This document shows positions 1-64,000 of a DNA stretch of 64,000 nt, in pieces. The stretch's first letter is position 1. The number at the start of each line of letters is the position of its first letter. The notes under the pieces are model-generated. The model saw only the letters and a program-made list of their open reading frames with translations. It had not been told where the DNA came from and did no database searches. A program made the position numbers and the translations under genes. Origin of the DNA: Candidatus Bathyarchaeia archaeon (GTDB lineage Archaea > Thermoproteota > Bathyarchaeia > Bathyarchaeales > Bathycorpusculaceae); contig JBEKTQ010000007.1 of the NCBI GenBank assembly GCA_049515895.1, positions 96,001 through 160,000 on the forward strand. Direction: 5' to 3'.

Positions 1-32
1 CGTTCAAAGCCCACGGTGGAGCCTAATCTGCC
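1..32 (+). ncRNA. possible 3' end of a structured RNA (e.g. SRP 7S RNA), truncated by the window edge
   Basis: ...CCCACGGTGGAGCCTAATCTGCC followed by a pyrimidine/T tract (33-45). Resembles archaeal SRP RNA 3' ends from memory only; could equally be a CDS end. Confidence 0.2.
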
Positions 33-202
33 TTCTTAGTTTTTTCGCGCGCAACCTCGTAAATTCTAAATTAGCCAGCTTAAGTGTGGAGCTTTTTCCG
101 CATAATCATCAAATCGCTGCCAAAACATTTTGATTTTTTTCAACCAAAACTAGTTTTTCCTGGATGAATTCATGTCAGACAGCATGTTGAGAAAGTAGTT
201 CT

Positions 203-697
203 TCACCAGGGGTTCTTTTTCAGCTTCAATTTGAAAGCTAAGTAATTTGTGAATAGATGAATGGGCGGGGTAATTAACAGAACTGTAACTGCCAGTTGCC
301 AACTTACGATGGCTAAAGGAATCGCAAATACAATTGCCCCGACAACAAAATCGACTTGGTCAACGATGGGCAGCAAGCCCCCCGGCGCAATTCCTACTCT
401 TCTCTTTAGAAAAGCGCCTGTCAAATCGCCTAAGAGCGCTCCTAAAGGAATCAAAAAGGCGAATAAAATTGGAAAATGAAAAGCCACAATTTCCATCACA
501 CCAACCATTATCCCGATGGCAAGGCCGAAGAAGAAGCCTCTGAAAGTTTTGTTATCACCGAAAACCCGTTTCCCGTCAAGAAAGTTTTTGCCAAAATCCA
601 TCTTTGTTCCACCACCCGCAAGAACGGGCGTGGCGTTTGCGCAGTAAGCTGGGAAAATGAATTTTAGTGCATCAATGACTAGCAAGGCTATGCTCAT
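203..697 (-). CDS. carS: CDP-archaeol synthase (DUF46/UPF0290)
   Basis: Membrane protein with PAYCANATPV, GDNKTFRG, GDLTGAFLKRR and DQVDF motifs. Confidence 0.9.
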   Translation of the reverse strand: MSIALLVIDALKFIFPAYCANATPVLAGGGTKMDFGKNFLDGKRVFGDNKTFRGFFFGLAIGIMVGVMEIVAFHFPILFAFLIPLGALLGDLTGAFLKRRVGIAPGGLLPIVDQVDFVVGAIVFAIPLAIVSWQLAVTVLLITPPIHLFTNYLAFKLKLKKNPW

Positions 698-708
698 ACG
701 TTCAACCG

Positions 709-1410
709 TTAATATTCTCGGATTTCAGTATCTTGTATTCCAGATTCGAGTATTTGTACATAACAGTTGATTTCTTGGGAGTTTCCTGGTGCCTTTTCAA
801 TGACGGCTTTCAAGGTTTGGGCATACTGGGTCGGTTTCAAAAAAATTATTGTATCAGCCCAGAACTTCAAAACTCTGTTGGCTACTGGTGCAACACTTAC
901 GTTTTCGCTATCAAAAACGCTTCGAACTTGGCTGATTACGATTACAGGAATTTTTCGGATTTTTGCTGTCTGCGCTAAAATTGCCAATTGCCTGTTTAAC
1001 TCACGGTTTACGCTGAAAGCTTTACCTGATTGCTCAGCGACTTCCGCACCGTAAAGTGAAGTCACCGTGTCAATTATTATTAACCCAAAATTTTTAGCCG
1101 TGTAATCTTGAATTCGATCAACAACGGCTGTCTGCTCACGGAAATCCTTGGGTTTAATCAAAATAACTTGTTCCGCAACTTGGTCAAATCTCTCTTTTGA
1201 AAGCTGCGACATTCTTTTCGTTGAGAAAGTGTTGTCGCAATCGATGAAGAGGGTTTTGTAGTTTTGCAATGCGCAGCTGATCGCGCATTGTATGGCAAGC
1301 GTTGTTTTTCCGGTTTCAGGTTCACCATAAATTAAAACTACGTTTTCAGGTAAGATTCCTCCGCCGATGTTGTTGTCGATGCATTTGCAGCCTGTGCTGA
1401 TCGTAACCAT
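709..1410 (-). CDS. radB: DNA repair/recombination protein RadB (RecA-like ATPase)
   Basis: ISTGC..D..IGGG, Walker A GEPETGKT, Walker B IIIDT; no RadA N-terminal domain. ATG at 1410 preferred over TTG at 1422. Confidence 0.85.
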   Translation of the reverse strand: MVTISTGCKCIDNNIGGGILPENVVLIYGEPETGKTTLAIQCAISCALQNYKTLFIDCDNTFSTKRMSQLSKERFDQVAEQVILIKPKDFREQTAVVDRIQDYTAKNFGLIIIDTVTSLYGAEVAEQSGKAFSVNRELNRQLAILAQTAKIRKIPVIVISQVRSVFDSENVSVAPVANRVLKFWADTIIFLKPTQYAQTLKAVIEKAPGNSQEINCYVQILESGIQDTEIREY

Positions 1411-1486
1411 TTTTATACCCAAGTTTTATTAAACTTGAAACTAGTAATGTGTTTTGCACTTAAACGTATACTATAAGGTTGATTGG

Positions 1487-2143
1487 GTGAAAGAAAAAGT
1501 TGCGGTGGCAACGGTACAAGGGAAAGCTTACTTTCTTATCGTTAACGTGTTACATGAGCAAGATATTCCCCTTGTGAGTTTGGTTCCAGGTGCGTCTGTG
1601 CCTTCTGAAGTTAAAGTCGTAATAACCACCGAAAAAGAAAAACACTTGATTAGTCACGAAAAAATTCTGGTCTTGCCTGAAGATGGTGAACTGGATACTT
1701 TGGTCGATGAAGTAAAGCGGATTCTTCATGGAAAAGAAGCGTACGAAAAAATAATAGTCGGTGTTGACCCAGGCGGAGCTATTGGGCTCGCTGTGATCGC
1801 TGACGGCAAAGTCATTGAGGAAAAAAACTGTTTCAGCATAAAAGAGCTTGTCGAATGCATAGTTAAGATGGTTAGGAACGTTAATTTTTGTTTGACAAAT
1901 GTTTCAGTCAAAATCGGCAATGGAGTTCCTATCTGCCAAGAAATTGTTGAAAACTTGGATAACGCGTTGCTGCCTCAGGTTGCGCTTGAAGTGGTAAGCG
2001 AAGAAGGGACTAATCGACCCTTAAAAAAAGCTGGGCGTAGCAGAAAAATCAGGCATATCTCTTCAGCCATACGAATAGCAGCGAGAACAGGCTACATTGT
2101 TCCAAGGGGAAAGCTAATTGCAACGGACAGTAGAATCCAGTAA
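1487..2143 (+). CDS. hypothetical protein with C-terminal RNase H-like (RuvC/YqgF-type) domain
   Basis: IIVGVDPGGAIGLAVIADG strand motif and later VSEEGT; GTG start at 1487 after an SD-like AGGTTGA. Confidence 0.65.
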   Translation: MKEKVAVATVQGKAYFLIVNVLHEQDIPLVSLVPGASVPSEVKVVITTEKEKHLISHEKILVLPEDGELDTLVDEVKRILHGKEAYEKIIVGVDPGGAIGLAVIADGKVIEEKNCFSIKELVECIVKMVRNVNFCLTNVSVKIGNGVPICQEIVENLDNALLPQVALEVVSEEGTNRPLKKAGRSRKIRHISSAIRIAARTGYIVPRGKLIATDSRIQ

Positions 2144-3203
2144 GACAATATTAGTAAACGGCCCCGCATCCGTTAAGGTTGTTTCTGGAAGTGCAGAGAT
2201 CTTCGGCTTCCAAGTTAAACCGTCTAAAAAGGTAGTTGTTCGAGAAGGAAAGCGACTGCCATTTTTCGTGCTTGAAAAATCAGTATTTGACCTGTCGTTA
2301 GGTCCCAACGCAGAAATAGAAGAGACCGCTGGCAGCACAATCCCCGATTCATGGAATAAACCTCTCGAAACAATTTTGATAATGCAGAAAAAACCAGTGG
2401 TTGTTTTGGTTCTGGGAAAAATTGACTCCGGGAAAAGCAGTTACTGCACTTACTTGGTGAACAAGTTGTTGGATGGCAAGTGCAGGGTTGCCGTTTTAGA
2501 CGGCGATTTAGGCCAATCGGACATTGGATCTTCAGGCACCGTCAGCTATGCCATTGCTTCTAGGCCTGTCGCGGAATTGTATGATTTGAAGCTTGAGAAT
2601 GCTTTTTTCGTTGGTGTCACCTCGCCGATGATGGCGATTGTCACCGTAATTGAAGGCTTGGCTGCTTTGAAGGCTGAAATTTTGCAGAGACCCGTTGATT
2701 TTGTAGTAGTTAACACAGACGGTTGGGTTGAAGGCGATATTGCAGTGCGGTACAAGACGGAGTTAGTTAAAGAGTTAAAACCCGACATTATCGTTGGAGT
2801 TCAAGCGGCAGACGAAATTAACAAGTTGATAGAAAATATAGGGCAAGCAGTGCTTAAAGTTGAGCTTTCTTCGTCTCTTAGCCAACGAACTGCGGAAAAA
2901 CGCAAAAGCCTCAGGGAAATGACTTACGCAAGGTACCTGAAGGACGCAAAGCTTCAAAACTACCCCATAAGCCAGGTGGTTGTTGAACCGCCAGGTGGTC
3001 TTCCAAAGAATCAGACGCCGGAGAAAGGATTGCTTGTCGGGCTGTATGCGTCAGCAAGCAAATTTTTAGGAATCGGCGTCTTGCGCGAGATTAACCAGGT
3101 GAGACGAGCTTTAAAAGTGCAAACGGCTGTTTCAGCCAAGCCGTTGAGAATTGTTATAGGGAAAGTTTGTTTAGATGAGAAGTTGAGGGAAATTCAAGAT
3201 TGA
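2118..3203 (+). CDS. Clp1/Grc3/Nol9-family polynucleotide 5'-hydroxyl kinase
   Basis: P-loop GKIDSGKS, DGDLGQ, VNTDGWV, R..LRE..Y..Y lid, and N-terminal GSAEIFG. Confidence 0.85.
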   Translation: MQRTVESSKTILVNGPASVKVVSGSAEIFGFQVKPSKKVVVREGKRLPFFVLEKSVFDLSLGPNAEIEETAGSTIPDSWNKPLETILIMQKKPVVVLVLGKIDSGKSSYCTYLVNKLLDGKCRVAVLDGDLGQSDIGSSGTVSYAIASRPVAELYDLKLENAFFVGVTSPMMAIVTVIEGLAALKAEILQRPVDFVVVNTDGWVEGDIAVRYKTELVKELKPDIIVGVQAADEINKLIENIGQAVLKVELSSSLSQRTAEKRKSLREMTYARYLKDAKLQNYPISQVVVEPPGGLPKNQTPEKGLLVGLYASASKFLGIGVLREINQVRRALKVQTAVSAKPLRIVIGKVCLDEKLREIQD

Positions 3204-5128
3204 CCTTTGAAAAAGTCTCTTATTTCCTTTGCCAAAACACCTTTTTCGTTCTGAAGCGTTTTCATGCCATTGGTTATCCATGTTGGTAGGAAGCTGCGGC
3301 AGTAGCTCGTGGAGAATCGGTAATCCAAAAAGATAATTGCTCCCATATCATCTAACGTTCTTATCGGTCTTCCTGCGGCCTGAGACGCTTTTTTCATGGC
3401 AGGCAAAATGTACCCGTATTCGCGACCGAACCCTGGAAAACGCTTCTCATAATATGCAATCTGCGCTTTCACCCTCGGCGTCGGCTCCGCATATGGGACA
3501 CCTGCAACCACAACAGAGTTCATTTGGTTGCCCGGGAAATCCACGCCCTCCGAGGTTCTTCCTCCCTGCACACCGAGGAAAACGGCGCCGCCTTTGCTAC
3601 CAAATGCCTTAAAATCTTGGACCATTTTCTCGTTGGCTTTAGAAGTCATATCTCTTCGCTCATGAAAAAGCGGTTTCTGCAATGAATTCTCTAAGCCTTC
3701 GTTAACTAGCGAATTTAAAACTTCAAATGAGGCGGCAAAAACCCCAGTGTTAGTCGGAGTGTTCTCCACCACCTCGTTTATTCGCTCTATCATTGTCTGG
3801 TACATGCCTGGGGTTCTTTTCTCCAAAGATGTGCTGACACCACAGCAAACCGCCGAGAAAATGTGCTCCCTAGGAAAAGGCGACGGCACAATGCATTCAA
3901 CGGTATTCTGAGGTAGTTTAGTTATTCTTTCAAAAGCCCTAAGAGGCTGAAGCGTACCTGACATTATCACGTTGGAGTAAGTCGATGAGAAAACGGGTTC
4001 TGTGATTTTCGACGGGTCCAAGGCAACAATCTGCAGCTTCGCCGTCCTGTTTCTTTCCTTATTCAGGTAGCAGCTTGCAACGTTAATGTAAGAGTCGTCT
4101 CCCAAAGTGTCAATACATTTAAGCAGAAACTCGCTCATCGCATGAATATAAGAACGTGGATTCTTCCCTTCAGCCAACAAGCTCTTCCTGATTGCGCTGC
4201 CTGCATCATGTAGCTGCTCAAAAAACTCGCGTGGATTTTTGATGTTTCCTTGCTTCTCGATGATCTCAATTATGGATTCGGGAGAAATGATTTCTTCTCG
4301 GTGGACATGTTCAATTAGTTTTTCCACTTCAGTTCTAAAGAATAAAGTAAACTCTTCAGCGTCCTTGTTATGGAATCTGTTTGCTTCCAGTTCTGCCTGC
4401 TTCATCACAAAAAGCGAAAGACTTATGCTTGAAATCTCGATGGCTGTTTCAGGTAAGTTGTGGGCTTCATCAACTATCAATATGATTTTCCCAAGTTCAG
4501 TCTCCAAGTTTTTCAGAAAAGCATTTCGGATTGCAGGATCGAAAACGTAGAGGTAGCTTAATGCAATTACTTTGGCGTCTGATAGGGCTGCCTTGACTAA
4601 TTCATAAGGGCAGACTTTTTTTTTCTTGCAAATCCCTATGATTTCCGAGGCCATGTACGGTTTGGTTGCAACTTGTTGCTGAAGCACAAGGTAATCATAT
4701 GTTCGCTCGTCTACGCCTACGTAATATGGGCATCTGCCTTTGGCTTTGAGTAATTCGCAGACTTCCATAAGTGATTTTGAATCAAATGCGCCTCTCTGCG
4801 CGAAAACGTTTAGGCACATCTCGTTGCGTCCGCGGATTGAAACACCTGAAATACGGTGCTTATTGTATATTGCTCGTAACTCTTCTATGACCCTGTCATG
4901 CTGCCGATGAGTTCTAGCAACATAAAGTATCTTCAAGTTCTTCTCAACGGCTACGGGCACGCAAGCGGAAAGAGCCGAAATGGTTTTTCCTAACCCGTTG
5001 CTACCTTCAATCAGAACCGAGCGCCTCTCATGCACAGCATTGTAAACCGTGCTGACGAACTCATCTTGGTGGGGTCGCACGCTGGAGTAAGGAAAGAACG
5101 CGGATACTTGACTAGGCAGCTTAAGCAT
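3194..5128 (-). CDS. xpd: XPD/Rad3/DinG-family ATP-dependent DNA helicase (Fe-S)
   Basis: GSNGLGKT, Fe-S cysteines (MC..CELL..CPYY..CPYE), DEAH, SGTL, SEGVDF, QAAGRPIR. Confidence 0.9.
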   Translation of the reverse strand: MLKLPSQVSAFFPYSSVRPHQDEFVSTVYNAVHERRSVLIEGSNGLGKTISALSACVPVAVEKNLKILYVARTHRQHDRVIEELRAIYNKHRISGVSIRGRNEMCLNVFAQRGAFDSKSLMEVCELLKAKGRCPYYVGVDERTYDYLVLQQQVATKPYMASEIIGICKKKKVCPYELVKAALSDAKVIALSYLYVFDPAIRNAFLKNLETELGKIILIVDEAHNLPETAIEISSISLSLFVMKQAELEANRFHNKDAEEFTLFFRTEVEKLIEHVHREEIISPESIIEIIEKQGNIKNPREFFEQLHDAGSAIRKSLLAEGKNPRSYIHAMSEFLLKCIDTLGDDSYINVASCYLNKERNRTAKLQIVALDPSKITEPVFSSTYSNVIMSGTLQPLRAFERITKLPQNTVECIVPSPFPREHIFSAVCCGVSTSLEKRTPGMYQTMIERINEVVENTPTNTGVFAASFEVLNSLVNEGLENSLQKPLFHERRDMTSKANEKMVQDFKAFGSKGGAVFLGVQGGRTSEGVDFPGNQMNSVVVAGVPYAEPTPRVKAQIAYYEKRFPGFGREYGYILPAMKKASQAAGRPIRTLDDMGAIIFLDYRFSTSYCRSFLPTWITNGMKTLQNEKGVLAKEIRDFFKGQS

Positions 5129-5795
5129 GTTTATCCCCTAAACCGTTCGACGGACAATAACAGTTAACTGGGCAGTAATGACAGCGTGGGCGTTTTGCTT
5201 TGCAATATTTCCTGCCGTGTGCAATAAACAGCAAATGAACAGCCAAATAATCCTTTGGCTCAAAAACTGACTGGAGGCTCAAGCGTACAGCCTCGTAGTC
5301 CCCGATTGACGGTGCTAAACCAAGTCGTTTAGACACCCGGTTCACGTGGGTGTCCACGGGGATGGTGGCTTGGTTGGCTGAGAATAGCAAGACAACATCA
5401 GCCGTTTTCGGTCCTACTCCAGGCAACTCCATAAGCTTTTTTCTCGCGTCATCCAAAGGCAAAGATAAAACAGGCGCAAGTGAGCCACTGAACTTTTCAA
5501 CAATTATTTTGGAGGCTGCTTGTATTGCCTTAGCCTTGCTACGGTATAAGCCCGCAACGTGAAGGCAGACTTCAATCTTGTCCGCTTCAGCGTTAGCCAT
5601 CGCTTGAGGAGTTACTTCGAAGTGCTTCGACAAGCATTCGAAGGCTCTTTCGGTGATGGTATCAGCCGTGTTCTGTGAAATAATAGTTACAACCAATGTT
5701 TCAAATGGATCAAGCTTTGGCTTAACAGGCTTAGGCAAAGCTAGGGCATCTTGTAATGTCTTCAAGATTGTTGTCGCGCCGGGTTGAGACATCAT
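5121..5795 (-). CDS. nth: endonuclease III (HhH-GPD DNA glycosylase)
   Basis: LPGVGPKTA HhH, VDTHV, C-terminal C-x6-C-x2-C-x5-C Fe-S motif. Confidence 0.92.
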   Translation of the reverse strand: MMSQPGATTILKTLQDALALPKPVKPKLDPFETLVVTIISQNTADTITERAFECLSKHFEVTPQAMANAEADKIEVCLHVAGLYRSKAKAIQAASKIIVEKFSGSLAPVLSLPLDDARKKLMELPGVGPKTADVVLLFSANQATIPVDTHVNRVSKRLGLAPSIGDYEAVRLSLQSVFEPKDYLAVHLLFIAHGRKYCKAKRPRCHYCPVNCYCPSNGLGDKHA

Positions 5796-6453
5796 CTTTG
5801 CCTTGCCTTCTCTCCTCCGAAAAGTATTGCCAAAACTATTGGTTTGCCAGAGCTATAAATGTCATCTCAAAAAAACCCAATTTAAACGGAGATCCCAAAA
5901 ATGAAAGGCGGTTTTACGAAGCATACTCATACGTTAACGCTTGTCTGCTTCCTCTCGGGCTCCTCCTCTAGACCTGCCCATTGGACTAGGTGAAAACATG
6001 AAATAAGCGCGAGAAAAATAGCCTCCAACAGACGATAATCGCTAACCATCTCTCAATTTTAGAAGCTCTAAAAAACTGGATGGGTATTTTAACCGAGCAG
6101 TACTTTCTTAATTTTTAAAGTTACAACTTGGACCATTGAAGTAGAAGAAGAAGTGAGCACACTGCCATTATCTTCTTCTTTTAATAATTAATCGAAGAGC
6201 GTAACCAATCAGAGAGAAAGAGAAGCTCAACCGATATGTAGACTAATATTTGTGACAAAAAACAGCTTCAAGAAGCTAAACATCCTCAACCAGACGTGAA
6301 ACAAAAACACACTCAAGTTCCCCTACAGGCTAAATTTTAGAAATCCCGCAAACCCATGGATTGCTCGGAATGGATTTTGGCTAGGAAAGGTTTTTAGTGT
6401 GGTTATTATATGAGATGTTGAAAAAGTGTATAGTGTAAAATGAGGTTAATATT

Positions 6454-7182
6454 ATGTCAGTGTTTGCAGCACCAGGAGCATATGACCGTGCAATAACCGT
6501 TTTCTCGCCTGACGGACGACTCTTCCAAGTCGAATACGCAATGGAACTAGTGAACCGTGGAGCCACCATTCTGGGCATCCAATGCCAAGAAGGCTTAGTT
6601 CTGGGCTCAGAAGAAAACATCGAAGTCCTGGAAGAAGCAGGTTACTCATGGAAAATCTTCAGGGTAGATGATCATATTGGCGCGGCAATAGTCGGCTTAA
6701 GTTCAGACGCCAGAATACTCATTGATCAAGCACGGATTTACGCTCAAAGTAACAAACTAACCTACGACGAACCCATAGATGTAGAAGTCGTAACAAAACG
6801 CATATGCGACATCCAACAGATGTACACGCAGCACGCAGGTGTCAGACCTTTCGGGGTCTCCATAATCTTCGGCGGCGTCGACAAAACAGGCACACGAGTC
6901 TTCGGCACACACCCAAGCGGAACCTACAGAGGATACAAAGCAACAGCGCTAGGCGCCGGAAGAGAGACGGTTCTACCAATCCTCAAAGAAGAATACAAAG
7001 AAGACCTAACACTTGACCAAGGCATCAAACTAGCCGTAAAATGCTTAATCAAAGCCTTAGAAGCACGCCAGCTGCCGCCTAGAATAAAGATTTCGGTCAT
7101 ACCATTATCGACTAAAAAGATGGAAATGCTAGCAGACGACAAAGTGGAAGCCTACATCAAAGAGCTGGGTTCAAGCAAGTGA
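6454..7182 (+). CDS. psmA: proteasome alpha subunit
   Basis: [20 protein letters not shown] signature and RPFGVS. Confidence 0.97.
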
Positions 7183-7189
7183 CAACCTG

Positions 7190-7879
7190 ATGAGTGAAAA
7201 GTTCACCGTTGCACGCCTGACAAAAGAAAATGAGCATTTTGAGATTTTAGTCAAACCCCAAAAAGCACTCGATTACCGCAACGGGAAAATCTCAGGGATA
7301 ACAGACGTCTTAGCCGCAGAAATGATATTTTCTGACGCAAACAAAGGAACCAAAGTTTCCGAGGAATCAATGCGCAAAGCCTTTGGAACCGTTGACGCAT
7401 TACAAATCGCTGATACCATACTGAAGAAGGGAACACTTCAGCTTACAACCGAGCAAAGACGCAAAATGGTTGAAGACAAAAGAAAGCAAATAATCGATTT
7501 CATTGCGCGACAAGCAGTTGACCCCAAAACAAACCTGCCGCATCCTCCAATGCGCATCGAGAATGCGATGGAGCAAATTCGTTACCCGATTGACCCATAC
7601 AAGCCAGTTGAGGAACAAGCTAAAGACATAGTTAAACTGCTGCGTCCGATTTTGCCGCTAAAGATTGAGCAAGTCATAGTCGCAGTGAAAGTGCCCGCCC
7701 AGTACTCAGCAAGAGCTTACGGGTCAGTGAAAACTTTAGGTACTATAAAACGTGAAGAATGGCGTGGAGACGGCTCATGGTACGGCGAATTAGAATTGCC
7801 TGCTGGATCCTACGCCTCGTTGCTAAACAAACTTGGCGACGTAACCAAAGGAAGTGGAGAAGCAAAAATAATCTCATAA
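7190..7879 (+). CDS. ribosome maturation factor SBDS/Sdo1
   Basis: [26 protein letters not shown]; conserved position after psmA. Confidence 0.95.
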
Positions 7880-7907
7880 AGAAAAACAAATGGATGGTGA
7901 AGATTTT

Positions 7908-8630
7908 ATGCCAGTATTTTACGAAAAAAAACAGCTTGTTACGCCAGGAGAACTGCTTGCTGAAGGCGAATATTTACCTGGCGAAAACACGTACATGGAA
8001 CAAAACAAGATTTACGCCTCAAGAATAGGACTTGTGGATACCGATAATAAGAAAGTAAACGTGGTCGCGCTAAGGGCTTTTTATGTGCCCAAGATGGGAG
8101 ACATCGTGATAGGGGCAGTTCTGGAAGTCGGATTTAACGGCTGGACAATCGATATTAAAGCACCCTACACAGCAATCCTGCGTGCCTCAGACGTTTTAAG
8201 CAGGCCCTTTAAGCCTCAAAACGACGAGCTATCCGCAGTCCTAAACGCAGGCGACTTGATTGTTGCAAAAATTGCCTCATACGACCGAGCCCACGACCCA
8301 CAACTCACAGTTGGAGAGCCAGGGCTGGGAAAGATAACTCGAGGGCAAATCCTTCATGTCACACCTACAAAGATTCCTCGGGTTATAGGTCGAAAAGGCT
8401 CAATGATTTCCATGATCAAACAGGAAACAGGCTGCCAAATCATTCTAGGGTTAAACGGTGTAATCTTGGTCACTGGTAAAGGCCCTGAGGATGAAGAACT
8501 CGCGATAGAGGTCATCAGAAAAATTGAGCAGGAGTCCCACACAAGTGGCCTCACAGATCGTATAACACAGTTGCTTAAAGAACGTAAAGGTAAAGTTGAA
8601 GAAAAAGTGGAGGAAAATAAGAATGAATGA
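7908..8630 (+). CDS. rrp4: exosome RNA-binding protein Rrp4
   Basis: VTPGE, S1 domain [13 protein letters not shown] domain [15 protein letters not shown]; ATG 7908 after GGTGA. Confidence 0.95.
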
Positions 8631-9357
8631 AAAACCCGAAAAACTGATTGATAAAAAAGGCATCAGGTCGGATGGTAGAAAAGCAGATGAGCTTCGACCG
8701 TTGAAGCTTCAAGTTGGAGTATTATCAAACGCTGACGGATCAGCCTACATTGAACACGGCAAAAACAAAATTTTAGCCGCCGCATTTGGTCCAAGAGAGA
8801 TGCATCCTAAACACTTGGCCATGCCAGACCGTATGGTTCTGCGGTGCCGCTATCACATGGCTCCTTTTTCAGTGCAGGAACGCAAATCACCCGCGCCTTC
8901 AAGAAGAGAAGTTGAACTCTCAAAAGTCATAAAGGAGGCTTTAGAACCGGCTTTGTTCCTAGAACTTTATCCGCGGACAGGCGTTGACGTGTTCGTTGAA
9001 GTCTTGCAAGCTGACGGAGGAACCCGTTGTGCAGCCATCACTGCCGCTGCTTTAGCTATCGCGGACTCAGGTGTTCCAATGCGAGACTTAGTGGTCGCTT
9101 GCGCAGCTGGAAAGATTGATGACACAGTTGTCTTAGACCTTTATGATGCTGAAGACAAGCTCGGCGCTGCAGATGTGCCAGTAGCATACATGCCTAGTTT
9201 AAACGCGATTACGCTGCTCCAGATGGACGGCATCCTCGCTCCAGAAGAGTTTGAAAAAGCCATAAACATGGCTATGGACGGATGCAAGAAAATCTATGAA
9301 ATGCAAAAGGAAGCATTAAAAACCAAGTACATGGTTGTTAAGGAGGCTGAAGAGTAA
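8623..9357 (+). CDS. rrp41: exosome catalytic subunit Rrp41
   Basis: [33 protein letters not shown]. Confidence 0.96.
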
Positions 9358-10148
9358 TGTCATCGTTAATAACTAAAGTAAGACTGAAGCAAATTGAAGG
9401 TCTTCTTGAAAAAGGAAAACGCCTAGACGAACGGGGCTTATGTGACACCAGAGAAATCAAAATTGAGCAAGGCTTAATCGAACGCGCTGAAGGGTCAGCA
9501 AGATGCCTTCTCGGCAAAACTGAGGTTCTTGCAGGCGTAAAAGTTGAACTTGGCGAGCCGTTCCCGGACACACCAAACGATGGAGTAATGACAGTTAACG
9601 CTGAACTTGTGCCCTTGGCTTCACCGAACTTTGAGCCGGGACCACCCGATGAAAACTCCATTGAACTTGCAAGAGTTGTTGACCGAGGCATACGCGAATC
9701 ACACGCAATCGACACTGAAAAACTTTGTATTGAGCCAGGCAAGAAGGTATTCGTTGTCTTCGTTGATGTTTACGTGCTGAACCATGATGGGAACCTGATT
9801 GACTGTTCTGCTTTGGCTGCTCTAGCTGCGTTAATGAACACTAAGATGCCGAACTACGAGATTAAAGACGGCGAAGTGAAGATAAAGCAGGGGTACACTC
9901 CGTTACCGATGAAAAGCCACCCCATAACGGTCACCATCGGCAAGATAAACAACAATTTGATCGTTGACCCATGGCTTGAAGAAGAAAAAGTTATGGATTC
10001 ACGAATAACAATGGCAATCAATGACGAATGTAACATATGCGCTGTCCAGAAAGGCGGCTCAGGCTACTTCACACCGCAACAGATTTTAGAAGCATCAAAG
10101 ATTGCTCAGAAGAAAGCAGTCGAAATACGCAAGAAGCTTGATTGGTGA
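9357..10148 (+). CDS. rrp42: exosome subunit Rrp42
   Basis: GKRLDER, PFPDTP, ELARVVDRGIRES, HDGNLID, QKGG. Confidence 0.96.
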   Translation: MSSLITKVRLKQIEGLLEKGKRLDERGLCDTREIKIEQGLIERAEGSARCLLGKTEVLAGVKVELGEPFPDTPNDGVMTVNAELVPLASPNFEPGPPDENSIELARVVDRGIRESHAIDTEKLCIEPGKKVFVVFVDVYVLNHDGNLIDCSALAALAALMNTKMPNYEIKDGEVKIKQGYTPLPMKSHPITVTIGKINNNLIVDPWLEEEKVMDSRITMAINDECNICAVQKGGSGYFTPQQILEASKIAQKKAVEIRKKLDW

Positions 10149-10153
10149 AAAAA

Positions 10154-10489
10154 GTGCCGAAAACAAAGAAAGTAGGTCCAACAAGAGGATTAGGGCCACG
10201 TTACGGTGCCACAGTTAGAAAACGCTATATCAAAGTCATAAGTGAACTCAAAAGACCTCACAAATGCCCAAACTGCGGCTTCGTACGGGTACACCGTGAA
10301 AGCGTTGGCGTCTGGAAATGCGGCAAATGCAACTATACCTACGCAGGCGGAGCCTACACCCCACTAACGAAGCTGGGAGTCGTGGCGAGGCGTTCAGCTA
10401 AAGGTTTGCCAGTAGAACAAGTAACGAAAGAAGCGGCGAAAGCCTCAGTCGTTGCTACCGAGCCAGCAAACGAAGAAAAAACCGACTAA
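10154..10489 (+). CDS. rpl37ae: 50S ribosomal protein L37ae (eL43) with low-complexity C-terminal extension
   Basis: GPRYGATVRK, CPNC...GVWKCGKC, GGAY; GTG at 10154 after GGTGA. Confidence 0.93.
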   Translation: MPKTKKVGPTRGLGPRYGATVRKRYIKVISELKRPHKCPNCGFVRVHRESVGVWKCGKCNYTYAGGAYTPLTKLGVVARRSAKGLPVEQVTKEAAKASVVATEPANEEKTD

Positions 10490-10667
10490 AACTTTCTTTA
10501 ATTTCATTTTTTTTGAAAGAAAAATCTTTTGTATTCCAGGCTTCATGGTTTCTTAGTAACTTGGTCTCTGTCAAGATAGGCTGATCTTTGCAAATTCACG
10601 TTGCGTTTTCAAAAGCAAACGTTTACCTATGTGAAAAGTTTAATTCTTTCTGCTTCAACTTTTTTTT

Positions 10668-11157
10668 GTGTTGAGTATATTGAGCCGGTCAAAACTTGAA
10701 GACGTTTTTCCAGTGCCCGAGGAAGTCAAGAGACTGCGTGTTTTTCTAGGGGGATGGAAAGTGTATGGCACTTTAGCTTTTATGGACAAACTATTCAAGG
10801 TTGAGGGATCCGCTGAGTTTTCTTCAGCCGCGGCTGGATGGGGGCTCCTAACCCGGGTTGAGTTGAAAGTAGAGGATTTGGGGTTGTACGAGGAAGTTGA
10901 CATTTTGGGCTTTGACCGAAATGAGAAAACATCACTTCTTTGCCTTAACCAACACGGCAGCCGCTTACGATCATAAGGGAAAATGGCTAAGCGGCAACAC
11001 GTTAAGTTTTACCTGCGAAGGTTTGCGAGACGGGAAAAAATACAAAGAAGAACTCAAAATCAAGATTAGAACCCCGAATGAATTCACTATAGACGAAAAA
11101 GACTCCTTGGGGGGTCATATAGTTACAACGATGAATTGCGCACTCAGAAAGGTCTGA
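10668..11157 (+). pseudogene. frameshifted beta-barrel hypothetical protein (DUF1579-like)
   Basis: ORF 10668-10976 and ORF 10897-11157 join into one plausible protein at GAG AAA ACA T CAC TTC TTT (~10931). Confidence 0.6.
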
Positions 11158-11424
11158 GGCAAAATGCATATTTTTTGAACAAACCGAGTGTTTAACAGCT
11201 TGGATTGTGTGCGGAAGACTCTTTTTTGTGGCTTGGGTGTCTCAGCTTTTAGGATTTGCATACAAATCCACTCAAGGAATAACGGGAAAATCGGGTTTTT
11301 TCTCATTAATATTAACCGTCAGGTCTTTTCCCTTATTTCGTCTCTCTAGGGCTCTCCTTTAAAATATATATTGCCAGACAGACAAGTGCTATTATGCAAG
11401 CATATTTAACGGAGAATCGAAAAA

Positions 11425-11994
11425 ATGTCCCATAAAGGAGAAGCGTACTCAGCCTCGGGAGCTTTCTTTTTAGATAATCCGATCAGACGGTGGCTTCAGC
11501 CTCCTTCTGAACTCATAGGAATACTCGCTATCAACCCGAATGACATTGTAATGGATTTTGGTTGTGGACCGGGATTCTTCACGATAGAGCTAGCAAAGAA
11601 AGCAAAAAGGGTGGTGGCGGTTGACCTTTCACCCGAGATGCTTAAGAAAGCCGAAAATAAAGGGGCTAAGGCAGGCGTTAAAAATATTGAGTTTATGCAA
11701 AGTGATGGCACAAAAATTCAGCTTGATGCCCGCTCGGTTGATTTGATTTTTCTTGTTACTGTCTTCCATGAAATCGGAGACACCCAAAGGGTTTTAGCAG
11801 AATTCCACCGAATTCTCAAACCCTCTGGCAGCCTCGTGATCGTGGAAGTTGTAAAGAAAGGCACCTTTCCTGGGGCGCCAATCCAAAACCCGGAAGTGCT
11901 GAAAAAAGAAGTTGAAACAGGCAACTTCAACCTAACGCAGATGCAACCATACAAGAATTACGGCATTTTCTTCTTCAACAAAAATGTTGGCTAA
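11425..11994 (+). CDS. class I SAM-dependent methyltransferase
   Basis: MDFGCGPG, AVDLS..ML, RILKPSG. Confidence 0.9.
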   Translation: MSHKGEAYSASGAFFLDNPIRRWLQPPSELIGILAINPNDIVMDFGCGPGFFTIELAKKAKRVVAVDLSPEMLKKAENKGAKAGVKNIEFMQSDGTKIQLDARSVDLIFLVTVFHEIGDTQRVLAEFHRILKPSGSLVIVEVVKKGTFPGAPIQNPEVLKKEVETGNFNLTQMQPYKNYGIFFFNKNVG

Positions 11995-12082
11995 GATTGA
12001 ATCTGCTTTAGCGCCAACTATTTGCTGATAAGCCTAAATTCTTAGAAAACAAGCCAAACTAAAAAAGTAAGTTTGGGAGACC

Positions 12083-13147
12083 TCAGATGCCGAGGCTGTT
12101 GATTAATCTGCCCGAGTTGGCGTCAATAACCAAGACGATCTTGTTACCTTTGTGGTCAAACTTTGAGAACCAAACGGGAGTATGAAGCAGCTCCACATCA
12201 CCAATGTCTGAATCTGTGTGTATTGATTGTATCATGTGGTATTTCTCATGTGCCTTTTGTGATTGAAGCTGATCAACCAACGTCCTCGCTTGAGACTTGG
12301 CTACGTCTTCGCTGATGTCGCCATTTAAGATTTTGACATCTTTCGGCAGTTTGGAAATATCAAAAAGTTCTCTAGCTTCAAGGTTAAATTGGTAATCGCG
12401 CGGCTGATAATCAGAGAGAGCTTTTAGCGCAATGACGGGGAAGTTGTAGTTCATGTCCATCTGCTCAGACTTTCTCATTCCGCCGTACCCCATTCCCATG
12501 CCCCAAGCCATGATTCTTATTCGTTTAAGCCCAAGAATACCAGCAAACGGGTTGTCCCTTGATTCACCTGGAAAAGCGCGTCTTCCTCCCATTCCTCCAC
12601 CTCGTCTACCTCCGCCTCCTCCGAAACCTCCGCCCATCCCGCCGAATATTACCCCCATCAATGCAGCGGTTGTAGCTGTCTGCGCAATTTGCGCGGTTTC
12701 ATCTGCGGCAACTATGCTCGTTCTCGCTGAGACGCTTACAATCCAGTAAGGCACGAAAGTTAGGCTCATTTCCTCCTGTTTGGAGTCTTCGTGAAGGTGC
12801 CTGTGCAAGAGACCCTTATCCATCATAGGCACTATTATTGAATTCAATTGATCTACAGTAGCAACCTTCAAAGGTAGCATCGTCTGCTTCTGTATGTTAG
12901 TCCATCCTTGGCTCCCCAAAGTTACTCCGGTGCCACAGTACTCGCAGGTTATAACCATCTCTCCAAACTTTGGCGCAATCGGCGCCCCACAACTCGGACA
13001 CTTCAAGGATTGCACCCCTGAAGGGGCAAGGATAGGTCCAGTTGAGGTCGACGTCGGTTTAGCAGTATTTAATCCGGTGCTTGTTCCGCATTTAACGCAG
13101 AACGCGGCGTCATCTGGAAGTTGAGCACCACAGTTATGGCAGTACAA
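12083..13147 (-). CDS. double zinc-ribbon domain protein with internal Gly/Arg-rich segment
   Basis: CHNCG..FCVKCG, CPSCGAP..CEYCG, FVPYWIV, IDANSG; G/R-rich insert. Confidence 0.75.
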   Translation of the reverse strand: MYCHNCGAQLPDDAAFCVKCGTSTGLNTAKPTSTSTGPILAPSGVQSLKCPSCGAPIAPKFGEMVITCEYCGTGVTLGSQGWTNIQKQTMLPLKVATVDQLNSIIVPMMDKGLLHRHLHEDSKQEEMSLTFVPYWIVSVSARTSIVAADETAQIAQTATTAALMGVIFGGMGGGFGGGGGRRGGGMGGRRAFPGESRDNPFAGILGLKRIRIMAWGMGMGYGGMRKSEQMDMNYNFPVIALKALSDYQPRDYQFNLEARELFDISKLPKDVKILNGDISEDVAKSQARTLVDQLQSQKAHEKYHMIQSIHTDSDIGDVELLHTPVWFSKFDHKGNKIVLVIDANSGRLINSLGI

Positions 13148-13292
13148 TCTTTTCCACCGTCTCTCTAAATAAATCTTCTTTCTCTTAAATTTACCTCAAA
13201 TAAGTTCTGTCTTTTCTGCGAAAAAACGGATTTGGCTTACTGAAAATCATTTTGGGAAAAAACTAAATACCTGACTATAATACTCATGTTTC

Positions 13293-13988
13293 ATGGCTAT
13301 CAAAAAGAAGGGTGTAAATAAGAAAGCAATTTTAGCTGTCATGTTGTTGGCTTTAATCGTGATTGGGGTTGGTGCAGCTGCAGTTTTCTCAAATCAAAAG
13401 CACCCTTTAGTGACAGCAAAGGTAGGAGTTAATGTTGGTGACACTTTTACCTACAGTCTAAGCGGCATCAGTTCAGGTCCTGTTCCCTCTACAATAAACC
13501 CGGATTTTTCCATCTATAACGACACGTCATACTACAAAGTTATAGTGACAGCTATCAACGGCACGAGTGTAGCGCTTGACACAAACTGGGTATTCAGAAA
13601 TGGAACAAACGTTGAAAGCCCACAGACAATAAATTTGGCCTCTGGGATTTTGAGTGATTTAAGTGGCTTTTATCCTCTTTACCCCTCTGATATGAACGCA
13701 AATCAGACGATTTACCCTCATGTCTATCGTGATGTCATCGTTAACGGAACAAGCCCCGAACCCTACGCCAGCGGCCAAAGAGAAACAAACTACTACACGC
13801 TTGAAAACCTGTTTTACAACACTCAAGATCCAACTGGAAGCACGCAAGTCTCCACATACGACCAAGTCTATTTTGACAGACAAACAGGAATGCTTACCAG
13901 CCTAGTGGACATTAAAGACTACAATAATCCAGAGTTATCTACAGAGGTTATTTGGACGCTTACTGATACAAATGTTTGGCAGATTTAA
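13293..13988 (+). CDS. membrane-anchored/secreted hypothetical protein
   Basis: Basic N-terminus plus hydrophobic helix, GVNVGDTFTY, YFDRQTGML, multiple N-x-S/T sequons. Confidence 0.75.
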   Translation: MAIKKKGVNKKAILAVMLLALIVIGVGAAAVFSNQKHPLVTAKVGVNVGDTFTYSLSGISSGPVPSTINPDFSIYNDTSYYKVIVTAINGTSVALDTNWVFRNGTNVESPQTINLASGILSDLSGFYPLYPSDMNANQTIYPHVYRDVIVNGTSPEPYASGQRETNYYTLENLFYNTQDPTGSTQVSTYDQVYFDRQTGMLTSLVDIKDYNNPELSTEVIWTLTDTNVWQI

Positions 13989-14199
13989 ACCGCTTTTCTC
14001 CTAGCGTCACTGATTTGTCCTTTTTGATAAAAGCCGGATTATTCAAATAGCAACAAGCATTTTTGGGTAGTTGTTCTTCATCCTAAAGATGTGTTCTCGT
14101 TTACTTGACAAAGAACTGGGTTTGCACTAAGCAAAAGGGTTAGCACAAGCGAAAAAATGAAATAGTTAAGCGCTCAAACTGATTAGCAAAGGCGAGTCT

Positions 14200-14967
14200 A
14201 TGTCTTATAGCGTGAATATGCAGGAAGCAGCTAAGAGCAAGGGTTCACGAATCATTTTGGCCCTAGATTTACCTTTTGAAGCTCCAGACAACCGAGGCAA
14301 AATCCTATCCAAAGCGCAAAGCATCCTCAAAGCAGTTCACCCCTACATATGTGCGGTCAAGATAAATCATCATCTCGTTCTTCCGCTTGGAACCTTCGAC
14401 GGCGTACAACAACTTGTGGAGAAAATCCGCGGGCAAGGGTTAATCGCGATTATGGATGCAAAAGTCAATGATATAGGCGCCACCAACCAGACAATAGCGC
14501 AGTATTACTTTGCGGCTGGCTTTGATGCGTTGATCGCGAACCCCTTCATTGGTTGGGAAGAAGGATTAAAACCGCTCTTTGAGGTTTCCCAGCGGCTCAA
14601 TCGAGGAATGATCCTTCTGTGTTACATGAGCCATAGAGGCGCATGCGAAGGCTACGGACAAACCATAATCGACCCCGAAACAGGCGAGAAAACCTTGCAG
14701 TACCTTGCCTTTGCAAAAAGAGCAGTAAAGTATGGTGCTGACGGAATAGTGGTCGGCGCAACTTACCCTCAAATAATAACTGAGGTGAAAAAGGTTGTTG
14801 GCGAAAAAGTCGCCATTTATTCGCCAGGCGTAGGCGCTCAAGGTGGCTCTGCGGAAACAGCCCTTAAAGCAGGTGCTAATTACCTCATTATCGGAAGAGA
14901 AATTACTCTTGCAGCTGACCCTGCCAAAGTGGCAAGCGAAATATTGGATTCAATAAAAATGGTATAA
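14200..14967 (+). CDS. pyrF: orotidine-5'-phosphate decarboxylase
   Basis: IILALD, DAKVNDIGAT, VGAT, PGVGAQGG, IIGR. Confidence 0.95.
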   Translation: MSYSVNMQEAAKSKGSRIILALDLPFEAPDNRGKILSKAQSILKAVHPYICAVKINHHLVLPLGTFDGVQQLVEKIRGQGLIAIMDAKVNDIGATNQTIAQYYFAAGFDALIANPFIGWEEGLKPLFEVSQRLNRGMILLCYMSHRGACEGYGQTIIDPETGEKTLQYLAFAKRAVKYGADGIVVGATYPQIITEVKKVVGEKVAIYSPGVGAQGGSAETALKAGANYLIIGREITLAADPAKVASEILDSIKMV

Positions 14968-14972
14968 GTGGC

Positions 14973-15128
14973 TTATCTTCCGCGTTTGTTCTCCCAAAGC
15001 TCTTTCTTAAGCAGGTCACGTACAGCTGACCTGATAACGCTGCTTCTGCTCGGGTACATGTTCGCTCGGACTAGTTCATCTAAGCCTTCCAGATATGCTT
15101 CTGGCAACAAGACTGTTACAAGTTTCAC
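14973..15128 (-). CDS. ribbon-helix-helix (CopG/CdrS-like) transcriptional regulator, 51 aa
   Basis: GTG at 15128 after GGAGG; MKLVTVLLPEAYLEGLDELVRANMYPSRSSVIRSAVRDLL. Confidence 0.85.
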   Translation of the reverse strand: MKLVTVLLPEAYLEGLDELVRANMYPSRSSVIRSAVRDLLKKELWENKRGR

Positions 15129-15322
15129 TTCTGTTTTTCCTCCCTCAATATATATTATGCCTATAACATGCTCCAAATATAAGAGCTTAACCAGCAACCA
15201 CTAACTACTCAACAACCCTTTGATGCAAAATAGATTCCTCTTATTCGTTTTTCGCACCAGCAACAACCATTTTCTTATGATTTGATTCCCACTCCCAAAA
15301 ATGAGGTGACTCCGAATGCGTC

Positions 15323-16165
15323 TTAAAGATTCCTAAGTTGGTCCAGCGTTCCAAGATAAGTGCCGTCCAACAAGTAAAGCTCAGAGTTATCCACATCCAC
15401 AGCTTCAGAACGTAATACGGGTCCAATCAAGGCTCTGCTGCCGATTTCTTTTCTGGGTTTAGTTTCATTTACGGGTCTGCCGCCCAAGAAATCGTTAAAG
15501 CTGGGCATTATGAAAATTTCCTTTGCTTTGAGCTTTGCGTTATAATGTTTCCACAGCGTTTCAGCAACTGTGCCTTCGATTTTCACATGATGCTTTTGCA
15601 GCAGAATCTTCGCTAGGGCTTCAGTATTGCAGCTTGCCCTCATCCAGGCTTGCCTTATGATTTTGAAGCCTGCTGGGTCGCGGAAGACAACGACCGGGTG
15701 CAAGTGCCCCATCACCAACGTTTTGCAGCCAAGCAACGCAGGCGAAGGCCATTTGTGCCCATGAAAAACGCCGACGTCGCCGATTGCAATACCTGTGGAA
15801 GGCAGAAGCCTGATGTTCTCTGGCAGAAGCGGCTCGATGTTAGCGTCGTGGTTTCCGCGGACAACTGCTATTTCGCTGACGATGCTTTGCAGTTTAGTAA
15901 AGAAGTCGGGTACATCATGCCGCTCGCCTAGTTCGCTTGAAATAACTGTGTACTTCACGTCTCCGACAATTACCAACTGTTGCGGCTCGTATTTGCTGAG
16001 GATCGCCGTTAGCTTGTTGAGAATCTTGGGCGTCTGGCTTGGAATATGGATACCTTTTTGTTGAAGCTCCATCTCCCACCCGATGTGCGGGTCAGCGATA
16101 AGCAGAGTTTTTGTCTTTTCTGTTTTCACCATTGCTGCAGGGTTAGGCCAAAGTAGACTTAACAT
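15323..16165 (-). CDS. calcineurin-like metallophosphoesterase
   Basis: ADPHIG, GDVK, GNHD, HGH, GHLHP motifs. Confidence 0.88.
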   Translation of the reverse strand: MLSLLWPNPAAMVKTEKTKTLLIADPHIGWEMELQQKGIHIPSQTPKILNKLTAILSKYEPQQLVIVGDVKYTVISSELGERHDVPDFFTKLQSIVSEIAVVRGNHDANIEPLLPENIRLLPSTGIAIGDVGVFHGHKWPSPALLGCKTLVMGHLHPVVVFRDPAGFKIIRQAWMRASCNTEALAKILLQKHHVKIEGTVAETLWKHYNAKLKAKEIFIMPSFNDFLGGRPVNETKPRKEIGSRALIGPVLRSEAVDVDNSELYLLDGTYLGTLDQLRNL

Positions 16166-16995
16166 TACGGTTTAACCAGGCTTAAGATTTTTTCGTGGAT
16201 TCTCTTGTTGCCCGAAGCTATGAAACTCAAAGTTCGCTTAGGGTCCAATTCAGCATTCAATGGTTGATTATCGGGAGTTGTTATTGTTCCGCCGGCCTCC
16301 TTAATGATGAGAAAGCTCGCCGCGACATCGGTGGTTCTGAGTTTTCCCCGCAGGTCGACAAACGCGTCTGTCGAACCGTCGGCCACGTAACAGAGCTCCA
16401 AAGCGTTGGCACCAAAATGGCGGATATGCTTAGTTTTTCCAATAAGCTCGGTTACTTTTGGCGCGACATCTTTAACTTTGTAAGTATTAAGATCTAACCC
16501 TATCAATGCATCATCCAACGAATCCGTTTTTGATGGCTCTATTTTTTTCCCTTCGCGGAATGCACCTTCGCCCAAAAAAGCGGTGTAAGTTACGTCATGG
16601 AAGAGATCTGCGACCAACCCAGCTTGGACCTCCGCAAGCCAAGCCTTATCGGAAACCGCAATGGAGCAAGCGTAGAATGGCAAACCATGCATGAAATTGG
16701 TGCTTCCATCAATCGGGTCAACAGTAACATGGCACTTTTCAGCTGAGGAGCCGAACTCTCGCACCCCTGACTCTTCACTGATTAGCTTGAACGAAATGTT
16801 GTGTTGGTTTAAGGTGTCAATGATTGCTTTTTCAGCAGCCAAATCCATCGGCTTCACCGCGTCGCCGCCTGCGCCCACACCCAGGTTAGGCTGCGTTTCT
16901 TTGATGGTTTTGAAGCACGGCGCAATGTTTTTTTGCACGTTGTTTTTGCATTCGAGAAGGATTTTTTGCCAGTTTGTTTGTTTCTGCATTTTCAT
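16165..16995 (-). CDS. inositol monophosphatase / fructose-1,6-bisphosphatase family
   Basis: GAGGD, SEESG, VDPIDGSTN, R.FGA.ALELCYVA, DVAAS. Confidence 0.9.
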   Translation of the reverse strand: MKMQKQTNWQKILLECKNNVQKNIAPCFKTIKETQPNLGVGAGGDAVKPMDLAAEKAIIDTLNQHNISFKLISEESGVREFGSSAEKCHVTVDPIDGSTNFMHGLPFYACSIAVSDKAWLAEVQAGLVADLFHDVTYTAFLGEGAFREGKKIEPSKTDSLDDALIGLDLNTYKVKDVAPKVTELIGKTKHIRHFGANALELCYVADGSTDAFVDLRGKLRTTDVAASFLIIKEAGGTITTPDNQPLNAELDPKRTLSFIASGNKRIHEKILSLVKP

Positions 16996-17105
16996 TGATG
17001 GGTCTTCCTGATTGTTGTTAATAGATGGAACGAATTGATAAAGACTATACCCTACATTTCAACGGCTAAAAGTCGGAAGCAGCCGGTTAAACAGTAGTCT
17101 GAATC

Positions 17106-17122
17106 CGAAATGCTTATATTTT
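17106..17122 (+). promoter_or_regulatory. BRE/TATA promoter of the aromatic operon leader
   Basis: CGAAA-TGC-TTATATTTT about 40 nt upstream of the leader ATG. Confidence 0.5.
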
Positions 17123-17159
17123 CTGTTTTATGACTCATTGAGCAAGGTTCGAAGCTTCA

Positions 17160-17243
17160 ATGTCAAATAACGTGTTGAAAAAAGAAAACGTTGCCTCATG
17201 GTTCCAGAGCTTCGACTACTTTTATTATAGTTATTTTCCTTAA
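17160..17243 (+). CDS. putative aromatic-amino-acid leader peptide (27 aa, MSNNVLKKENVASWFQSFDYFYYSYFP)
   Basis: Hand-translated ATG17160-TAA17243; 9 of the last 14 codons are Trp/Phe/Tyr; directly upstream of the aromatic biosynthesis operon. Confidence 0.75.
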   Translation: MSNNVLKKENVASWFQSFDYFYYSYFP

Positions 17244-17281
17244 GCCCAGAACTGGAAATTTTTTTTAGTAAAGTTCTGGGC
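17244..17281 (+). promoter_or_regulatory. attenuator-like hairpin (10-bp stem) enclosing a T8 tract
   Basis: GCCCAGAACT (17244-53) is the perfect reverse complement of AGTTCTGGGC (17272-81); the loop contains T8 (17259-66). Confidence 0.65.
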
Positions 17282-17299
17282 ACAGCATGGGTGTAGCAC

Positions 17300-18547
17300 A
17301 TGGAAAAAACTGGTCCAAACAGAACAATTGTCGTTAAATTTGGTGGTTCTAGCCTAGCGGATCACGAGAGGCTTTTAAAAGCGGTGGTTGCCGTGGTTGA
17401 TGAAGCCAAGAAGGGCACACGGGTCGCTGTCGTGGTATCGGCTATGGGTAAAACGACAGACGTTCTTATGACGACTGCGAAGAACGCTTCCAACGGGAAG
17501 CTGGAGAAGAAAGACCTTGACGACATCCTGTCGATGGGTGAGCGGACCAGCATCAGAATCTTCTCCACAGCGCTTAGAACCAATGGAGCAGAGTCCTGCT
17601 ACTTTGACCCGATCGACAGCAACTGGCCAATAATAACTGATTCAGCCTTCCAAAACGCTAACCCGATCCTCAAGGACTGCGAAAGAAACATCCGAGAATG
17701 TGTTCTGCCACTAGTGGAAAAAGGCACTATTCCCGTCGTGGCAGGTTTCTTGGGCAAAACCAAGGACGGGAAAATCACAACTCTGGGCAGAGGTGGAAGC
17801 GACACAACCGCGTTTGTCCTAGCCGAAGCGCTTGGAGCGGACGAAATTATCTTGGTGACTGACGCAGACGGCATAATGTCAGCAGACCCAAAAATGCTCT
17901 CCAACGTCGAGCGCCTCAAAGAAATCGACGTAAACACGCTGGTGGGACTCGCCGATTCTGGAGCTAAATTCATTCACAGCAAAGCACTAAAGTACAAACC
18001 CAAAAACATTAACGTCCGCGTCATCAACCATTCCCGCGGCAGCCTGTCGGAAGAAGGCACCTTAATCACAGGTGGATTGGCCACGGAACTTGACGCTGAA
18101 ATCGCGCATCCTTTCCCAGTTGCCGAAATCACCGTGATAGGAAACGGCATCTCGGCTAACCCGCAAATCATTCAGGAAATGGTTGAGGAAGCCAAGAGGC
18201 ACTCGCGTCTCTTGGGCATGTCAATGAACACAAACTCCGTAATCATTTATGTTTCAGAAGAGAAGAACTTGGAAGGGCTCTTCAACGACGTCCACAACAT
18301 AACAAAGAGCAACAAGGAAACCATCGCAATGGCCGTCAAAAAAGACCTTGTTTTCATAAAAACAAGCGGCGTCGGCTTAGAAGAGACCCACGGGATCATC
18401 GGAAAGATCAGCGAAGACCTGCGGCTCAGCGGCATAAACATTTCAGGCATACTAACAATAACATCAAGCATTCTTCTCTTTCTCGATTGGAACGAACGGG
18501 AAAAAGCCCTCAAACTAATTAAAAACTCTTTAAGGAGCGCTAAGTAA
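17300..18547 (+). CDS. lysC: aspartate kinase
   Basis: VVKFGGSS, VVSAMGKTTD, TTLGRGGSDTTA, ADP; C-terminal ACT-like region. Confidence 0.92.
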   Translation: MEKTGPNRTIVVKFGGSSLADHERLLKAVVAVVDEAKKGTRVAVVVSAMGKTTDVLMTTAKNASNGKLEKKDLDDILSMGERTSIRIFSTALRTNGAESCYFDPIDSNWPIITDSAFQNANPILKDCERNIRECVLPLVEKGTIPVVAGFLGKTKDGKITTLGRGGSDTTAFVLAEALGADEIILVTDADGIMSADPKMLSNVERLKEIDVNTLVGLADSGAKFIHSKALKYKPKNINVRVINHSRGSLSEEGTLITGGLATELDAEIAHPFPVAEITVIGNGISANPQIIQEMVEEAKRHSRLLGMSMNTNSVIIYVSEEKNLEGLFNDVHNITKSNKETIAMAVKKDLVFIKTSGVGLEETHGIIGKISEDLRLSGINISGILTITSSILLFLDWNEREKALKLIKNSLRSAK

Positions 18548-18556
18548 GGTGAAAAT

Positions 18557-19348
18557 ATGAACCAAGGAAAAACCCGAAGACTAAAAAGAATAATGCAGCA
18601 AGACAACCGCACAGTAATTGTTCCCATGGACCACGGCGTAACAGTCGGACCCATCCAGGGCTTAACCAACATGCAACAAATAATCGACCAGCTTGTCAAA
18701 GGCGGGGTTGATGCCGTGCTTGTCCACAAAGGCATCGCTAAACACACTGACGCTGGAAATGTAGGATTAATCGTAATGCTGTCTGGTATGTCAAACCTCA
18801 GCCCAAACGTAAACGGCAAAGTCCAAGTCTGCAGCGTCAAAGAAGCTATACGTTTAGGGGCAGATGCGGTTTCAGTACATGTTAACATCGGCGCGCAAGA
18901 CGAGGATAAAATGATTCAAAATCTTGGTAGCGTAGCTGACGAATGTGACGTTTACGGGATGCCATTGCTTGCGATGATGTATCCACGGGGACCCAAAATA
19001 CAGAATGAACATGCAGCCGACGTGGTTGCTCACGCCGCACGCATAGGTGCTGAACTTGGTGCGGACATTATCAAAGCAAACTTCACAGGAAACATAGAAA
19101 CCTTCAAAACCGTAGTAGAAAGCTGCCCCGTTCCGCTGGTGATCGCAGGAGGACCAAAATGCAAAACCTCCGAGGAAGTTCTGCAAACCACACGCGACGC
19201 CATTTCAGCCGGAGCAGCAGGGCTTTCCATCGGGCGCAACGTTTTCCAGCACGAAAATCCAACATTAATTGTTAAAGCGCTTTCAGCTATCGTTCATGGC
19301 AACGTAAGCGTGGAAGAAGCGCTGAAAATCGTCGGTGAAAAAGCTTGA
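18557..19348 (+). CDS. aroA': 2-amino-3,7-dideoxy-D-threo-hept-6-ulosonate (ADH) synthase, DhnA-type aldolase
   Basis: VPMDHG, MMYPRG, AELGADIIK, AGGPK, IGRNVFQ; adjacent to aroB'. Confidence 0.88.
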   Translation: MNQGKTRRLKRIMQQDNRTVIVPMDHGVTVGPIQGLTNMQQIIDQLVKGGVDAVLVHKGIAKHTDAGNVGLIVMLSGMSNLSPNVNGKVQVCSVKEAIRLGADAVSVHVNIGAQDEDKMIQNLGSVADECDVYGMPLLAMMYPRGPKIQNEHAADVVAHAARIGAELGADIIKANFTGNIETFKTVVESCPVPLVIAGGPKCKTSEEVLQTTRDAISAGAAGLSIGRNVFQHENPTLIVKALSAIVHGNVSVEEALKIVGEKA

Positions 19349-20388
19349 AGGAACTGTGGGTAGAAATTGAACCTGCGGCTTCACCGCAAGAAAAAGAAAA
19401 CTTGCTTGGCACCGCATATGAAAATGCAGATGTGGTCCTAGAAGGTACCCAAGCGAGCACCCGTAACGGCAAACTTGACGTGACATTTCTCGCCGAGCTT
19501 TCCGAGAAGAAGATTTCCCAAGCCAAAAATGAAGGCAGAAAAACCGCGGCCAAATTCAACATAACTGGGAAAGAAGACGAAAACCGCGCTGCTAAAGCGG
19601 CTGAACTGGGGGTTGATTATATAATCATCAACACGTTGGACTGGAGGGTCATTCCTCTGGAGAACTTAATTGCGAAGGCGCATGGAGGCAAAAGCAAGCT
19701 TATCGCTGAAGTTGCGACGGCACAGGACGCCAAAGTGGTTCTTGAGGCGTTGGAGCTGGGAACAGACGGTGTTCTGCTTAAAACTTCAAACCCAAATGAG
19801 CTTGCCAAAACTGTGAAGCTCGTCAAAGGGCAAATGCCTAAGGTAGCGTTGACAATAGCTAAGGTTCTGTCTATACAGCCCATCGGTACAGGAGCAAGGG
19901 TTTGCGTTGACACTGTTGATTTGATGGTTCCAGGCGAAGGAATGCTTGTCGGCTGCCAATCTGCAGGGTTCTTTTTGGTCGAGGCTGAGGTGAACGAGAA
20001 CCCATATGTGCAATCTCGACCTTTCCGAGTAAACGCTGGACCAGCATCACACTACACTTTAACGTCGCTTCAGAGTACTCGGTACCTCTCCGAACTGAAG
20101 GCTGGAGACGAAGTCTTAATCATAAACAGGGAAGGAAAAGTAAGAATAACGAACGTAGGAAGATCAAAAATCGAGTTCCGACCGCTCATCTTAATTGAGG
20201 CGCAAGCGGACGAAACAAAAATCAAAGCAATACTGCAAAACGCAGAAACCATCCGTCTCGTCACGCCAAAAGCCTCCAAACCCGTGACGGAACTCAAAGT
20301 AAGCGACGAGGTCTTGGTGCATTTGGCTGCAAAAGGGGGCAGGCACTTCGGCGTTTCCGTGCCTGAAGAAACGGTGATTGAAAGGTGA
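19345..20388 (+). CDS. aroB': 3-dehydroquinate synthase II (archaeal)
   Basis: WRVIPLENLIA, RVCVDT, RPFRVNAG, ILQNAETIRL, GRHFG. Confidence 0.95.
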   Translation: MKELWVEIEPAASPQEKENLLGTAYENADVVLEGTQASTRNGKLDVTFLAELSEKKISQAKNEGRKTAAKFNITGKEDENRAAKAAELGVDYIIINTLDWRVIPLENLIAKAHGGKSKLIAEVATAQDAKVVLEALELGTDGVLLKTSNPNELAKTVKLVKGQMPKVALTIAKVLSIQPIGTGARVCVDTVDLMVPGEGMLVGCQSAGFFLVEAEVNENPYVQSRPFRVNAGPASHYTLTSLQSTRYLSELKAGDEVLIINREGKVRITNVGRSKIEFRPLILIEAQADETKIKAILQNAETIRLVTPKASKPVTELKVSDEVLVHLAAKGGRHFGVSVPEETVIER

Positions 20389-21068
20389 CTTTGAGAATCT
20401 GCGTTTCAATCCTACCAGAAAATAGTCTTCAAGCCCTAACGCTCATCAGGAAGGCGGAAAAAGCCAAAGCAGACCTCATCGAAGTCAGGTTGGATCGTCT
20501 TGAAACGACCACACACTTGAGGGAACTTGTCCAGAGCACAAAAATCCCCCTAATAGCAACGCACAAACTGACGAGCGAAAAAGGTTTTTTCTCCGGGACA
20601 GAGGCCCAAAGGCAACAGAGCCTTCTGAACGCAGCCGAAAGTGGTTTCGAATACGTTGACGTTGACGTGTCAAGCCCAAACCGCCAAGAAACAATCGATA
20701 AACTCAAACAGTTGGGAGTTAAACCAATCGTTTCCCACCACAAATTCGATGGCACATTAAGCCGTTCCGCTATGGAGAAGGTTCTGGAGCAGGAAATCTT
20801 GTGCGGCGCCTGCATATGCAAAATCGTTGCAACCGCCAAGAAAATCGAGGATAACCTGACGGTACTCAATTTTGTCGCTTCCCATTCAAGTAAGGCTAAA
20901 CTTGTCTGTTTCTGCATGGGCGAAGTAGGTAAAGTTTCAAGGATTCTTTCACCGATGTTCGGCGCCTTCTTCACTTTTGCTTCGCTTGAACAGGGCAGCG
21001 AAACCGCGAAAGGGCAAATCTCCATAGGCGAAATGAAGGCTGCTTTCGACCTCCTAGGAGCGCCTTAA
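20385..21068 (+). CDS. aroD: type I 3-dehydroquinate dehydratase
   Basis: IEVRLD, SHH.F, CKIV, FCMGEVGKVSR, AKGQ. Confidence 0.92.
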   Translation: MTLRICVSILPENSLQALTLIRKAEKAKADLIEVRLDRLETTTHLRELVQSTKIPLIATHKLTSEKGFFSGTEAQRQQSLLNAAESGFEYVDVDVSSPNRQETIDKLKQLGVKPIVSHHKFDGTLSRSAMEKVLEQEILCGACICKIVATAKKIEDNLTVLNFVASHSSKAKLVCFCMGEVGKVSRILSPMFGAFFTFASLEQGSETAKGQISIGEMKAAFDLLGAP

Positions 21069-21069
21069 G

Positions 21070-21936
21070 ATGGCGGTTTCAGGAAAAACTAAAGTTTTCG
21101 GAGTAATCGGCGACCCTGTAGAGCACAGTCTAAGCCCGGTCATTCAGAACGCGGCGCTTGCAGCCTCGAAATTAGACTGCACATTCTTAGCCTTTAAAGT
21201 AAAATCCACAGCGGTCGGGAAAGCAATGGACGGTATGCGAGCGTTTGGCATTCAAGGGCTTAACGTTACAATGCCCCATAAAACCGCGGTTCTCAACTTT
21301 CTTGACGAAGTTCACCAGACCGCCAGGGCGCTAAAGGCAGTTAACACGGTAAAGAACGAGAGCGACAAACTCTTAGGCTTCAACACTGACGGCACCGGTG
21401 CAATGTCTGCTTTGAGAGAAAACGGCGTTGAGCCAAAAGGCAAAAAAGTAATGTTGCTTGGAGCAGGTGGTGCTGCAAGAGCTATAGCCTTCGTTCTCGC
21501 GGATCAGGTGGATGAGCTTTCAATTTTGAATCGGACAATTCAGCCAGCCGCGGAGTTAGCAGATTTAATAAAGGAAAGGTTCAACAGCAAAGTTGTTGCG
21601 TACGCTCTTTCCCCGTTAACGCTTAAGGCAAATCTAGCTGATGCTGACCTGCTGATTAACGCCACTTCAATCGGAATGAAATCGAACGCCAATAAAACCC
21701 TGATAGTCCCAAAATGGCTCAAGCCTGACTTGGCTGTGATGGACATAGTGTATGACCCGATAGAGACTAAACTAGCGAAAAATGCGAGGGCTGCGGGCGC
21801 CAAAGTGGTCAGTGGGGTTGAAATGCTGATTTATCAGGGCGCTGCGTCGTTTGAAATCTGGACTGGCAGGAAGGCGCCAATTGAAGTTATGAGGAAAGCA
21901 GCGCTTAATCACTTGCAGAAGGTGCAGAAGAGTTGA
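21070..21936 (+). CDS. aroE: shikimate dehydrogenase
   Basis: HSLSP, NVTMPHK, AVNT, NTDG, GAGGAARA, MLIYQG. Confidence 0.96.
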   Translation: MAVSGKTKVFGVIGDPVEHSLSPVIQNAALAASKLDCTFLAFKVKSTAVGKAMDGMRAFGIQGLNVTMPHKTAVLNFLDEVHQTARALKAVNTVKNESDKLLGFNTDGTGAMSALRENGVEPKGKKVMLLGAGGAARAIAFVLADQVDELSILNRTIQPAAELADLIKERFNSKVVAYALSPLTLKANLADADLLINATSIGMKSNANKTLIVPKWLKPDLAVMDIVYDPIETKLAKNARAAGAKVVSGVEMLIYQGAASFEIWTGRKAPIEVMRKAALNHLQKVQKS

Positions 21937-22802
21937 CGGGGCAAGCTTCAGCTGTAGCACATGGCGCGGCGACGATTGTTAATGCAATGGCGCTCGGCAA
22001 AGGCGCCGCTTTCGGAGTTGACTTGTTCACGAAAGCGAAAGTGGAATTGACTGAAGAGCCAACAGTTGTCAAGGCAGAGATAGCTTCTGACCCGAAAGAA
22101 AGCAACGTTCTGGTGAAGAAAACCGTTGAGCGGGTTCTCCAGCGTTTCAAGATGGAAAAGAGATTCGGCGCTAAAGTTAAAACTTGGTCAAACATCCCCA
22201 TCGCCAAAGGGCTCAAAAGTAGCAGTGCAGCAGCAAACGCGGTCGCCCTGGCAACCACGGCGGCGCTGGGGAAAACGCTGGATGACTTGGAAATTATCAA
22301 CTTAGGTGTAGACTCCGCTTTCGACGCGAAAGTGACGGTTACTGGCGCTTTTGACGATGCATGCGCATCATATTTAGGCGGGATAATTGTCACTGATAAC
22401 TTAGAACGGAAAATCGTGGGGCGGTTGGCGCTACCCGAAGATCTAGTTGTGCTTTTTCTTGTTCCTCCCCAAAAAGCTTATTCTGCTGACTCAAACGTTG
22501 AAAGGCTGAGAACTGTGAAGCCGCTTGTTCAAGTTGCTTACGAGAAGGTTTTAGGGGGTAGGTTCTGGGAGGCTTTGACGCTTAATGGTTTAATTTACTC
22601 CTCTGTCTCTGGGTATGATCCCTCGATCGCGATTGACGCGTTGGCGGCTGGAGCAGTGGCGGCTGGGCTTTGCGGTAAAGGACCGGCAGTTACGGCAGTC
22701 ACAACTAAAGACAAGGTTGATTCGGTGAAGGCTGCATTTCAAAAATTCGACGGCATAGTCTTGCAAGCCCGCTTCAACAAGGAAAAGGCAACGGTGATTT
22801 AG
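21933..22802 (+). CDS. aroK: archaeal GHMP-family shikimate kinase
   Basis: GAATIVNA, IPIAKGLKSSSAA, TVTGAFDDA. Confidence 0.95.
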   Translation: MTGQASAVAHGAATIVNAMALGKGAAFGVDLFTKAKVELTEEPTVVKAEIASDPKESNVLVKKTVERVLQRFKMEKRFGAKVKTWSNIPIAKGLKSSSAAANAVALATTAALGKTLDDLEIINLGVDSAFDAKVTVTGAFDDACASYLGGIIVTDNLERKIVGRLALPEDLVVLFLVPPQKAYSADSNVERLRTVKPLVQVAYEKVLGGRFWEALTLNGLIYSSVSGYDPSIAIDALAAGAVAAGLCGKGPAVTAVTTKDKVDSVKAAFQKFDGIVLQARFNKEKATVI

Positions 22803-22804
22803 CA

Positions 22805-24109
22805 ATGGCGGATGTAATCGTTAAAAAGTCTGAAAAATTAAGCGGCGAAGTATGCGCTCCCCCTTCAAAATCTTACACTCAGCGAATGCTCATCGCAGCG
22901 TCTCTCTCAAACGGGACTGGAAAAGTTTCAAATCCGCTTCTTTCCGAAGATACAGAAGCCACTTTGCGCGCGATAACCGCATTAGGTGCAGAAACGAGTT
23001 TTGAGGAAAACTGCTGGGTCATTAAAGGCGCTGTGCCTATTCAAAACGCGAAAGCACCAATTGATTGCGGAGAATCCGGAGCTACAATACGTTTCATGAT
23101 ACCTGTGGCTGCCCTGGCAAGTGACCCCTCAATCCTGATCTTCCGTGGGTCTCTTGACCGCAGACCCATCGAACCTTTGATTAAAAGCCTAGACGACTTG
23201 GGCGCAAAGGTTCACTCGAAAAAATTCGGCGACAAAGACGCCGTGGTTGTTGAAGGCGGGGGAATTCTTGGAGGACAAACCTCTATTTCAGGTGGTGTAA
23301 GTTCGCAGTTTATTTCGGGGTTGCTTTTTGCGTGCCCGATGGCTAAGGTTGAAACTGAAATAGTCTTCGAATCCCCATTGGAGTCCGCTGACTATGTTAA
23401 GATGACTTTGGATGTGCTTTCGAAGCATGGAATCAGAGTGGACGTTTATGGCAATTTCGAACGCATCTTAATCCCAGCCAACCAAACCTTCAAAACCATT
23501 GACTGCCGGGTGCCTGGCGACTTTTCTTCAGCCGCATTTCTTTTTGCAGCCGCAGCTGTCACCAAGTCGAAAGTGCAGGTAAACGATCTTGATTACGGGA
23601 GCGTTCAAGGCGACAAAGCAATTCTGAGCATCCTAAAACAGATGGGTGTAGCCGGCAAAGTGTGTGAAAACAGCGTTGAAATAGACGGCACGGGTAGCTC
23701 GCTTGAGCCATTAAATCTTGATGCAAAAAACATCCCTGACCTTGTCCCGGTATGCGCAGCTTTGGCATGCTTCGCAAATGGGACCTCGAAAATAACAGGC
23801 GCGCAAAGGCTCAGGCTCAAGGAATCAGATAGGCTGCAATCCCTCTATAGTGAGTTCACAAAGATGGGGGCAGAAATTGAAGTAGATTCGAACAGTCTAA
23901 CCGTGAGGGGCACCTCTGCTTTGCACGGCGCCACAATTGACCCTCATAACGACCATCGTATAGCGATGGCTTGCGCGATTGCAGCTCTATGCGCGGAAAA
24001 CCAAACTATTATTCAAAATGCCCAGTGTGTCAGAAAGTCTTATCCACAGTTCTTCACTCATCTGAAACAGTTAGGAGCGGAAATTGTTGGCGGGAAATTC
24101 GACGGGTAA
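22805..24109 (+). CDS. aroA: 3-phosphoshikimate 1-carboxyvinyltransferase (EPSP synthase)
   Basis: PPSKSYTQR, ESGATIRF, SSQFISG, RLKESDRL, DHRIAMA, KSYP. Confidence 0.96.
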   Translation: MADVIVKKSEKLSGEVCAPPSKSYTQRMLIAASLSNGTGKVSNPLLSEDTEATLRAITALGAETSFEENCWVIKGAVPIQNAKAPIDCGESGATIRFMIPVAALASDPSILIFRGSLDRRPIEPLIKSLDDLGAKVHSKKFGDKDAVVVEGGGILGGQTSISGGVSSQFISGLLFACPMAKVETEIVFESPLESADYVKMTLDVLSKHGIRVDVYGNFERILIPANQTFKTIDCRVPGDFSSAAFLFAAAAVTKSKVQVNDLDYGSVQGDKAILSILKQMGVAGKVCENSVEIDGTGSSLEPLNLDAKNIPDLVPVCAALACFANGTSKITGAQRLRLKESDRLQSLYSEFTKMGAEIEVDSNSLTVRGTSALHGATIDPHNDHRIAMACAIAALCAENQTIIQNAQCVRKSYPQFFTHLKQLGAEIVGGKFDG

Positions 24110-25202
24110 AGAATTCACAGTTACCACTTTCGGCGAAAGCCACGGCAAAGTCGTCGGCGTCATAGTGGACGGTTGCCCTGCAGGTTTGCCTCTTTCTGAA
24201 GCAGACATTCAAGCGGAGCTGGACAGACGCGTACCAGCAGATACCCGAATCGTTTCTGCAAGAATCGAAAGAGACGTGCCCAAAATTCTTTCGGGCGTTT
24301 TCAACTCGGTTACCACTGGCGCTCCAATAGCCGTGACGGTTGAGAACAAGGATGTTGACTCCGCGGATTATGAGGCAATTAAAAATCTGCCAAGACCTGG
24401 GCATGCAGACTACCCCGCAAGCGTTAGGTACGGCGGCTTTAACGATTACCGCGGAGGCGGACGCTTCAGCGGTAGAGTCACTGTGGCGTTAATAATGGCC
24501 GGAGCCATAGCGAAAAAACTTCTGAGCCGTTTCGACGGGGACGTTTTAGCCTACACAAGAACCATAGGCAAAATCAGAAGCGACAAGAAGTTTAGCACTG
24601 AAGAAATCCGAAAGAACCGCTACGTGGCCTCTTCTAGATGCCCCGATTTGGCATGCGCAGGAAGAATGGAGGAAGCCATTGTTGACGCGCGAAAAGAGGG
24701 CGAAAGCCTCGGCGGCGTAGTTGAATGCCTTGCTCTGAACATACCAGTGGGGGTTGGGGACCCAATGTTTGATTCGCTCGACGCCGAGTTAGCCAAGGCA
24801 CTGTTTAACGTTCCTGCAGTCAAGGCAGTTGAATTCGGATTGGGCTTCGAACTCATCAAGATGAAAGGCTCAGAAAGCAATGACGCCTACGTCATGCAAA
24901 ACGGGAAAGTTGCTACTTCAACCGATAACATGGGCGGAATCTTAGGCGGCATATCCAACGGCATGCCAATCATCATGCGGGTAGCAATTAAACCGACGCC
25001 TTCCATCGGCCTAGAGCAGAAAACCGTTAACCTGACCACTATGGAAGATGCATCTCTCACAGTTAAGGGCAGACATGATCCATGTGTCGTTCCTAAAGCC
25101 GTGCCAGCCGTAGAAGCCGCAGTAGCCATAACGCTAGCTGACCACATGATTCGTTCTGGCTTCATACCGAAAGTCTTGGAGAGGAAAAAAATTGTTGGAT
25201 GA
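24084..25202 (+). CDS. aroC: chorismate synthase
   Basis: FGESHG, PRPGHAD, GGGRFSGR, KPTPSI, GRHDPC. Confidence 0.97.
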   Translation: MLAGNSTGKEFTVTTFGESHGKVVGVIVDGCPAGLPLSEADIQAELDRRVPADTRIVSARIERDVPKILSGVFNSVTTGAPIAVTVENKDVDSADYEAIKNLPRPGHADYPASVRYGGFNDYRGGGRFSGRVTVALIMAGAIAKKLLSRFDGDVLAYTRTIGKIRSDKKFSTEEIRKNRYVASSRCPDLACAGRMEEAIVDARKEGESLGGVVECLALNIPVGVGDPMFDSLDAELAKALFNVPAVKAVEFGLGFELIKMKGSESNDAYVMQNGKVATSTDNMGGILGGISNGMPIIMRVAIKPTPSIGLEQKTVNLTTMEDASLTVKGRHDPCVVPKAVPAVEAAVAITLADHMIRSGFIPKVLERKKIVG

Positions 25203-25455
25203 ACTCGAACTGTACAGAAAACAGGTTGATCAAATTGACGATTTGATTTTGAAAGCGCTAACTGAAAGAGTCAAGATATGCATGGCCATCGGTTTAGTAA
25301 AGAAAAAACGGGGCATCCCAATAAAAGACCTCTCCAGAGAAAACGACGTTTACAGAAAAGTAAAAGACAATTCTGCCGAATTCGGCTTAGATTCACAGAA
25401 GCTTGAGGCAATCTACCGCGAAATAGTTAATATGTGCAGTGCAGTTCAAGAGTAA
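25192..25455 (+). CDS. chorismate mutase (AroQ class)
   Basis: LELYRKQVDQID..IL..L.ER, IG..K, D.SRE, C-terminal Q. Confidence 0.88.
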   Translation: MLDELELYRKQVDQIDDLILKALTERVKICMAIGLVKKKRGIPIKDLSRENDVYRKVKDNSAEFGLDSQKLEAIYREIVNMCSAVQE

Positions 25456-25484
25456 GAAATAATCTAAAAGGAAAGTTCAAGGTA

Positions 25485-26564
25485 ATGCTCTACGAAATAA
25501 ACGAGAAAGCCATAAGACTCGAAAATCAAGGAAAGAAAATAATCCGCTTAAACCTAGGTGACCCTGACTTGGCTACGCCACCAGAAATTGTTGAGGCTGC
25601 GTACGCCGCGATGAAGGCTGGTAAAACAAAGTATTCTTCTGCTTACGGCGAGGAAAAACTAAGGCAGAAACTCGCTAAAATTCACGGAGTCAAAGCAGAA
25701 AATGTTGTTATTACTCCGGGTTCAAAATGGGGCGTCTTCGCCACTTTGTACCTGGCTATGAAGGCTAGAGGTAACATCATCATACCCACGCCTTACTGGA
25801 CAGCTTACGATTTAATGGCTAAAAGTCTCGGTGCCCAAACAAGACTGCTCCGGACCGAAATGGAAGACGGCTGGAAAGTTGATTTGGGCAAGCTCGAAAC
25901 TATGATTGACAAAGACACTCGGATGATAATACTCAACAACCCGAATAATCCGACAAGCAAAGTGATGGATTCCGAGACTTTAGACGGTATAGTGGAAATA
26001 GCCAACAAGAAAGGCGTAACCATACTCTCTGACGAAGTTTACGGTCCAATCAGTTTCATAAAGACAAAAAGCATCCTTGAATACGACGGCAACCACAATC
26101 ACATTCTTTCAAACGGGTTCTCAAAAATGTTCACCATGACGGGCTGGCGAATCGGCTATATCATCGCGAATAAGGCGCTCGTGGACAACATAACAAAGCT
26201 AAACCAAATTACCATAAACAACGTCCCAGTCTTCATACAAGAAGCAGCTCTAAAAGGGCTTGAAATGCAAAAGAACCTGACAAAAACCATTGAAAAAGAA
26301 TATGAAGAAAGGGCAAAGATAGCAAGCAAAACTTTGGCGAAAGCCGGCTTTTCCTTCACCGAACCCGAAGCACCATTCTACGTGTTCCCAAAGCTTAAAG
26401 GCTTAGACTCAGAAAAATTCACCCTAGACCTGCTTGACAAAGGCGTTGCAGTGGCTCCCGGAACATCCTTCGGTGACTACAGAGAGCACTTCCGCATCTC
26501 TTTGACAGCTCCCCGAGACGAAATAAAAATAGGGTTGGATAAAATCAGCGAGGCGCTCAAATGA
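25485..26564 (+). CDS. PLP-dependent class I/II aminotransferase (probably aromatic)
   Basis: NLGDPD, NNPNNPT, SDEVY, GFSKMFTMTGWRIGY; operon context. Confidence 0.9.
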   Translation: MLYEINEKAIRLENQGKKIIRLNLGDPDLATPPEIVEAAYAAMKAGKTKYSSAYGEEKLRQKLAKIHGVKAENVVITPGSKWGVFATLYLAMKARGNIIIPTPYWTAYDLMAKSLGAQTRLLRTEMEDGWKVDLGKLETMIDKDTRMIILNNPNNPTSKVMDSETLDGIVEIANKKGVTILSDEVYGPISFIKTKSILEYDGNHNHILSNGFSKMFTMTGWRIGYIIANKALVDNITKLNQITINNVPVFIQEAALKGLEMQKNLTKTIEKEYEERAKIASKTLAKAGFSFTEPEAPFYVFPKLKGLDSEKFTLDLLDKGVAVAPGTSFGDYREHFRISLTAPRDEIKIGLDKISEALK

Positions 26565-27436
26565 AAACCGCGGTTCTTGGCGCGGGAAAAATGGGTGTTT
26601 GGTTCGCAAAGTTTTGTAAGGAGAAAGGGGACAGCGTAATCCTCTCAGACAGGAAAGAGGAAAAGCTGTCAAAACTCGGAAAAGAGTTAGGTGTCGAAAC
26701 TACCACTGACTTCTCGAAAGCGGTTGAAGACGCAGACAGAATCATGATTTGCGTTTCACTAAGCAGCTTCGAAGAAGTGGTAAAAAAAATCGGCTCCAGC
26801 GTTCGCGACGGGCAAGCGGTTATGGATATCTGCTCAATCAAGGAGTACCCAGTTAAGGTTATGCATGATTATATCAAGCACGGCTTGGTGTTGGGTACTC
26901 ACCCCGTTTTTGGCCCAGGCAGCAAAGGCGTAAAACACAAAGCCTACGTTCTCACCCCCACAAATGCCAAGGAGGAGAAGTATGCCGAAGACTTCAAAGA
27001 GTGGCTGGAGAGTGAAGAAGCCCACGTTTTCGTAATGACACCCCAGAAACACGACCAACTCATGTCCGTCGTCCTAGGACTACCGCATTTCCTCGGATTA
27101 GTCGCTTGCGAAACCCTTCTTGATCAAAAGGCATTCACTGAAACTAAGCAATTGGCGGGGACGACTTACCGCATGCTTTTCACTTTGGCGGAAGCAACCG
27201 CGCTGGAAACTCCTGACCTTTACGCTAATTTGCAGATGAAGCTGCCTGGAATGGGAAAAATCGAAGACCTCTATATCTCCAAGGCTCAGGAATGGCTGGA
27301 TTTGATCAAGCAGAAGAATCCTCAGGCAATCATCGACAGGATGGAGCAACTTAAAGCTAAACTGCTGAAGGTTGATCCCGACTTCTCAGAATCATATGAA
27401 GTCATGTACAGAATGCTTGAAGCCACGGAGAAGTAA
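26561..27436 (+). CDS. tyrA: prephenate/arogenate dehydrogenase
   Basis: GAGKMG, DICSIK, THPVFGP, HDQLMS..LGLPH. Confidence 0.93.
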   Translation: MKTAVLGAGKMGVWFAKFCKEKGDSVILSDRKEEKLSKLGKELGVETTTDFSKAVEDADRIMICVSLSSFEEVVKKIGSSVRDGQAVMDICSIKEYPVKVMHDYIKHGLVLGTHPVFGPGSKGVKHKAYVLTPTNAKEEKYAEDFKEWLESEEAHVFVMTPQKHDQLMSVVLGLPHFLGLVACETLLDQKAFTETKQLAGTTYRMLFTLAEATALETPDLYANLQMKLPGMGKIEDLYISKAQEWLDLIKQKNPQAIIDRMEQLKAKLLKVDPDFSESYEVMYRMLEATEK

Positions 27437-27445
27437 CGAAAACAG

Positions 27446-28066
27446 ATGCCCAAATCATTAGTCGTGAATTGTTCTCTAAAATCAAAAAACGAAGCTTTAG
27501 TTGAAGCCATCAGAGAATTCAGCGACTGCGACGTTCTCCAGTTCAGTGATATCCATGAGGGCTACCGCGTCAAAGAGGAAGTTGATGCCGTCGTCATAAG
27601 CGGTTCTGCAGCTAGAATAGTTAACTCTTCCGACAGACGTCTCTTTGAAGGAGTTGTCAATCTGATAAGAACCTGCGACTTGCCCACGTTGGGTATCTGC
27701 TTTGGGCATCAATTGCTCTGTTGGGCGTTCGGGGCAAAAGTTGGATCACTTGCTCAACCTGTTCTGGATCGTTTTGAGTCGGTTCGGGTGGTCGACGTCG
27801 ACGGAATATTCTCTGGGTTTAGCGAAAACCTGATGGTGCCGCTGTCAGAAAACCATTACGATTACGTCCTAAAAGAAAACTTGTGCGAGGCGGGCTTTCT
27901 TTTGCTCGCGGATTCCGTCTCATGCGAAGTAGAAGCCGTTAGGCATAAAAGCAAGCCACTTTACGGCGTTCAATTTCATCCCGAACGTATAAAAGTAAAG
28001 GGCGAAACGCATTCTGGGGGTCACAAAGTTATAAAGAACTTTTACCAAAACGCGATTAGGCGATAG
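27446..28066 (+). CDS. class I glutamine amidotransferase-like protein
   Basis: ISGS, LGICFGHQ, GVQFHPE (Cys-His-Glu triad). Confidence 0.88.
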   Translation: MPKSLVVNCSLKSKNEALVEAIREFSDCDVLQFSDIHEGYRVKEEVDAVVISGSAARIVNSSDRRLFEGVVNLIRTCDLPTLGICFGHQLLCWAFGAKVGSLAQPVLDRFESVRVVDVDGIFSGFSENLMVPLSENHYDYVLKENLCEAGFLLLADSVSCEVEAVRHKSKPLYGVQFHPERIKVKGETHSGGHKVIKNFYQNAIRR

Positions 28067-28158
28067 GATGCGTATTGATTTTGCTGAGAACAAACACACA
28101 TCGGGTTTCCTGCAGTTCTCGGGAAAAACTAAAGTATTTAGGTTCTCAAAGTTAATGT

Positions 28159-28527
28159 GTGGTTTCTGTGGAATTTAAGAAGGCTCCGGCTGAACTTGTT
28201 GAATTCATCAGAGAAAAAATGAAGGACGTGAACTGCGACTATCGCCAAATGTTTGGGTACCCCGCATACTTCATTAACGGCAACATGTTCGCGGGACTTT
28301 TTGGCGACAAATTGCTTTTGAGGCTTTCAGACGTTGACTTCGCGGAAACCCTGAAAATCCACGGGGAAGTTAAGGTTTTTGAGCCCCTGCCGGGAAGGGC
28401 GATGAAAGGCTATGTTGCTCTCCCAAAATCAGTTTATTCAGATGACACTGAGTTCGAGAAGCTGCTTAACAAATCTGTAAAATACGTCTCTTCGTTGCCC
28501 CAAAAAATATCGAAAGCCAAAAAGTAA
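28159..28527 (+). CDS. TfoX/Sxy N-terminal domain protein
   Basis: RQMFGYPAYFINGNMFAG, MKGYV, YVSSLP.K. Confidence 0.82.
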   Translation: MVSVEFKKAPAELVEFIREKMKDVNCDYRQMFGYPAYFINGNMFAGLFGDKLLLRLSDVDFAETLKIHGEVKVFEPLPGRAMKGYVALPKSVYSDDTEFEKLLNKSVKYVSSLPQKISKAKK

Positions 28528-28530
28528 GTG

Positions 28531-29343
28531 TCAATTCGCTTTTGAGTATGAACCTAAGACTTTGACAAAATCAACGTACTTCTTGAGAGCCTTCAAGGCT
28601 TCCGAACATTGTTTCTCACATCGGTGCCCCTCGAAATCCAAGTAGAAGTTGTATTCCCAAGGCGTTTGCTTGGTAGGTCTTGACTCGATTTTTGTTAGGT
28701 TTATGCCTCTTTTGGCAAATTCACCCAGCGCGTTGTAAAGCGACCCTGGCTTGTGGGCTGCTGAGAAGATTATGCTTGTTTTGTCTTTGCCCGTTGGTGC
28801 TGAATCGCTGGTGGATAGAACAAAGAACCGTGTGTAGTTTTCGGAGTTGTCAGCAATATCTTCAGCGAGAATGTGCATGCCATAGAGGTCGGCTGCTCTT
28901 TTGCTGGCGATTGCGGCGGCGTTTATCAAACCTTTTTCTTTGATCATTTTGACGCTGCCTGCCGTGTCATAGGTCGGTATTAGTTCGCGACCGAATTCCT
29001 CCAGGAAACTTCTGCATTGCCCAAGCGCCTGCGGATGCGAATAGACAACTTTGATGTTTTCTAATGCTGCGCCGGGGTTCGCGACTAAGCAATGCTCGAT
29101 TTTCACCACGACTTCCCCGCAAACTTTCAAGTCATAGCGCAGAAACAGGTCGTAGTTCTGAGGTACACTGCCTTCTAAACTATTTTCGACGGGTACGATG
29201 CCGTGCTGGGTTTCTTGAGTGCATACGCTGTCGAAAACGTCTTTGAAGTCGCGGCAAGGTTTAACCTGTGTTTCTGCTCCGAAGAACTGGTAGACTGCGC
29301 TTTCGCTGTAGGCGCCTCGTTCGCCTTGAAATGCTACTTTCAC
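28531..29343 (-). CDS. pheA: prephenate dehydratase (with ACT domain)
   Basis: GERGAYSE, PVENSLEG, SHPQALGQC, NYTRF, LTKIESRP. Confidence 0.96.
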   Translation of the reverse strand: MKVAFQGERGAYSESAVYQFFGAETQVKPCRDFKDVFDSVCTQETQHGIVPVENSLEGSVPQNYDLFLRYDLKVCGEVVVKIEHCLVANPGAALENIKVVYSHPQALGQCRSFLEEFGRELIPTYDTAGSVKMIKEKGLINAAAIASKRAADLYGMHILAEDIADNSENYTRFFVLSTSDSAPTGKDKTSIIFSAAHKPGSLYNALGEFAKRGINLTKIESRPTKQTPWEYNFYLDFEGHRCEKQCSEALKALKKYVDFVKVLGSYSKAN

Positions 29344-30854
29344 TGTTTGTTTCCCCGATTACGATTCTTAAGCAAAAGCTTGTTTATACCGTTTATCATT
29401 GCTTCGACACTAGCCATTACGATGTCCTCTCTTGCTGCCCGTGCGGACACGAGGTTGCCTTTCTCATCTTCCACTTTTATGATGACTTCTGCAACAGCGT
29501 TTGAGCCGCCTGTGATTGCTTCAAGCCGATATTCTCTCAGTCTGATTTTTTCTTGGTTACTGATTAACCTCTGGATTGCCTTCAGAACCGCGTCAACTGG
29601 ACCAACACCCGTCTCAGCAGCAACGTACTCTTTCCCATCCAGAGTCAACCGCACCGAAGCCGTAGGGATAACCTTGATGCCTGTTACAACTGCCATATCG
29701 CATAAATCAACGATTTTCTCCTCTCCGACAACCTCACCCAAAACAGCTGAAGTTAACGCCAACAAATCAGCGTCCGTCACCATCTTGCCTTTATCACCAA
29801 GTTCCTTGACGCGCTGGACAATTTCTTTCAGTTGCTCTTCACTCGGGTGGATGCCGACTTCTTCCAACTCCGCCTTGATGCCGCGTGTCCCCGCCAGTTT
29901 CCCAGCGACAAGTTTTCTAGTGCGACCAACCAGAGCAGGATCTATCGGCTCAAAGGTTAGAGGCTTCTCCGCAACTCCGCGTGTGTGGATGCCTGATTCG
30001 TGCGCGAACGCGTTTTCGCCCACAAGTGCCTTGTTAGCCTGCACAGCGATACCAGTTAATGAAGAAACCATTCTAGAGGTGCTGTAAAGCAGTCGGCTGT
30101 TTATTCCTGTCTTGTACTTGTAAAGAACATGCAAAGCCATAACCACTTCTTCCAGCGAAGCGTTACCTGCCCGCTCGCCTAACCCGTTGACGGCAACGTG
30201 CACTTGTACCGCGCCCGCTTCCACCGCAGCCAACGAGTTTGCAACTGCCAACCCGAAATCATCATGGCAATGAATGCTTATGGGCACGCTAACTACTGAT
30301 TTTATTTCTTCCACAAATTTTATTGTTGATTTTGGAATCATGATGCCGACGGTGTCAGGCAGATTTAAGCTGTCCATACCTGCATCCTGGGCTGCTTGAC
30401 AGATTTTTTTGAGGAAAGGCATTTCGGAGCGCGTGGCGTCCATAGGTGAAAACTCACATTTTACACCATGCTTCTTAACGTACTCAATCGACTCGATTGC
30501 TGAAGCTAACACTTGCTCATGCGTCAAATTGACCGCGTACTTCATCTGCACCTCAGAAGTGGGAATGAAAACGTGAATTAAATCGACGTTGCAGTCTAAC
30601 GCCGCGTCAATGTCACCCTTTGTCGCCCGGGAAAGCGCACAGATTTCAGAGTTCAAGCCCAGTTTGACAATTTCTTTAACGACTTTTCTTTCGCCTTCGG
30701 AGGAACTTGGAAAGCCCGCTTCGATAACGTCAACGCCCAGCTTGCCTAGTTGGCGTGCAATCTCAATTTTGTCTTCAGGGGTTAAGGAAACCCCGGGGGT
30801 TTGTTCGCCGTCTCTTAGGGTAGTGTCTAAAATTCGAATGTATTTACTCGTCAT
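29340..30854 (-). CDS. leuA: 2-isopropylmalate synthase (LeuA/CimA family)
   Basis: [30 protein letters not shown]-terminal regulatory domain with GVGPVDA. Confidence 0.88.
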
Positions 30855-30859
30855 TTTTT

Positions 30860-31897
30860 TCAGCCAGTTTTCGTTGTTAAGGCTGCGGCAATGGCTTCCG
30901 CCATCCCCACGGTCGTTGTGTTCCCGCCGCAGTCTGGAACAGTTTGACCGTTACGTAACGCGTGAACTACTCCATTCTCAATGGCTGTGCCTGCTTTCAT
31001 GCATTTATTATCATTGTATTTTTCTCCCAGCCACTCCAGCATCATTTTTGCGCTTAGAACCATCGAGATCGGGTTTGCCGTGTGTTTTCCTGCCCTGTTT
31101 GGCGCTGAACCATGGATGGGTTCGAATAATGCGAAGTTGTCGCCTATGTTTGCGCCTGGAGCCATGCCTAACCCGCCGATAAGCTGGGCTGCTTCGTCTG
31201 AGAGGATGTCGCCGAACATGTTGCATGTGCAGAACACATCGAATTCTTGCGGCTCTTTGATTAGACGCATCGACGCCGCATCAACGTACAGTTCGTTAAA
31301 CGCTATGTCTGGGTACTGCTTTGCTGTTTCGCGACATACGCTGGCGAATAGCCCGTCGGTCACGCGCATGACGTTTGCCTTGTGAATCGCCGTGACTTTC
31401 TTTTTGCCATTGCGTAGGCGTGCCATTTCGAATGCTTTTTTGGCTATACGCTGGCAGTTTTTTCGGGTGATGACTCTTAAGCACAGGGTTGTGTCATTGT
31501 CAAGGGTGAATTCTAAGCCTTTGTAAACGTCCTCGGTGTTCTCCCTGACAAAAAGCATGTCAATGTCGGGTCTAGCCACTGGGACGGCTGGGTAAGCCTT
31601 AAGCGGGCGCAGGTTAGCGTACAAATCGAACATTAACCTGAGTTTAACTATGACGTCTGCTGCCGATTCGCCGACAGGACCTTTAAGGCAAGCGTGAGAC
31701 GCCTTAATCTTTTCGACGCTGTCAGCAGGTAGCGCCGCGCCTCTTTTTGCTAAGGTTTCGTCGCCTGCTTCTGCCTCAATCATTCTCAGTTTTATGCCGT
31801 ATTTTTTCTGAGCTGCATCCAACACTTTAAGGGTTGCTTCCGTTAATTCGGGGCCAATTCCATCGCCGCGAATCAACGAAATCTTATATTCATTCAT
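30860..31897 (-). CDS. leuB: 3-isopropylmalate / homoisocitrate dehydrogenase family
   Basis: GDGIGPE, RENTED, HKANV, NMFGDILSDEAA, EPIHGSAP. Confidence 0.88.
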   Translation of the reverse strand: MNEYKISLIRGDGIGPELTEATLKVLDAAQKKYGIKLRMIEAEAGDETLAKRGAALPADSVEKIKASHACLKGPVGESAADVIVKLRLMFDLYANLRPLKAYPAVPVARPDIDMLFVRENTEDVYKGLEFTLDNDTTLCLRVITRKNCQRIAKKAFEMARLRNGKKKVTAIHKANVMRVTDGLFASVCRETAKQYPDIAFNELYVDAASMRLIKEPQEFDVFCTCNMFGDILSDEAAQLIGGLGMAPGANIGDNFALFEPIHGSAPNRAGKHTANPISMVLSAKMMLEWLGEKYNDNKCMKAGTAIENGVVHALRNGQTVPDCGGNTTTVGMAEAIAAALTTKTG

Positions 31898-32397
31898 TTC
31901 TTGTTCATTCTCCTTCGTAAATTCTCGATTAATCCGCCATCAGCTAAAATTTCCAATATGAACGGTGGAAGCTTTTCCACTTTAAACATTGTGCCGTTGG
32001 AAACATTTTCTATCTTGCCAGCATCAAAATCCACAGATAGTTGATCCCCGGTTTTAACTGCCGCCGATATTCCTTTGCATTCGATTACTGGTAACCCGAT
32101 GTTGATTGCGTTTCGGAAAAAAATACGTGCGAAAGATTCAGCTAACACACATTTTACACCGGCATACTTCAGGGCTAACGGCGCTTGCTCTCGGCTTGAG
32201 CCACACCCAAAATTTTTGCCGCCTACCACGATCACCCCTTTTTTTGCTTTCTCAGGAAAGCCTGGATCTAAGCCCGCTAGGGCGTGTTTTGCCAACTCAT
32301 AAGGGTCAACCAACGTCATGTATTGTCCGGGCAGAATAACATCTGTGTCAACGTTGCTTCCGAATTTTATTGCTGGGCCTTTGATTTTCATATTCAT
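31894..32397 (-). CDS. leuD: 3-isopropylmalate dehydratase/homoaconitase small subunit
   Basis: [31 protein letters not shown]. Confidence 0.92.
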
Positions 32398-33662
32398 GGT
32401 TTTGCCTCCATTTTTCTTGGGTCAGTGATTTTGCCTGTTACTGCTGAAGCAGCTACGGTCGCTGGAGAAGCCAAGTACACGCTGGCTTGGGTGCTGCCCA
32501 TTCTTCCGATAAAGTTCCTGTTTGAACTGCTAACGCAGGTTTCGCCTGCCGCGAGTAATCCTATGTGACCTCCCAGGCATGGACCGCATGCTGAACCACA
32601 AACTATCGCGCCTGAGTCAGTGAAGATTTCCATTAAACCTTCATCTATGGCCTGACGGTAAACTTCCTGCGAGGCTGGAATCACAAGAGCCCTAACGCCG
32701 TCTTTTACGCGTTTGCCCTTCAAAACTTGAGCTGCTAAGCGCAAATCTTCGATTCTGCCGTTGGTGCAGGAACCGATAAAGGCCTGCTCAACGGGAACGT
32801 TGCCTACTTCGGAAATTGGTTTAACGTTGTCAACTGATGACGGGCAAGCAACTTGTGGTTCCATCTTTGAGACGTCAAAGTCCATTGTTTGCTCGTAAAC
32901 AGAGTCTTTGTCGCTTTTCAACGCTTCAAAATTCGGTAATTCCTTGACTCTGGTTTTCAGGAACTCTCGGGTTGTTTCGTCGGGTTCAATGATGCCGTTT
33001 TTGGCGCCCATTTCCACCGCCATGTTGCATAGCGTCATTCTTCCCGCTATACTCATGCCCTTTATTGTTGGGCCAGTGAACTCGGCGCTTTCGTATGTGG
33101 CACCATCAACGCTCATGTGCCCTATTATTGAAAGGATCAGGTCTTTGGGAGTTACGAATTTTTGGAATTCTCCAGACACGACGAATTTGACAGCTTTAGG
33201 TATTTTCAGCCAGATCTTTCCCGTAGCCATAACCGCTGCGGCTTCGGTTGAACCTATTCCTGTTGCGAAAGCTCCGAATGCCCCGTAAGTGCAGGTATGC
33301 GAGTCGGCGCCTACGATGACTGTTCCGGGAACAACGTGCCCCTTCTCAGGCATGACTTGATGGCAGATTCCGCCTCTGCCCACATCGTAAATGCGTAGGT
33401 TTTGGTCTTTGGCGAATTGGCGCATGGTTTTGTGCAGTTCCGCTGCTTTCACGGATTCAGCTGGTACCTGATGGTCCAGTATGACCACTGCTTTTTGGTT
33501 ATCCCAAACTTTCTGTACGCCTATTTTCTTAAAGGCTTCAACGGCTAAAGGTCCAGTTAAATCGTGCACCATCACCATGTCAACGTTTGCGTCGACTATT
33601 TCTCCTGGGTGCACAGCTTTTTTTCCTGAGGCTTTGGCCAAGATCTTTTCTGTTATGTTCAT
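32394..33662 (-). CDS. leuC: 3-isopropylmalate dehydratase/homoaconitase large subunit
   Basis: GADSHTCT, IGSCTNGR, CGPCLG, NRNF.GRMG. Confidence 0.92.
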   Translation of the reverse strand: MNITEKILAKASGKKAVHPGEIVDANVDMVMVHDLTGPLAVEAFKKIGVQKVWDNQKAVVILDHQVPAESVKAAELHKTMRQFAKDQNLRIYDVGRGGICHQVMPEKGHVVPGTVIVGADSHTCTYGAFGAFATGIGSTEAAAVMATGKIWLKIPKAVKFVVSGEFQKFVTPKDLILSIIGHMSVDGATYESAEFTGPTIKGMSIAGRMTLCNMAVEMGAKNGIIEPDETTREFLKTRVKELPNFEALKSDKDSVYEQTMDFDVSKMEPQVACPSSVDNVKPISEVGNVPVEQAFIGSCTNGRIEDLRLAAQVLKGKRVKDGVRALVIPASQEVYRQAIDEGLMEIFTDSGAIVCGSACGPCLGGHIGLLAAGETCVSSSNRNFIGRMGSTQASVYLASPATVAASAVTGKITDPRKMEAKP

Positions 33663-33706
33663 TTTTCTATTCTCTTCTATCAGTTGCCTTTTTTCTGTTG
33701 ATAACT

Positions 33707-33722
33707 ATGACAAGTTTGTCAT
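33707..33722. promoter_or_regulatory. palindromic operator upstream of leuC
   Basis: ATGACAA-GT-TTGTCAT, a perfect 7-bp inverted repeat in the ilvN-leuC gap, downstream (minus strand) of GAAACCCTTAA. Confidence 0.55.
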
Positions 33723-33766
33723 TTTAAGAAAGCTTGAAGTTAAGGGTTTCCGTGCTCGGAGAGGAT

Positions 33767-34279
33767 TTATTCGTCTATTCTTACTGATTTTGTTCCTCTT
33801 GCTAGCGCTGTTATGCCTGTTCTGGCAAGTTCAATGACGCCTGTTGCCTTCATCAAGTTTAGGAAGGCGTCAAGCTTGTCAGGTGTTCCGGTGATTTCCA
33901 CGGTTAGGCTGTCAGTTGAAACGTCAATTATTCGTCCTCGGAAGACTTCTACACAGTTAATGATGTCGGAGCGATCTTTCGCAGTTGGAGAGTTAACCTT
34001 TATCAAAGCTAGCTCGCGCATTACATAGTTTCCAGGCTCCAGTTCCTCGACTTTAAGCACATCGACGAGTTTTGCGACTTGTTTGACGACTTGGACGATT
34101 GTTTTTTCATCCTCATTAACTGTTATGGTCATACGCGCGATGTCTTTCCTCTCGCTCGGGCCGACAGTGATGCTTTCAATGTTAAAGTTTCTGCGTCGGA
34201 ACAAGTTTGAAACTCCGAAGAGCACACCTGGCTTGTTTTCGACAAGTACCGAAATTATTTTTGTTCTTCCAGCTTCCAT
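33767..34279 (-). CDS. ilvN: acetolactate synthase small (regulatory) subunit
   Basis: VENKPGVL, LFRRRNFNIESITVG, RELALIKV, ELARTG. Confidence 0.95.
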   Translation of the reverse strand: MEAGRTKIISVLVENKPGVLFGVSNLFRRRNFNIESITVGPSERKDIARMTITVNEDEKTIVQVVKQVAKLVDVLKVEELEPGNYVMRELALIKVNSPTAKDRSDIINCVEVFRGRIIDVSTDSLTVEITGTPDKLDAFLNLMKATGVIELARTGITALARGTKSVRIDE

Positions 34280-35985
34280 TAGTAATCACCTTTCTGTTGG
34301 GGTAAACCGCAGCCTGGAGGCACAAAGGGCACAACGTCCTGCTCCGAGCCTATAGGCACATCGATCACCGTGGTAACATTACTGTTCAATGCTGTCTTAA
34401 CAGCTTTGTGGAATTCCTCGATTGATGTTGCCCGCAGTCCTTGCGCTCCGTAAGCTTCCGCCAGCTTAACGAAGTCTGGTGTTCTGCCTAGGTTAACCGC
34501 CATGTAGCGTCGTTTGTAGAGCATTCTTTGCCACTGGGCAACCATTCCTAGTACCGAATTGTTCAGCACTATGACAGTAACCGGAATCTTTTCGGTAACG
34601 GAGCAGGCGAGTTCTTGCTCGCTCATTATGAAGCTGCCGTCGCCCGCTATGTCTACGACTGGTCTGTCTGGGCAAGCGACTTTTGCGCCGATTGCCGCTG
34701 GGAAGCCGAAACCCATCGTTCCTAAGCCTCCTGAACTGATGAACGATCTCGGCTTCAAAGCTTGGAAGTAAAGCGCCGACCACATTTGGTTTTGCCCAAC
34801 TTCCGTAGTGACTATCGCGCTTTCAGGAAGAAGGTTCCTTAACTCAGTCAACAATGCCTTCGGCACTATGTCTCTTGGTCTCTCTTTCATCAGTGGACTC
34901 AGCTGTTCTTTTGCTTCTTTAACTCGCTTTGCCCAAGCGTTGCCTTCACCTTTACGCAGTTTTTCGCTTAATGCGGCAAGCAAAAGATTCAGGGCAGCTT
35001 TTGCGTCGCCGACTATGGGTACATCAACCTCAATGTTCTTGCCGATTTCTGCCTCGTCAATGTCTATATGGATTTTTTTAGCTTCATGCGCAAAAGAGTC
35101 CAAATTTGCTGTTGCACGGTCGGAGAATCTTGTTCCGACAGCTAGCAGAACGTCAGCTTCGCACATGAGCCTGTTCGCCGCTGGGTTTCCATGCATTCCT
35201 ATGCTACCTACCGACAGAGGGTGACATTCCGGGAACGAGCCTTTACCCATGAATGTTGTAGCGACTGGTGTCATCAGCAGGTCAGACATCCGCATGATTT
35301 CGTCTGAAGCGTTCGAGATTATGACTCCGCCGCCTGCAAGGATGATCGGACGCTCCGCTTTCGCAAGCAAACTGGCGGCTTCGCTAATCTTGCATAAGTC
35401 TATCTCAATCATTGACTTGTAACCAAAGGCTTCGATCTTGTCAGTTACCTCCACTTCGCCAGTGTCTGACTGCACGTTTTTTGGCAAGTCAATCAGAACC
35501 GGTCCCGGTCTACCCGTAGACGCTATGTAGAACGCCGTGTTAACGATAGTTGGAATCTCTGCAACAGTTCTTGGCTGGAAATTGTACTTAGTGATTGGGG
35601 TTGTGATTCCGATTATGTCGGCTTCTTGGAACGCGTCTCTGCCGATTAAGTATGAAGTGTTTACGCCTGAAGAGGGAACCTGCCCTGTCAATGCTACTAT
35701 GGGAGAAGAATCCATGTATGCGTTCGCTATCCCGGTAACCAAGTTTGTAGCTCCGGGCCCTGAGGTTGCCATGCAAACTCCTACTCGTCCGCTGGCTCTG
35801 GCATAGCCTTCGGCTTCATGCGCCGCGCATTGTTCGTGCCTGGCAAGGATGTGCCTAATTTTTGCGTTGCCGCACAAAGCGTCATACACAGGAAGGATTG
35901 CTCCGCCTAAGATGCCGAAGATCACGTTCACGTTTTGGCGTTCAAGAGATTCTAGGAGTGCTTTTGCACCAGACATTTTAGTCAT
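34279..35985 (-). CDS. ilvB: acetolactate synthase large subunit
   Basis: RHEQ, TSGPGATN, FQEAD, SGGLGTMGFG, GDGSF. Confidence 0.96.
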   Translation of the reverse strand: MTKMSGAKALLESLERQNVNVIFGILGGAILPVYDALCGNAKIRHILARHEQCAAHEAEGYARASGRVGVCMATSGPGATNLVTGIANAYMDSSPIVALTGQVPSSGVNTSYLIGRDAFQEADIIGITTPITKYNFQPRTVAEIPTIVNTAFYIASTGRPGPVLIDLPKNVQSDTGEVEVTDKIEAFGYKSMIEIDLCKISEAASLLAKAERPIILAGGGVIISNASDEIMRMSDLLMTPVATTFMGKGSFPECHPLSVGSIGMHGNPAANRLMCEADVLLAVGTRFSDRATANLDSFAHEAKKIHIDIDEAEIGKNIEVDVPIVGDAKAALNLLLAALSEKLRKGEGNAWAKRVKEAKEQLSPLMKERPRDIVPKALLTELRNLLPESAIVTTEVGQNQMWSALYFQALKPRSFISSGGLGTMGFGFPAAIGAKVACPDRPVVDIAGDGSFIMSEQELACSVTEKIPVTVIVLNNSVLGMVAQWQRMLYKRRYMAVNLGRTPDFVKLAEAYGAQGLRATSIEEFHKAVKTALNSNVTTVIDVPIGSEQDVVPFVPPGCGLPQQKGDY

Positions 35986-36082
35986 TTTTCATCGTTTTCT
36001 CCTTTCAACAAATATTCTCTCGTCTTGGGAAGAAATGATTGCAAAATTAGATTCAGTTTTTTCAGAGAGGTTCCTGGGAGAA

Positions 36083-36133
36083 TCAAAGAATAAGTACCCG
36101 ACGATCCCAGCTATTGAGGTGACGATCCCTCAT
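36083..36133 (-). CDS. putative branched-chain amino-acid leader peptide (16 aa, MRDRHLNSWDRRVLIL)
   Basis: Hand-translated; GAGG SD upstream of the ATG; last four codons GTA CTT ATT CTT (V-L-I-L); stop 97 nt before ilvB. Confidence 0.6.
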   Translation of the reverse strand: MRDRHLNSWDRRVLIL

Positions 36134-36177
36134 TTTCGTGCCTCTTAAATACCACGTACCTTAAAGGTATCATCCAA

Positions 36178-36196
36178 GTAAACATAAAAAGTTTAC
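36178..36196 (-). promoter_or_regulatory. TATA-like box flanked by a 6-bp inverted repeat (ilv-leu promoter)
   Basis: Minus strand GTAAAC-TTTTTAT-GTTTAC; would place the TSS near 36160, upstream of the leader ORF. Confidence 0.45.
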
Positions 36197-36398
36197 GGTG
36201 TCCAGCTAATACGCATCGGAAGTTTACACTATTCCTTTGCAAGTTTAACTTGGTAAATGCAAATAAGAACTTGTTCTCCTTAAGCAGTGTTAAGATTTTT
36301 CCAAATGGAATTTCGATATGCAGAAAAAACCCCGGAAATAATTAACTGAAAGAAAGGTCTTATTACTGCGAATGCTTTTTTGATTGCTGTGAAACTTT

Positions 36399-36584
36399 AT
36401 GTGCGAATTTAACGTCATCCTTGATGGGAAAACCCAGTTTAGAGACGTAATTTACGTTAAAGTTGAAGGTGACAACGTCACAGTCAGGAACATTTTGGGC
36501 GAATCAAAAGAGTTCAAAGGCTGCAAAATCCTCGAAGTCGACGTTAATTACACAAGGCTAGTACTCTCCTCCATAAAATCATAA
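36399..36584 (+). CDS. CooT-family nickel-binding protein
   Basis: 61 aa starting MC, with the ILGE..E...I.EVD pattern of this family. Confidence 0.75.
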   Translation: MCEFNVILDGKTQFRDVIYVKVEGDNVTVRNILGESKEFKGCKILEVDVNYTRLVLSSIKS

Positions 36585-36764
36585 TCAAGCTCGGTCTCTT
36601 AGCCTTCAAGATTTTTCACTTACATAACTAAGGCTAATCTTTCTGACTAAAAGCTAATTCAACCCTAAACCCGGCTGCAGCCTCAAGGGAGCCTAAGCGT
36701 AACCTGGCAACAATAAAGGGCACCTATTATTTGTGACAAGAGATCACTACAAAAATTGTGGGTC

Positions 36765-37892
36765 CTAAGCGCTTGGGTTTGTGTTGTTATGAAGCTCTGA
36801 CAACCTCAGCAGTGTCTCTTTGTAGACTTGGATCGCGTTCAGGTACTCACCAACGTCAATGTGCTCATCCAAAGTGTGGTCAAGGCGGGAGTTGCCTGGT
36901 CCATAAGTGACTATTGGCAGGTTCATAGCTTTACCCAGAATATTCATGTCGCCAGTCCCAGTTTTACGCAGAAGCGTCGCTGGCTTGTTCAACACTTTTC
37001 GGACAGATGAAGAAAAAACATGCACCAGCGGAGAAGCCTTGTTCACCTCGAAAGGCTCCACGGTGTCCAGAACAGTTGCTTTCACAGAAATTTTCGGGTT
37101 AGCGGCTTGGTACTTCGCGATAATCTTCTCTATCTGTTCAAAAACCTGATTCGTAGAAAACTGGATTGGCACCCGCACGTCAATGTTCATTTCAGCTTCA
37201 AAAGGAACAACCGACATCGGTCTGCCGCCTGCAACCTTAACCAAACAAGCCGTGACCGCATTGAAAGGGCTTTCCGAAGGATCAAGCGAAGGATAAGAAG
37301 AAGCATTCTTGATTTGCTCCCAAACCTCATACGCTTTCTCCAATGCATTATCATAAAGCCACGGCGTTGAAGAATGCCCCGTCTCAGTTTTGCAAACGAT
37401 TTTCAGCTGGATCTGACCCTTGTACGCAACTGTTATATTTTCAACGCCGCTGGGTTCACCGAAAATGGCGTAGTCAGCCTTAATACCCTGAGTGATAAGG
37501 TGTTTAACGCCTCGGCTGGTCGCTTCCTCCTCGACTACGCTTGCAACCAAGATTTTGCCTTTAAACCCAGGTTCCTTCGCAGCGGAAACCGCAGCCATGA
37601 TCATAGCGGCAAGCGGACCCTTCGCGTCTACAGCGCCTCGAGCGTAGATTTTGCCTTCTTCAATTCGAAGCGGCAAATGCCCAGCCACTGTATCCATGTG
37701 ACCGCACATCAGGATGACGGGTTGGCCTTCGCCGACTACGCCAATTACGTTTCCGATTGCGTCTTTGCCAACCTCAAAACCCATCTTTTTCATTTCAACC
37801 TCTAAAAAGTTGGCGGCATCCTCCTCTTTTCCTGACGGGCTATAAATGCCCAAGAGGTTAGTTAGAAACCGTACTGCTTCTTGCTCGCTCAT
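36765..37892 (-). CDS. lysK: [LysW]-lysine/ornithine hydrolase (M20 peptidase)
   Basis: GHMDTV, GRGAVDAKG-like motif, VEEE, GEPS, TGTGDMN, DHTLDEH; lys cluster. Confidence 0.9.
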   Translation of the reverse strand: MSEQEAVRFLTNLLGIYSPSGKEEDAANFLEVEMKKMGFEVGKDAIGNVIGVVGEGQPVILMCGHMDTVAGHLPLRIEEGKIYARGAVDAKGPLAAMIMAAVSAAKEPGFKGKILVASVVEEEATSRGVKHLITQGIKADYAIFGEPSGVENITVAYKGQIQLKIVCKTETGHSSTPWLYDNALEKAYEVWEQIKNASSYPSLDPSESPFNAVTACLVKVAGGRPMSVVPFEAEMNIDVRVPIQFSTNQVFEQIEKIIAKYQAANPKISVKATVLDTVEPFEVNKASPLVHVFSSSVRKVLNKPATLLRKTGTGDMNILGKAMNLPIVTYGPGNSRLDHTLDEHIDVGEYLNAIQVYKETLLRLSELHNNTNPSA

Positions 37893-39072
37893 TCTCTTCG
37901 TCACCTAACACTTCATCTAGCACAGTCACTATTCGGTCAATCTGCTTCTTCTGAATTACCAAAGGCGGCAACAGGCGGACAACTGTCCTTCCAGCATCTA
38001 AAACTAAAACACCTTTCGCGGCCGTCTTCAAAATCACGTTCAGAACATCGAAGCGTAGCTCCATGCCAAGCATTAATCCTAAGCCGCGAACTTCTTTGAC
38101 GATTTTATGTTTTGCCTGTATTCCTTCCAGTTCAGTCTTGAAGTAATGACCCATTTTCGAGGCGCACTCAGTCAAGTTTTCTTCCACAAGCGCATCTATC
38201 GCAGCGCATCCAGCTGCACAAACCAGCGGACTGCCGCTAAAAGTAGTTGAGTGCTCACCAACTTTAAGGGCTGACATAATATTTTTCTTTGCAACGGTTA
38301 TGCCTATGGGCAAACCACCAGCAAATGGCTTAGCCAAACACATCACATCAGGTATAACACCCCAGTTTTGGCAACCAAAAAGCTTGCCCGTGCGCCCGAA
38401 GCTTGTTTGAACTTCATCAAAAATCAGTAAAACATTCTTCTCGTCGCAGATCCTCCGCACCTCTTGCAGGTAGCCTTCAGGTGGAACCCGGACACCGCCC
38501 TCACCCCGAATAGGCTCCATAAGAAACGCTCCTGTTTTCTCGCTAATAGCTTCACGGATTTTATCGGCATTATCAGGGGCGACATGCTTGATTTCTGGAA
38601 CCAGAGGCATGAAAGGCTCACGGTACTTTTTGTCCCATGTTGCAGAAAGCGCACCCATGGTCTTGCCATGAAATGCACCCATCAAAGCGATAATTTCTGG
38701 TTTGCCTGTGTATTTGCGGGCGAGTTTAATGGCGCATTCAACTGATTCAGCTCCGCTATTTGACAGAAACACTTTGTCTAAGCCTTTAGGAGTTATGTGA
38801 ACAAGTTTCTCGACGAATTCTGCGCGTTTGTCGTTGTAGTAACAGCTGTGGCAGGTGATAAGCTGCTCAGCCTGAGCTTGGATTGCAGCGACAACTTTTG
38901 GGTGACAGTGCCCTAGCAGGGCGACACCGTAACTGGTTGAGCAGTCAATGTATTCTTTGCCTTTAATGTCCCAGACAAGCGCGCCTTTGCCCTTTGTCAA
39001 AACGACTGGTTTTTTGGAGAAAACGTTTGCCATGAACCGCGTTTCAACATCAATTATTTCTTGTTCATTCAC
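37858..39072 (-). CDS. lysJ: [LysW]-aminoadipate/glutamate semialdehyde transaminase
   Basis: NSGAESVE, FHGKT, DEVQTSFGRTG, LAK, HSTTF. Confidence 0.9.
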   Translation of the reverse strand: MNEQEIIDVETRFMANVFSKKPVVLTKGKGALVWDIKGKEYIDCSTSYGVALLGHCHPKVVAAIQAQAEQLITCHSCYYNDKRAEFVEKLVHITPKGLDKVFLSNSGAESVECAIKLARKYTGKPEIIALMGAFHGKTMGALSATWDKKYREPFMPLVPEIKHVAPDNADKIREAISEKTGAFLMEPIRGEGGVRVPPEGYLQEVRRICDEKNVLLIFDEVQTSFGRTGKLFGCQNWGVIPDVMCLAKPFAGGLPIGITVAKKNIMSALKVGEHSTTFSGSPLVCAAGCAAIDALVEENLTECASKMGHYFKTELEGIQAKHKIVKEVRGLGLMLGMELRFDVLNVILKTAAKGVLVLDAGRTVVRLLPPLVIQKKQIDRIVTVLDEVLGDEENERARSSTVSN

Positions 39073-39874
39073 CAGTTATCACTGTACCAACCTTATGATT
39101 CAATACTGAACTTATAGGTTCATTTCCGGTGCCCGCCGTGACTAAAACCTCTTTGACTCCTTGACTTAATGCCTCCAACGCCGCGTGCACCTTAGTACTC
39201 ATGCCTTGCCCAATGCTAGATAAAACCTCTTTAACCTCGGTGGCAGCAATTTTAGGAACACACTCGCCTCTAAGCATTAAGCCCTGCACGTCTGTAAGAA
39301 GAATTAAGCGGTCTGCCTTCAATGCGCCAGCGATTATCGCCGCTGTTCGGTCGCCATCCACATTGAGCGGTTCCCAGTCCTGGCTAATCGCAATAGGGGT
39401 CACAATCGGCACGTACCCCTTATCAAGCAGAAGATTAAGAAGCTCGGCGTTTACCGAAGTAATTTTTCCTGTGTAACCGCCGTCGATAACTTTTTTGCGT
39501 CCCCGTTCGTCAACGGCGATAAGTTTTTTTTTCCGTTCAGCCTTTAGGGTGGCTGCATCCAACCCCGTTAATCCCACTGCTGGTATGCCTTGGCTTTGAA
39601 GGGCTAGAACGATTTGTTTGTTGATTTTGCCAGCCATAACCATGGTGTAAATCTCAATGGTTTCTTTGTCGGTGTAGCGGCTTCTGAATCCTTCAGGTGA
39701 AACAATGAATTTTTGTTCTTTTCCGAGTTTTGAGGCTATTTCTGTGACTTCTACGCCGCCACCGTGGACGAGCACGACTTTATTGGTTTTGGCTACTTCT
39801 TTTAGGTCAGCGACTAAATTTTGAGATGCGCCCTCTTTGAGTATGCTTCCACCCATCTTGATAACAAGCAGCAT
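39065..39874 (-). CDS. lysZ: [LysW]-aminoadipate/glutamate kinase
   Basis: IKMGG, VHGGG, SP.G..SRYT, GGYTGKI, NVDGDR. Confidence 0.93.
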   Translation of the reverse strand: MLLVIKMGGSILKEGASQNLVADLKEVAKTNKVVLVHGGGVEVTEIASKLGKEQKFIVSPEGFRSRYTDKETIEIYTMVMAGKINKQIVLALQSQGIPAVGLTGLDAATLKAERKKKLIAVDERGRKKVIDGGYTGKITSVNAELLNLLLDKGYVPIVTPIAISQDWEPLNVDGDRTAAIIAGALKADRLILLTDVQGLMLRGECVPKIAATEVKEVLSSIGQGMSTKVHAALEALSQGVKEVLVTAGTGNEPISSVLNHKVGTVITGE

Positions 39875-39878
39875 GGTA

Positions 39879-40934
39879 TCACATCGGATGGAATCCAGTG
39901 CTCTTCAGGCCAGTGGTCTCATCAATGCCCAGCTGTATATTCATGCATTGCACGGCTTGGCCTGATGCGCCCTTGGTCATGTTGTCGATTGCAGAGAAAA
40001 GCAAAAGACGATTCGCGTGTTCATCAATCTCGAAGCCGATATCGCAAAAGTTTGTGCCTAAAGTAACTTTCGGGTCGGGCAACTGATAAGGTCCCTTCTG
40101 ATACTTCACTAAGCGCACGAAGGGTTCATTCCCGTACATTCCCCGAAGAACTCTCCAAAGGTCTTTGTTCTCCAACTTCTGTTTAGGAAAAGTATGAATA
40201 GTCGCCAGAATCCCCCGGACCATATTGACTGCATGTGGGGTAAACGAGATTTTAACTGGGTCGCTGCTCAACGCGTTAAGTTCTTGTTCAACCTCGGCAG
40301 TGTGACGGTGACCAGCTACTTGGTAGGGCCGTACTCCACTGAAGCGTTCAGGATGATGAGAGGAAATAGACGGTTTGCTGCCTCCGCCTGAAGAACCAAC
40401 CTTGAGATCTACAACAATTTTGTCTTTATCAACCAGCCCAGCCTTCACTATAGGTGCTAAACCCAAAATGGCGGATGTTGCCATGCAGCCTGGGCAACCG
40501 ATTAACTTCGCGTTTTTTATTTCTTCACGGTGAAGTTCGGGCAACCCATATGCGGCGCCTTTTAGCATTTCAGGGTGAGCATGCTTCCAACCATAATAAG
40601 TTTCGTAATCAGCTGGGTTTTTGAGGCGGAAATCAGCGCTCATATCGATTACCTTTAAGCCCGCCTCCAAAAGTTTGGGAACAAGATTCACTGAACCCCC
40701 ATGCGGCGTAGCTGTGAATATCAGATCGCAGTTTTTCTGCAACTCAGCCACGTCTAAGGGCACAAATTTCAACTGGGTTAAACCCCGCAGGTTCGGATGG
40801 ACGTTGAAAACGAATTCTCCTGCGCTTTGCCGCGATATAACCATGGTTACCTCTGCTTGGGGATGAAGAAGCAGCAGCCGCAGGAGTTCACTGCCAACGT
40901 ACCCCGAACCACCGATTATTCCAACTCGCACCAT
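39879..40934 (-). CDS. lysY: [LysW]-aminoadipate/glutamate phosphate reductase
   Basis: GGSGYVG, VHPNLRG, DMSADFR, GCPGCMAT, HHPER, IDNMTKGASGQA. Confidence 0.93.
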   Translation of the reverse strand: MVRVGIIGGSGYVGSELLRLLLLHPQAEVTMVISRQSAGEFVFNVHPNLRGLTQLKFVPLDVAELQKNCDLIFTATPHGGSVNLVPKLLEAGLKVIDMSADFRLKNPADYETYYGWKHAHPEMLKGAAYGLPELHREEIKNAKLIGCPGCMATSAILGLAPIVKAGLVDKDKIVVDLKVGSSGGGSKPSISSHHPERFSGVRPYQVAGHRHTAEVEQELNALSSDPVKISFTPHAVNMVRGILATIHTFPKQKLENKDLWRVLRGMYGNEPFVRLVKYQKGPYQLPDPKVTLGTNFCDIGFEIDEHANRLLLFSAIDNMTKGASGQAVQCMNIQLGIDETTGLKSTGFHPM

Positions 40935-40959
40935 TTTTCATTCTTCCTTTTTCATTTGA

Positions 40960-42144
40960 TTAATGGTCTATTAGGCTTTGAGCAGCCTTCAGTAGGGGAA
41001 CCGCAACGTTAAGCCCCGTTGCGAGTCTAGTATTCTCCCAGAACTCGGGACACGAATTTGATTCATGAAACACAAGAGCGCTTTTATTTTTTTCTACGCT
41101 CTCTTCAATGATGTTTTTGATATTTTCGTAAGAGTCACTGTTCGCGTAAATCTGGAATGCTTTTTCCAGCTTTGTGGTCCAAACTTGAAAATCAGTTAGG
41201 CGCATCTGATCTTGCTTAACTTTCTGAACGGGCAAAAACGCTTGTCCAGCCTTATCTAACTGGCCCTTAAGGTAAACATCATCAACATTTTTGTTTTCCT
41301 GATGGTTCACCATTGCATCCAATGCGAAAATCCATGCTTCGCTGCCTTTGCCCAACGTCTTGCCACATTTCACCGCAAGTTCCTGAATTGTTTTGGGTAG
41401 CTTGGCACCGAAAACTAAGTTGCCCAAGAAAGTGTTGGTTCTAAAATCTTTAAAACCGGCTCTTGCCATCGCAGTTGGGTAACAGACAGGCTGCTTGCCT
41501 TTTTCTTTTGAGACGATAATCCGCAGGTCGTAAAACCACTTTTCAACCAGTTCCTGCGCGACTACGCCAACTGGATTGATGATTGACGGTTTTGTTTCCT
41601 TTATGTTACTGATAAGCTCCTCAGTATTTTTCGACAGCATGATCATCTTGCCATGCGTCCCAGCGTCAGCTTTAATAACAATGCCGTCTGACAGGGGGAT
41701 TTCTTGCTGGATTAGATCTGCTATGTCTTTCTCATTATGGATTTCTTGCCCATTCTTGAGGGTGTCAGTTGCGTCGCATGGCACATAAACTGTCTTGGGA
41801 ATTGGCAAGCCTTCCTTCCACAGCTTCAGCAAAGTGCGCAGTTTGCTGTAGCAGACAAATTCGGTTTGAGACGTGTTCAAAGTTTTTTTTCCAAGCTGTT
41901 CCATCATGTAAGAAGCTTGGAGGCGACGGTTTTTGCTTTGCGCGCGGTTAAGCACGACCGCGACGTCTTTGACTATTCTCGTATAGTCTTTGCCTTTAGT
42001 TTTAGCATTGAAACCGTCTTTGAAAATCGAGATAGCGATTTTTCTGAAGGGCAGAAAAGTCAAATCAACATCTAATTGTTGAGCAGTTAGTTTGATGCCG
42101 TTTTCATCGTTTTCGGACCGTTCATACAAAAGAGCAATGCTCAT
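40960..42144 (-). CDS. lysX: divergent LysX/ArgX (RimK-like ATP-grasp) LysW ligase with large insertion
   Basis: LNR, K.RT, P.T, K...G.HG, QE, DLR, FRTN, ExN..PEF; lies between lysW and lysY. Confidence 0.7.
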   Translation of the reverse strand: MSIALLYERSENDENGIKLTAQQLDVDLTFLPFRKIAISIFKDGFNAKTKGKDYTRIVKDVAVVLNRAQSKNRRLQASYMMEQLGKKTLNTSQTEFVCYSKLRTLLKLWKEGLPIPKTVYVPCDATDTLKNGQEIHNEKDIADLIQQEIPLSDGIVIKADAGTHGKMIMLSKNTEELISNIKETKPSIINPVGVVAQELVEKWFYDLRIIVSKEKGKQPVCYPTAMARAGFKDFRTNTFLGNLVFGAKLPKTIQELAVKCGKTLGKGSEAWIFALDAMVNHQENKNVDDVYLKGQLDKAGQAFLPVQKVKQDQMRLTDFQVWTTKLEKAFQIYANSDSYENIKNIIEESVEKNKSALVFHESNSCPEFWENTRLATGLNVAVPLLKAAQSLIDH

Positions 42145-42214
42145 CGCTTCTCTGCCTCCACCAAAAAATATTCAAGAAACTGAGTCAAATGAAGGCTTAG
42201 CGGTGAATAACTGG

Positions 42215-42421
42215 TTATTCTCCCCAGTCTTCCCCTTCAATTGTTAACTCTTGAAGGTCTACGCATCCGCCTTTAACCTGTTTAACTTCGAGTTCAAGTC
42301 CGCAACCCGGGCAACTGAGGATTTCTCCTTTCTCTGCGTCAACTGGAACATCAAGCTCGGCGTCACAGTCAGGGCATTTTGCTTTCATGTTTTGGGAATT
42401 TGAATTTACAGGTTTAATCAT
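42215..42421 (-). CDS. lysW: amino-group carrier protein LysW (start 42421 or 42388)
   Basis: CPDC...CPGCG zinc ribbon and invariant C-terminal EDWGE. Confidence 0.96.
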   Translation of the reverse strand: MIKPVNSNSQNMKAKCPDCDAELDVPVDAEKGEILSCPGCGLELEVKQVKGGCVDLQELTIEGEDWGE

Positions 42422-42488
42422 TTTTTATTCGTCACTTTATTTTTTATAGGAAATGACTTTTTCATTAATTCAATACTAAATTTAAACA

Positions 42489-42508
42489 TTGTGACTAATT
42501 TGTTACAA
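42489..42508. promoter_or_regulatory. palindromic operator between lysW and the divergent Lrp gene
   Basis: TTGTGAC-TAATTT-GTTACAA (6 of 7 arm positions match); same TGAC-N6-GTYA core as the leuC site. Confidence 0.5.
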
Positions 42509-42670
42509 CTTGAACTACTAATGTTCCATTTGGTGCACCCGCCAAAAACGCTGAAAGTCACAAGAACATTCAACAAACGAGAAAAAATGACGAAAAACGT
42601 ACCATGGACCAGCATCCACAAGGGAAAACGTTAAATTTTCCACAAAGTAATAACCAATCGGCGGCAACAG

Positions 42671-43081
42671 ATGGACGAAAAAGACAAAGAAATACTCAAG
42701 CTTCTAAAAGACGACGCAAGAGCAGGCTACGGAGACATCGGAGCAAAAATCGGGCTTTCAGAAGGCGCAGTCCGAAAAAGAATCAAAACGTTAACCGACG
42801 AAGGAATAATACGAAAATTCACCGTTAAGATCAGCCTCACGGAAGGTGCTCAAGCCATAACTTTACTTACAGCAAACACCGCCTGCCCAACGCAGGAAGT
42901 GTCAAAGAAGATCCAGGCGATCCCGAACGTTGAAACAACTTACGAGGTCAGCGGCGAATACGACATTGTCGCAGTCATCGGCGGCATGAACATGACTGAA
43001 GTAAACGAATGCATCGAAAAAATCCGCATGGTTGAAGGAATAGTCAAAACCAACACAATGATCGTTCTCCGCAGTTCCTGA
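42671..43081 (+). CDS. lysM: Lrp/AsnC-family regulator (LysM-like)
   Basis: MDEKD..IL..L..DAR, GLSEGAVRKRI, YEVSGEYDI; divergent from lysW. Confidence 0.8.
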   Translation: MDEKDKEILKLLKDDARAGYGDIGAKIGLSEGAVRKRIKTLTDEGIIRKFTVKISLTEGAQAITLLTANTACPTQEVSKKIQAIPNVETTYEVSGEYDIVAVIGGMNMTEVNECIEKIRMVEGIVKTNTMIVLRSS

Positions 43082-43224
43082 TGCGGCTAACTCCGTGATT
43101 GCGGGCGGCCGAAAATAGTTTTCCCCTCGGATTCGTAGGTGTGTTGAACAGACAGGAAGTTGAAGGCAGAATTAATAATGTTTATTAATATTCCAGATAC
43201 ATGCTTTTGTTGGAGCTGTAGAAA

Positions 43225-43869
43225 ATGAATGAAAAGCTGCAAGAAAGCGCTCAGTACCTGAAGTGCTTCAACAACATGGAGATTGAAGCTTTCCGGGTTT
43301 ATGAAGCGCTATCTAAGAAGATCAACCAGCCTGAAAGCAGTTTTGTTTTGGGGTTAGGCTATGACAGCCTTAAATGCTCAAAAATCCTTCAAGGGATACT
43401 CAGCCATCTTGACCTCTCTCAGATCGAAGGCTTAGAATGCAAAAAAGAAATTGCGGAGTTAGCAGCCGAAATTTCGAGGTTTACCAAAGTATTATCTACC
43501 ATTAACAACTTGAGTCCCCTGCTTAGCTGCGAAATAATGAGTGAACTAATCAACATGGAGGACCTCTTGAACGAGACCTATACGAATTACCTGCAGGGTT
43601 CAGCCACCAAGTTTGTCGCGGACGAGTTTTCAGCGTTGATCCCCCAAAGCTCAAACAACTTTAAGCGAATCTTCGATTCGTTCGTTGAAGAAAAAGAAAG
43701 ACACCGCCAAACCCTCATCGAAGTTATCTACAGCCTAGAATCCAAAGAAGCCGAAAAAATCCGGCATGTAACACCAGTTGTCAAATACCAAAACCCCGAC
43801 TCATGGTACCACGAATCAACAATCCACGCCTTCACAAGGATCCCAATAAGGGCCAAAAACCAGCCTTAA
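43225..43869 (+). CDS. ferritin-like (rubrerythrin-type) four-helix protein, hypothetical
   Basis: Duplicated pattern E.....Y..L ... DS.K(C) and E.....Y ... E.ERH. Confidence 0.55.
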   Translation: MNEKLQESAQYLKCFNNMEIEAFRVYEALSKKINQPESSFVLGLGYDSLKCSKILQGILSHLDLSQIEGLECKKEIAELAAEISRFTKVLSTINNLSPLLSCEIMSELINMEDLLNETYTNYLQGSATKFVADEFSALIPQSSNNFKRIFDSFVEEKERHRQTLIEVIYSLESKEAEKIRHVTPVVKYQNPDSWYHESTIHAFTRIPIRAKNQP

Positions 43870-44121
43870 TCCAAGTCAACTCAAGATCAGTTTCTCCCTG
43901 TTTCTTTAGTGGCAGGCAAAATCTAGCTTTCAACGCGTGTTTCTGTAATCGCTGGAAAGGAAATTCAATCCTACCTCTATTTCTCTGCCAAAACTAACTT
44001 TCATTGCTAACATTTTTGACAATCGCTATTCGTTTTCACTTTCACCTACCCCTCCACTCCCTTGCACGGCAGTTTCTCAGTTCGCCTTTTAACCAACCCC
44101 AAACGATAAGCCTGACTCAAG

Positions 44122-44367
44122 GTGGTTCACATCAAAAAGAAAACAGCACTCTTAACCGAGCAAGAAGACTTCCAGCTTGACTTGACACTTCATGACGTTC
44201 CAGCTTCTCTGATCAGCGAGTTTGCAGAGAAAATCGTAGGGCCTTACTACAACGGCAATTTGAACCTTGCCATACAAGACCTGATAGGAAAAATCCTGTC
44301 AGAGCAAGAATTTGTACATTCACACATAACGCATGTCAAAAATCCGGTCGCGCACAAAAACAAGTAA
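44122..44367 (+). CDS. small hypothetical protein (possibly RHH-like)
   Basis: 81-aa ORF with GTG start in an otherwise empty gap; strand-helix-helix-like pattern. Confidence 0.55.
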   Translation: MVHIKKKTALLTEQEDFQLDLTLHDVPASLISEFAEKIVGPYYNGNLNLAIQDLIGKILSEQEFVHSHITHVKNPVAHKNK

Positions 44368-44417
44368 ACTCAACAACTGACTATTATTTTCGTGGCTAAT
44401 CGCTACTCAAAACTATT

Positions 44418-45134
44418 TTATTCCAATCTTTTCCGCAGAATTTTCTCGACACCGCTTGTTTTTCCGATGTAGACAATATCTGTTAAGTTGACAAAAAAGC
44501 CTGTTTCCACAACTCCCGGAATCATTTTTATCTTAACTTCCAATTCACCCGGATTGGCGATTTCGCCGAAATAGCAATCTAAAATGGCATTACCGTTGTC
44601 TGTTATTGTCGGGCCTAGTTTGCCTTTTCCCTCACGCAGCACAGGATGACCGCCAGCAGCAACGATTTTTCGTTTAACCAGTGAAATAGCGAACGGCAAA
44701 ATCTCAACGGGTACACCTTGATCTTTTTCGCCCAGCAACTTGACTTTTTTGTTCTCGTCAGCAATAATGATGTTTAGTTTTGAGGCTGCTGCAACAATCT
44801 TTTCCCTCGCCAAAGCTGCTCCCATGCCCTTGATTAAATACAATTCAGGGGTAACCTGGTCTGCCCCATCAATGGTTACGTCAACTTCTGAGTGCTCATC
44901 CAAAGTTGTGATCGGAATTCTGCGTTCGACCGCTAGCAGGAAAGCTTGATATGAAGTGGGAATACCCATAATGTGCAGGTTTTCACGTTTCGCTCTTTCT
45001 CCAAGGGCTTCGACGGCAAACGCGGCTGTGCTTCCACTGCCTAAACCTACAATAAATCCATCTTTGACATGATTTACCGCGGCCAACGCTGCATTCCGCT
45101 TTGCCTCTTGAATTGGATCAAGGTTAGCTTTCAA
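44418..45134 (-). CDS. rpiA: ribose-5-phosphate isomerase A
   Basis: GLGSGST, DGADQV, IKG.GAALAREK, TDNGN, PGVVETG. Confidence 0.96.
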   Translation of the reverse strand: MKANLDPIQEAKRNAALAAVNHVKDGFIVGLGSGSTAAFAVEALGERAKRENLHIMGIPTSYQAFLLAVERRIPITTLDEHSEVDVTIDGADQVTPELYLIKGMGAALAREKIVAAASKLNIIIADENKKVKLLGEKDQGVPVEILPFAISLVKRKIVAAGGHPVLREGKGKLGPTITDNGNAILDCYFGEIANPGELEVKIKMIPGVVETGFFVNLTDIVYIGKTSGVEKILRKRLE

Positions 45135-45873
45135 TTTCCATCTGCCCCAGCTTATCTAGAACCTTCTCAACTTCACTTCGAATCGACTCAATCCTTTTCT
45201 CAGCCTCAGTTTTAGCATCAGGTTTCTCTTCAGATGGCTTACGTTTCCGCTTCTGCTTTTCCTCGCCAGCGGTTTCTTCCTCTTCCTCCGCCTCATCAAT
45301 TTTCTCCATTTGCGAAGCAGGCGCCGTTGTGGGCATTTTTACAGGTATCTCTTTTATCGGTTTGACGTCGATTCTGGTTCTCAACTCCTCAACCTTAGAC
45401 GTCAATTCCGTAAAGCGCTCGCTGAAAAGCTTCATCAAATCTTCCTGCATATCTTCAAGGTCATGTAGCGCAACTATCGATTCATCTTTTGAAATGGATT
45501 CCTTAATTGACATCATTCTTGCTGTGTATGTTCCAGCAAGCTTCTCGCGTTCTTGCTCGTTAATTTTACCTTCAGCTTGAGCTTCATAAAGACGGCGAAT
45601 CGCGTCGCTTAAAATTTCCCGCTCCAAATCCAGCATCCGCAACTCATTTTTGGCGGTGGAAGCTGTAGATGCCTGAACACTCTTGGAGATTTTGAACGGT
45701 GAAGCTGAATAATCAAGGTCCGAATCGCTCGCCAATGTTTGGGTCCGCTGTGGTTTTTTCTTCGGCGGAGTCTTGTTGCTGAGGCGTCTCATGGCGTAAA
45801 TGACTACTCCGCATGCGAAAATTATCACTACCGCAACTGCAGTGACCCATAATGGATCGTCATACCAAGCCAT
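45124..45873 (-). CDS. single-pass membrane coiled-coil hypothetical protein
   Basis: N-terminal TM helix followed by heptad-rich charged helices. Confidence 0.7.
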   Translation of the reverse strand: MAWYDDPLWVTAVAVVIIFACGVVIYAMRRLSNKTPPKKKPQRTQTLASDSDLDYSASPFKISKSVQASTASTAKNELRMLDLEREILSDAIRRLYEAQAEGKINEQEREKLAGTYTARMMSIKESISKDESIVALHDLEDMQEDLMKLFSERFTELTSKVEELRTRIDVKPIKEIPVKMPTTAPASQMEKIDEAEEEEETAGEEKQKRKRKPSEEKPDAKTEAEKRIESIRSEVEKVLDKLGQMEIES

Positions 45874-45972
45874 GCCTAGCTGTCCTCGGTATCTTGATTA
45901 TGTACCATTAATATATAAATTATACAAATCTTAGAGGATTTTCAGGATTGGGAGCCAAGAAACTTGTTGTTT

Positions 45973-46803
45973 TCACTTTTGTCTGTCTAATGTTTTAAGC
46001 ATGCCTCCTGACTGATACCCTCCTAAATCAACGGTTACGTACTTAAAACCAAGCCTTTTCAAGGATTCACACACGGTGTCCAAAACATTGACGTTGCAGA
46101 AAACAAGTCGCTCCGTTTTTCCCACTTCTATTCTGGCTAAGCCGCTGTGGTCTCTCACCCGAACTTGCTTAGCACCAGTTATCGCTTTCACGGCTTGCTC
46201 CGCTTTGTCAATTCGGGTTAACTTTTCGGCCGTGATTCTCTCGTTGAACGGTATCCTCGACGCCAAACACGCTAAAGCAAGCTTTCCATGGACGCTGAGC
46301 CCCATTTCTTTTGCCACTTGCCGAATTTCGTCCTTTGTAAACTTGTTGAGCATCCACGGACTGTACACGTTTTTTGTTTCTTTAACGGCTTGGAAGCCTG
46401 GCCTGTGATCATTCAAATCGGAGAAGTTTGTGCCTTCAAAAACAGCTTCGAATTCGATTTCATGTGCAAAGTCGCTTAGGTTTTTGAGAAGTGCTTTTTT
46501 GCAGTAGTAGCAGCGGTTTTCTGGGTTTCGGCTAAAATCCTCGTTTGATAACTCGTCAGTTTCAATTATGAATAGTTTGATGCCTATTTCCTTGGCTACT
46601 CTCTTGGCATCCTCTAGTTCTTCAGAGGTGTAAGTGGGCGACTGAGCGATAACAGCCACCGCTTTCTCGCCCAGAACCTCGCGGCTTATCGCCGCTAGAG
46701 TTGAGCTGTCTACACCTCCGGAGAAAGCGATTACTGCTCCGTTTTTCCCAGTTTCTCTGATGAAATGTCGAAGCTGCTCAAGTTTGTGGCTTAACTCTTC
46801 CAT
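45973..46803 (-). CDS. larE: ATP-dependent sacrificial sulfur transferase LarE
   Basis: SGGVDS, RCYYCK, DHRPG, ACLASRIP, QVRVR. Confidence 0.93.
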   Translation of the reverse strand: MEELSHKLEQLRHFIRETGKNGAVIAFSGGVDSSTLAAISREVLGEKAVAVIAQSPTYTSEELEDAKRVAKEIGIKLFIIETDELSNEDFSRNPENRCYYCKKALLKNLSDFAHEIEFEAVFEGTNFSDLNDHRPGFQAVKETKNVYSPWMLNKFTKDEIRQVAKEMGLSVHGKLALACLASRIPFNERITAEKLTRIDKAEQAVKAITGAKQVRVRDHSGLARIEVGKTERLVFCNVNVLDTVCESLKRLGFKYVTVDLGGYQSGGMLKTLDRQK

Positions 46804-46812
46804 GCCGATTAC

Positions 46813-48063
46813 CTATTTTGAATAAAAAAGTTCTCTTGCACGTGAAACCGCCATTTCCGAGAGTTCTCTGAGGGGCTTGTTAGTTTTTTCCGCGAGCCTT
46901 TTAAGGTCATCGTACTCGGGTTTTATGCGGATAATGCTTCCATCAGTGTTCTTGGCGATTTTGACTTTCACAAGTTCCTTTGTTCCGCCAACGAGCAAGT
47001 CGACTGAGGATAGTTCCCGATTTATGATGTGCCTTTCACACGGGTAAACCCTGACGCCTAGCGTTCCAGTCTCTTCAATCAGCACGCGGGAAAGACGTTT
47101 GGCATCTTTTTGGTCAGCAACAACCTTGACTATTTGCCCCGGCCTGTTCTTTTTAGTGAACATAGGAATAATGCTAACGTCCTTTGCCCCTTCGGCAAAA
47201 AGCCTGTCAACAGCATGCCCCACGATTTCTCCTGAAACGTCATCAATGTTGGTTTCCAACAATGCAATCTGATCCGTCATCAAACAGTTCTCTAAAGGCT
47301 TACCTACCACTATTCGAAGAATGTTGGGGATTTCAGCAAAATCTTTACCGCCTGCGCCGTAACCAACTTCCAAAGGAGCCATTTCAGGGTAAAAACGGCT
47401 AACTGCTTCGGCCAAATTGACTATTATTGATGCACCAGTAGGTGTAGCTAATTCAGACTCGACAGGTCCCCCTTTGATCGGAAAATTTCTTGACTGAAAA
47501 ATAGCCAACGCCGCGGGCGAGGGGCTTGAGACTATACCATGTGAGAACTGAAACGTTCCTCCCCCCACAGATACGGGGGTCGAAACTATCTTCGCCGCAA
47601 AGAAGCCGAGGTCTTCCAAGGCAACAGCTGACCCAATAATTTCGGCAGCAGTGTCAACCAATCCGACCTCATGCAGATGCGCGTCCGCTAAGTTGTGTCC
47701 ATGAAGCTTCGCCTCGGCGTCAACGAGCGTGTGGATGACATTTGAGGCAAACTGCCTTGATTTGGCGGAAAGATCTATCGTTTTCGCTGTTTTTTCGACT
47801 ATCGCTATAAGTTGTTTGCCGTCTTTTCTGGATTTTCCTTCAGCTGTGACATCGACTTTGGTAGCTAAAAACCCTTTGCGAACAACTTGCCTTATGTCCA
47901 CTGACACGTTCTTGTAACCGTTTTCGGCCCTTTCTAAGCTCATTATTGCTGAAGTCACTCTTTCTTTGTTTGCGCCCAGATCCAGTAGCGCGCCTAGCAC
48001 CATGTCTCCTGAAACACCAGCGACTTGGCAGTCAACGACAACTATTTTAGAAAACTCAGTCAT
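46813..48063 (-). CDS. larC: nickel-pincer cofactor nickel insertase LarC
   Basis: GVSGDM.LGAL, HLHEVG..D, TPTGA, ETNIDD, MFTKKNRPG, TGTLGVR, PEYDD. Confidence 0.93.
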   Translation of the reverse strand: MTEFSKIVVVDCQVAGVSGDMVLGALLDLGANKERVTSAIMSLERAENGYKNVSVDIRQVVRKGFLATKVDVTAEGKSRKDGKQLIAIVEKTAKTIDLSAKSRQFASNVIHTLVDAEAKLHGHNLADAHLHEVGLVDTAAEIIGSAVALEDLGFFAAKIVSTPVSVGGGTFQFSHGIVSSPSPAALAIFQSRNFPIKGGPVESELATPTGASIIVNLAEAVSRFYPEMAPLEVGYGAGGKDFAEIPNILRIVVGKPLENCLMTDQIALLETNIDDVSGEIVGHAVDRLFAEGAKDVSIIPMFTKKNRPGQIVKVVADQKDAKRLSRVLIEETGTLGVRVYPCERHIINRELSSVDLLVGGTKELVKVKIAKNTDGSIIRIKPEYDDLKRLAEKTNKPLRELSEMAVSRARELFYSK

Positions 48064-48141
48064 TATGTTTCGACCGCTTGTTAATATAAAAAAAGCCAAA
48101 AACGATATATTACTTGTGGTTTAATGGCAAGTGATTAAATC

Positions 48142-48927
48142 ATGAGTGCGTTGAAGGATATTTTGGAAAAAACTGCTAAAGGCGAGCTAACGATTGAGGA
48201 AGCAGAAAAACTTGTGCGTTTGCAAGCTGTCGCTGAGCTTGAAGGCGTAGCGAAGATAGATTTTAACAGAGAACAGAGAAAAGGCATTCCAGAAATAATC
48301 TTGGCGGAAAACAAAACGGTGTCGGATGTGATCGACATAACTCAGCGAATGATGCATGAAAGCGGACGAGTAATTGTCAGCAGGTGCAGCCAGCAACAGA
48401 TTCAAGCCCTCAAAGATGCGTTTCCAAATGAAACCGTTTTTGAAGTAAATGACAAAGCAAGAATAGCAGTCGTAAAAACCAAGGATTATACCGTGAAAAG
48501 TACTGGAGGAAAAATTGGGATTTTGACGGCCGGTACTTCTGATATTCCTGTAGCTGAAGAGGCAAAGGTTATTGCGGAAGAGATGGGTTGTGCCGTTTAC
48601 GCTTCGTATGATTTGGGTGTGGCTGGTATCCACAGGTTGCTTTCGCCGCTGAAGGACTTAATCTTAAAGGATGTTGACGTTATCATTGTTGTCGCAGGCA
48701 GAGAAGGTGCCCTTTGCTCCGTAGTCGCTGGGTTAGTTAGTGTTCCCGTGATTGCGGTTCCAACGTCAAACAGTTACGGTTTCGGCGAAAAAGGAGTAAG
48801 CACGCTAATGGCCATGCTGCAGTCATGCTCGTTAGGTTTGTCAGTTGTTAACATTGACGCCGGAGTTGCGGCGGGCGCTGCGGCAACGTTAATCGCTAAT
48901 CGGGCCGCGAAATTCAGGGAAAAATAA
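48142..48927 (+). CDS. larB: nickel-pincer cofactor carboxylase/hydrolase LarB
   Basis: TAGTSDIPVAEEA, GVAGIHRL, AVPTS..YG, ML.SC, VNID. Confidence 0.93.
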   Translation: MSALKDILEKTAKGELTIEEAEKLVRLQAVAELEGVAKIDFNREQRKGIPEIILAENKTVSDVIDITQRMMHESGRVIVSRCSQQQIQALKDAFPNETVFEVNDKARIAVVKTKDYTVKSTGGKIGILTAGTSDIPVAEEAKVIAEEMGCAVYASYDLGVAGIHRLLSPLKDLILKDVDVIIVVAGREGALCSVVAGLVSVPVIAVPTSNSYGFGEKGVSTLMAMLQSCSLGLSVVNIDAGVAAGAAATLIANRAAKFREK

Positions 48928-49003
48928 CCTTGATTATTTTTAAAATTGGAACTTTCAGCATAGGGGATTCGACCGAACAGGTTGTTTGTGAGTTTAGATA
49001 GAA

Positions 49004-50245
49004 ATGGATGCATCAGAGAAACCTAGACTTGTAATCTTCGACGTTGAAGGAGTTCTTATTCCGAAAAACCGCTTCTTTTTTGAAGTTGGAAAGAAATTAG
49101 GCTTAACCAGATTGGTTAAACTTCTCTTTTTCGGTTTCCTCTATGAAGCAGGCATTCTTAAGCTTGAATCAGTACTGAAGCACATGTTCAATCAAGCGAA
49201 GGGGATCAAGCTTGAAGATCTGACGAAAATTCTTGAAAAAATCTCTTCAACAAATTATCAGAAAGGCATCTTTTCGCAGATAAAAACGAGAAACTGCAAG
49301 ATCGCTTTAATCAGCTCTGGTTTGCCAACTTTCGCTGTTAAAGAATTAGCCGATTCTGTCGGCGCAGACTACGCTTACGGGGTTGAGGTAGAAACGGAAG
49401 GAGGCAAATTGACGGGAAAAATCTGGGGCGATGCGATTCAGCCCGATGGAAAACTGAAGATTCTCGCGCAAGTATTAACCGCTGAGAACCTAAGACTAAG
49501 AGACTGTATCGTAGTTGCTGACGATAGAAATAACCGTTGCCTGTACCTGCCTGGAATGCTGAAGATCGGTTTTAACCCCGATTTTATAATACGGGTTAAA
49601 GCAGACAGAGTAGTAAACGGCAGACTTTCCTCGGTCATCCCTATAATAGATGGCAAACCCCGAAAGCGTTCTTTTCCATCGGCAAACGATTTTGTTCGGG
49701 AAGACATTCATGCATCTGGAATTTTCATGCCGGTTATCGCTAGTTTAATCGGCGTTCCCGCGGTCGGCACGCTAATTTTTCTCATTGCGGCACTTTACAC
49801 TGTTTCTGAGCTTTGGCGCCTGGAAGGAAAAAACCTGATTTTCATCTCAGCTATTACCCGGCATGCCGCGTCACAGTCAGAACTGCACGGGTTCGCGGCG
49901 GCGCCGCTGTATTTTGCTGGGGGCATCTTGTTTACTTTAGTTGTTTTTCCTCACCCTGCAAGTTACGCTGCAATCGCGATGTTCTGCCTTGGTGACAGCA
50001 CAGCTTCACTTTTCGGAGCCTTCGCTTCATGGTCTTTGCCGTTCAACAAGGGGAAAACTTGGGGAGGCTCTTTTGCAGGGCTGTTTTTCGCTTTCTTAGC
50101 TGGTCTGATCTTCTTGCCGACACAGCCGCTTTTGGCTTTAGCAGGCGCAGCCATCGCGATGACCGTTGAGGTTCTACCGTTGCCTGTAAACGATAACGTG
50201 CTGATTCCAATAATCACGGGGGCAGCATTGACACTACTACTATAA
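49004..50245 (+). CDS. fusion of HAD (SerB-like) domain and dolichol/phytol kinase-like membrane domain
   Basis: N-terminal FDVEGVL/ISSG/K/DDRNN; C-terminal RE.IH, GDSTASLFG, KTWGGS, DN..IP. Confidence 0.75.
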   Translation: MDASEKPRLVIFDVEGVLIPKNRFFFEVGKKLGLTRLVKLLFFGFLYEAGILKLESVLKHMFNQAKGIKLEDLTKILEKISSTNYQKGIFSQIKTRNCKIALISSGLPTFAVKELADSVGADYAYGVEVETEGGKLTGKIWGDAIQPDGKLKILAQVLTAENLRLRDCIVVADDRNNRCLYLPGMLKIGFNPDFIIRVKADRVVNGRLSSVIPIIDGKPRKRSFPSANDFVREDIHASGIFMPVIASLIGVPAVGTLIFLIAALYTVSELWRLEGKNLIFISAITRHAASQSELHGFAAAPLYFAGGILFTLVVFPHPASYAAIAMFCLGDSTASLFGAFASWSLPFNKGKTWGGSFAGLFFAFLAGLIFLPTQPLLALAGAAIAMTVEVLPLPVNDNVLIPIITGAALTLLL

Positions 50246-50713
50246 CTCTATCATCGAATTCAAGTAGTCCTTCACAAAATATTTCTTGCCCCTTTTGGCT
50301 ATCTCGTGCCCTTCCTGTTCCAGAAGCCGCTTTTGATTTTCCATTCCGCCGGGGTATTTCTCGTTTAGGAACCCGCCAGTTTTGAGGGTGCGCCAATAAG
50401 GAGTAATGTCAGCTGCGCCTTGGTGTTTTTGCTCTTCCGCCGCGTTAGCGGATATCCAAGCGAAAATGCCCGTTGTCAATGGGCAACCGATCGTGGCGAC
50501 GTGTTTCTTTGCAAGGGCTGAGCGGATCTCGTTGATCGTTGTCAGTTTTCCTTTGGGCACTTTCTTCATTAACTGGTCAACCTCGATTGGCGCCGGAATA
50601 ACCAAGGTGCCTGTGCCCCATTTAGCTGCCATTCTGCCTGTGAGCGGCTCAACTTTAGGGTAGCCTTTGCTGTTATTCAGTTTTTCCTTCCAAGTCGGTC
50701 TCTTCTTCGCCAT
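50240..50713 (-). CDS. MGMT-family alkyltransferase-like (ATL) DNA-binding protein
   Basis: VPKGKLTT, PYWR in place of PCHR, Q...LEQEG. Confidence 0.8.
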   Translation of the reverse strand: MAKKRPTWKEKLNNSKGYPKVEPLTGRMAAKWGTGTLVIPAPIEVDQLMKKVPKGKLTTINEIRSALAKKHVATIGCPLTTGIFAWISANAAEEQKHQGAADITPYWRTLKTGGFLNEKYPGGMENQKRLLEQEGHEIAKRGKKYFVKDYLNSMIEL

Positions 50714-50814
50714 ATTCTTACACTTAAATATGTATCTTGGGTGATTTAATGAAACTTTCTAATAACTCTTTTTTGGCATCGTTTGTCTCAAAACAGAAAG
50801 TAGTAGTCGGACGT

Positions 50815-51069
50815 TTATTTCATGTTTTGTGCGTTGATTAGGTCGAGTTTTTGTTGGTGGTTGAGTTTTTTTATTTCTCTTTCCCGTTTCATAGCTTCGC
50901 TTCTCGAGCCGAATATTTCGGCGTAAGCGAGTTTCTTAGGCTTGTGTGATTTGGTATATTTTGCGCCATTGCCGTTCATGTGAAGCTTTGTTCTAGTGTC
51001 AAGATCTTGGGTGTAGCCTGTGTAGAAGGTGCCGTCGCTGCAAAGCAGAATGTAGACGCAAAATGACGT
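50815..51069 (-). CDS. GIY-YIG nuclease (UPF0213/YhbQ-like), 84 aa; no canonical start (ACG)
   Basis: Hand-translated: (T)SFCVYILLCSDGTFYTGYTQDLDTRTKLHMNGNGAKYTKSHKP...EAMKREREIKKL; missing from the ORF track. Confidence 0.8.
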   Translation of the reverse strand, partial: TSFCVYILLCSDGTFYTGYTQDLDTRTKLHMNGNGAKYTKSHKPKKLAYAEIFGSRSEAMKREREIKKLNHQQKLDLINAQNMK

Positions 51070-51074
51070 TTCGC

Positions 51075-51755
51075 CTATTGCCCCCTGACTTCGCGTGGCA
51101 TGTAATCGTAGACGATGCCTCTTTGAATGGCTCTTTTCAGGTATGCTTCAGGGTCTATTTCTTGAACTTTCGCATGGTCAACATCGATGATGTAGATTTC
51201 ATGTATTCGGGCGTTTTTTATTTCTTCAAATGTGACGGGCGGCTTCTGATAGTACGCGTCGCAGAGCCTTTTTATCTGCAGGATTTCCCAGTCTTCACGG
51301 TTTCTTGGCGGCTTTGCCAGTGCACGGGGAAAGGGTAAGATGTAGTGGGGTGGCACGCCCAAGGCGAATTTTCCAGCGAAACTGCTGTACCTGATTATTT
51401 TGCTTGCCAGACGTGCGGAAGTGTAAGTAAGTGGCGCCAAGGCGTTTTCAGGCGGAATAAAGCCTGTTTCAACTTCAACAATGAGGTTTCCTAAGCCTTT
51501 TGTGGCATAGAGGTCGCAGGTCAAGATTTGATTCAGGACATGTTCGATCTGTACCTCGTGCCCTTTTTCTACCAAGTACTTAGCGCAGCCAAGCTCCATC
51601 ACGGAATGGTTGATCTTTACAATGTTTTCCTTCCGCAGTTCAACCAGACAATTTTTTAGGATTTTAAGTTTATCTTTGACTTGCTCATCAGAATCCATTG
51701 TTAGCCTTGACAGGAAAACCGTTAAATCTTCTTCGAACTCTTGCCTGCTGCTCAT
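51075..51755 (-). CDS. conserved archaeal hypothetical protein with PD-(D/E)xK-like motifs
   Basis: INHSVME, CDLYA, IVEVETG pattern. Confidence 0.65.
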   Translation of the reverse strand: MSSRQEFEEDLTVFLSRLTMDSDEQVKDKLKILKNCLVELRKENIVKINHSVMELGCAKYLVEKGHEVQIEHVLNQILTCDLYATKGLGNLIVEVETGFIPPENALAPLTYTSARLASKIIRYSSFAGKFALGVPPHYILPFPRALAKPPRNREDWEILQIKRLCDAYYQKPPVTFEEIKNARIHEIYIIDVDHAKVQEIDPEAYLKRAIQRGIVYDYMPREVRGQ

Positions 51756-52058
51756 TTACTCTTCCTTTCCAAGTTGACCTGTCATGTTTACTTAAACTAT
51801 TTGGTTTCAGATTATATAAAGTCAGAAAACGCTTTACCTTGAAGATGAATTGAGAATCTCTTGAATTAGAAGGATGCATCCGCCATGTTTACATGGTTAA
51901 TTTGATTTTTTGTGAAATTGTATATTCTGCAAGATTTGGCCTCTTCCTATAGAGTCCAACTAAGATTCAATATAGAAGTGAGGTCATTGCATTTTTCAAT
52001 TTAGGTAGATTGTTTTTTTGAGGGTTTCCATTGAAGGAATTGTGGTCGACTGTGCTTG

Positions 52059-53978
52059 CTAATGACTACTTGGTTTTTCGTGTTTTTTCGCTCTCTTGAC
52101 ATAAAGTGCAGATAATATTGTTGCCGCTACCAAGACTGCCACAACCGTGTATAACGGGAGGTTTGGGGTACTGAGGATACTAGATGGTTTTTGGGTTGTC
52201 TGAGGCTCCTTAGCGATAGGGGTTTGGGTTTGGATTGTCAAGTTTTTGAGTGCGATGGCGGTGTCCTCATTGTTTGTTATGAGAAGCACTGTTGAATTGT
52301 TGCTGTTTTGACTGTTTGCGCTCTCAATTACGGTGCCGTTTTCGTAGCTTAGATTAGTTGTCGTGTTGTTGCCGCTTATTTTGGTGGTAATAGAGTACCA
52401 GATGTTTTGTTTTATGCTTCCTGTGGCGTTTGTTATGGCTGCTGATCCTTGCATATTCAAGATGTCTTCTTGGCTTAATCCCTTAAGGTTCAAGCTAAAG
52501 TTGCCTGCGTTGTTTTGAAGAATAAGGCTGAATTGGTTATCGAGGGTTTGGTTGAAATCGTCTGATAACATCAGCGGCGCAAGACCCTGGGGAACGCTTA
52601 AGGGAACCGTTTCGTTGTGAGACGGCACCTCTATTGTTGCTACTCTTCCACGGGACAATAACACTCTTTCTACCATGGCTGGTACAGTTATGTTGATGGT
52701 CGGCACGTTGGATATGGTTTGTCCTGCCCGAAGCACAATGAACTTGTAGCTTAACGAAGCATTTGTGCCCAATGGTAGTGTGAGGAAATCGTTTGCGCCT
52801 TGCATGGGAATTGTGGCGAAAGCTGCGAGGCCGGGTTCCCCAAAAATATAGTTGTAGTCAACTGAGTTAAACTGTAAGTATGATTGAGGTCCGACGAAGA
52901 TTGGCAACATTTGGCTGTCGGCGCCTGCGTAGTTTGAACCGCCGTTCCAGCTTGCTGTTACGTAGTAAGTTCCTGACGTGGTGAAGTTCCATGTCAAACT
53001 GTAGTTGCCGGCATTGTCGGTTGTTGTTGTCAAGAAGTTTAGCACTTCACCTTCGTAGTTGCTGCTGCTTACGTAAACGTTTACAGTTTGACCTGATACC
53101 GCTGGTGTAATTGAGCCAGAGATTAACAGGGACCTCTCACCATTTACATCAGTGCTTGTTGCTTGCTGGCTGAGGTTCAGTGTTATCGTGGAATTGATTA
53201 AATTTTTGTTTAAGCCGGCTGAGATCTCTGCTGGGGGCAACGACTCCGTAGTACTATTAAGGGGAATGATGTTTGCTATTGCATTGGCTAATGTTTGGGA
53301 TTGGTCTCCCACTTTCCAGTTGCCTTCTGGCGTAGTTTCGGCAGTCCAGTAGGTTTTGTTGTCGTATGTGAAGCTTGTCGGGGTCATGAAGGAAGTATGG
53401 TAAACTGGAGTATAGGGCAAGTACACACCAACGTTCATGTGCTGGGGATTTATGCCAGTGTAGAGAATCAATACGACGTCCAAGCCGCCAGCCTCCATGA
53501 TGGATGCAGTAAGGAGCGACAGCCCAACGCAATCACCCATGTTTTTTGAAAGCGTTTCAACCGGGTATTGTGGGTTAGTAACATTGTAGGTAAACTGGTG
53601 GACGAACCCCAACACTGCATCTGCAAATTGCTCATCTTGGTGGGGCAGGTTGTCAGTGACATTCATGATAGAATCCGCTATTGGTGCTACCACCTGAGGT
53701 GTTACAAAATTTGCGTAATCACTGTTATCGTTTATTGAGTGAGTCAAGTTACCATAATAGTTAACGAGCGAAGTCGGTGTGGAGACGTAAAGCTTTTGGT
53801 TGTGCCCACTGCTAAGAAGCCTAGGCTGCACGTTAATTATCCCGTATTGGCGGGTGGAAGGCGGTTGAATCGTGTAGGTTTTTTCGATATTGCCCAATGC
53901 CGTAACAGGTATCATGCAAACCGCTAGAAGAACGATGAAAAGAAAAACGGCGGCTTTCTGATAATTTAAAAAATTCAT
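52059..53978 (-). CDS. surface protein with transglutaminase-like domain, Ig-like domain and C-terminal TM anchor
   Basis: Signal peptide, GDC..S.L.AS, H...GV, AETT; TTDNAGNYS...GTYYVTASW; many N-glycosylation sequons. Confidence 0.75.
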   Translation of the reverse strand: MNFLNYQKAAVFLFIVLLAVCMIPVTALGNIEKTYTIQPPSTRQYGIINVQPRLLSSGHNQKLYVSTPTSLVNYYGNLTHSINDNSDYANFVTPQVVAPIADSIMNVTDNLPHQDEQFADAVLGFVHQFTYNVTNPQYPVETLSKNMGDCVGLSLLTASIMEAGGLDVVLILYTGINPQHMNVGVYLPYTPVYHTSFMTPTSFTYDNKTYWTAETTPEGNWKVGDQSQTLANAIANIIPLNSTTESLPPAEISAGLNKNLINSTITLNLSQQATSTDVNGERSLLISGSITPAVSGQTVNVYVSSSNYEGEVLNFLTTTTDNAGNYSLTWNFTTSGTYYVTASWNGGSNYAGADSQMLPIFVGPQSYLQFNSVDYNYIFGEPGLAAFATIPMQGANDFLTLPLGTNASLSYKFIVLRAGQTISNVPTINITVPAMVERVLLSRGRVATIEVPSHNETVPLSVPQGLAPLMLSDDFNQTLDNQFSLILQNNAGNFSLNLKGLSQEDILNMQGSAAITNATGSIKQNIWYSITTKISGNNTTTNLSYENGTVIESANSQNSNNSTVLLITNNEDTAIALKNLTIQTQTPIAKEPQTTQKPSSILSTPNLPLYTVVAVLVAATILSALYVKRAKKHEKPSSH

Positions 53979-54165
53979 ATGTATCTACAACATGGAGCGG
54001 TTTTAAACCAATTACATTATGGACTTTGGGCAAACATTTATCCTTTTTGTATATCACCCCAGAAGCGTTCCCTATGTTGGTTTGGGAGAAAAAATAATTC
54101 AAAGATTTCTTGAGGCAAGGTTTTTGAGCTTTCACGTGACTTCTTAATTCTGAAGGACAAGGCGT

Positions 54166-54486
54166 TTGAGCAAGAGTTTTGTTTCTTCCATAAAAGAAGG
54201 CGAACTGGGGGAAGGCAAAATGAAAGCCGTCAGGCTTAAGGGAAAGCCAATTTTGCTATTAAGGGTAGGAGGAGAAATTTATGGTGTATCAAACTCTTGC
54301 CCTCACGAAAGCTGCAGCTTTCAAGGCGGAATCCTCACAGGCTATACCTTGATGTGCCCCTGTCACGGCTGGAAATTCGATATACGAAACGGGCAATACC
54401 AAGAAATCCCGCAGGTGAAACTATCGTGCTATCCCTGCAAAGTTGAGAATGAAAAAATATTAGTTGAAATCAAAAAAGCCAAGTAG
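54166..54486 (+). CDS. Rieske [2Fe-2S] ferredoxin
   Basis: CPH...CPCHGWKFD. Confidence 0.9.
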   Translation: MSKSFVSSIKEGELGEGKMKAVRLKGKPILLLRVGGEIYGVSNSCPHESCSFQGGILTGYTLMCPCHGWKFDIRNGQYQEIPQVKLSCYPCKVENEKILVEIKKAK

Positions 54487-54633
54487 CATCCATCTTCTCC
54501 CGACTATGGATTTGGATTTTAAGTTTATTCGCATTCCGTTTTTTGGGCTGCGGGGAGATTTGCAAAAAACAGCTTTATATAAAACAGTAATCTCGTTAAG
54601 ACATAGGTATTTCAGTGCGTAGGAAGGATTTTT

Positions 54634-55968
54634 TTGAGACTATTTGATTGGCAACTTTTTGCAGACGCGGAATCTTTTCTTCAAACGCAGCTAAATAAAC
54701 TTCTGGGCAAGAGCAGTTTCGCATCGCGGGTGGCCATGGAAATTCAACAGAACACTTCGACAAGCATTTTCAACTGGGTTGACCACTTAAGTCTACCGGC
54801 AGAAACCGTAAAAATTGAGGAGCTTACGAAGCTAGGTTTCGAAGAGTCACAGAAAAACTTGGAAGACTCAGCAGTTTTTCGGGTTAATGGAAGTACGCTG
54901 TTCCCGTTGATTCTAAAAAGAGACAAAAACTCAGAAGTTGCACTCGCCGTTGAAGATATAGAAGATTTCCGAAAAACTATCGGAAAAGAAAAAAGTATTC
55001 AAGGAGCACCCTACTCGAACTTTAGAAAGTTGTCTCTAGTCAGCGAAAACGATTTTATTTTTTCTCTTGTTGAGAGACGCGGCTCATCAGGCTACACAAC
55101 TGAAGAAGACATAGGGGACGTTGACTTGTATGTTAACGCCTTGCATACATTAGAAACACGCCAAAGACTCTTCTCATCTGCTGAAGAAGGCATTTTCGAA
55201 ACTGAGAAACTGCTAAGAGACTTTGGAAACAAACTTAGCAAACCGCGATTAGCTGACGCTTTCTTCCGTGCGGAAAGACGCTACTGGGAAACCCGAAATC
55301 ACTCAGCCAAAACTCAGAAAGCTAGGCAGGATAGGGTAGGCGTTGGATGGGGCAACGTTGACCACCATACCTTCAGGTCCTCACGCCGAAGTTTTGCCGC
55401 TTTAATCCGCCTATTCGAGTATATAGGACTTAAGTCCCGCGAAAGTTTTCACGCTGGCGCCCAAGCGGGTTGGGGAGCACAAATCTTGGAGGATCGAGAT
55501 GGGCGAAACGTTGTTTTCGCCGATGTTGACTTGTCTGCCCAAGAAAAAGACGTTGATTTCGCTCACATAGGGCTTGAAATGCGTAATGAGTTGGGTTCGG
55601 TTGGCTTGTGGGTTGGGTTGCACGGGGAAAGCATCCTTGAGGCTGGGATGCATCACTTAGCTGCACGTTTCAACTTTGAGGCGGTGCGAGAAGACCTTAA
55701 GGCGATAGGCGTCGGCATGATGAGACCTTTCTCCAATTTTCCCTTCCTTAAACAGGCCTTCACGGAACCTGAGAAGTGGCAGATTCATGGCGAAAAACTG
55801 AATTTGCTATTAAAAAATCAAAGCATAAGCAGTCAGCAGGCTTCAGCGTTTCTTCGGGACGGCGCGATTGCCAGCCATTTGGAGAACATCGAGCGCGGTC
55901 AAGGTTTCAAGGGGTTCAACCAGAATTCAGTCAGCGCAATTATCAAATGGACCAATCCCTTAACTTAA
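54634..55968 (+). CDS. VOC-superfamily metalloenzyme (HPPD/DUF1338-like), function unknown
   Basis: DHHTFR, GMHHLA, LENIER..GFKGFN: His-His-Glu spacing as in HPPD/HglS. Confidence 0.55.
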   Translation: MRLFDWQLFADAESFLQTQLNKLLGKSSFASRVAMEIQQNTSTSIFNWVDHLSLPAETVKIEELTKLGFEESQKNLEDSAVFRVNGSTLFPLILKRDKNSEVALAVEDIEDFRKTIGKEKSIQGAPYSNFRKLSLVSENDFIFSLVERRGSSGYTTEEDIGDVDLYVNALHTLETRQRLFSSAEEGIFETEKLLRDFGNKLSKPRLADAFFRAERRYWETRNHSAKTQKARQDRVGVGWGNVDHHTFRSSRRSFAALIRLFEYIGLKSRESFHAGAQAGWGAQILEDRDGRNVVFADVDLSAQEKDVDFAHIGLEMRNELGSVGLWVGLHGESILEAGMHHLAARFNFEAVREDLKAIGVGMMRPFSNFPFLKQAFTEPEKWQIHGEKLNLLLKNQSISSQQASAFLRDGAIASHLENIERGQGFKGFNQNSVSAIIKWTNPLT

Positions 55969-55992
55969 GAAGAAAAATATGCCTAAGTTAGA

Positions 55993-56970
55993 TTAGGCGT
56001 TGGGGTTCTGGCTTAGCTGCTGCAGCGCTCGAAGACGCTTGGTTATGTTCGGGTGAGTCGACAAAGCTTCTGTCAAATTGTCTGCGCCAGTTATTTTCCT
56101 CGACAGGATTTCCTGAACCATGAACGATGCTTCGACGTTTTTTGCAGCTTGGTCGGAATTGCCCGGATCGGAGATGAAGAGGCATTTGAAAGCACTTACG
56201 CTTTGCTGCTGTCCTTGCCCTCTTGACTTACTTGTTTTCTTTGAGGCGCTGACGATTTTCGCGAGCGCAGTCGAGAGCTTCCATGCGCCGTTATCTACCA
56301 CTTGAACGCTGTTTCTGTCGGCGTAATACTCACGTATTCTGCTCAACCATAACGTAAAGAAGGTGAGTAGATACCCAAATCCCATCAAGCCAATGCCGAT
56401 GATTGCCCCATTGCCGTTGCTGCTTCTTCTGCTTCCCCCAGAGGCCATTCCAGACCACATCAGTGAGTACCCAGCATACATGAAGATGGACGGCAAGACT
56501 GAAACAGCCATCATAACTTGAACGTCTCGATGCCTGAGATGTCCCAGTTCATGTCCCAAGACCGCTTCAACCTCGTCCGTGTTCAACGCCGTCAGCAATC
56601 CTGGTGTCACTGCGACACGGCTGCCTGCAAGCGGAGAACCATAGGCGAAAGCGTTTGGAACAGGGATCTGAGCTAGCATGAGCTCCGGGGTTTTTATGTG
56701 GCATTTCTGACTTAGGGTGTTGACGATTTGGTGAAGTTGAGGATTCTCTGCTTGTGAAATTTTTCTGATCTTGTAAACAGCGCCTAATAAGTATGGTGCG
56801 AAGAGCCATTGAGCAACGTTTATGACTACTACAATTATGCCTAACGCAACGATGTTGAAGACGCCGAAATACAACATAACGCCAGTTAAGACTAGAGTAG
56901 ACAACCCGATGATGATTGTAAGGGTTGCCAGCATTGAAAGTCTAAGTTCAACAATACCCATATTGGTCAA
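55993..56970 (-). CDS. htpX: zinc metalloprotease HtpX (M48)
   Basis: PNAFAYG, HELGH, SRIREYYAD, STHP....R. Confidence 0.93.
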   Translation of the reverse strand: MTNMGIVELRLSMLATLTIIIGLSTLVLTGVMLYFGVFNIVALGIIVVVINVAQWLFAPYLLGAVYKIRKISQAENPQLHQIVNTLSQKCHIKTPELMLAQIPVPNAFAYGSPLAGSRVAVTPGLLTALNTDEVEAVLGHELGHLRHRDVQVMMAVSVLPSIFMYAGYSLMWSGMASGGSRRSSNGNGAIIGIGLMGFGYLLTFFTLWLSRIREYYADRNSVQVVDNGAWKLSTALAKIVSASKKTSKSRGQGQQQSVSAFKCLFISDPGNSDQAAKNVEASFMVQEILSRKITGADNLTEALSTHPNITKRLRALQQLSQNPNA

Positions 56971-57159
56971 TAATTGGCATTCATAACAGCCGCTTATATT
57001 TTTTACTTAGTGCAATGGCTATTTGCCACGGAAAAGACAACGTTTTCTTTAACAATTCAGACAACGGAGATTCTTGATTTTTTTGAACAGTAAGAGAGGT
57101 CTAGATAGTGTTTAATATTAAAATAGGATGCATAAGTAATTAATGAAAGTCATCTGTGA

Positions 57160-57591
57160 GTGAAGATTATGATGGGCGAAAATAATGCGGATAGCTTAGA
57201 AATCGAGGTCCATCCTCAAGCTCTTGAGTTTCTTAAGAAAAGCGGCGATGTCTTCGTCCTTACGGATGTTCAAAACCCCCAGTATTCCTACTACAGAATT
57301 AAGGATTATGATTCTAATCTCAAGGTCAAGTTTGAAGAGTTCGTGGAAATCTGCAAAGGATATCCTGAAAGTCAAACGGATGTAAACAACCCGACCGCTG
57401 AATTTGTCGTCACCGTTTTTAACGTAAATTCCCCATCAAAGACGATGCCTTCCAACCTGGCCTTTTATGTTTCGAAATCTGGGTTCCCGTCAGTTGACGA
57501 TTGGTTGAAAACATTGAAGGCGGATGAAATTCCCGATTGTGAAAGTGGATATAGAAAAACGTTCTACCTTTACCGCATACAAACTTCCTAA
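57160..57591 (+). CDS. hypothetical protein (possibly ASCH/PUA-like)
   Basis: 143-aa ORF with YVSKSGF.SVDDW pattern; no firm assignment. Confidence 0.55.
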   Translation: MKIMMGENNADSLEIEVHPQALEFLKKSGDVFVLTDVQNPQYSYYRIKDYDSNLKVKFEEFVEICKGYPESQTDVNNPTAEFVVTVFNVNSPSKTMPSNLAFYVSKSGFPSVDDWLKTLKADEIPDCESGYRKTFYLYRIQTS

Positions 57592-57713
57592 AATGCTGTC
57601 CTTTTAATTTCATTTTTTCGTTCGGTGGCATCTGCTACTTTTGAACGGAAAATTTTAAAAGCTTACATTTGTTGTGGTCTATTAATCTACAAATTTACTG
57701 AAGATGAAAAGAA

Positions 57714-58982
57714 ATGAAGAGAATACTCACAGCGTTACTTCTGGGGATTTTGTTTTTGTCGATTTTTGTGGCAGTAGCTCCGAAAAGCTTGGCTCAACAA
57801 TCAATTGACTGGTGGTCCACGTTCCGCCACGACACAACTCACACGGCATACTCAACTTCGACGGGACCAACTACAAACACCCTCCTTTGGAGTTACGCAA
57901 CAGGCAATTCAGTATCCTATAGTTCTCCCGCGGTTTTAAACGGTGTCGTTTTCGTCGGTTCCAATGATCACTACCTTTACGCCCTCAATGCTGCCAATGG
58001 TGCGTACATCTGGAGCTACAAGACAGGCAGTTCCATTGATTCTTCCCCAGCAGTCGCCAACGGCATCGTCTACGTAGGATCAGAAGACCACAAAGTCTAT
58101 GCAATAAACGCCACGAACGGTTCCAAGTTATGGAGCTTCAGCACCGGTGACAAAGTCGAGTCCTCGCCTGCAGTCGCTAATGACATAGTATATGTTGGTT
58201 CAGACGACGGCAAAGTTTATGCTATCTACGCTCAAACAGGCACCAAAGACTGGAGCTTCAGCGCTGGCAACGCAGTTGTTTCGTCACCTGCAGTTGCAAA
58301 TGGTGTAGTGTACGTTGGTTCAGAAGACAACAACGTGTACGCTTTGAACGCTGCAACGGGCTCCAAAATCTGGAGCTACGCGACCAGTGGCTCAGTGGAT
58401 GGCTCTCCGGCAGTTTGGAACGGCACAGTGTACATCGGTTCAGACGATAACAGCGTGTACGCTTTAAGCGTCCAAACTGGTACCAGAGTCTGGAGCTTCG
58501 GAACAGGAAACTATGTGGTTTCTTGTCCGGCCGTCGCTAACGGCGTCGTTTTCATAGGTTCAGAAGATGACAACGTGTATGCTTTGAATGCTGAAAGCGG
58601 CAGCAAGATCTGGAGCTACAATACAGGCAACCAAGTTGAGTCTTCGCCTTCCGTCGTCAACGGCTTAGTGTACGTAGGTTCTGACGACGACAACGTCTAC
58701 GCTTTGAACGCATCTACAGGCGGCACGGTTTGGACTTACGGAACCACCAATCTCGTAGATTCTTCCCCTGCAGTTGCAAACGGAGTGGTCTACGTTGGCT
58801 CAGTCGATAACAGTGTCTACGCTTTCGGTACAATTACCATTCCCCAACCATCCCCCTATCAACCACCAATTCCAGAGTTCCAAGGCAAAGCAGTCACTTT
58901 TACATTGGTTGCCATCGTGGCATTCGCTTCATTCGCTGTAATCGCCGCAAATAAAAAGAGCATAAGAGAAAGAAGACCTTAG
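57714..58982 (+). CDS. secreted PQQ-like beta-propeller protein with IPEF-TM-basic (PEF-CTERM-like) tail
   Basis: Signal peptide, eight ~40-aa WS.TG..V.SSPAV.NG.VYVGS.D..VYA repeats, IPEF followed by TM and KK/RR. Confidence 0.9.
   Translation: MKRILTALLLGILFLSIFVAVAPKSLAQQSIDWWSTFRHDTTHTAYSTSTGPTTNTLLWSYATGNSVSYSSPAVLNGVVFVGSNDHYLYALNAANGAYIWSYKTGSSIDSSPAVANGIVYVGSEDHKVYAINATNGSKLWSFSTGDKVESSPAVANDIVYVGSDDGKVYAIYAQTGTKDWSFSAGNAVVSSPAVANGVVYVGSEDNNVYALNAATGSKIWSYATSGSVDGSPAVWNGTVYIGSDDNSVYALSVQTGTRVWSFGTGNYVVSCPAVANGVVFIGSEDDNVYALNAESGSKIWSYNTGNQVESSPSVVNGLVYVGSDDDNVYALNASTGGTVWTYGTTNLVDSSPAVANGVVYVGSVDNSVYAFGTITIPQPSPYQPPIPEFQGKAVTFTLVAIVAFASFAVIAANKKSIRERRP
57888..58830 (+). repeat. intragenic 120-bp tandem repeats (8 propeller blades)
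   Basis: TGGAG/TGGAC at 57888, 58011, 58131, 58251, 58371, 58491, 58611 and 58731. Confidence 0.85.
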
Positions 58983-59046
58983 GGCTAAAAAAAATTTGGA
59001 AAAATCGACAATATAGGTAAATCGTGCACCACATGATGAGCTTTAT

Positions 59047-60510
59047 CTATTCGATGTAGGTTTTCTGAAGATTTCCAGAATAGTCAACATACACCGTTTT
59101 CAGCTCAGTAAATTCCCTCACGCCTTCAGGTCCGTCTTCCCGCGTGTTTCCCGAATGCTTGCTGCCTCCGAAAGGAAGGTGACATTCTGCGCCGATTGTC
59201 GGGCTGTTAACATAAGTTAATCCTGCCTGCAGCTTGTTGATTGCGACAAAAGCGTTCCTTATGCTGTTGGTGTATATGGAGGAGCTCAAGCCGTACTCAA
59301 CGGAATTTGCAACCTCGATTGCCTCAACAAGGTTTCTTGCGGCGAAAATTGAGATTACTGGTCCAAAGATTTCCTCCTGAGCGATCCGCATGTTAACAGC
59401 GCAGTCAGTAAAGACAGTTGGCTCAAAGAAGTACCCTTTCAAATCTCTAGGTACACTGCCCCCAATAAGGAGCTTTGCGCCCTCTTTTTTCCCGATTTCC
59501 ACGTATCTGCCTACTTTTTCTTGAGCCGCTTTATTAACTAAAGGTCCAAGGTCAGTTTTAGGGTCTAAACCATTTCCAAGTCGAAGTCTGCGGACCCGCT
59601 CGACCAGCATAGCTTCAAAGGCTTCTTTTATTTTCTCATGAACAATCACTCTGGAGCTGGCCGTGCATCTCTGCCCCGAGGTTTCAAAGCCGCCCCAAAG
59701 AACCCCGTCAACAGCCAGCTTAAGATCTGCATCATCCATAACAACAATCGGGTTTTTCCCGCCCATCTCAAGATTTACCCTTTTAAGCCCAGCCTCCCTC
59801 AGGATGGAGGCGCCTGTGTCTTTGTGTCCTGTGAAACTGATGACTCGCACACGTTTATCGCTAATCAAAGCCATCCCGACGGTTTCGCCTGGACCAGTAA
59901 CCAAATTAAGTACGCCCTTCGGGATACCTGCTTTTTCCACTATCTCGACAAGCTTAGTTGCGCAAAGCGGCGTGTCAGAAGCGGGCTTAAACACGGCGGT
60001 GTTCCCGCAGAGAAGCGAGTAAAAAACCTTTTTGGCAGGAATGGCTATGGGAAAATTCCATGGCGAAATCAACCCAGCCACGCCGATAGGCAGCCGAACC
60101 GTCATTGCAAACTTGCGTGGTTTTTCCGAGGGCGCCGTATACCCGAAGAGCCTTTTGCCTTCACCCGCTGCGTAAAACCCAACGTTGATTGCCTCTTGAA
60201 CGTCGGCGCTTGCGTCAAGCAACGTCTTTCCCATCTCTCGGGTCATAATTCGAGATAGCTCATCCTTATTTTCGCTAAGCAACTGGGCAGCTTTAAAAAT
60301 GTACTCGGCACGTTTCGGAGCTGGCGTATCCGACCAACCGTCAAAAGCTTCTTCAGCAAACTCAACTGCCTTCTGGGCGTCAAGAGCGTTTCCTTTCTGA
60401 AATTCCCCTATGACTTCGTCTGGGTCTGCAGGGTTAACCCTTGTGAAGGTTTCACCCGATTCTGAGTTTACCCATTCACCGTTGATGAACAATTGATATT
60501 TCGAAACCAT
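59047..60510 (-). CDS. NAD(P)-dependent aldehyde dehydrogenase
   Basis: PWNFP, FTG, LEMGGKN, GQRCTA, EEIFGP, PFGG.K.SG; alternative GTG start at 60519. Confidence 0.95.
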   Translation of the reverse strand: MVSKYQLFINGEWVNSESGETFTRVNPADPDEVIGEFQKGNALDAQKAVEFAEEAFDGWSDTPAPKRAEYIFKAAQLLSENKDELSRIMTREMGKTLLDASADVQEAINVGFYAAGEGKRLFGYTAPSEKPRKFAMTVRLPIGVAGLISPWNFPIAIPAKKVFYSLLCGNTAVFKPASDTPLCATKLVEIVEKAGIPKGVLNLVTGPGETVGMALISDKRVRVISFTGHKDTGASILREAGLKRVNLEMGGKNPIVVMDDADLKLAVDGVLWGGFETSGQRCTASSRVIVHEKIKEAFEAMLVERVRRLRLGNGLDPKTDLGPLVNKAAQEKVGRYVEIGKKEGAKLLIGGSVPRDLKGYFFEPTVFTDCAVNMRIAQEEIFGPVISIFAARNLVEAIEVANSVEYGLSSSIYTNSIRNAFVAINKLQAGLTYVNSPTIGAECHLPFGGSKHSGNTREDGPEGVREFTELKTVYVDYSGNLQKTYIE

Positions 60511-60696
60511 TTTAAACACTTCTTAATTTTTTTGGCCCTTCTAAAATTAACTGCTTTTTTGTCTGACCCTGCGTTTAATTTGTTCAGGGTCATGTTCTAG
60601 ATTGTAAATAGCATTATTAACCTCTTCGAATCAAACGGAATTGAGAAAAAGTCTTTCTGACACGGCGATGATTCTTAATCCTGAGAGTCGAATTGA

Positions 60697-61302
60697 ATGG
60701 AAGATTATGATTGGGATTCTGATTATGCATCAGGGAATTTTAGTCATTGGGAGCCGAATGCTCCGTCACCTGAGCTTGCTGCATTAATAGCTGCTGGGTT
60801 AATCGGGAAAAAAGCTAAGATTTTGGATGTCGGTTGTGGAGGTGGGTTGGACTCGATTTTTATGGCGCAATGCTGGTTCAGCGTAACTGGCGTCGACTTA
60901 AGCAAGAAAGCGCTTAATATCGCCAGAGAAAGAGCAGACAAAGGCAAGGCTAAGGTTGACTGGTTAGTTGGTAGTGTTTTGCATTTGCCGATTAAAGCTG
61001 GAGCCTTCGATTTCGTTACTGACCGCGGTTTGTTTCACTTAATCGAAAACGTCGACAGACCGAGGTATGGTTCTGAAATATTCCGAGCCCTAAGACCCGG
61101 TGGGTATGCGGTGATTAGGGGAGCAAGCGAAGAAATTGGGCAAGATCGTTTTAACCCTATAACCGAGGAAGCAATCGACAAAGCATTTCCAAAACCAAAA
61201 TGGCACAGAGGTTCAGTCGTGCCTTTGCCACTTTCTTCCAGCGCTGGAACGATTGACGCCAGAATCGCAATTCTGAAAAAGATAAACAAAAATTCCGTCT
61301 AG
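60697..61302 (+). CDS. class I SAM-dependent methyltransferase (TPMT/TehB-like)
   Basis: LDVGCGGG, GVDLS, DRGLFH, LRPGG. Confidence 0.88.
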   Translation: MEDYDWDSDYASGNFSHWEPNAPSPELAALIAAGLIGKKAKILDVGCGGGLDSIFMAQCWFSVTGVDLSKKALNIARERADKGKAKVDWLVGSVLHLPIKAGAFDFVTDRGLFHLIENVDRPRYGSEIFRALRPGGYAVIRGASEEIGQDRFNPITEEAIDKAFPKPKWHRGSVVPLPLSSSAGTIDARIAILKKINKNSV

Positions 61303-61313
61303 CTCGTTATAGC

Positions 61314-61478
61314 TTAAGCTGCTTTTCCAGAAAGTTCATGTTTCCTTACTATTCTGGTGCGGTACCAACTCCAAATCTGCTCTGCGGCGTCCTCAGAGTA
61401 TCCTGAATTGGTTAAAACTCTTTTGAACGAATGCTGTGATAACGTCTTCGGTTTTTTGTTGTTCTGTTGCGGTGGCAT
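61314..61478 (-). CDS. small hypothetical protein, 54 aa
   Basis: Hand-translated MPPQQNNKKPKTLSQHSFKRVLTNSGYSEDAAEQIWSWYRTRIVRKHELSGKAA; TATA-like TTTATTA about 25 nt upstream. Confidence 0.55.
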   Translation of the reverse strand: MPPQQNNKKPKTLSQHSFKRVLTNSGYSEDAAEQIWSWYRTRIVRKHELSGKAA

Positions 61479-61698
61479 ACTTTTTCAAACGGGGAAAAAA
61501 TAATAAAGGTTTTGATTTTTGAATCAAATTTGTAGGTGTGTACAACGTGAATACAAATCATTCAAGCCTTATGGATTTCTTCAGTTGTTTTGCCGGTTTT
61601 CTCCATATTCCTGTCTGCAAGTTTTTGCATTTTCACTCTGAAAAAACCTTAAATGAGGCATTAATCTCGTACCAAAATGAGTTTTTTGAGGAGTTTGC

Positions 61699-62130
61699 GA
61701 CAGATTTGACTTTTTTTCGACTTCTATTGACTTTGGGGAGATTTAAGGAGATTTTGGGAGAATTTGGGAGATTAAGGGAGAATTCGAAAATTTTCCATCG
61801 CCTTACGTCGCTAATCCTGTCATTAGCTTTGACTTTTTAAGACGTTTATTGACTTTTTCAGACTTCTATTGACTTCTATTGACTTTTGTTGACGTTAGTA
61901 GACTTTAGTTGACTTTGGCAGACGATAGTTGACTTTAGTTGACGCAACCTGCAACCAATCCAAGCCCCAAACCAAAAAACCAACCCAAAACGCAAAGAAC
62001 AAAATTTCCGCGACAAAAAACCGCAAAACCTCCAGCTCACACCTCTCGACCGGCATTTCCCTTGCGATTTTTTTTGGATTCTTTTAGATTTTTCTAGATC
62101 TTTCTAGATGTTTTTAGATGTTTCTAGATG
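61699..62130. repeat. arrays of degenerate 10-bp tandem repeats
   Basis: GGAGA every 10 nt at 61737-61777 (5x); GAC every 10 nt at 61831-61941 (12x); GAT every 10 nt at 62077-62127 (6x). Confidence 0.9.
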
Positions 62131-62191
62131 ATAGTTGCAATAGCTGCAAGCCCCAAACCAAGAAACCAACCCAAAACACAAAGAACAAAAT
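61961..62191. repeat. 45-bp A/C-rich direct repeat (61961-62005 and 62147-62191)
   Basis: CAAGCCCCAAACCAA[A/G]AAACCAACCCAAAAC[G/A]CAAAGAACAAAAT, 43/45 identical. Confidence 0.92.
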
Positions 62192-62204
62192 AGCTGAAAG
62201 AACT

Positions 62205-64000
62205 TTAGGTTTCATGCTTCTCTTCTTTTATTCCAAGTTGCTCCAGCATAGTGGAAAGGTTTTCGGTGGGAGGTAGGCATGTTTGGTCACGGCAAACGTA
62301 GGCGGTGGCTTTGCCTTCGATTTGCTGGTAAGCTAATCCTGCCTTGTCAGGGGTGGTAAGTGCGATTACGGCGGTTGGCAGGTAATTGTGTCTTAGTGTT
62401 TTGAGCATTTCTTGCGTGTCCTTTGCGTTTAAGTCGCCGATTACTGTTACCATGTAGGATGGGCCGAGTTGGAAGTCAAGTGCGGAAAGAAAGAACGTGT
62501 AAACGTCGGGTGCACCTTCGACTTCTTCAGCGAAGGTTTTAGTCATTTGCGTCGCCATCTGCTCGTATGTGGGCTCGTTGGTTAAGCGGCTAAGCCACAG
62601 CAGGTTGTGAAACGCCACTGAGTTGCCTGATGGGGTTGCGCCGTCGTAGAGCTGTTTTATTTTTGGCATACCCGCCGGGGTGCTTTGTGTTTGGTAGAAT
62701 CCGCCGTTTTGCTTGTCCCAAAACTTGCTCACCATGCTTTTGGTAAGGTCGATGGCGGCTTGAAGGTACACGTAATTGAACGCCGCCTCGTACAACTGTA
62801 TTAGCCCAAACACCGCGTAGGCGTAGTCATCTAGAAATCCCTCTATAGCCACTTCGCCTTTCGCGTAACGATGATACAACACTTCTCCTTTCCGCATATA
62901 ATTCAATAGAAAATCGGCTGTCTTGGATGCCGCAGTAAGATACGCAGTGTTGTCGAAGACGCTACCAGCTTTGGCTAAAGCCGCAATCATCAAGCCGTTC
63001 CAGTCGGCTAAGACCTTGTCATCTACCGCTGGAGCGACCCGTCTTTGTCTTGCTTCAAAAAGGGTGTTTTGGATTTTGCCCATCTGCATAATTAGTTGAT
63101 CAACTGTTAAACCCTTGTATGAAGCGAGGTCCTCAAGGCGTTCTGCAATGTGAAAAATGTTTTTGCCGTTTGCATGCCCAGTTTCGTCAAGATAATTGCC
63201 TTCAGGTCTCAAGCCATAGAGGTGAACCGCCAATTCTGAGTCTGCCGGAGCCAAGACATCGAGAACCTCGTCGACAGTCCACAGATAAAATTTGCCTTCT
63301 TCACCTTCTGAGTCAGCGTCTTGAGCGGAGAAAAACCCGCCTTCGCCACCTGCAGACAGCTCACGAAGAATATATTCCAAGGTTTCTTTTCCTGTAATCT
63401 TGAACTTGGGGGCGCCCGTCGCCTGATACGCTTCGACATACGCCAGCGTAAGCAAACCTTGGTCGTAAAGCGTTTTTTCGTAATGAGGAACCAACCAGCT
63501 CGCGTCGGTGCTGTACCTGTGAAAACCAAAACCGATTTGGTCAAAGATTCCCCCCAACCGCATTTGGCGCAAAGTATTTTCAGCGATAGACAAAGCGCTT
63601 TTATCCCCAGTGTGAGCATACCGGCGCAGAAGATACAGAAGCTTGTGGGGGGTGGGAAACTTTGGGGCTGACCCGAACCCGCCGTTTTCCTTGTCGTAAT
63701 CCAGCTTGAGACGGTCGAAGCCATCCTGCAAAACCTCAGGGGCGAGCTGGTTTTGTGGGGTTCTTTTTTCCACGGCTTCTATACGCGACTTGATGTCTGC
63801 GCCAACCATTTCCATTTGGGAACGCTGCGTTTTCCAAATTTGCATTACCTGCGGAATAAGGTCGAGCATGCCGATTATGCCTGGTCGGCTGTGTTTAGGG
63901 ATGTAGCTTTGCGCATAGAAAGGGTTCAGTTTAGGCGTCATTATTATGTTTAGGGGCCACCCACAGTTTCTGCCCATGGCTTGGCAAACAGCCATATACG
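62205..64000 (-). CDS. thioredoxin-domain protein YyaL/SSP411 family (5' end outside window)
   Basis: GWPLN, GGFGSAPKFP, GFHRYSTD..W.VPHYEK, DADSEGEEGKFY, DDK.LADWNGL, DGATPSGNS. Confidence 0.92.
   Translation of the reverse strand, partial: YMAVCQAMGRNCGWPLNIIMTPKLNPFYAQSYIPKHSRPGIIGMLDLIPQVMQIWKTQRSQMEMVGADIKSRIEAVEKRTPQNQLAPEVLQDGFDRLKLDYDKENGGFGSAPKFPTPHKLLYLLRRYAHTGDKSALSIAENTLRQMRLGGIFDQIGFGFHRYSTDASWLVPHYEKTLYDQGLLTLAYVEAYQATGAPKFKITGKETLEYILRELSAGGEGGFFSAQDADSEGEEGKFYLWTVDEVLDVLAPADSELAVHLYGLRPEGNYLDETGHANGKNIFHIAERLEDLASYKGLTVDQLIMQMGKIQNTLFEARQRRVAPAVDDKVLADWNGLMIAALAKAGSVFDNTAYLTAASKTADFLLNYMRKGEVLYHRYAKGEVAIEGFLDDYAYAVFGLIQLYEAAFNYVYLQAAIDLTKSMVSKFWDKQNGGFYQTQSTPAGMPKIKQLYDGATPSGNSVAFHNLLWLSRLTNEPTYEQMATQMTKTFAEEVEGAPDVYTFFLSALDFQLGPSYMVTVIGDLNAKDTQEMLKTLRHNYLPTAVIALTTPDKAGLAYQQIEGKATAYVCRDQTCLPPTENLSTMLEQLGIKEEKHET

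Follow-up and report, generated by a model that had tools for sequence, protein, structure and literature searches.

A probable ribosome-sensed leader of the aromatic amino acid operon in Bathyarchaeia

Can an archaeal ribosome sense the supply of aromatic amino acids and set the expression of the operon that makes them? This question is raised by a locus in which a short open reading frame (ORF), ending in a run of aromatic codons and followed at once by a strong hairpin, separates a promoter from a 12-gene aromatic operon. Leader-peptide switches that sense amino acids have so far been described only in bacteria. A passage of a 2021 paper in Nature Communications (PMC8448881) states that archaea have no known mechanism of attenuation or antitermination, and the same statement on archaea stands in a passage of a 2014 transcriptome paper (PMC4247193). 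Full-text literature searches found no archaeal leader-peptide attenuator. In this study, we examined the locus within its window (the whole stretch of 64,000 nucleotides that was analysed) and compared it with related loci across the class. The results indicate that the element is probably a ribosome-sensed leader of the aromatic amino acid operon, presumably translated, and would then be an archaeal counterpart of the bacterial leader-peptide attenuators that is differently built.

The leader and its operon

An earlier note on this DNA described an upstream ORF (uORF) with an aromatic tail, a perfect 10-bp stem with eight T residues in its loop, a BRE/TATA promoter and a 12-gene operon. The sequence and the Pfam assignments agree with this description, and the uORF, the stem with its T8 loop and the operon are confirmed as a real observation. 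All of these features lie on the forward strand. The BRE/TATA-like promoter (17105-17122) comprises CCGAAA (17105-17110) and TTATAT (17114-17119), with TGCTTATATTTT. The promoter block CCGAAAYGCTTATATTTT is near-invariant among the same-genus leaders, and kindred TATA blocks are found in other clades. Archaeal transcription starts lie at a usual spacing from the TATA box, which places the predicted start at about 17140-17146. The 5' UTR contains segment A (GGTTCGAAGCT, 17146-17156), the 5' strand of a conserved helix (helix 1), which overlaps AGGT, a weak Shine-Dalgarno (SD) sequence of the leader ORF; the 3' end of the 16S rRNA is GGATCACCTCCT.

The leader ORF (17160-17243) runs for 27 codons from the ATG at 17160 to a TAA stop at 17241-17243. 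Its product is MSNNVLKKENVASWFQSFDYFYYSYFP, with one Trp, four Phe and four Tyr in the last 14 codons. The Ser-Phe-Asp codons form segment B (AGCTTCGAC, 17208-17216), the 3' strand of helix 1. The hairpin begins at the first base after the stop codon. Its 5' arm (segment C, GCCCAGAACT, 17244-17253), which has a GC-rich lower half (GCCCAG), is followed by a loop (17254-17271) with an A-rich 5' part and then T8 (17259-17266), and by a 3' arm (segment D, AGTTCTGGGC, 17272-17281) that pairs perfectly with 17244-17253 over 10 bp. Seven nt 3' of the hairpin lies GGGTG (17289-17293), the SD-like motif of the aspartate kinase (AK) gene. AK starts at 17300 and heads the operon (17300-28066), in which the ORFs overlap or are spaced by at most 10 nt. 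By Pfam assignment, genes 1 to 6 are AK, aroA', aroB' (DHQS-II), aroD, aroE and a GHMP-type shikimate kinase, and genes 7 to 12 are EPSP synthase, aroC (chorismate synthase), chorismate mutase, an aminotransferase, prephenate dehydrogenase and a GATase. The leader element sits between a conserved archaeal promoter and AK, the first operon gene.

A single sequence proves nothing here, because the leader alone folds with an ordinary energy (z = -1.57; equalled by 14 of 200 shuffles) and uORFs with at least four Tyr in the tail occur nine times genome-wide. The case rests instead on comparison. As a whole, the leader element is unique in the host genome.

Conservation of the leader, its reading frame and its helices

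Aromatic-rich uORFs and conserved hairpins in orthologous leaders, a check proposed in the earlier note, were found in abundance. The leader layout precedes the orthologous AK at 71 of the 72 usable loci in the host's own order (4 families, 20 genera). In the remaining orders, 12 of 35 usable loci share it (6 further families). Two same-genus loci, one fragmented (G007) and one truncated (L005), were excluded from these counts. The total is 83 leaders, spread over no fewer than 10 families in the class, with one architecture, consisting of promoter, aromatic-tailed ORF, stop codon abutting a strong hairpin, SD motif and AK start in this order. Among the 71 own-order leaders the ORF is 22-29 codons long, and the first paired base lies -3 to +5 nt from the stop codon in every case, with a distance of 0 in 37. 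An SD-like motif is located 0-9 nt 3' of the hairpin in 70 of the 83 leaders, from all clades. The hairpin sequences are unrelated between clades (GCCCAG.., GGAGAAACCG.., AGCTTCGAAACC.., GCCAGCCGAG..), and the architecture is constant. None of the 18 loci having aroA' without AK carries an aromatic small ORF (sORF), so the element tracks the AK-headed operon. Judged by sequence comparison, the recurrence of this layout is not chance.

Comparison of the coding regions supports the view that the ORF acts like a translated leader, with many codons for the end products of the pathway. In each of 48 leaders, the ATG and segment B are separated by 42, 45 or 48 nt, a distance that changes in steps of three bases, while the neighbouring non-coding spacer measures 1, 2, 3, 4, 5, 8, 9 or 18 nt. 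Aromatic residues account for 63% of the last 12 codons vs 7% of the rest. All 83 leaders have 6-10 aromatic residues among the last 12, and positions -2 to -8 are aromatic at 61-92%. The N-terminal half of the peptide is unconserved; the conserved part is the aromatic composition of the tail only, and a loose S-x-G/D-Y-aromatic pattern recurs among the leader peptides. A Pfam search with the leader peptide gave no match. Stop-codon read-through or frameshifting was considered and rejected, since the relatives have an in-frame stop soon after (judged by eye).

Within the genus, conservation is confined to two helices, helix 1 and the hairpin, and no alternative helix of more than 5 bp is conserved. 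In these helices 97.2% of cells are paired, and five pairs show double changes, which was matched by 0 of 500 shuffles. Helix 1 (RNAalifold columns 19-25 with 79-85) has 98.4% of its cells paired and shows a compensatory path from C-G through U-G to U-A in leaders L031 and L026. In the window, TCGAAGCT (17149-17156) is complementary to AGCTTCGA (17208-17215). This 8-bp pairing with the Ser-Phe-Asp codons had been pointed out in the earlier note, and its conservation with a compensatory change upholds it. Two other pairings proposed there did not hold up in the relatives. CCAGAGCTT (17204-17212) can pair with AAGTTCTGG (17271-17279), with one G-U, and the proposed extension from 17215-17218 would lengthen this pairing to the 3' arm; it lies outside the conserved helices and needs CCAGAG, which is present in 6 of 34 same-genus leaders (alignment by eye). 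The pairing of 17252-17257 with codons of the aromatic region is not conserved either. Both were dropped as conserved features because they are missing among the conserved helices.

In the 3' arm of the hairpin, TTCTGGGC (17274-17281) is invariant in 36 of 36 aligned leaders, and GTTCTGGGC is near-invariant in the genus, with L163 (GCTCTGGGC) as the sole exception. The variants of the 5' arm in the genus are all G-U compatible, and L163 shows a change from A-U to G-C.

A possible masking mechanism and its rivals

T runs are a feature of gene ends in this genome. The 40 nt that directly follow ORFs contain 6.5-6.9 runs of at least five T per kb, vs 1.3 per kb within ORFs, and the gene-end runs have no preceding hairpin (MFE -4.2 vs -3.7 shuffled). 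The leader hairpin is thus not part of a generic terminator. T runs of eight or longer number just 314 in 3.18 Mb. Within the leader hairpin, a T run of at least four is found in 62 of the 83 leaders and one of at least five in 39, and the 3' half is T-richer than the 5' half in 79 (36% vs 16%). Forty of the 83 leaders have a T-run preceded by an A-run, and just 4% of the T runs at gene ends are preceded in this way. For the leader in the window and those of its genus, the T-run sits in the loop, and no U-tract lies 3' of the stem. The stem is directly followed by U3-6 in families f14 (3/3) and f11 (2/2), in the GGAGAAACC type and in part of family f7. Sixteen of the 83 leaders, including 4 of 34 from the same genus, have no T run of at least four between the stop codon and AK.

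We tentatively propose, with somewhat less than even confidence, that a U-rich terminator tract is hidden by the hairpin and would be exposed by a ribosome reaching the stop codon. For this mechanism we infer translation, stalling, an 'on' state of the hairpin, a role of FttA and termination itself. In the general part of this view, which we hold to be probable, the Tyr, Phe and Trp codons of a translated 27-codon ORF would tie the progress of the ribosome to charged aromatic tRNAs, and the position of the ribosome would set the folding of the hairpin that begins right after the stop codon. In the more tentative masking mechanism, the hairpin would serve as an anti-terminator mask, and its U-rich 3' half (loop and 3' arm) would carry an ordinary oligo-U termination signal. 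When Tyr or Phe is scarce, the leading ribosome would stall on codons -2 to -14, a little short of the stem, and hold up its followers. Ribosomes unwind about 11 nt beyond the P site according to the bacterial rule, and by this rule the stem would be left intact by a ribosome stalled at -2 to -8. The hairpin would then fold with the U-rich tract paired or enclosed, and RNA polymerase would continue into AK. With an ample supply of aromatic tRNAs, the ribosome would advance to the stop codon, which requires it to melt the GC-rich lower stem, and the less stable upper part would collapse. The bare U-tract behind the polymerase would lead to an early end of transcription, most likely aided by FttA/aCPSF1, a U-tract-binding cleavage factor.

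An inversion of the bacterial hairpin logic had been suggested in the earlier note. It remains the best fit to the comparative anatomy, but it meets a problem of timing. RNA polymerase makes the T-run before it reaches the 3' arm, and masking cannot prevent intrinsic termination at T8; it works only if release needs a later step on the emerged RNA. The T-less leaders (16 of 83) also count against masking. A closely trailing ribosome is generally expected, from bacterial work, to suppress termination, and this too counts against the mechanism. The absence of a Trp leader at the trp operon and of a second such leader in the genome likewise weigh against it. The U-run right after the stem in f14, f11, the GGAGAAACC type and part of f7 fits the opposite logic.

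In this opposite, classical logic, which we consider somewhat unlikely, the folded hairpin would turn expression off, as a terminator or as a processing signal. A ribosome slowed on the aromatic codons would keep it from folding, whether placed at the stem base or over segment B. With B covered, a 5' UTR segment that is a degenerate copy of the 3' arm would be freed to form an antiterminator with the 5' arm; a ribosome that finishes and leaves would allow helix 1 and the hairpin to form, and expression would be shut off. Complementarity between the 5' UTR and the 5' arm in f7 looks like such a classical antiterminator, as all 11 leaders show it, with energies of -11 to -22 kcal/mol that no more than 19 of 200 shuffles reach in any leader. 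The f7 stems carry internal loops, which an ungapped stem count mis-registers. The pairing is moderate in five genera of family f1 (g26, g27, g32, g33 and g36). When nascent transcripts were folded with a ribosome over segment B, it rose from 0.6-4.5 to 4-8 bp in g26, g27, g32 and g33, and the f1 leaders have a segment A that is similar to their 3' arm (GUUCGAGGC vs GUUCUGGGC). The stem followed by U3-6 also favors the classical logic in the groups that have it. However, the window's own genus has its T-run in the loop without a U-tract past the stem, and its pairing of UTR and arm is weak (-8.4 vs -6.5 kcal/mol; median 34 of 200 shuffles). Genera g23 and g43, the GGAGAAACC type and f11 lack this pairing, it is inconsistent in other orders, and in f7 nascent-transcript folding forms it even without a ribosome. 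In addition, terminators of the host are hairpin-independent, and a ribosome stalled at positions -2 to -7, where aromatic residues are most conserved, would not extend over segment B. A universal antiterminator of the 5' UTR and 5' arm was rejected, as it is confined to f7 and some f1 genera. The apparent UTR partners in leaders L367 and L362 (one each) were also discarded; they are located upstream of the TATA box and hence are not part of the RNA.

It is less probable still that the output is AK translation initiation, or mRNA cleavage or stability, rather than termination, with distal effects through polarity; we regard this as quite unlikely. The SD-like motif that follows the hairpin within 0-9 nt in 70 of 83 leaders agrees with such an output, as do the 16 leaders without a T run of at least four, which indicate that the U-tract is not universal. 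The layout also resembles the bacterial ermC and secM-secA leaders, in which the ribosome stalls near the 3' end of the leader beside a hairpin just before the next SD. Nevertheless, the AK SD and start are outside the stem, which ends 15-24 nt before the start codon, beyond the core ribosome-binding site. The accessibility of the 25 nt past the hairpin, as predicted by constrained folding, is 0.46 and barely shifts with a ribosome at the stop (0.51) or at codon -8 (0.51). Complementarity between the aromatic flank and the AK ribosome-binding site is lower than in shuffled controls (11.8 vs 13.4 expected pairs), and at least half of 30 shuffles paired equally or better in 49 of 71 leaders. Sequestration of the AK ribosome-binding site was rejected because both of these analyses were negative. 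The element might finally lack a ribosome sensor altogether, with the hairpin being a site for a regulatory protein (on RNA, or as an inverted repeat on DNA) or the ORF encoding an aromatic micro-protein, and the aromatic codon bias being a by-product. The uniformity of the 3' arm despite AK identity down to 70% and the loosely common S-x-G/D-Y-aromatic pattern speak for this reading. Yet clades with unrelated hairpin sequences keep the same placement of stop and stem, the G-U-compatible arm variants point to RNA on this strand, and a protein operator would need no in-frame ORF ending at its edge, as found in 83 leaders. The unconserved N-terminal half of the peptide and the lack of a Pfam match also count against it. 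We regard this last explanation as highly improbable.

Relation to known systems

The element shares with the trpL, pheL-pheA and hisL attenuators a short ORF rich in end-product codons between the promoter and the first biosynthetic gene, and conserved RNA helices that overlap the leader ORF or lie 3' of it. It differs from them in domain and, in the genus of the window, in having neither a U-tract past the stem nor a conserved antiterminator helix of more than 5 bp. The stop codon abuts the hairpin here, whereas it is upstream of segment 2 in the trpL/pheL/hisL type. Moreover, the regulatory codons reach the stop codon, and the terminators of the host are independent of hairpins. In the tnaC-tnaA system of E. 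coli, a stalled ribosome blocks Rho and induces a catabolic operon on free Trp. The masking mechanism would be similar in that a ribosome at or near the leader stop would gate the access of a termination factor to downstream RNA. Unlike tnaC, it would have the opposite sign, would sense charged tRNA by codon runs and would involve FttA/aCPSF1 and not Rho. Compared with ermC and secM-secA, the downstream SD is unsequestered here, and hungry codons would take the place of a drug or an arrest peptide. Cys-rich leaderless uORFs upstream of Cys operons in mycobacteria have been proposed as attenuators without a textbook terminator or antiterminator (bioRxiv 10.1101/834739). These are bacterial and leaderless, and they are not known to have a conserved hairpin abutting the stop.

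It is possible, though doubtful, that the locus represents the first archaeal leader-peptide attenuation, class-wide in Bathyarchaeia and working by a logic unused in bacteria, that of an anti-terminator hairpin. On this reading, a ribosome at the stop codon would unmask the embedded oligo-U for FttA/aCPSF1, and a ribosome starved of Tyr or Phe would protect the operon. The leader bears on the functional coupling of archaeal ribosomes and RNA polymerase, on the regulation of oligo-U/FttA termination and on the control of amino acid synthesis in the uncultured Bathyarchaeia. It provides a widely conserved test case with 83 natural variants, which differ in having the T-run in the loop, past the stem or not at all, and in the presence or absence of a 3'-arm mimic in the 5' UTR.

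A search of 16900-17500 against Rfam gave a chance match (E = 4.4) as its sole result, and 8 related loci gave none. No Trp-rich leader precedes the trp operon of this genome. Scanning of 8,936 sORF stops in the genome yielded 555 stop-abutting hairpins at or below -13 kcal/mol and no other convincing leader with an amino acid bias. Three Thr-rich sORFs ending in TIP were rejected as the antisense of C-terminal anchors of Pro/Thr-rich proteins. In collection-wide pattern scans, the matches listed were mostly chance palindromes, and true leaders made up 12 of the 120 listed from genome contigs and 10 of the 118 listed from metagenomes.

Leader and operon in the window

Direct reading of the sequence at 16800-17600 recovered every element that the earlier note had listed. 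On the + strand, a BRE/TATA-like block (17105-22) is followed by the 5' UTR segment TCGAAGCT (17149-56), which is complementary to the Ser-Phe-Asp codons (17208-15) of a leader ORF running from ATG at 17160 to TAA at 17241-43, with the product MSNNVLKKENVASWFQSFDYFYYSYFP. A perfect 10-bp hairpin stem (GCCCAGAACT, 17244-53, with AGTTCTGGGC, 17272-81) starts at the base after the stop codon and closes an 18-nt loop holding T8 at 17259-66. An SD-like GGGTG (17289-93) lies upstream of the ATG at 17300.

The operon downstream consists of 12 tightly packed ORFs. Pfam identifies genes 1-6 as amino acid kinase (aspartate kinase, AK), archaeal aroA' aldolase, DHQ synthase II, aroD, aroE and GHMP-type shikimate kinase, and genes 7-12 as EPSP synthase, chorismate synthase, chorismate mutase, aminotransferase, prephenate dehydrogenase and GATase. 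This gene content indicates that the operon makes chorismate via the aspartate-semialdehyde route and continues to tyrosine. After a 92-nt gap comes a 122-aa ORF with a TfoX N-terminal domain (28159-28527, +). The gene for an ACT-domain prephenate dehydratase points towards the operon and follows directly on that of a LeuA/HMGL-like synthase (28531-29343 and 29340-30854, both on the - strand); the Phe branch is therefore outside leader control.

The genome holding the window (C7:96001-160000) comprises 3.18 Mb in 53 contigs with 44.1% G+C. Taken singly, the window leader has no statistically striking fold (folding z-score -1.57), and at least four Tyr in the tail are also found in eight other small ORFs of the same genome.

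Conservation, coding signal and RNA helices

In the genus of the window, AK lies upstream of aroA' in 30/30 fetched loci, and all 34 usable leaders are built alike. A promoter block that hardly varies is followed by GGTTCGAAGC ahead of the ATG and by an ORF whose N-terminal half is free in sequence and length and whose tail reads SF[DE]Y.FYY. The stop codon of this ORF touches the stem of the hairpin, whose loop has an A-run and, after it, a T-run; next come a 3' arm that is nearly constant, the SD and the start of AK. When the order was sampled and upstream regions were fetched, the leader was present in 71 of 72 usable loci, the sole failure ending at a contig end; these cover 13 genera of family f1, five of f7 and one each of f6 and f11. 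The operon order in f7 is AK, ASD, aroA'. At L152, L153, L194-L203, L179 and L206 (f7, f6 and genus g32), AK and aroA' are separated by an aspartate-semialdehyde dehydrogenase gene, so that the operon there has both steps feeding aspartate semialdehyde into the archaeal shikimate route. In f11 and the f1 genera g29, g37, g53 and g54, AK identity is just 47-50% and the hairpin sequence is unrelated (GGAGAAACCG with CGGTTTCTCC; example peptide MDIPIATPKPFGFTFSGYWYTFNY); the layout is the same.

In other orders of the class the layout was found in 12 of 35 usable loci, with stems again unrelated in sequence: f14 and f30 (3/3 each), f27 and f36 (2/2 each), and f19 and f32 (1/1 each). It was found in none of the loci of f26 (0/6), f34 (0/6), f17 (0/7), f35 (0/2) and f15 (0/1), and the single f16 locus is ambiguous. 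The f14 hairpin (L360-L362; AGCTTCGAAACC with GGTTTCGAAGCT) shares the word GCTTCGAA with the helix formed by the 5' UTR segment in the window's genus, which could be chance or shared origin. None of 18 aroA' loci lacking AK upstream had an aromatic small ORF, the best showing three aromatic residues of 12. A pattern scan of named genomes returned the hairpin with a leader ORF in 12 of at least 120 matching records; the named true leaders checked among the matches listed all came from MAGs named 'Candidatus Bathyarchaeota' or 'Bathyarchaeia', of which two carry the label Bathy6, and the remaining matches listed were chance palindromes in bacteria. The genomes compared sample their groups, with relatives that do not count as independent; the AK starts were set from tblastn alignments and are a few codons off in some loci.

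Three indirect lines suggest that the leader ORF is translated. The ATG and the conserved Ser-Phe-Asp/Glu block lie 42, 45 or 48 nt apart in 48/48 leaders; upstream of the ATG, the non-coding spacer that separates it from the 5' UTR block measures 1, 2, 3, 4, 5, 8, 9 or 18 nt. The frame initiated at the ATG ends -3 to +5 nt from the first paired base of the stem in 71/71 leaders. Across deep branches it is composition that is kept, not sequence: the last 12 codons are 63% aromatic (F 27%, Y 35%, W 2%) vs 7% in the rest of the ORF; positions -2 to -8 are 61-92% aromatic, and 6-10 aromatic residues occur in the last 12 of all 83 own-order and other-order leaders. The preference for Tyr over Phe, and of Phe far over Trp, matches an operon ending in prephenate dehydrogenase. 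Ahead of the leader ATG is a weak SD (AGGT), the 16S 3' end being GGATCACCTCCT.

RNAalifold on 36 leaders returned two helices only, that of the 5' UTR with the Ser-Phe-Asp codons (helix 1) and the hairpin (helix 2). In this structure 97.2% of cells are paired, falling to 41-45% with partners slid by one column. Both-sided changes occur in five pairs, which 0/500 shuffles reach, and some of them stem from two poorly aligned f7 rows. Clear covariation is seen in helix 1 (C-G to U-G to U-A; L031, L026) and helix 2 (A-U to G-C; L163). Within the genus every 5'-arm variant is G-U compatible, and between genera the upper stem co-changes (AAC/GTT, GCG/CGT, AGCTA/TAGCT). Beyond these two, no helix of more than 5 bp emerged when all columns were compared with one another for conserved complementarity; the earlier note's pairing of 17204-12 with the 3' arm is therefore specific to the window's lineage. 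No Rfam family matches the leader.

Termination signals and possible mechanism

In the window's genome, T runs of at least 5 have a density of 6.5-6.9 per kb over the 40 nt that follow long ORFs vs 1.3 per kb within them, so the usual archaeal oligo-T signal applies; 314 runs of T8 or longer exist genome-wide. For the 40 nt leading up to gene-end T runs, folding is not better than in shuffled controls (-4.2 vs -3.7 kcal/mol), and just 4% of these runs have an A-run just upstream. The leader hairpin with its flank folds at -10 to -29 kcal/mol in the 83 leaders and is thus a special device, not a generic terminator. It contains a T run of at least 4 in 62/83 leaders and of at least 5 in 39/83; its 3' half is T-richer than its 5' half in 79/83 (36% vs 16%), and 40/83 have an A-run then a T-run. 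No T run of at least 4 lies between the stop codon and AK in 16/83.

We consider it likely that the element is a ribosome-sensed aromatic leader regulating the operon. Transcription start, translation and termination at the leader are inferred from sequence, and the ribosome footprint and unwinding distances are taken from bacteria, in which unwinding extends ~11 nt beyond the P site. We tentatively propose that the hairpin is an on element, which would enclose and pair a U-rich signal until a ribosome at the stop codon unmasks it. The GC-rich stem base would be opened solely by a ribosome reaching the stop codon; by the bacterial unwinding rule, one stalled on the aromatic codons (-2 to -14) would leave the stem intact. 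The T-run inside the hairpin in most leaders and the stop codon adjoining the GC-rich half of the stem support this proposal; a masking role also agrees with the A-run partner and with a 5' half consistently rich in A and a 3' half rich in U. The 16 leaders without a T-run, and the synthesis of the T-run ahead of the 3' arm, count against it. Because of this order of transcription, masking would be limited to a late, factor-assisted step, for which FttA/aCPSF1, whose binding of U-tracts has a role in termination, would be the obvious candidate. Passages of PMC11616081 treat steric exclusion of FttA and the ribosome.

That the hairpin is instead an off element, kept from forming by a slowed ribosome, seems rather doubtful to us. 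Two features speak for it: complementarity of a 5' UTR segment with the 5' arm, strong in f7 (11/11) and moderate in five f1 genera, and a U-run immediately after the stem in f14, f11, the GGAGAAACC type and part of f7. However, neither feature is general across clades, the window's genus has no strong 5' UTR mimic and no trailing U-run, and hairpin terminators are not used by the host. An output other than termination is unlikely: two models of AK translation control by sequestration of its ribosome-binding site failed, ribosome masks barely shifting the predicted accessibility of the AK SD and start (0.46 vs 0.51) and the aromatic-codon flank pairing with that site less than shuffled flanks do. 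A protein-centred or micro-protein reading is very improbable.

The sensing half of the Bathyarchaeia element would work like that of the bacterial trp, pheA and his leaders. In the window no U-tract follows the stem, and no conserved antiterminator longer than 5 bp was found in its genus; both features define that family, and the leader is therefore not assigned to it. As in tnaC, a ribosome at the leader stop codon would be decisive for a termination factor, although here with the opposite sign. The geometry resembles that of ermC and secM, whose SD sequestration is not shared. Passages of PMC4247193 (2014) and PMC8448881 (2021) state that no attenuation is known in archaea, and words beginning 'attenuat' do not occur in a 2026 review of termination signals. 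No archaeal leader-peptide attenuator was found in full-text searches largely confined to journals outside subscription, which is not proof of absence.

Other upstream regions

In orders without the aromatic leader, the same operon, again headed by AK, has different conserved blocks within the ~200 nt before the AK start (L346-L351 and L368-L374 in f26 and f34; L353-L359, L378 and L379 in f17 and f35). They resemble TGGGTGAYC.TCTTTTCGGTGATGGCGTTTAC and GGAGGCTTTACGTTTTCTGGAGGTCTTGTGTTTAC, each like a doubled SD-like word then TTTAC. These blocks match no Rfam family and may represent another type of cis-regulator for the pathway.

In the window's own genome (G000), no Trp-rich leader accompanies the trp operon at C8:68050-74287 (trpE, G, D, C, B, A, assigned from their positions and two Pfam matches); the ORF before it, of 108 aa, is putatively CutA-like. 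Thr-rich small ORFs ending in TIP, resembling thr leaders, on C19 (~25426-25497, 36793-37288) and C34 (~4365-4827) proved to be antisense to the C-terminal membrane anchors of proteins carrying long Pro/Thr-rich repeats. Outside the window, a Gly-Met repeat peptide (MPPMPPGGMGGGMGGMGGMGGMGGMPY) is the predicted product of a small ORF at C7:73154-73285 (+), with a 245-aa ORF 135 nt further downstream.

Follow-up and report, generated by a model that had tools for sequence, protein, structure and literature searches.

We consider it likely that the amino-acid biosynthesis cluster described here combines two different ribosome-read amino-acid sensors with one ordinary protein-regulated promoter. 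The cluster lies within a 64,000-nt stretch of contig JBEKTQ010000007.1 (GCA_049515895.1, a Bathyarchaeia MAG), and this whole analysed stretch is called the window below. The preliminary description of the window had proposed leader peptides for the aromatic and ilv-leu operons, and possibly a third for lysW, each matched in composition to the product of its pathway; all three small ORFs are indeed present where it placed them (Table 1). The leader of the aromatic (aro) operon stands, whereas the I/L/V tail proposed for the ilv-leu operon and the Lys leader proposed for lysW do not. The support is wholly comparative, and because most of the relatives are close kin, the locus counts given below overstate independence.

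Table 1. Features of the aro, ilv-leu and lysW regions (window positions)
Feature	Position	Strand	Details
TATA-like box GCTTATATTTT	17112..17122	+	~25 nt 5′ of conserved 5′ box; putative promoter
Helix P1, 5′ arm GGTTCGAAGC	17146..17155	+	directly 5′ of leader ATG; overlaps AGGT SD-like element
Aromatic leader ORF	17160..17243	+	27 codons plus TAA; W/F/Y are 9 of last 14 residues
Helix P1, 3′ arm GCTTCGAC	17209..17216	+	codons Ser-Phe-Asp, immediately 5′ of Phe/Tyr run
Helix P2 GCCCAGAAC(T) ... (A)GTTCTGGGC	17244..17281	+	begins at base after leader stop
SD GGGTG and aspartate kinase	17289..18547 (SD 17289-17293; ATG 17300)	+	first aro-operon gene; NCBIfam NF005159, E 7e-112
ADH synthase, DHQ synthase II, aroD, aroE, archaeal shikimate kinase, aroA, aroC	within 18557..28066	+	aro genes
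Aminotransferase, prephenate dehydrogenase, glutamine amidotransferase	within 18557..28066	+	after aroC
ilvB-ilvN-leuC-leuD-leuB-leuA-pheA operon	28531..35985	-	
ilv +1-frame ORF	35989..36129	-	46 codons; TGA 35991-35989 ends 3 nt 5′ of ilvB ATG (35985)
ilv mini-ORF, frame 0	36083..36146 (SD AAGAGG 36146-36141; ATG 36133; TGA 36085-36083)	-	16 codons
Val cassette TGG GAT CGT CGG GTA	36095..36109	-	candidate sensor GTA 36097-36095, then C
Leu cassette AGG GAT CGT CAC CTC	36116..36130	-	SD-like GGGAT, 3-nt spacer, P-site CAC, candidate sensor CTC 36118-36116
Small CooT-family gene	36399..36584	+	Pfam PF10133, E 2.5e-10; bounds ilv upstream region
lysX-Y-Z-J-K	36765-42144		after lysW
lysW	42215..42421	-	68 codons; SD AAGTGA conserved, start ATGATTAAA; Pfam PF21344
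K-rich ORF	42418..42465	-	15 codons, 6 Lys; A-rich 5′ UTR and SD of lysW
Conserved box TTGTAACAAATTAGTCACAATGTTTAAA	42481..42508	-	upstream of lysW, from genus alignment; candidate regulator site plus TATA
LysM-like Lrp/AsnC regulator	42671..43081	+	divergent from lysW; NCBIfam NF040947, E 2e-48, 163.6 bits (curated cut-off 180)

A conserved Phe/Tyr-rich leader ORF upstream of the aromatic operon

The aspartate kinase gene that opens the aro operon has orthologues in 24/24 same-genus genomes. The Phe/Tyr-rich C-terminus of the leader ORF upstream of it could be aligned in all 60 distinct sequences from relatives, which vary by whole-codon indels and by exchanges among F, Y, W and H. In 59 of these 60 the leader stop adjoins the conserved hairpin P2 or sits a few bases 5′ of it. 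When each intergenic region was subjected to 3000 dinucleotide shuffles, none matched the aromatic content of the leader (9 in 14), so that the composition match beyond chance that had been claimed for all three operons holds here. In the scan of the whole genome for small upstream ORFs suggested earlier, however, the leader ranked only about 27th of 6006 by composition; it is thus conservation, and not composition alone, that singles it out. On this record we regard the ORF as a genuine, conserved leader. Three order-level relatives (aspartate kinase identity 51-59%) carry different Phe/Tyr-rich mini-ORFs, followed by different hairpins. The TATA-like box lies at an equal distance in the upstream regions of relatives, and the transcript start that it implies would fall near 17141-17146. 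Stops after the leader number 70, 36 and 22 in the three frames; no frame is kept open, which served as a negative control for the cassettes described below.

Two helices accompany the leader. P1 comprises 7 pairs in the RNAalifold consensus of the 60 distinct sequences, canonical in 59-60 of them, and in this set it shows G·U changes only and no double compensatory change. P2 comprises 9 pairs, two of which show double compensatory changes (in 4 and 6 of the 60 sequences). The spacing of its arms ranges from 12 to 22 nt among relatives, its loop holds a T8 run (17259-17266), and the motif occurs once in the genome.

In the mechanism that we favour, a pioneer ribosome would translate the leader, in which Phe/Tyr make up most of the last 10-11 of the 27 codons, and would stall in these codons, short of the stop abutting P2, if charged tRNA-Phe or tRNA-Tyr were scarce. 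This predicted sensing step is well supported. As to the output, archaeal termination, for which oligo-U is the signal and FttA/aCPSF1 the factor, differs from that underlying the bacterial attenuators. A ribosome at the stop would mask the 5′ arm of P2 and leave the oligo-U tract exposed, switching the operon off, and a ribosome stalled farther upstream would let P2 fold around the U tract, switching it on. We infer this output through P2 and oligo-U; P2 could have no effect on termination taking place as the U tract itself is transcribed. When ribosomes were placed at various aro codons in thermodynamic modelling, SD accessibility did not change consistently.

The aro leader resembles the leader-peptide attenuators of bacterial amino-acid operons, the E. 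coli pheL, trpL and hisL class, in being a conserved short 5′ ORF with end-product codons that is followed by a stable hairpin. It differs from them in belonging to Archaea, in having its U-run within the hairpin loop and its stop abutting the hairpin, and in showing neither a conserved terminator/antiterminator alternative nor an Rfam leader match. (An excerpt of PMC3082878 discusses pheL.) The preliminary description had suggested attenuation. In its classical form, applied to all three operons, stalling at cognate codons selects between terminator and antiterminator. Although the sensing half of such a model suits the aro leader, and a run of at least five T lies 10-20 nt past the leader stop, in the P2 loop, in 44 of 53 sequences, we consider it improbable. 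No terminator of the hairpin-plus-U-run type follows the aro leader, such an arrangement is absent after all leaders in the genus, and a conserved alternative pairing was not found. In addition, the ilv tail is at chance level and not conserved, the lysW ORF is not conserved, and attenuation leaves unexplained both the open frame that at ilv, his and trp reaches the first gene and a trpE without a start codon. The ilv frame statistics instead favour +1 frameshifting.

Leu and Val cassettes upstream of ilvB

The I/L/V-rich tail of the ilv mini-ORF was rejected as a leader signal: 2075 of 3000 shuffles reach its 4 I/L/V in 6 residues, and the tail is variable among relatives (VLIL, VQLF, VHFY, VPRN). 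Codons 1-13 are conserved, and the SD with an ATG or GTG start is kept in 29/30 ilvB loci. This conserved part contains two similar units, with Leu at codon 6 and Val at codon 13, each in 23/23 genus loci. The P-site codon of the Val unit is CGG, or TGG in a single locus (L044), with NGG-G kept. In order-level relatives the Leu unit ends in ...CGT TTC CTC, and the Val unit precedes it.

From leader codon 6 to the first gene, 29 loci contain 108, 0 and 87 stops in frames 0, +1 and +2. The +1 ORF is open in every one of them, and its end falls between 6 nt before and 11 nt after the start of ilvB. In the window, the TGA within A-TGA-GG closes this ORF on its upstream side and the ORF has no canonical start codon; among the 29 loci, ATG, GTG and TTG are absent from it in 16.

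The conserved ilv cassette probably makes ribosomes slip by one base at a Leu or Val codon in short supply. Either unit could trigger the shift, and the +1 frame would then cross the 5′ UTR to the ilvB start, permitting termination-reinitiation and/or protection of the transcript. ilvB and hisG (see below) each have their own SD and start codon, and we infer that they depend on the upstream ORF.

The P-site codon CAC of the Leu unit re-pairs poorly in the +1 frame, an observation that runs against the frameshift reading.

Related cassettes precede trpE and hisG

Cassettes with a Trp or His codon precede trpE and hisG, outside the window. Within the genome the cassette is limited to the trpE, hisG and ilv operons; ten other pattern matches, whose downstream genes were scanned, do not concern amino-acid biosynthesis. 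The lineage-wide system of product-matched leaders proposed in the preliminary description thus survives in altered form: ribosome-read leaders extend to trpE, hisG and other Bathyarchaeia families, but a leader peptide rich in cognate residues is confined to aro.

In our view the cassettes are best read as sites of +1 ribosomal frameshifting of the RF2/Ty1 type that sense amino acids. Near the start of a short ORF, an SD-like GGRAU(C), which is complementary to the 3′ end of the 16S rRNA (GGAUCACCUCCU), is followed by a 3-nt spacer, a P-site codon and a codon of the pathway amino acid. Were the latter decoded fast, the ribosome would stay in frame 0 and terminate after 10-34 codons; were the cognate aminoacyl-tRNA scarce, it would shift to +1. 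We assume, by analogy, that the SD-like element stimulates the shift on archaeal ribosomes. The sensor codon is cognate in every cassette (W, H, H, L, V). The amino acid of the P-site codon varies (V/L/I/F; R/W) while NUU or NGG is kept, a retention that is the signature of a putative slippery site, and tRNAs with G34-A35 anticodons for CUU, AUU, GUU and UUU are present.

At trp, where the +1 frame would encode the enzyme TrpE itself, 24 loci contain 41, 1 and 52 stops in frames 0, +1 and +2 over the corresponding stretch, from codon 6 of the leader to the first gene. trpE lies in the +1 frame in 23/24 unique loci, with 11 spacer lengths that differ by multiples of 3, and in several loci read there is no canonical start codon between the leader and the conserved TrpE N-terminus. 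Part of TrpE is encoded 5′ of the first canonical start in its frame, and these residues align with the N-terminal ends of solved TrpE/PabB structures. In the single exception (L134) the TGG is lost and trpE continues the frame of the leader ATG, an apparent natural in-frame fusion of the two. Across 401 Bathyarchaeia genomes, the trp pattern occurs at 77 places in 70 genomes, compared with 15 for the reversed pattern; of 47 such loci read, 26 are trpE preceded by a 7-24-codon frame-0 ORF, and these come from several families and sequencing projects.

At his, the frame running to hisG would be reached only after two successive His units. The corresponding stops number 121, 105 and 2 (28 loci). 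The second unit, NUU-CAU in the +1 frame, is found in 28/28 loci with a stop 0-4 codons later, and the +2 ORF ends between 10 nt before and 11 nt after the hisG start.

An RNA or protein-binding motif is another possible source of the near-invariant nucleotides in the ilv and his cassettes.

A structured RNA or protein-binding site (a riboswitch, T-box-like tRNA sensor or operator) upstream of ilvB, trpE and hisG, with the frames incidental, would account for very high nucleotide conservation in the ilv and his cassettes, third codon positions included, and for direct repeats (GGGATCGTC twice, GATTGCGTTCAT twice), and base pairing between a sensor codon and a tRNA anticodon is conceivable in principle. 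We nonetheless think this unlikely, since one frame has 0-2 stops against 41-121 in the other two, the 11 trp spacer lengths keep to multiples of 3, and ATG and GTG starts alternate at a proper distance from an SD. The L134 fusion and the freedom of trp codon 4, set against a fixed NUU-UGG-C, are likewise unexpected for such an element, there is no Rfam match, and RNAalifold gives short helices only.

Equally unlikely, we believe, is independent initiation at non-canonical or nearby starts, with the upstream ORFs providing constitutive coupling, a non-AUG start for TrpE and no frameshift. In the genus, the his +2 frame does offer two in-frame codons, GTG at -10 and TTG at +8, from which the ORF might begin unshifted, and at codon 4 some trp leaders (f7) have an ATG or GTG that is read in the +1 frame. 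However, in order-level relatives the his loci have a stop immediately 5′ and lack an early start in the +2 frame, and the closed ilv +1 ORF, startless in 16/29 loci, and the several trp loci read, which lack a +1-frame start between the leader and the conserved N-terminus, point the same way. Independent initiation also leaves unexplained the cognate codon, the shifted second His unit with its stop and the L134 fusion. Errors of assembly or sequencing, or pseudogenes, are scarcely credible as the source of the frame breaks: the genomes are MAGs and the shift site does contain a T run, though a short one, but the break recurs at an identical codon in the 23 trpE loci and the 26 further ones, T3 is too short for a typical homopolymer error, and the downstream ORFs are intact.

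Comparison with known frameshift sites

The literature searched yielded no archaeal precedent for a Phe/Tyr leader or an amino-acid-sensing frameshift cassette. As RF2 (prfB) is described in excerpts of a review (PMC5009743), the trpE cassette would share with it a short frame-0 ORF with the functional ORF in +1, a CUU_U shift site, an upstream internal SD-like stimulator, a slow A-site codon followed by C, and a frameshift that is both sensor and effector of a feedback loop. In RF2 the slow codon is a stop read by its own product, whereas in the cassettes it would be a sense codon of the pathway (PMC5009743, excerpts). The cassettes further differ in acting on an archaeal ribosome, in the shifted frame at ilv and his being a bridging ORF to the first-gene start rather than an enzyme, and in having units in series (Leu or Val at ilv, His then His at his).

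Here the heptamer, CUU_UGG_C, follows almost the same logic as the yeast Ty1/ABP140 site with its 'hungry' codon, CUU_AGG_C: a P-site Leu tRNA would slip onto UUU while the A site awaits a tRNA in short supply, and in both cases GGC is the +1 codon that follows (PMC5009743, excerpts). The limiting tRNA of Ty1 is constitutively rare (same excerpts), but limitation in the cassettes would come from amino-acid supply, so the cassette, unlike Ty1, would be a regulatory sensor. In its excerpted text, the same review states that examples of starvation-type frameshifting yielding proteins needed in starvation are unknown (PMC5009743).

The lysW operon

The K-rich ORF upstream of lysW was rejected as a leader: its start, frame and stop vary in relatives, and the same ORF, ATGA overlap included, survives in 7/23 loci read. 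Six Lys in 14 residues is reached by 14 of 3000 shuffles, in a segment that is locally A-rich. LysM, of the Lrp family, controls the lysWXJK operon in Sulfolobus. The arrangement here is alike, with a LysM-like Lrp/AsnC gene divergent beside lysW and a conserved box at the lysW promoter; the regulator differs in scoring below the NCBIfam cut-off (163.6 against 180), and its binding and lysine response are putative. The lysW operon would thus work without a leader peptide, through the conserved promoter box and the divergent LysM-like regulator instead.

Candidate frameshift cassettes and a Phe/Tyr leader

On balance, we lean towards the view that modular, amino-acid-specific +1 frameshift cassettes control the trp, his and ilv/leu genes in Bathyarchaeia, being fused to trpE, combined by OR logic at ilv and by AND logic at his, and that a separate leader-peptide sensor for Phe and Tyr works alongside them. 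Under this reading, the cassettes would be the first regulators found in nature to work by frameshifting at a hungry codon, and no programmed +1 frameshift would have been known before them in a cellular gene of an archaeon. A cassette, or unit, has four parts: an SD-like element, a spacer of 3 nt, a P-site codon and one sensor codon for the amino acid of the pathway. Frames 0, +1 and +2 are counted from the start codon of the leader, so the leader mini-ORF itself is in frame 0.

Gene context

The gene order of the window was taken from NCBIfam scans and is listed in the table together with the small ORFs discussed below. Relatives of the aspartate kinase at 70-93% identity belong to Candidatus Bathyarchaeota/Bathyarchaeia, except for two evidently mislabelled records. 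The data suggest that the aspartate kinase of the aro operon is a pathway-dedicated, separately regulated paralogue. The archaeal ADH-synthase route uses aspartate semialdehyde, and an aspartate kinase paralogue of its own at the head of the aro operon fits this need. Other aspartate-kinase-like genes in the genome lie at contig 10:42479-43636 (39% identity) and contig 7:163495-164484 (32%). The ORF with a TfoX N-terminal domain sits between the convergent aro and ilv-leu-pheA operons.

Features of the window, in window coordinates
Feature	Position	Strand	Source
aro leader, 27 codons	17160-17243	+	
Aspartate kinase, first gene of aro operon	17300-18547	+	NCBIfam
ADH synthase, DHQ synthase II, aroD, aroE, archaeal shikimate kinase, aroA, aroC, in that order	to 25202	+	NCBIfam
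Aminotransferase, prephenate dehydrogenase, amidotransferase, 3′ of aroC	to 28066	+	NCBIfam
TfoX N-terminal-domain ORF, 122 aa	28159-28527		Pfam PF04993, E 9e-12
pheA, leuA, leuB, leuD, leuC, ilvN, ilvB	28531-35985	-	NCBIfam
ilv bridging ORF, +1 frame	35989-36129	-	
ilv leader, 16 codons	36133-36083	-	
Small CooT gene, boundary of ilv upstream region	36399-36584	+	
lysK, lysJ, lysZ, lysY, lysX, lysW	36765-42421	-	NCBIfam
True lysW start	42421	-	
K-rich ORF	42465-42418	-	
Conserved box and TATA upstream of lysW	42481-42508		
LysM-like Lrp regulator, divergent from lysW	42671-43081	+	NCBIfam NF040947

The aro leader is a conserved Phe/Tyr-rich ORF

The preliminary description proposed that amino-acid operons in this stretch carry leader ORFs rich in the end product of each pathway, and took the matches in composition as unlikely to be due to chance. 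In the aro leader, W, F and Y account for 9 of the final 14 residues, which was equalled in 0 of 3000 dinucleotide shuffles of its own intergenic region. When the small ORFs that lie 5′ of crude gene calls across the genome (6006 in all) are ranked by composition, the leader nevertheless comes only about 27th, in the company of many low-complexity ORFs. The argument from composition alone therefore fails, and conservation has to decide.

Each of 24 genomes of the genus has an orthologue of the aspartate kinase, as do 3 genomes from further away, and 56 further loci came from named MAGs. There were 75 loci whose aspartate kinase identity was at least 64%, of which 65 fit the pattern of the 5′ box, corresponding to 60 distinct sequences that were aligned. 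The remaining 10 missed the 5′-box pattern only; for example, loci L002 and L068 do have the ORF and the hairpin. A mini-ORF with a terminal Phe/Tyr run aligns in all 60 distinct sequences, and the aromatic leader thus proved to be both real and matched to its product. The run differs between relatives by whole codons and by swaps among F, Y, W and H (e.g. ...SFDYYFYYYHFP, ...SFDYGFYYFGYFP, ...SFEYGFYYWFYN), which is what selection on composition, and not on a particular peptide, would look like. Three order-level relatives (aspartate kinase identity 51-59%) have different short Phe/Tyr-rich ORFs, followed by different hairpins.

The stop codon of the leader adjoins a 9-10 bp hairpin, P2, or precedes it by a few bases, in 59 of the 60 sequences. 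Double compensatory changes occur at two P2 pairs, in 4 and 6 of the 60 sequences. We set aside, as less likely, the possibility that P2 is a palindromic operator of a dimeric regulator, since the spacing between its arms varies from 12 to 22 nt, as would suit an RNA hairpin better. In a second helix, P1, the Ser-Phe-Asp codons pair with a box immediately 5′ of the leader ATG; P1 is conserved, but its changes are to G.U pairs only. RNAalifold on the 60 distinct sequences predicted P1 and P2 only, and a TATA-like box lies about 25 nt 5′ of P1. Locus L105 (MAG record CAVYHV010000017.1) stands alone among the aro leaders in having CAA instead of the stop codon, so that the ORF continues through P2; this may be a natural mutant or a sequencing error.

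Of the classical attenuation that had been proposed, one part stands, namely the run of cognate codons, which is found at aro only. A T-run of at least 5 lies within the P2 loop in 44 of 53 sequences, but no T-run follows the 3′ arm of P2 in the genus, so no intrinsic terminator (a hairpin followed by a U-run) precedes the first gene there. Nor does the window contain a curated leader family: a search of the whole 64 kb with Rfam at the gathering score returned 0 matches. A T-box riboswitch (RF00230) was rejected, as there is no Rfam match to it and the leaders, at 130-210 nt, have only short predicted helices.

The aro leader is also distinct in type from the cassettes described below. No frame stays open from its stop codon to the aspartate kinase gene (stops 70/36/22), and the frame of the kinase relative to the leader is random (19/18/16), which together indicate a free-standing ORF and not one of the frameshift or coupling type. 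Sensing by ribosome stalling at the Phe/Tyr codons is well supported by this comparative sequence evidence. As for the output, in the model that we favour a ribosome at the leader stop would mask the 5′ arm of P2 and leave an oligo-U signal exposed, while a ribosome stalled farther 5′ would allow P2 to fold and enclose that signal. With the ribosome placed at the stop or 3, 6 or 9 codons earlier, constrained folding of 6 sequences revealed no consistent switch between pairings, and the aspartate kinase SD did not become consistently more or less accessible.

Single sensor codons upstream of ilvB

The ilv leader had been described as a V/L/I leader. The ORF exists, but its frame-0 tail, VLIL, is at the level of chance (2075 of 3000 dinucleotide shuffles of its own intergenic region reach 4 I/L/V in 6) and is not conserved; in its place we found single Leu and Val sensor codons. 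We collected ilvB loci from 30 places, and the element is present in 29. In the one locus without it, L056, coding-like sequence extends up to ilvB. The conserved parts are the SD, the ATG or GTG start and 13 codons, after which the tail differs (VLIL, VQLF, VHFY, VPRN). Within the 13 codons is a direct repeat consisting of GGGAT, CGT, one codon, and then CTC (Leu) in the first copy or GTA (Val) in the second. Outside the genus, families carry a Val unit followed by a Leu unit, or only a Leu unit.

The +1 frame of this leader is closed at its upstream end by the TGA within A-TGA-GG. In 29 of 29 loci, its next stop comes between 6 nt before the ilvB start and 11 nt after it; the interval contains 108 stops in frame 0 and 87 in frame +2. 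The resulting ORF of 46-62 codons has no ATG, GTG or TTG in 16 of the 29 loci, and in these it can be entered only by a change of frame from the leader ATG. RNAalifold found only short helices in the ilv leader (the leader SD with a downstream CCUCU box, and GAGG/CCUC) and no convincing switch.

The ilv bridging ORF opens with an Ile/Val-rich stretch (GIVTSIAGIVGY...), because the GGGATCGTC repeat reads Gly-Ile-Val in the +1 frame. Two blocks within it, PR..SE and LD[ED]S[IL], are moderately conserved as peptide or nucleotide sequence. The Ile/Val-rich start and these blocks may reflect a second sensing layer or RNA structure.

Related cassettes upstream of trpE and hisG

The preliminary description expected leaders at further amino-acid operons as well. 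We located trpE, hisD and hom in the genome, read their upstream regions and then collected the loci of relatives. The expectation was borne out in part, with leaders of the cassette type: trpE (contig 8) and hisG (contig 2; Pfam HisG) are both preceded by an SD and a mini-ORF with an ilv-like start, in which codon 6 is TGG at trpE and CAT at hisG. The upstream regions of the hom/thr cluster, on the other hand, contained neither a cognate-rich ORF nor a cassette ORF.

Relative to the leader ATG, trpE is in the +1 frame at 23 of 24 unique loci, across 11 different spacer lengths, and the stops between leader and gene in frames 0/+1/+2 number 41/1/52. No canonical start codon occurs between the leader and the conserved TrpE N-terminus in the loci read. 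The +1-frame residues before the first in-frame canonical start align to the N-terminal ends of TrpE/PabB chains of solved structure, such as 1qdl_A (from residue 7). In the sole exception, L134, the TGG is lost and the leader ATG is in frame with trpE, which indicates that the leader ATG is the true start of trpE. The shift site at trp is NUU-UGG-C, mostly CUU-UGG-C.

The his leader is present in 28 of 30 loci, and in all 28 a second unit (GGCGAT or GGGGCGAC, 3 nt, NUU, CAT) lies in the +1 frame, with a stop 0-4 codons further on. The P-site codon of this second unit is GTT, CTT, ATT or TTT, so that the amino acid differs and the UU before C is constant. The +2 frame reaches a point between 10 nt before and 11 nt after the hisG start in 28 of 28 loci, with zero stops in 26 of them; stops in frames 0/+1/+2 number 121/105/2. 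An inverted repeat, AAGACAC ... GTGTCTT, lies just 5′ of the SD of the his mini-ORF (own genome, contig 2, ~152880-152930; loci L122/L154) and is, by eye, conserved in most loci of the genus. It may be a further structural element of the his leader.

lysW appears to be under ordinary transcriptional control

A K-rich leader had also been proposed upstream of lysW. This ORF exists and is moderately unusual in Lys content, which 14 of 3000 dinucleotide shuffles reach in a locally A-rich segment, but its form is kept in only 7 of the 23 loci read; in the others the start, frame or stop differs, and several ORFs among the lys loci start at an ATG within the TATA region. The genus alignment instead has a conserved box and TATA, followed by a 5′ UTR that is rich in A, likewise conserved and carries the SD AAGTGA, and then by the true lysW start, ATGATTAAA. 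No cassette was found upstream of lysW. The divergent gene next door encodes a LysM-like regulator (E 2e-48 against NF040947, 163.6 bits, which is under the curated cut-off of 180). In view of this neighbour, the simplest reading of the sequence is that lysW is under ordinary transcriptional control, with the conserved box as a candidate regulator site.

A frameshift model for the cassettes

The cassettes share one sequence anatomy, conserve their frames and match the cognate amino acid. In every unit, GGRAU(C) or GGCGAU, complementary to the 16S 3′ end GGAUCACCUCCU, sits 3 nt 5′ of the P-site codon, and we regard it as a putative frameshift stimulator; the SD-like element of RF2 also has a 3-nt spacer. 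The A-site sensor codon always encodes the amino acid that the pathway makes (W, H, H, L, V). The P-site codons of trp and his, which are NUU_U and NUU_C respectively in all loci read, and that of the ilv Val unit (NGG_G) can re-pair at 2 of 3 positions after a +1 slip. The tRNAs Leu-GAG, Ile-GAU, Val-GAC, Phe-GAA and Arg-CCG are present in the genome.

From these features we infer the shifting itself, its rise on starvation and a gain in expression when the ribosome arrives at the start of the first gene. The A-site codon would be slow only when its cognate aminoacyl-tRNA is short, which would make the shift an amino-acid sensor. At trp, synthesis of TrpE would depend on a shift. A ribosome on the ilv leader would reach the ilvB start by shifting at the Leu unit or at the Val unit (OR logic), and at his two shifts in succession would be required, His and then His (AND logic). 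Arrival at the start of the first gene would raise expression by reinitiation or by shielding the transcript from termination. Several features fit the frameshift model less well. The P-site of the Leu unit in the genus, CAC_C, re-pairs poorly and is not of the slippery type, ilvB and hisG have SDs of their own, and the his +2 frame in the genus holds a GTG in frame at -10 as well as a TTG at +8.

The units share their anatomy with two known shift sites, as described in a recoding review (PMC5009743): the bacterial RF2 site, with CUU_U, an internal SD as stimulator and a slow A-site codon followed by C, and the yeast Ty1 site, CUU_AGG_C. Compared with the RF2 and Ty1 sites as outlined there, the Bathyarchaeia units differ in that their slow codon would be slow only during a shortage of the cognate aminoacyl-tRNA. 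For starvation-type (‘hungry codon’) frameshifting with useful trans-frame proteins as its product, the same 2016 review states that "no examples are known". If the model is right, the cassettes would be the first such examples. They would also constitute a very compact sensor of ~18 nt, which reads the charging of one tRNA and can be logically combined, and would account for the truncated or wrongly started trpE genes that gene callers give for these genomes. To our knowledge, how archaea sense amino-acid supply at translation is essentially unknown; together with the Phe/Tyr leader, the cassettes would make translation-coupled archaeal regulation directly testable. A 2021 review (PMC8211752) names a single programmed frameshift in the cellular genes of archaea, the -1 shift of fucA1. 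Our full-text literature search, whose scope excluded most subscription journals, found no paper on archaeal leader peptides or amino-acid-sensing frameshifts.

Breadth of the cassette

The trp cassette pattern occurs at 77 places, compared with 15 for the reversed pattern. These 77 are spread over 70 of the 401 Bathyarchaeia genomes; in the genus, 33 of 40 genomes have the pattern. We read 47 of the 77 places (the 30 first listed, and 17 picked among class-level and second hits). Of these, 26 are trpE with a frame-0 ORF of 7-24 codons and a +1 ORF of 464-505 codons, and include families f7, f17 and f31; the other 21 are not trpE. In the own genome, the start-cassette pattern has about 30 upstream matches. 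Ten of these, besides ilv, trp and his, were scanned with Pfam, and we take them as chance matches, since their downstream genes are not for amino-acid biosynthesis (GNAT/FemAB, an Lrp fragment, a glycosyltransferase, an AMP-binding enzyme, TrmB, DUF4337 and four without a Pfam match).

Two further cases were noted among relatives. In family f35 (L221:1501-1942, L222 and L220), a trp-type cassette with a mini-ORF that starts MGNAFW precedes a +1 ORF of 134-146 codons, in which Pfam recognises a LAGLIDADG-like domain (PF14528, E 1.7e-8). Here a homing-endonuclease-like gene may be preceded by a Trp-codon frameshift, or the arrangement may be chance. In family f31, loci L254 and L255 have related mini-ORFs (starting MGNCFWRS and MRNWFWRS) with a trp-type cassette and +1 ORFs of 17-21 codons, which could be a bridging-type Trp sensor before another gene.
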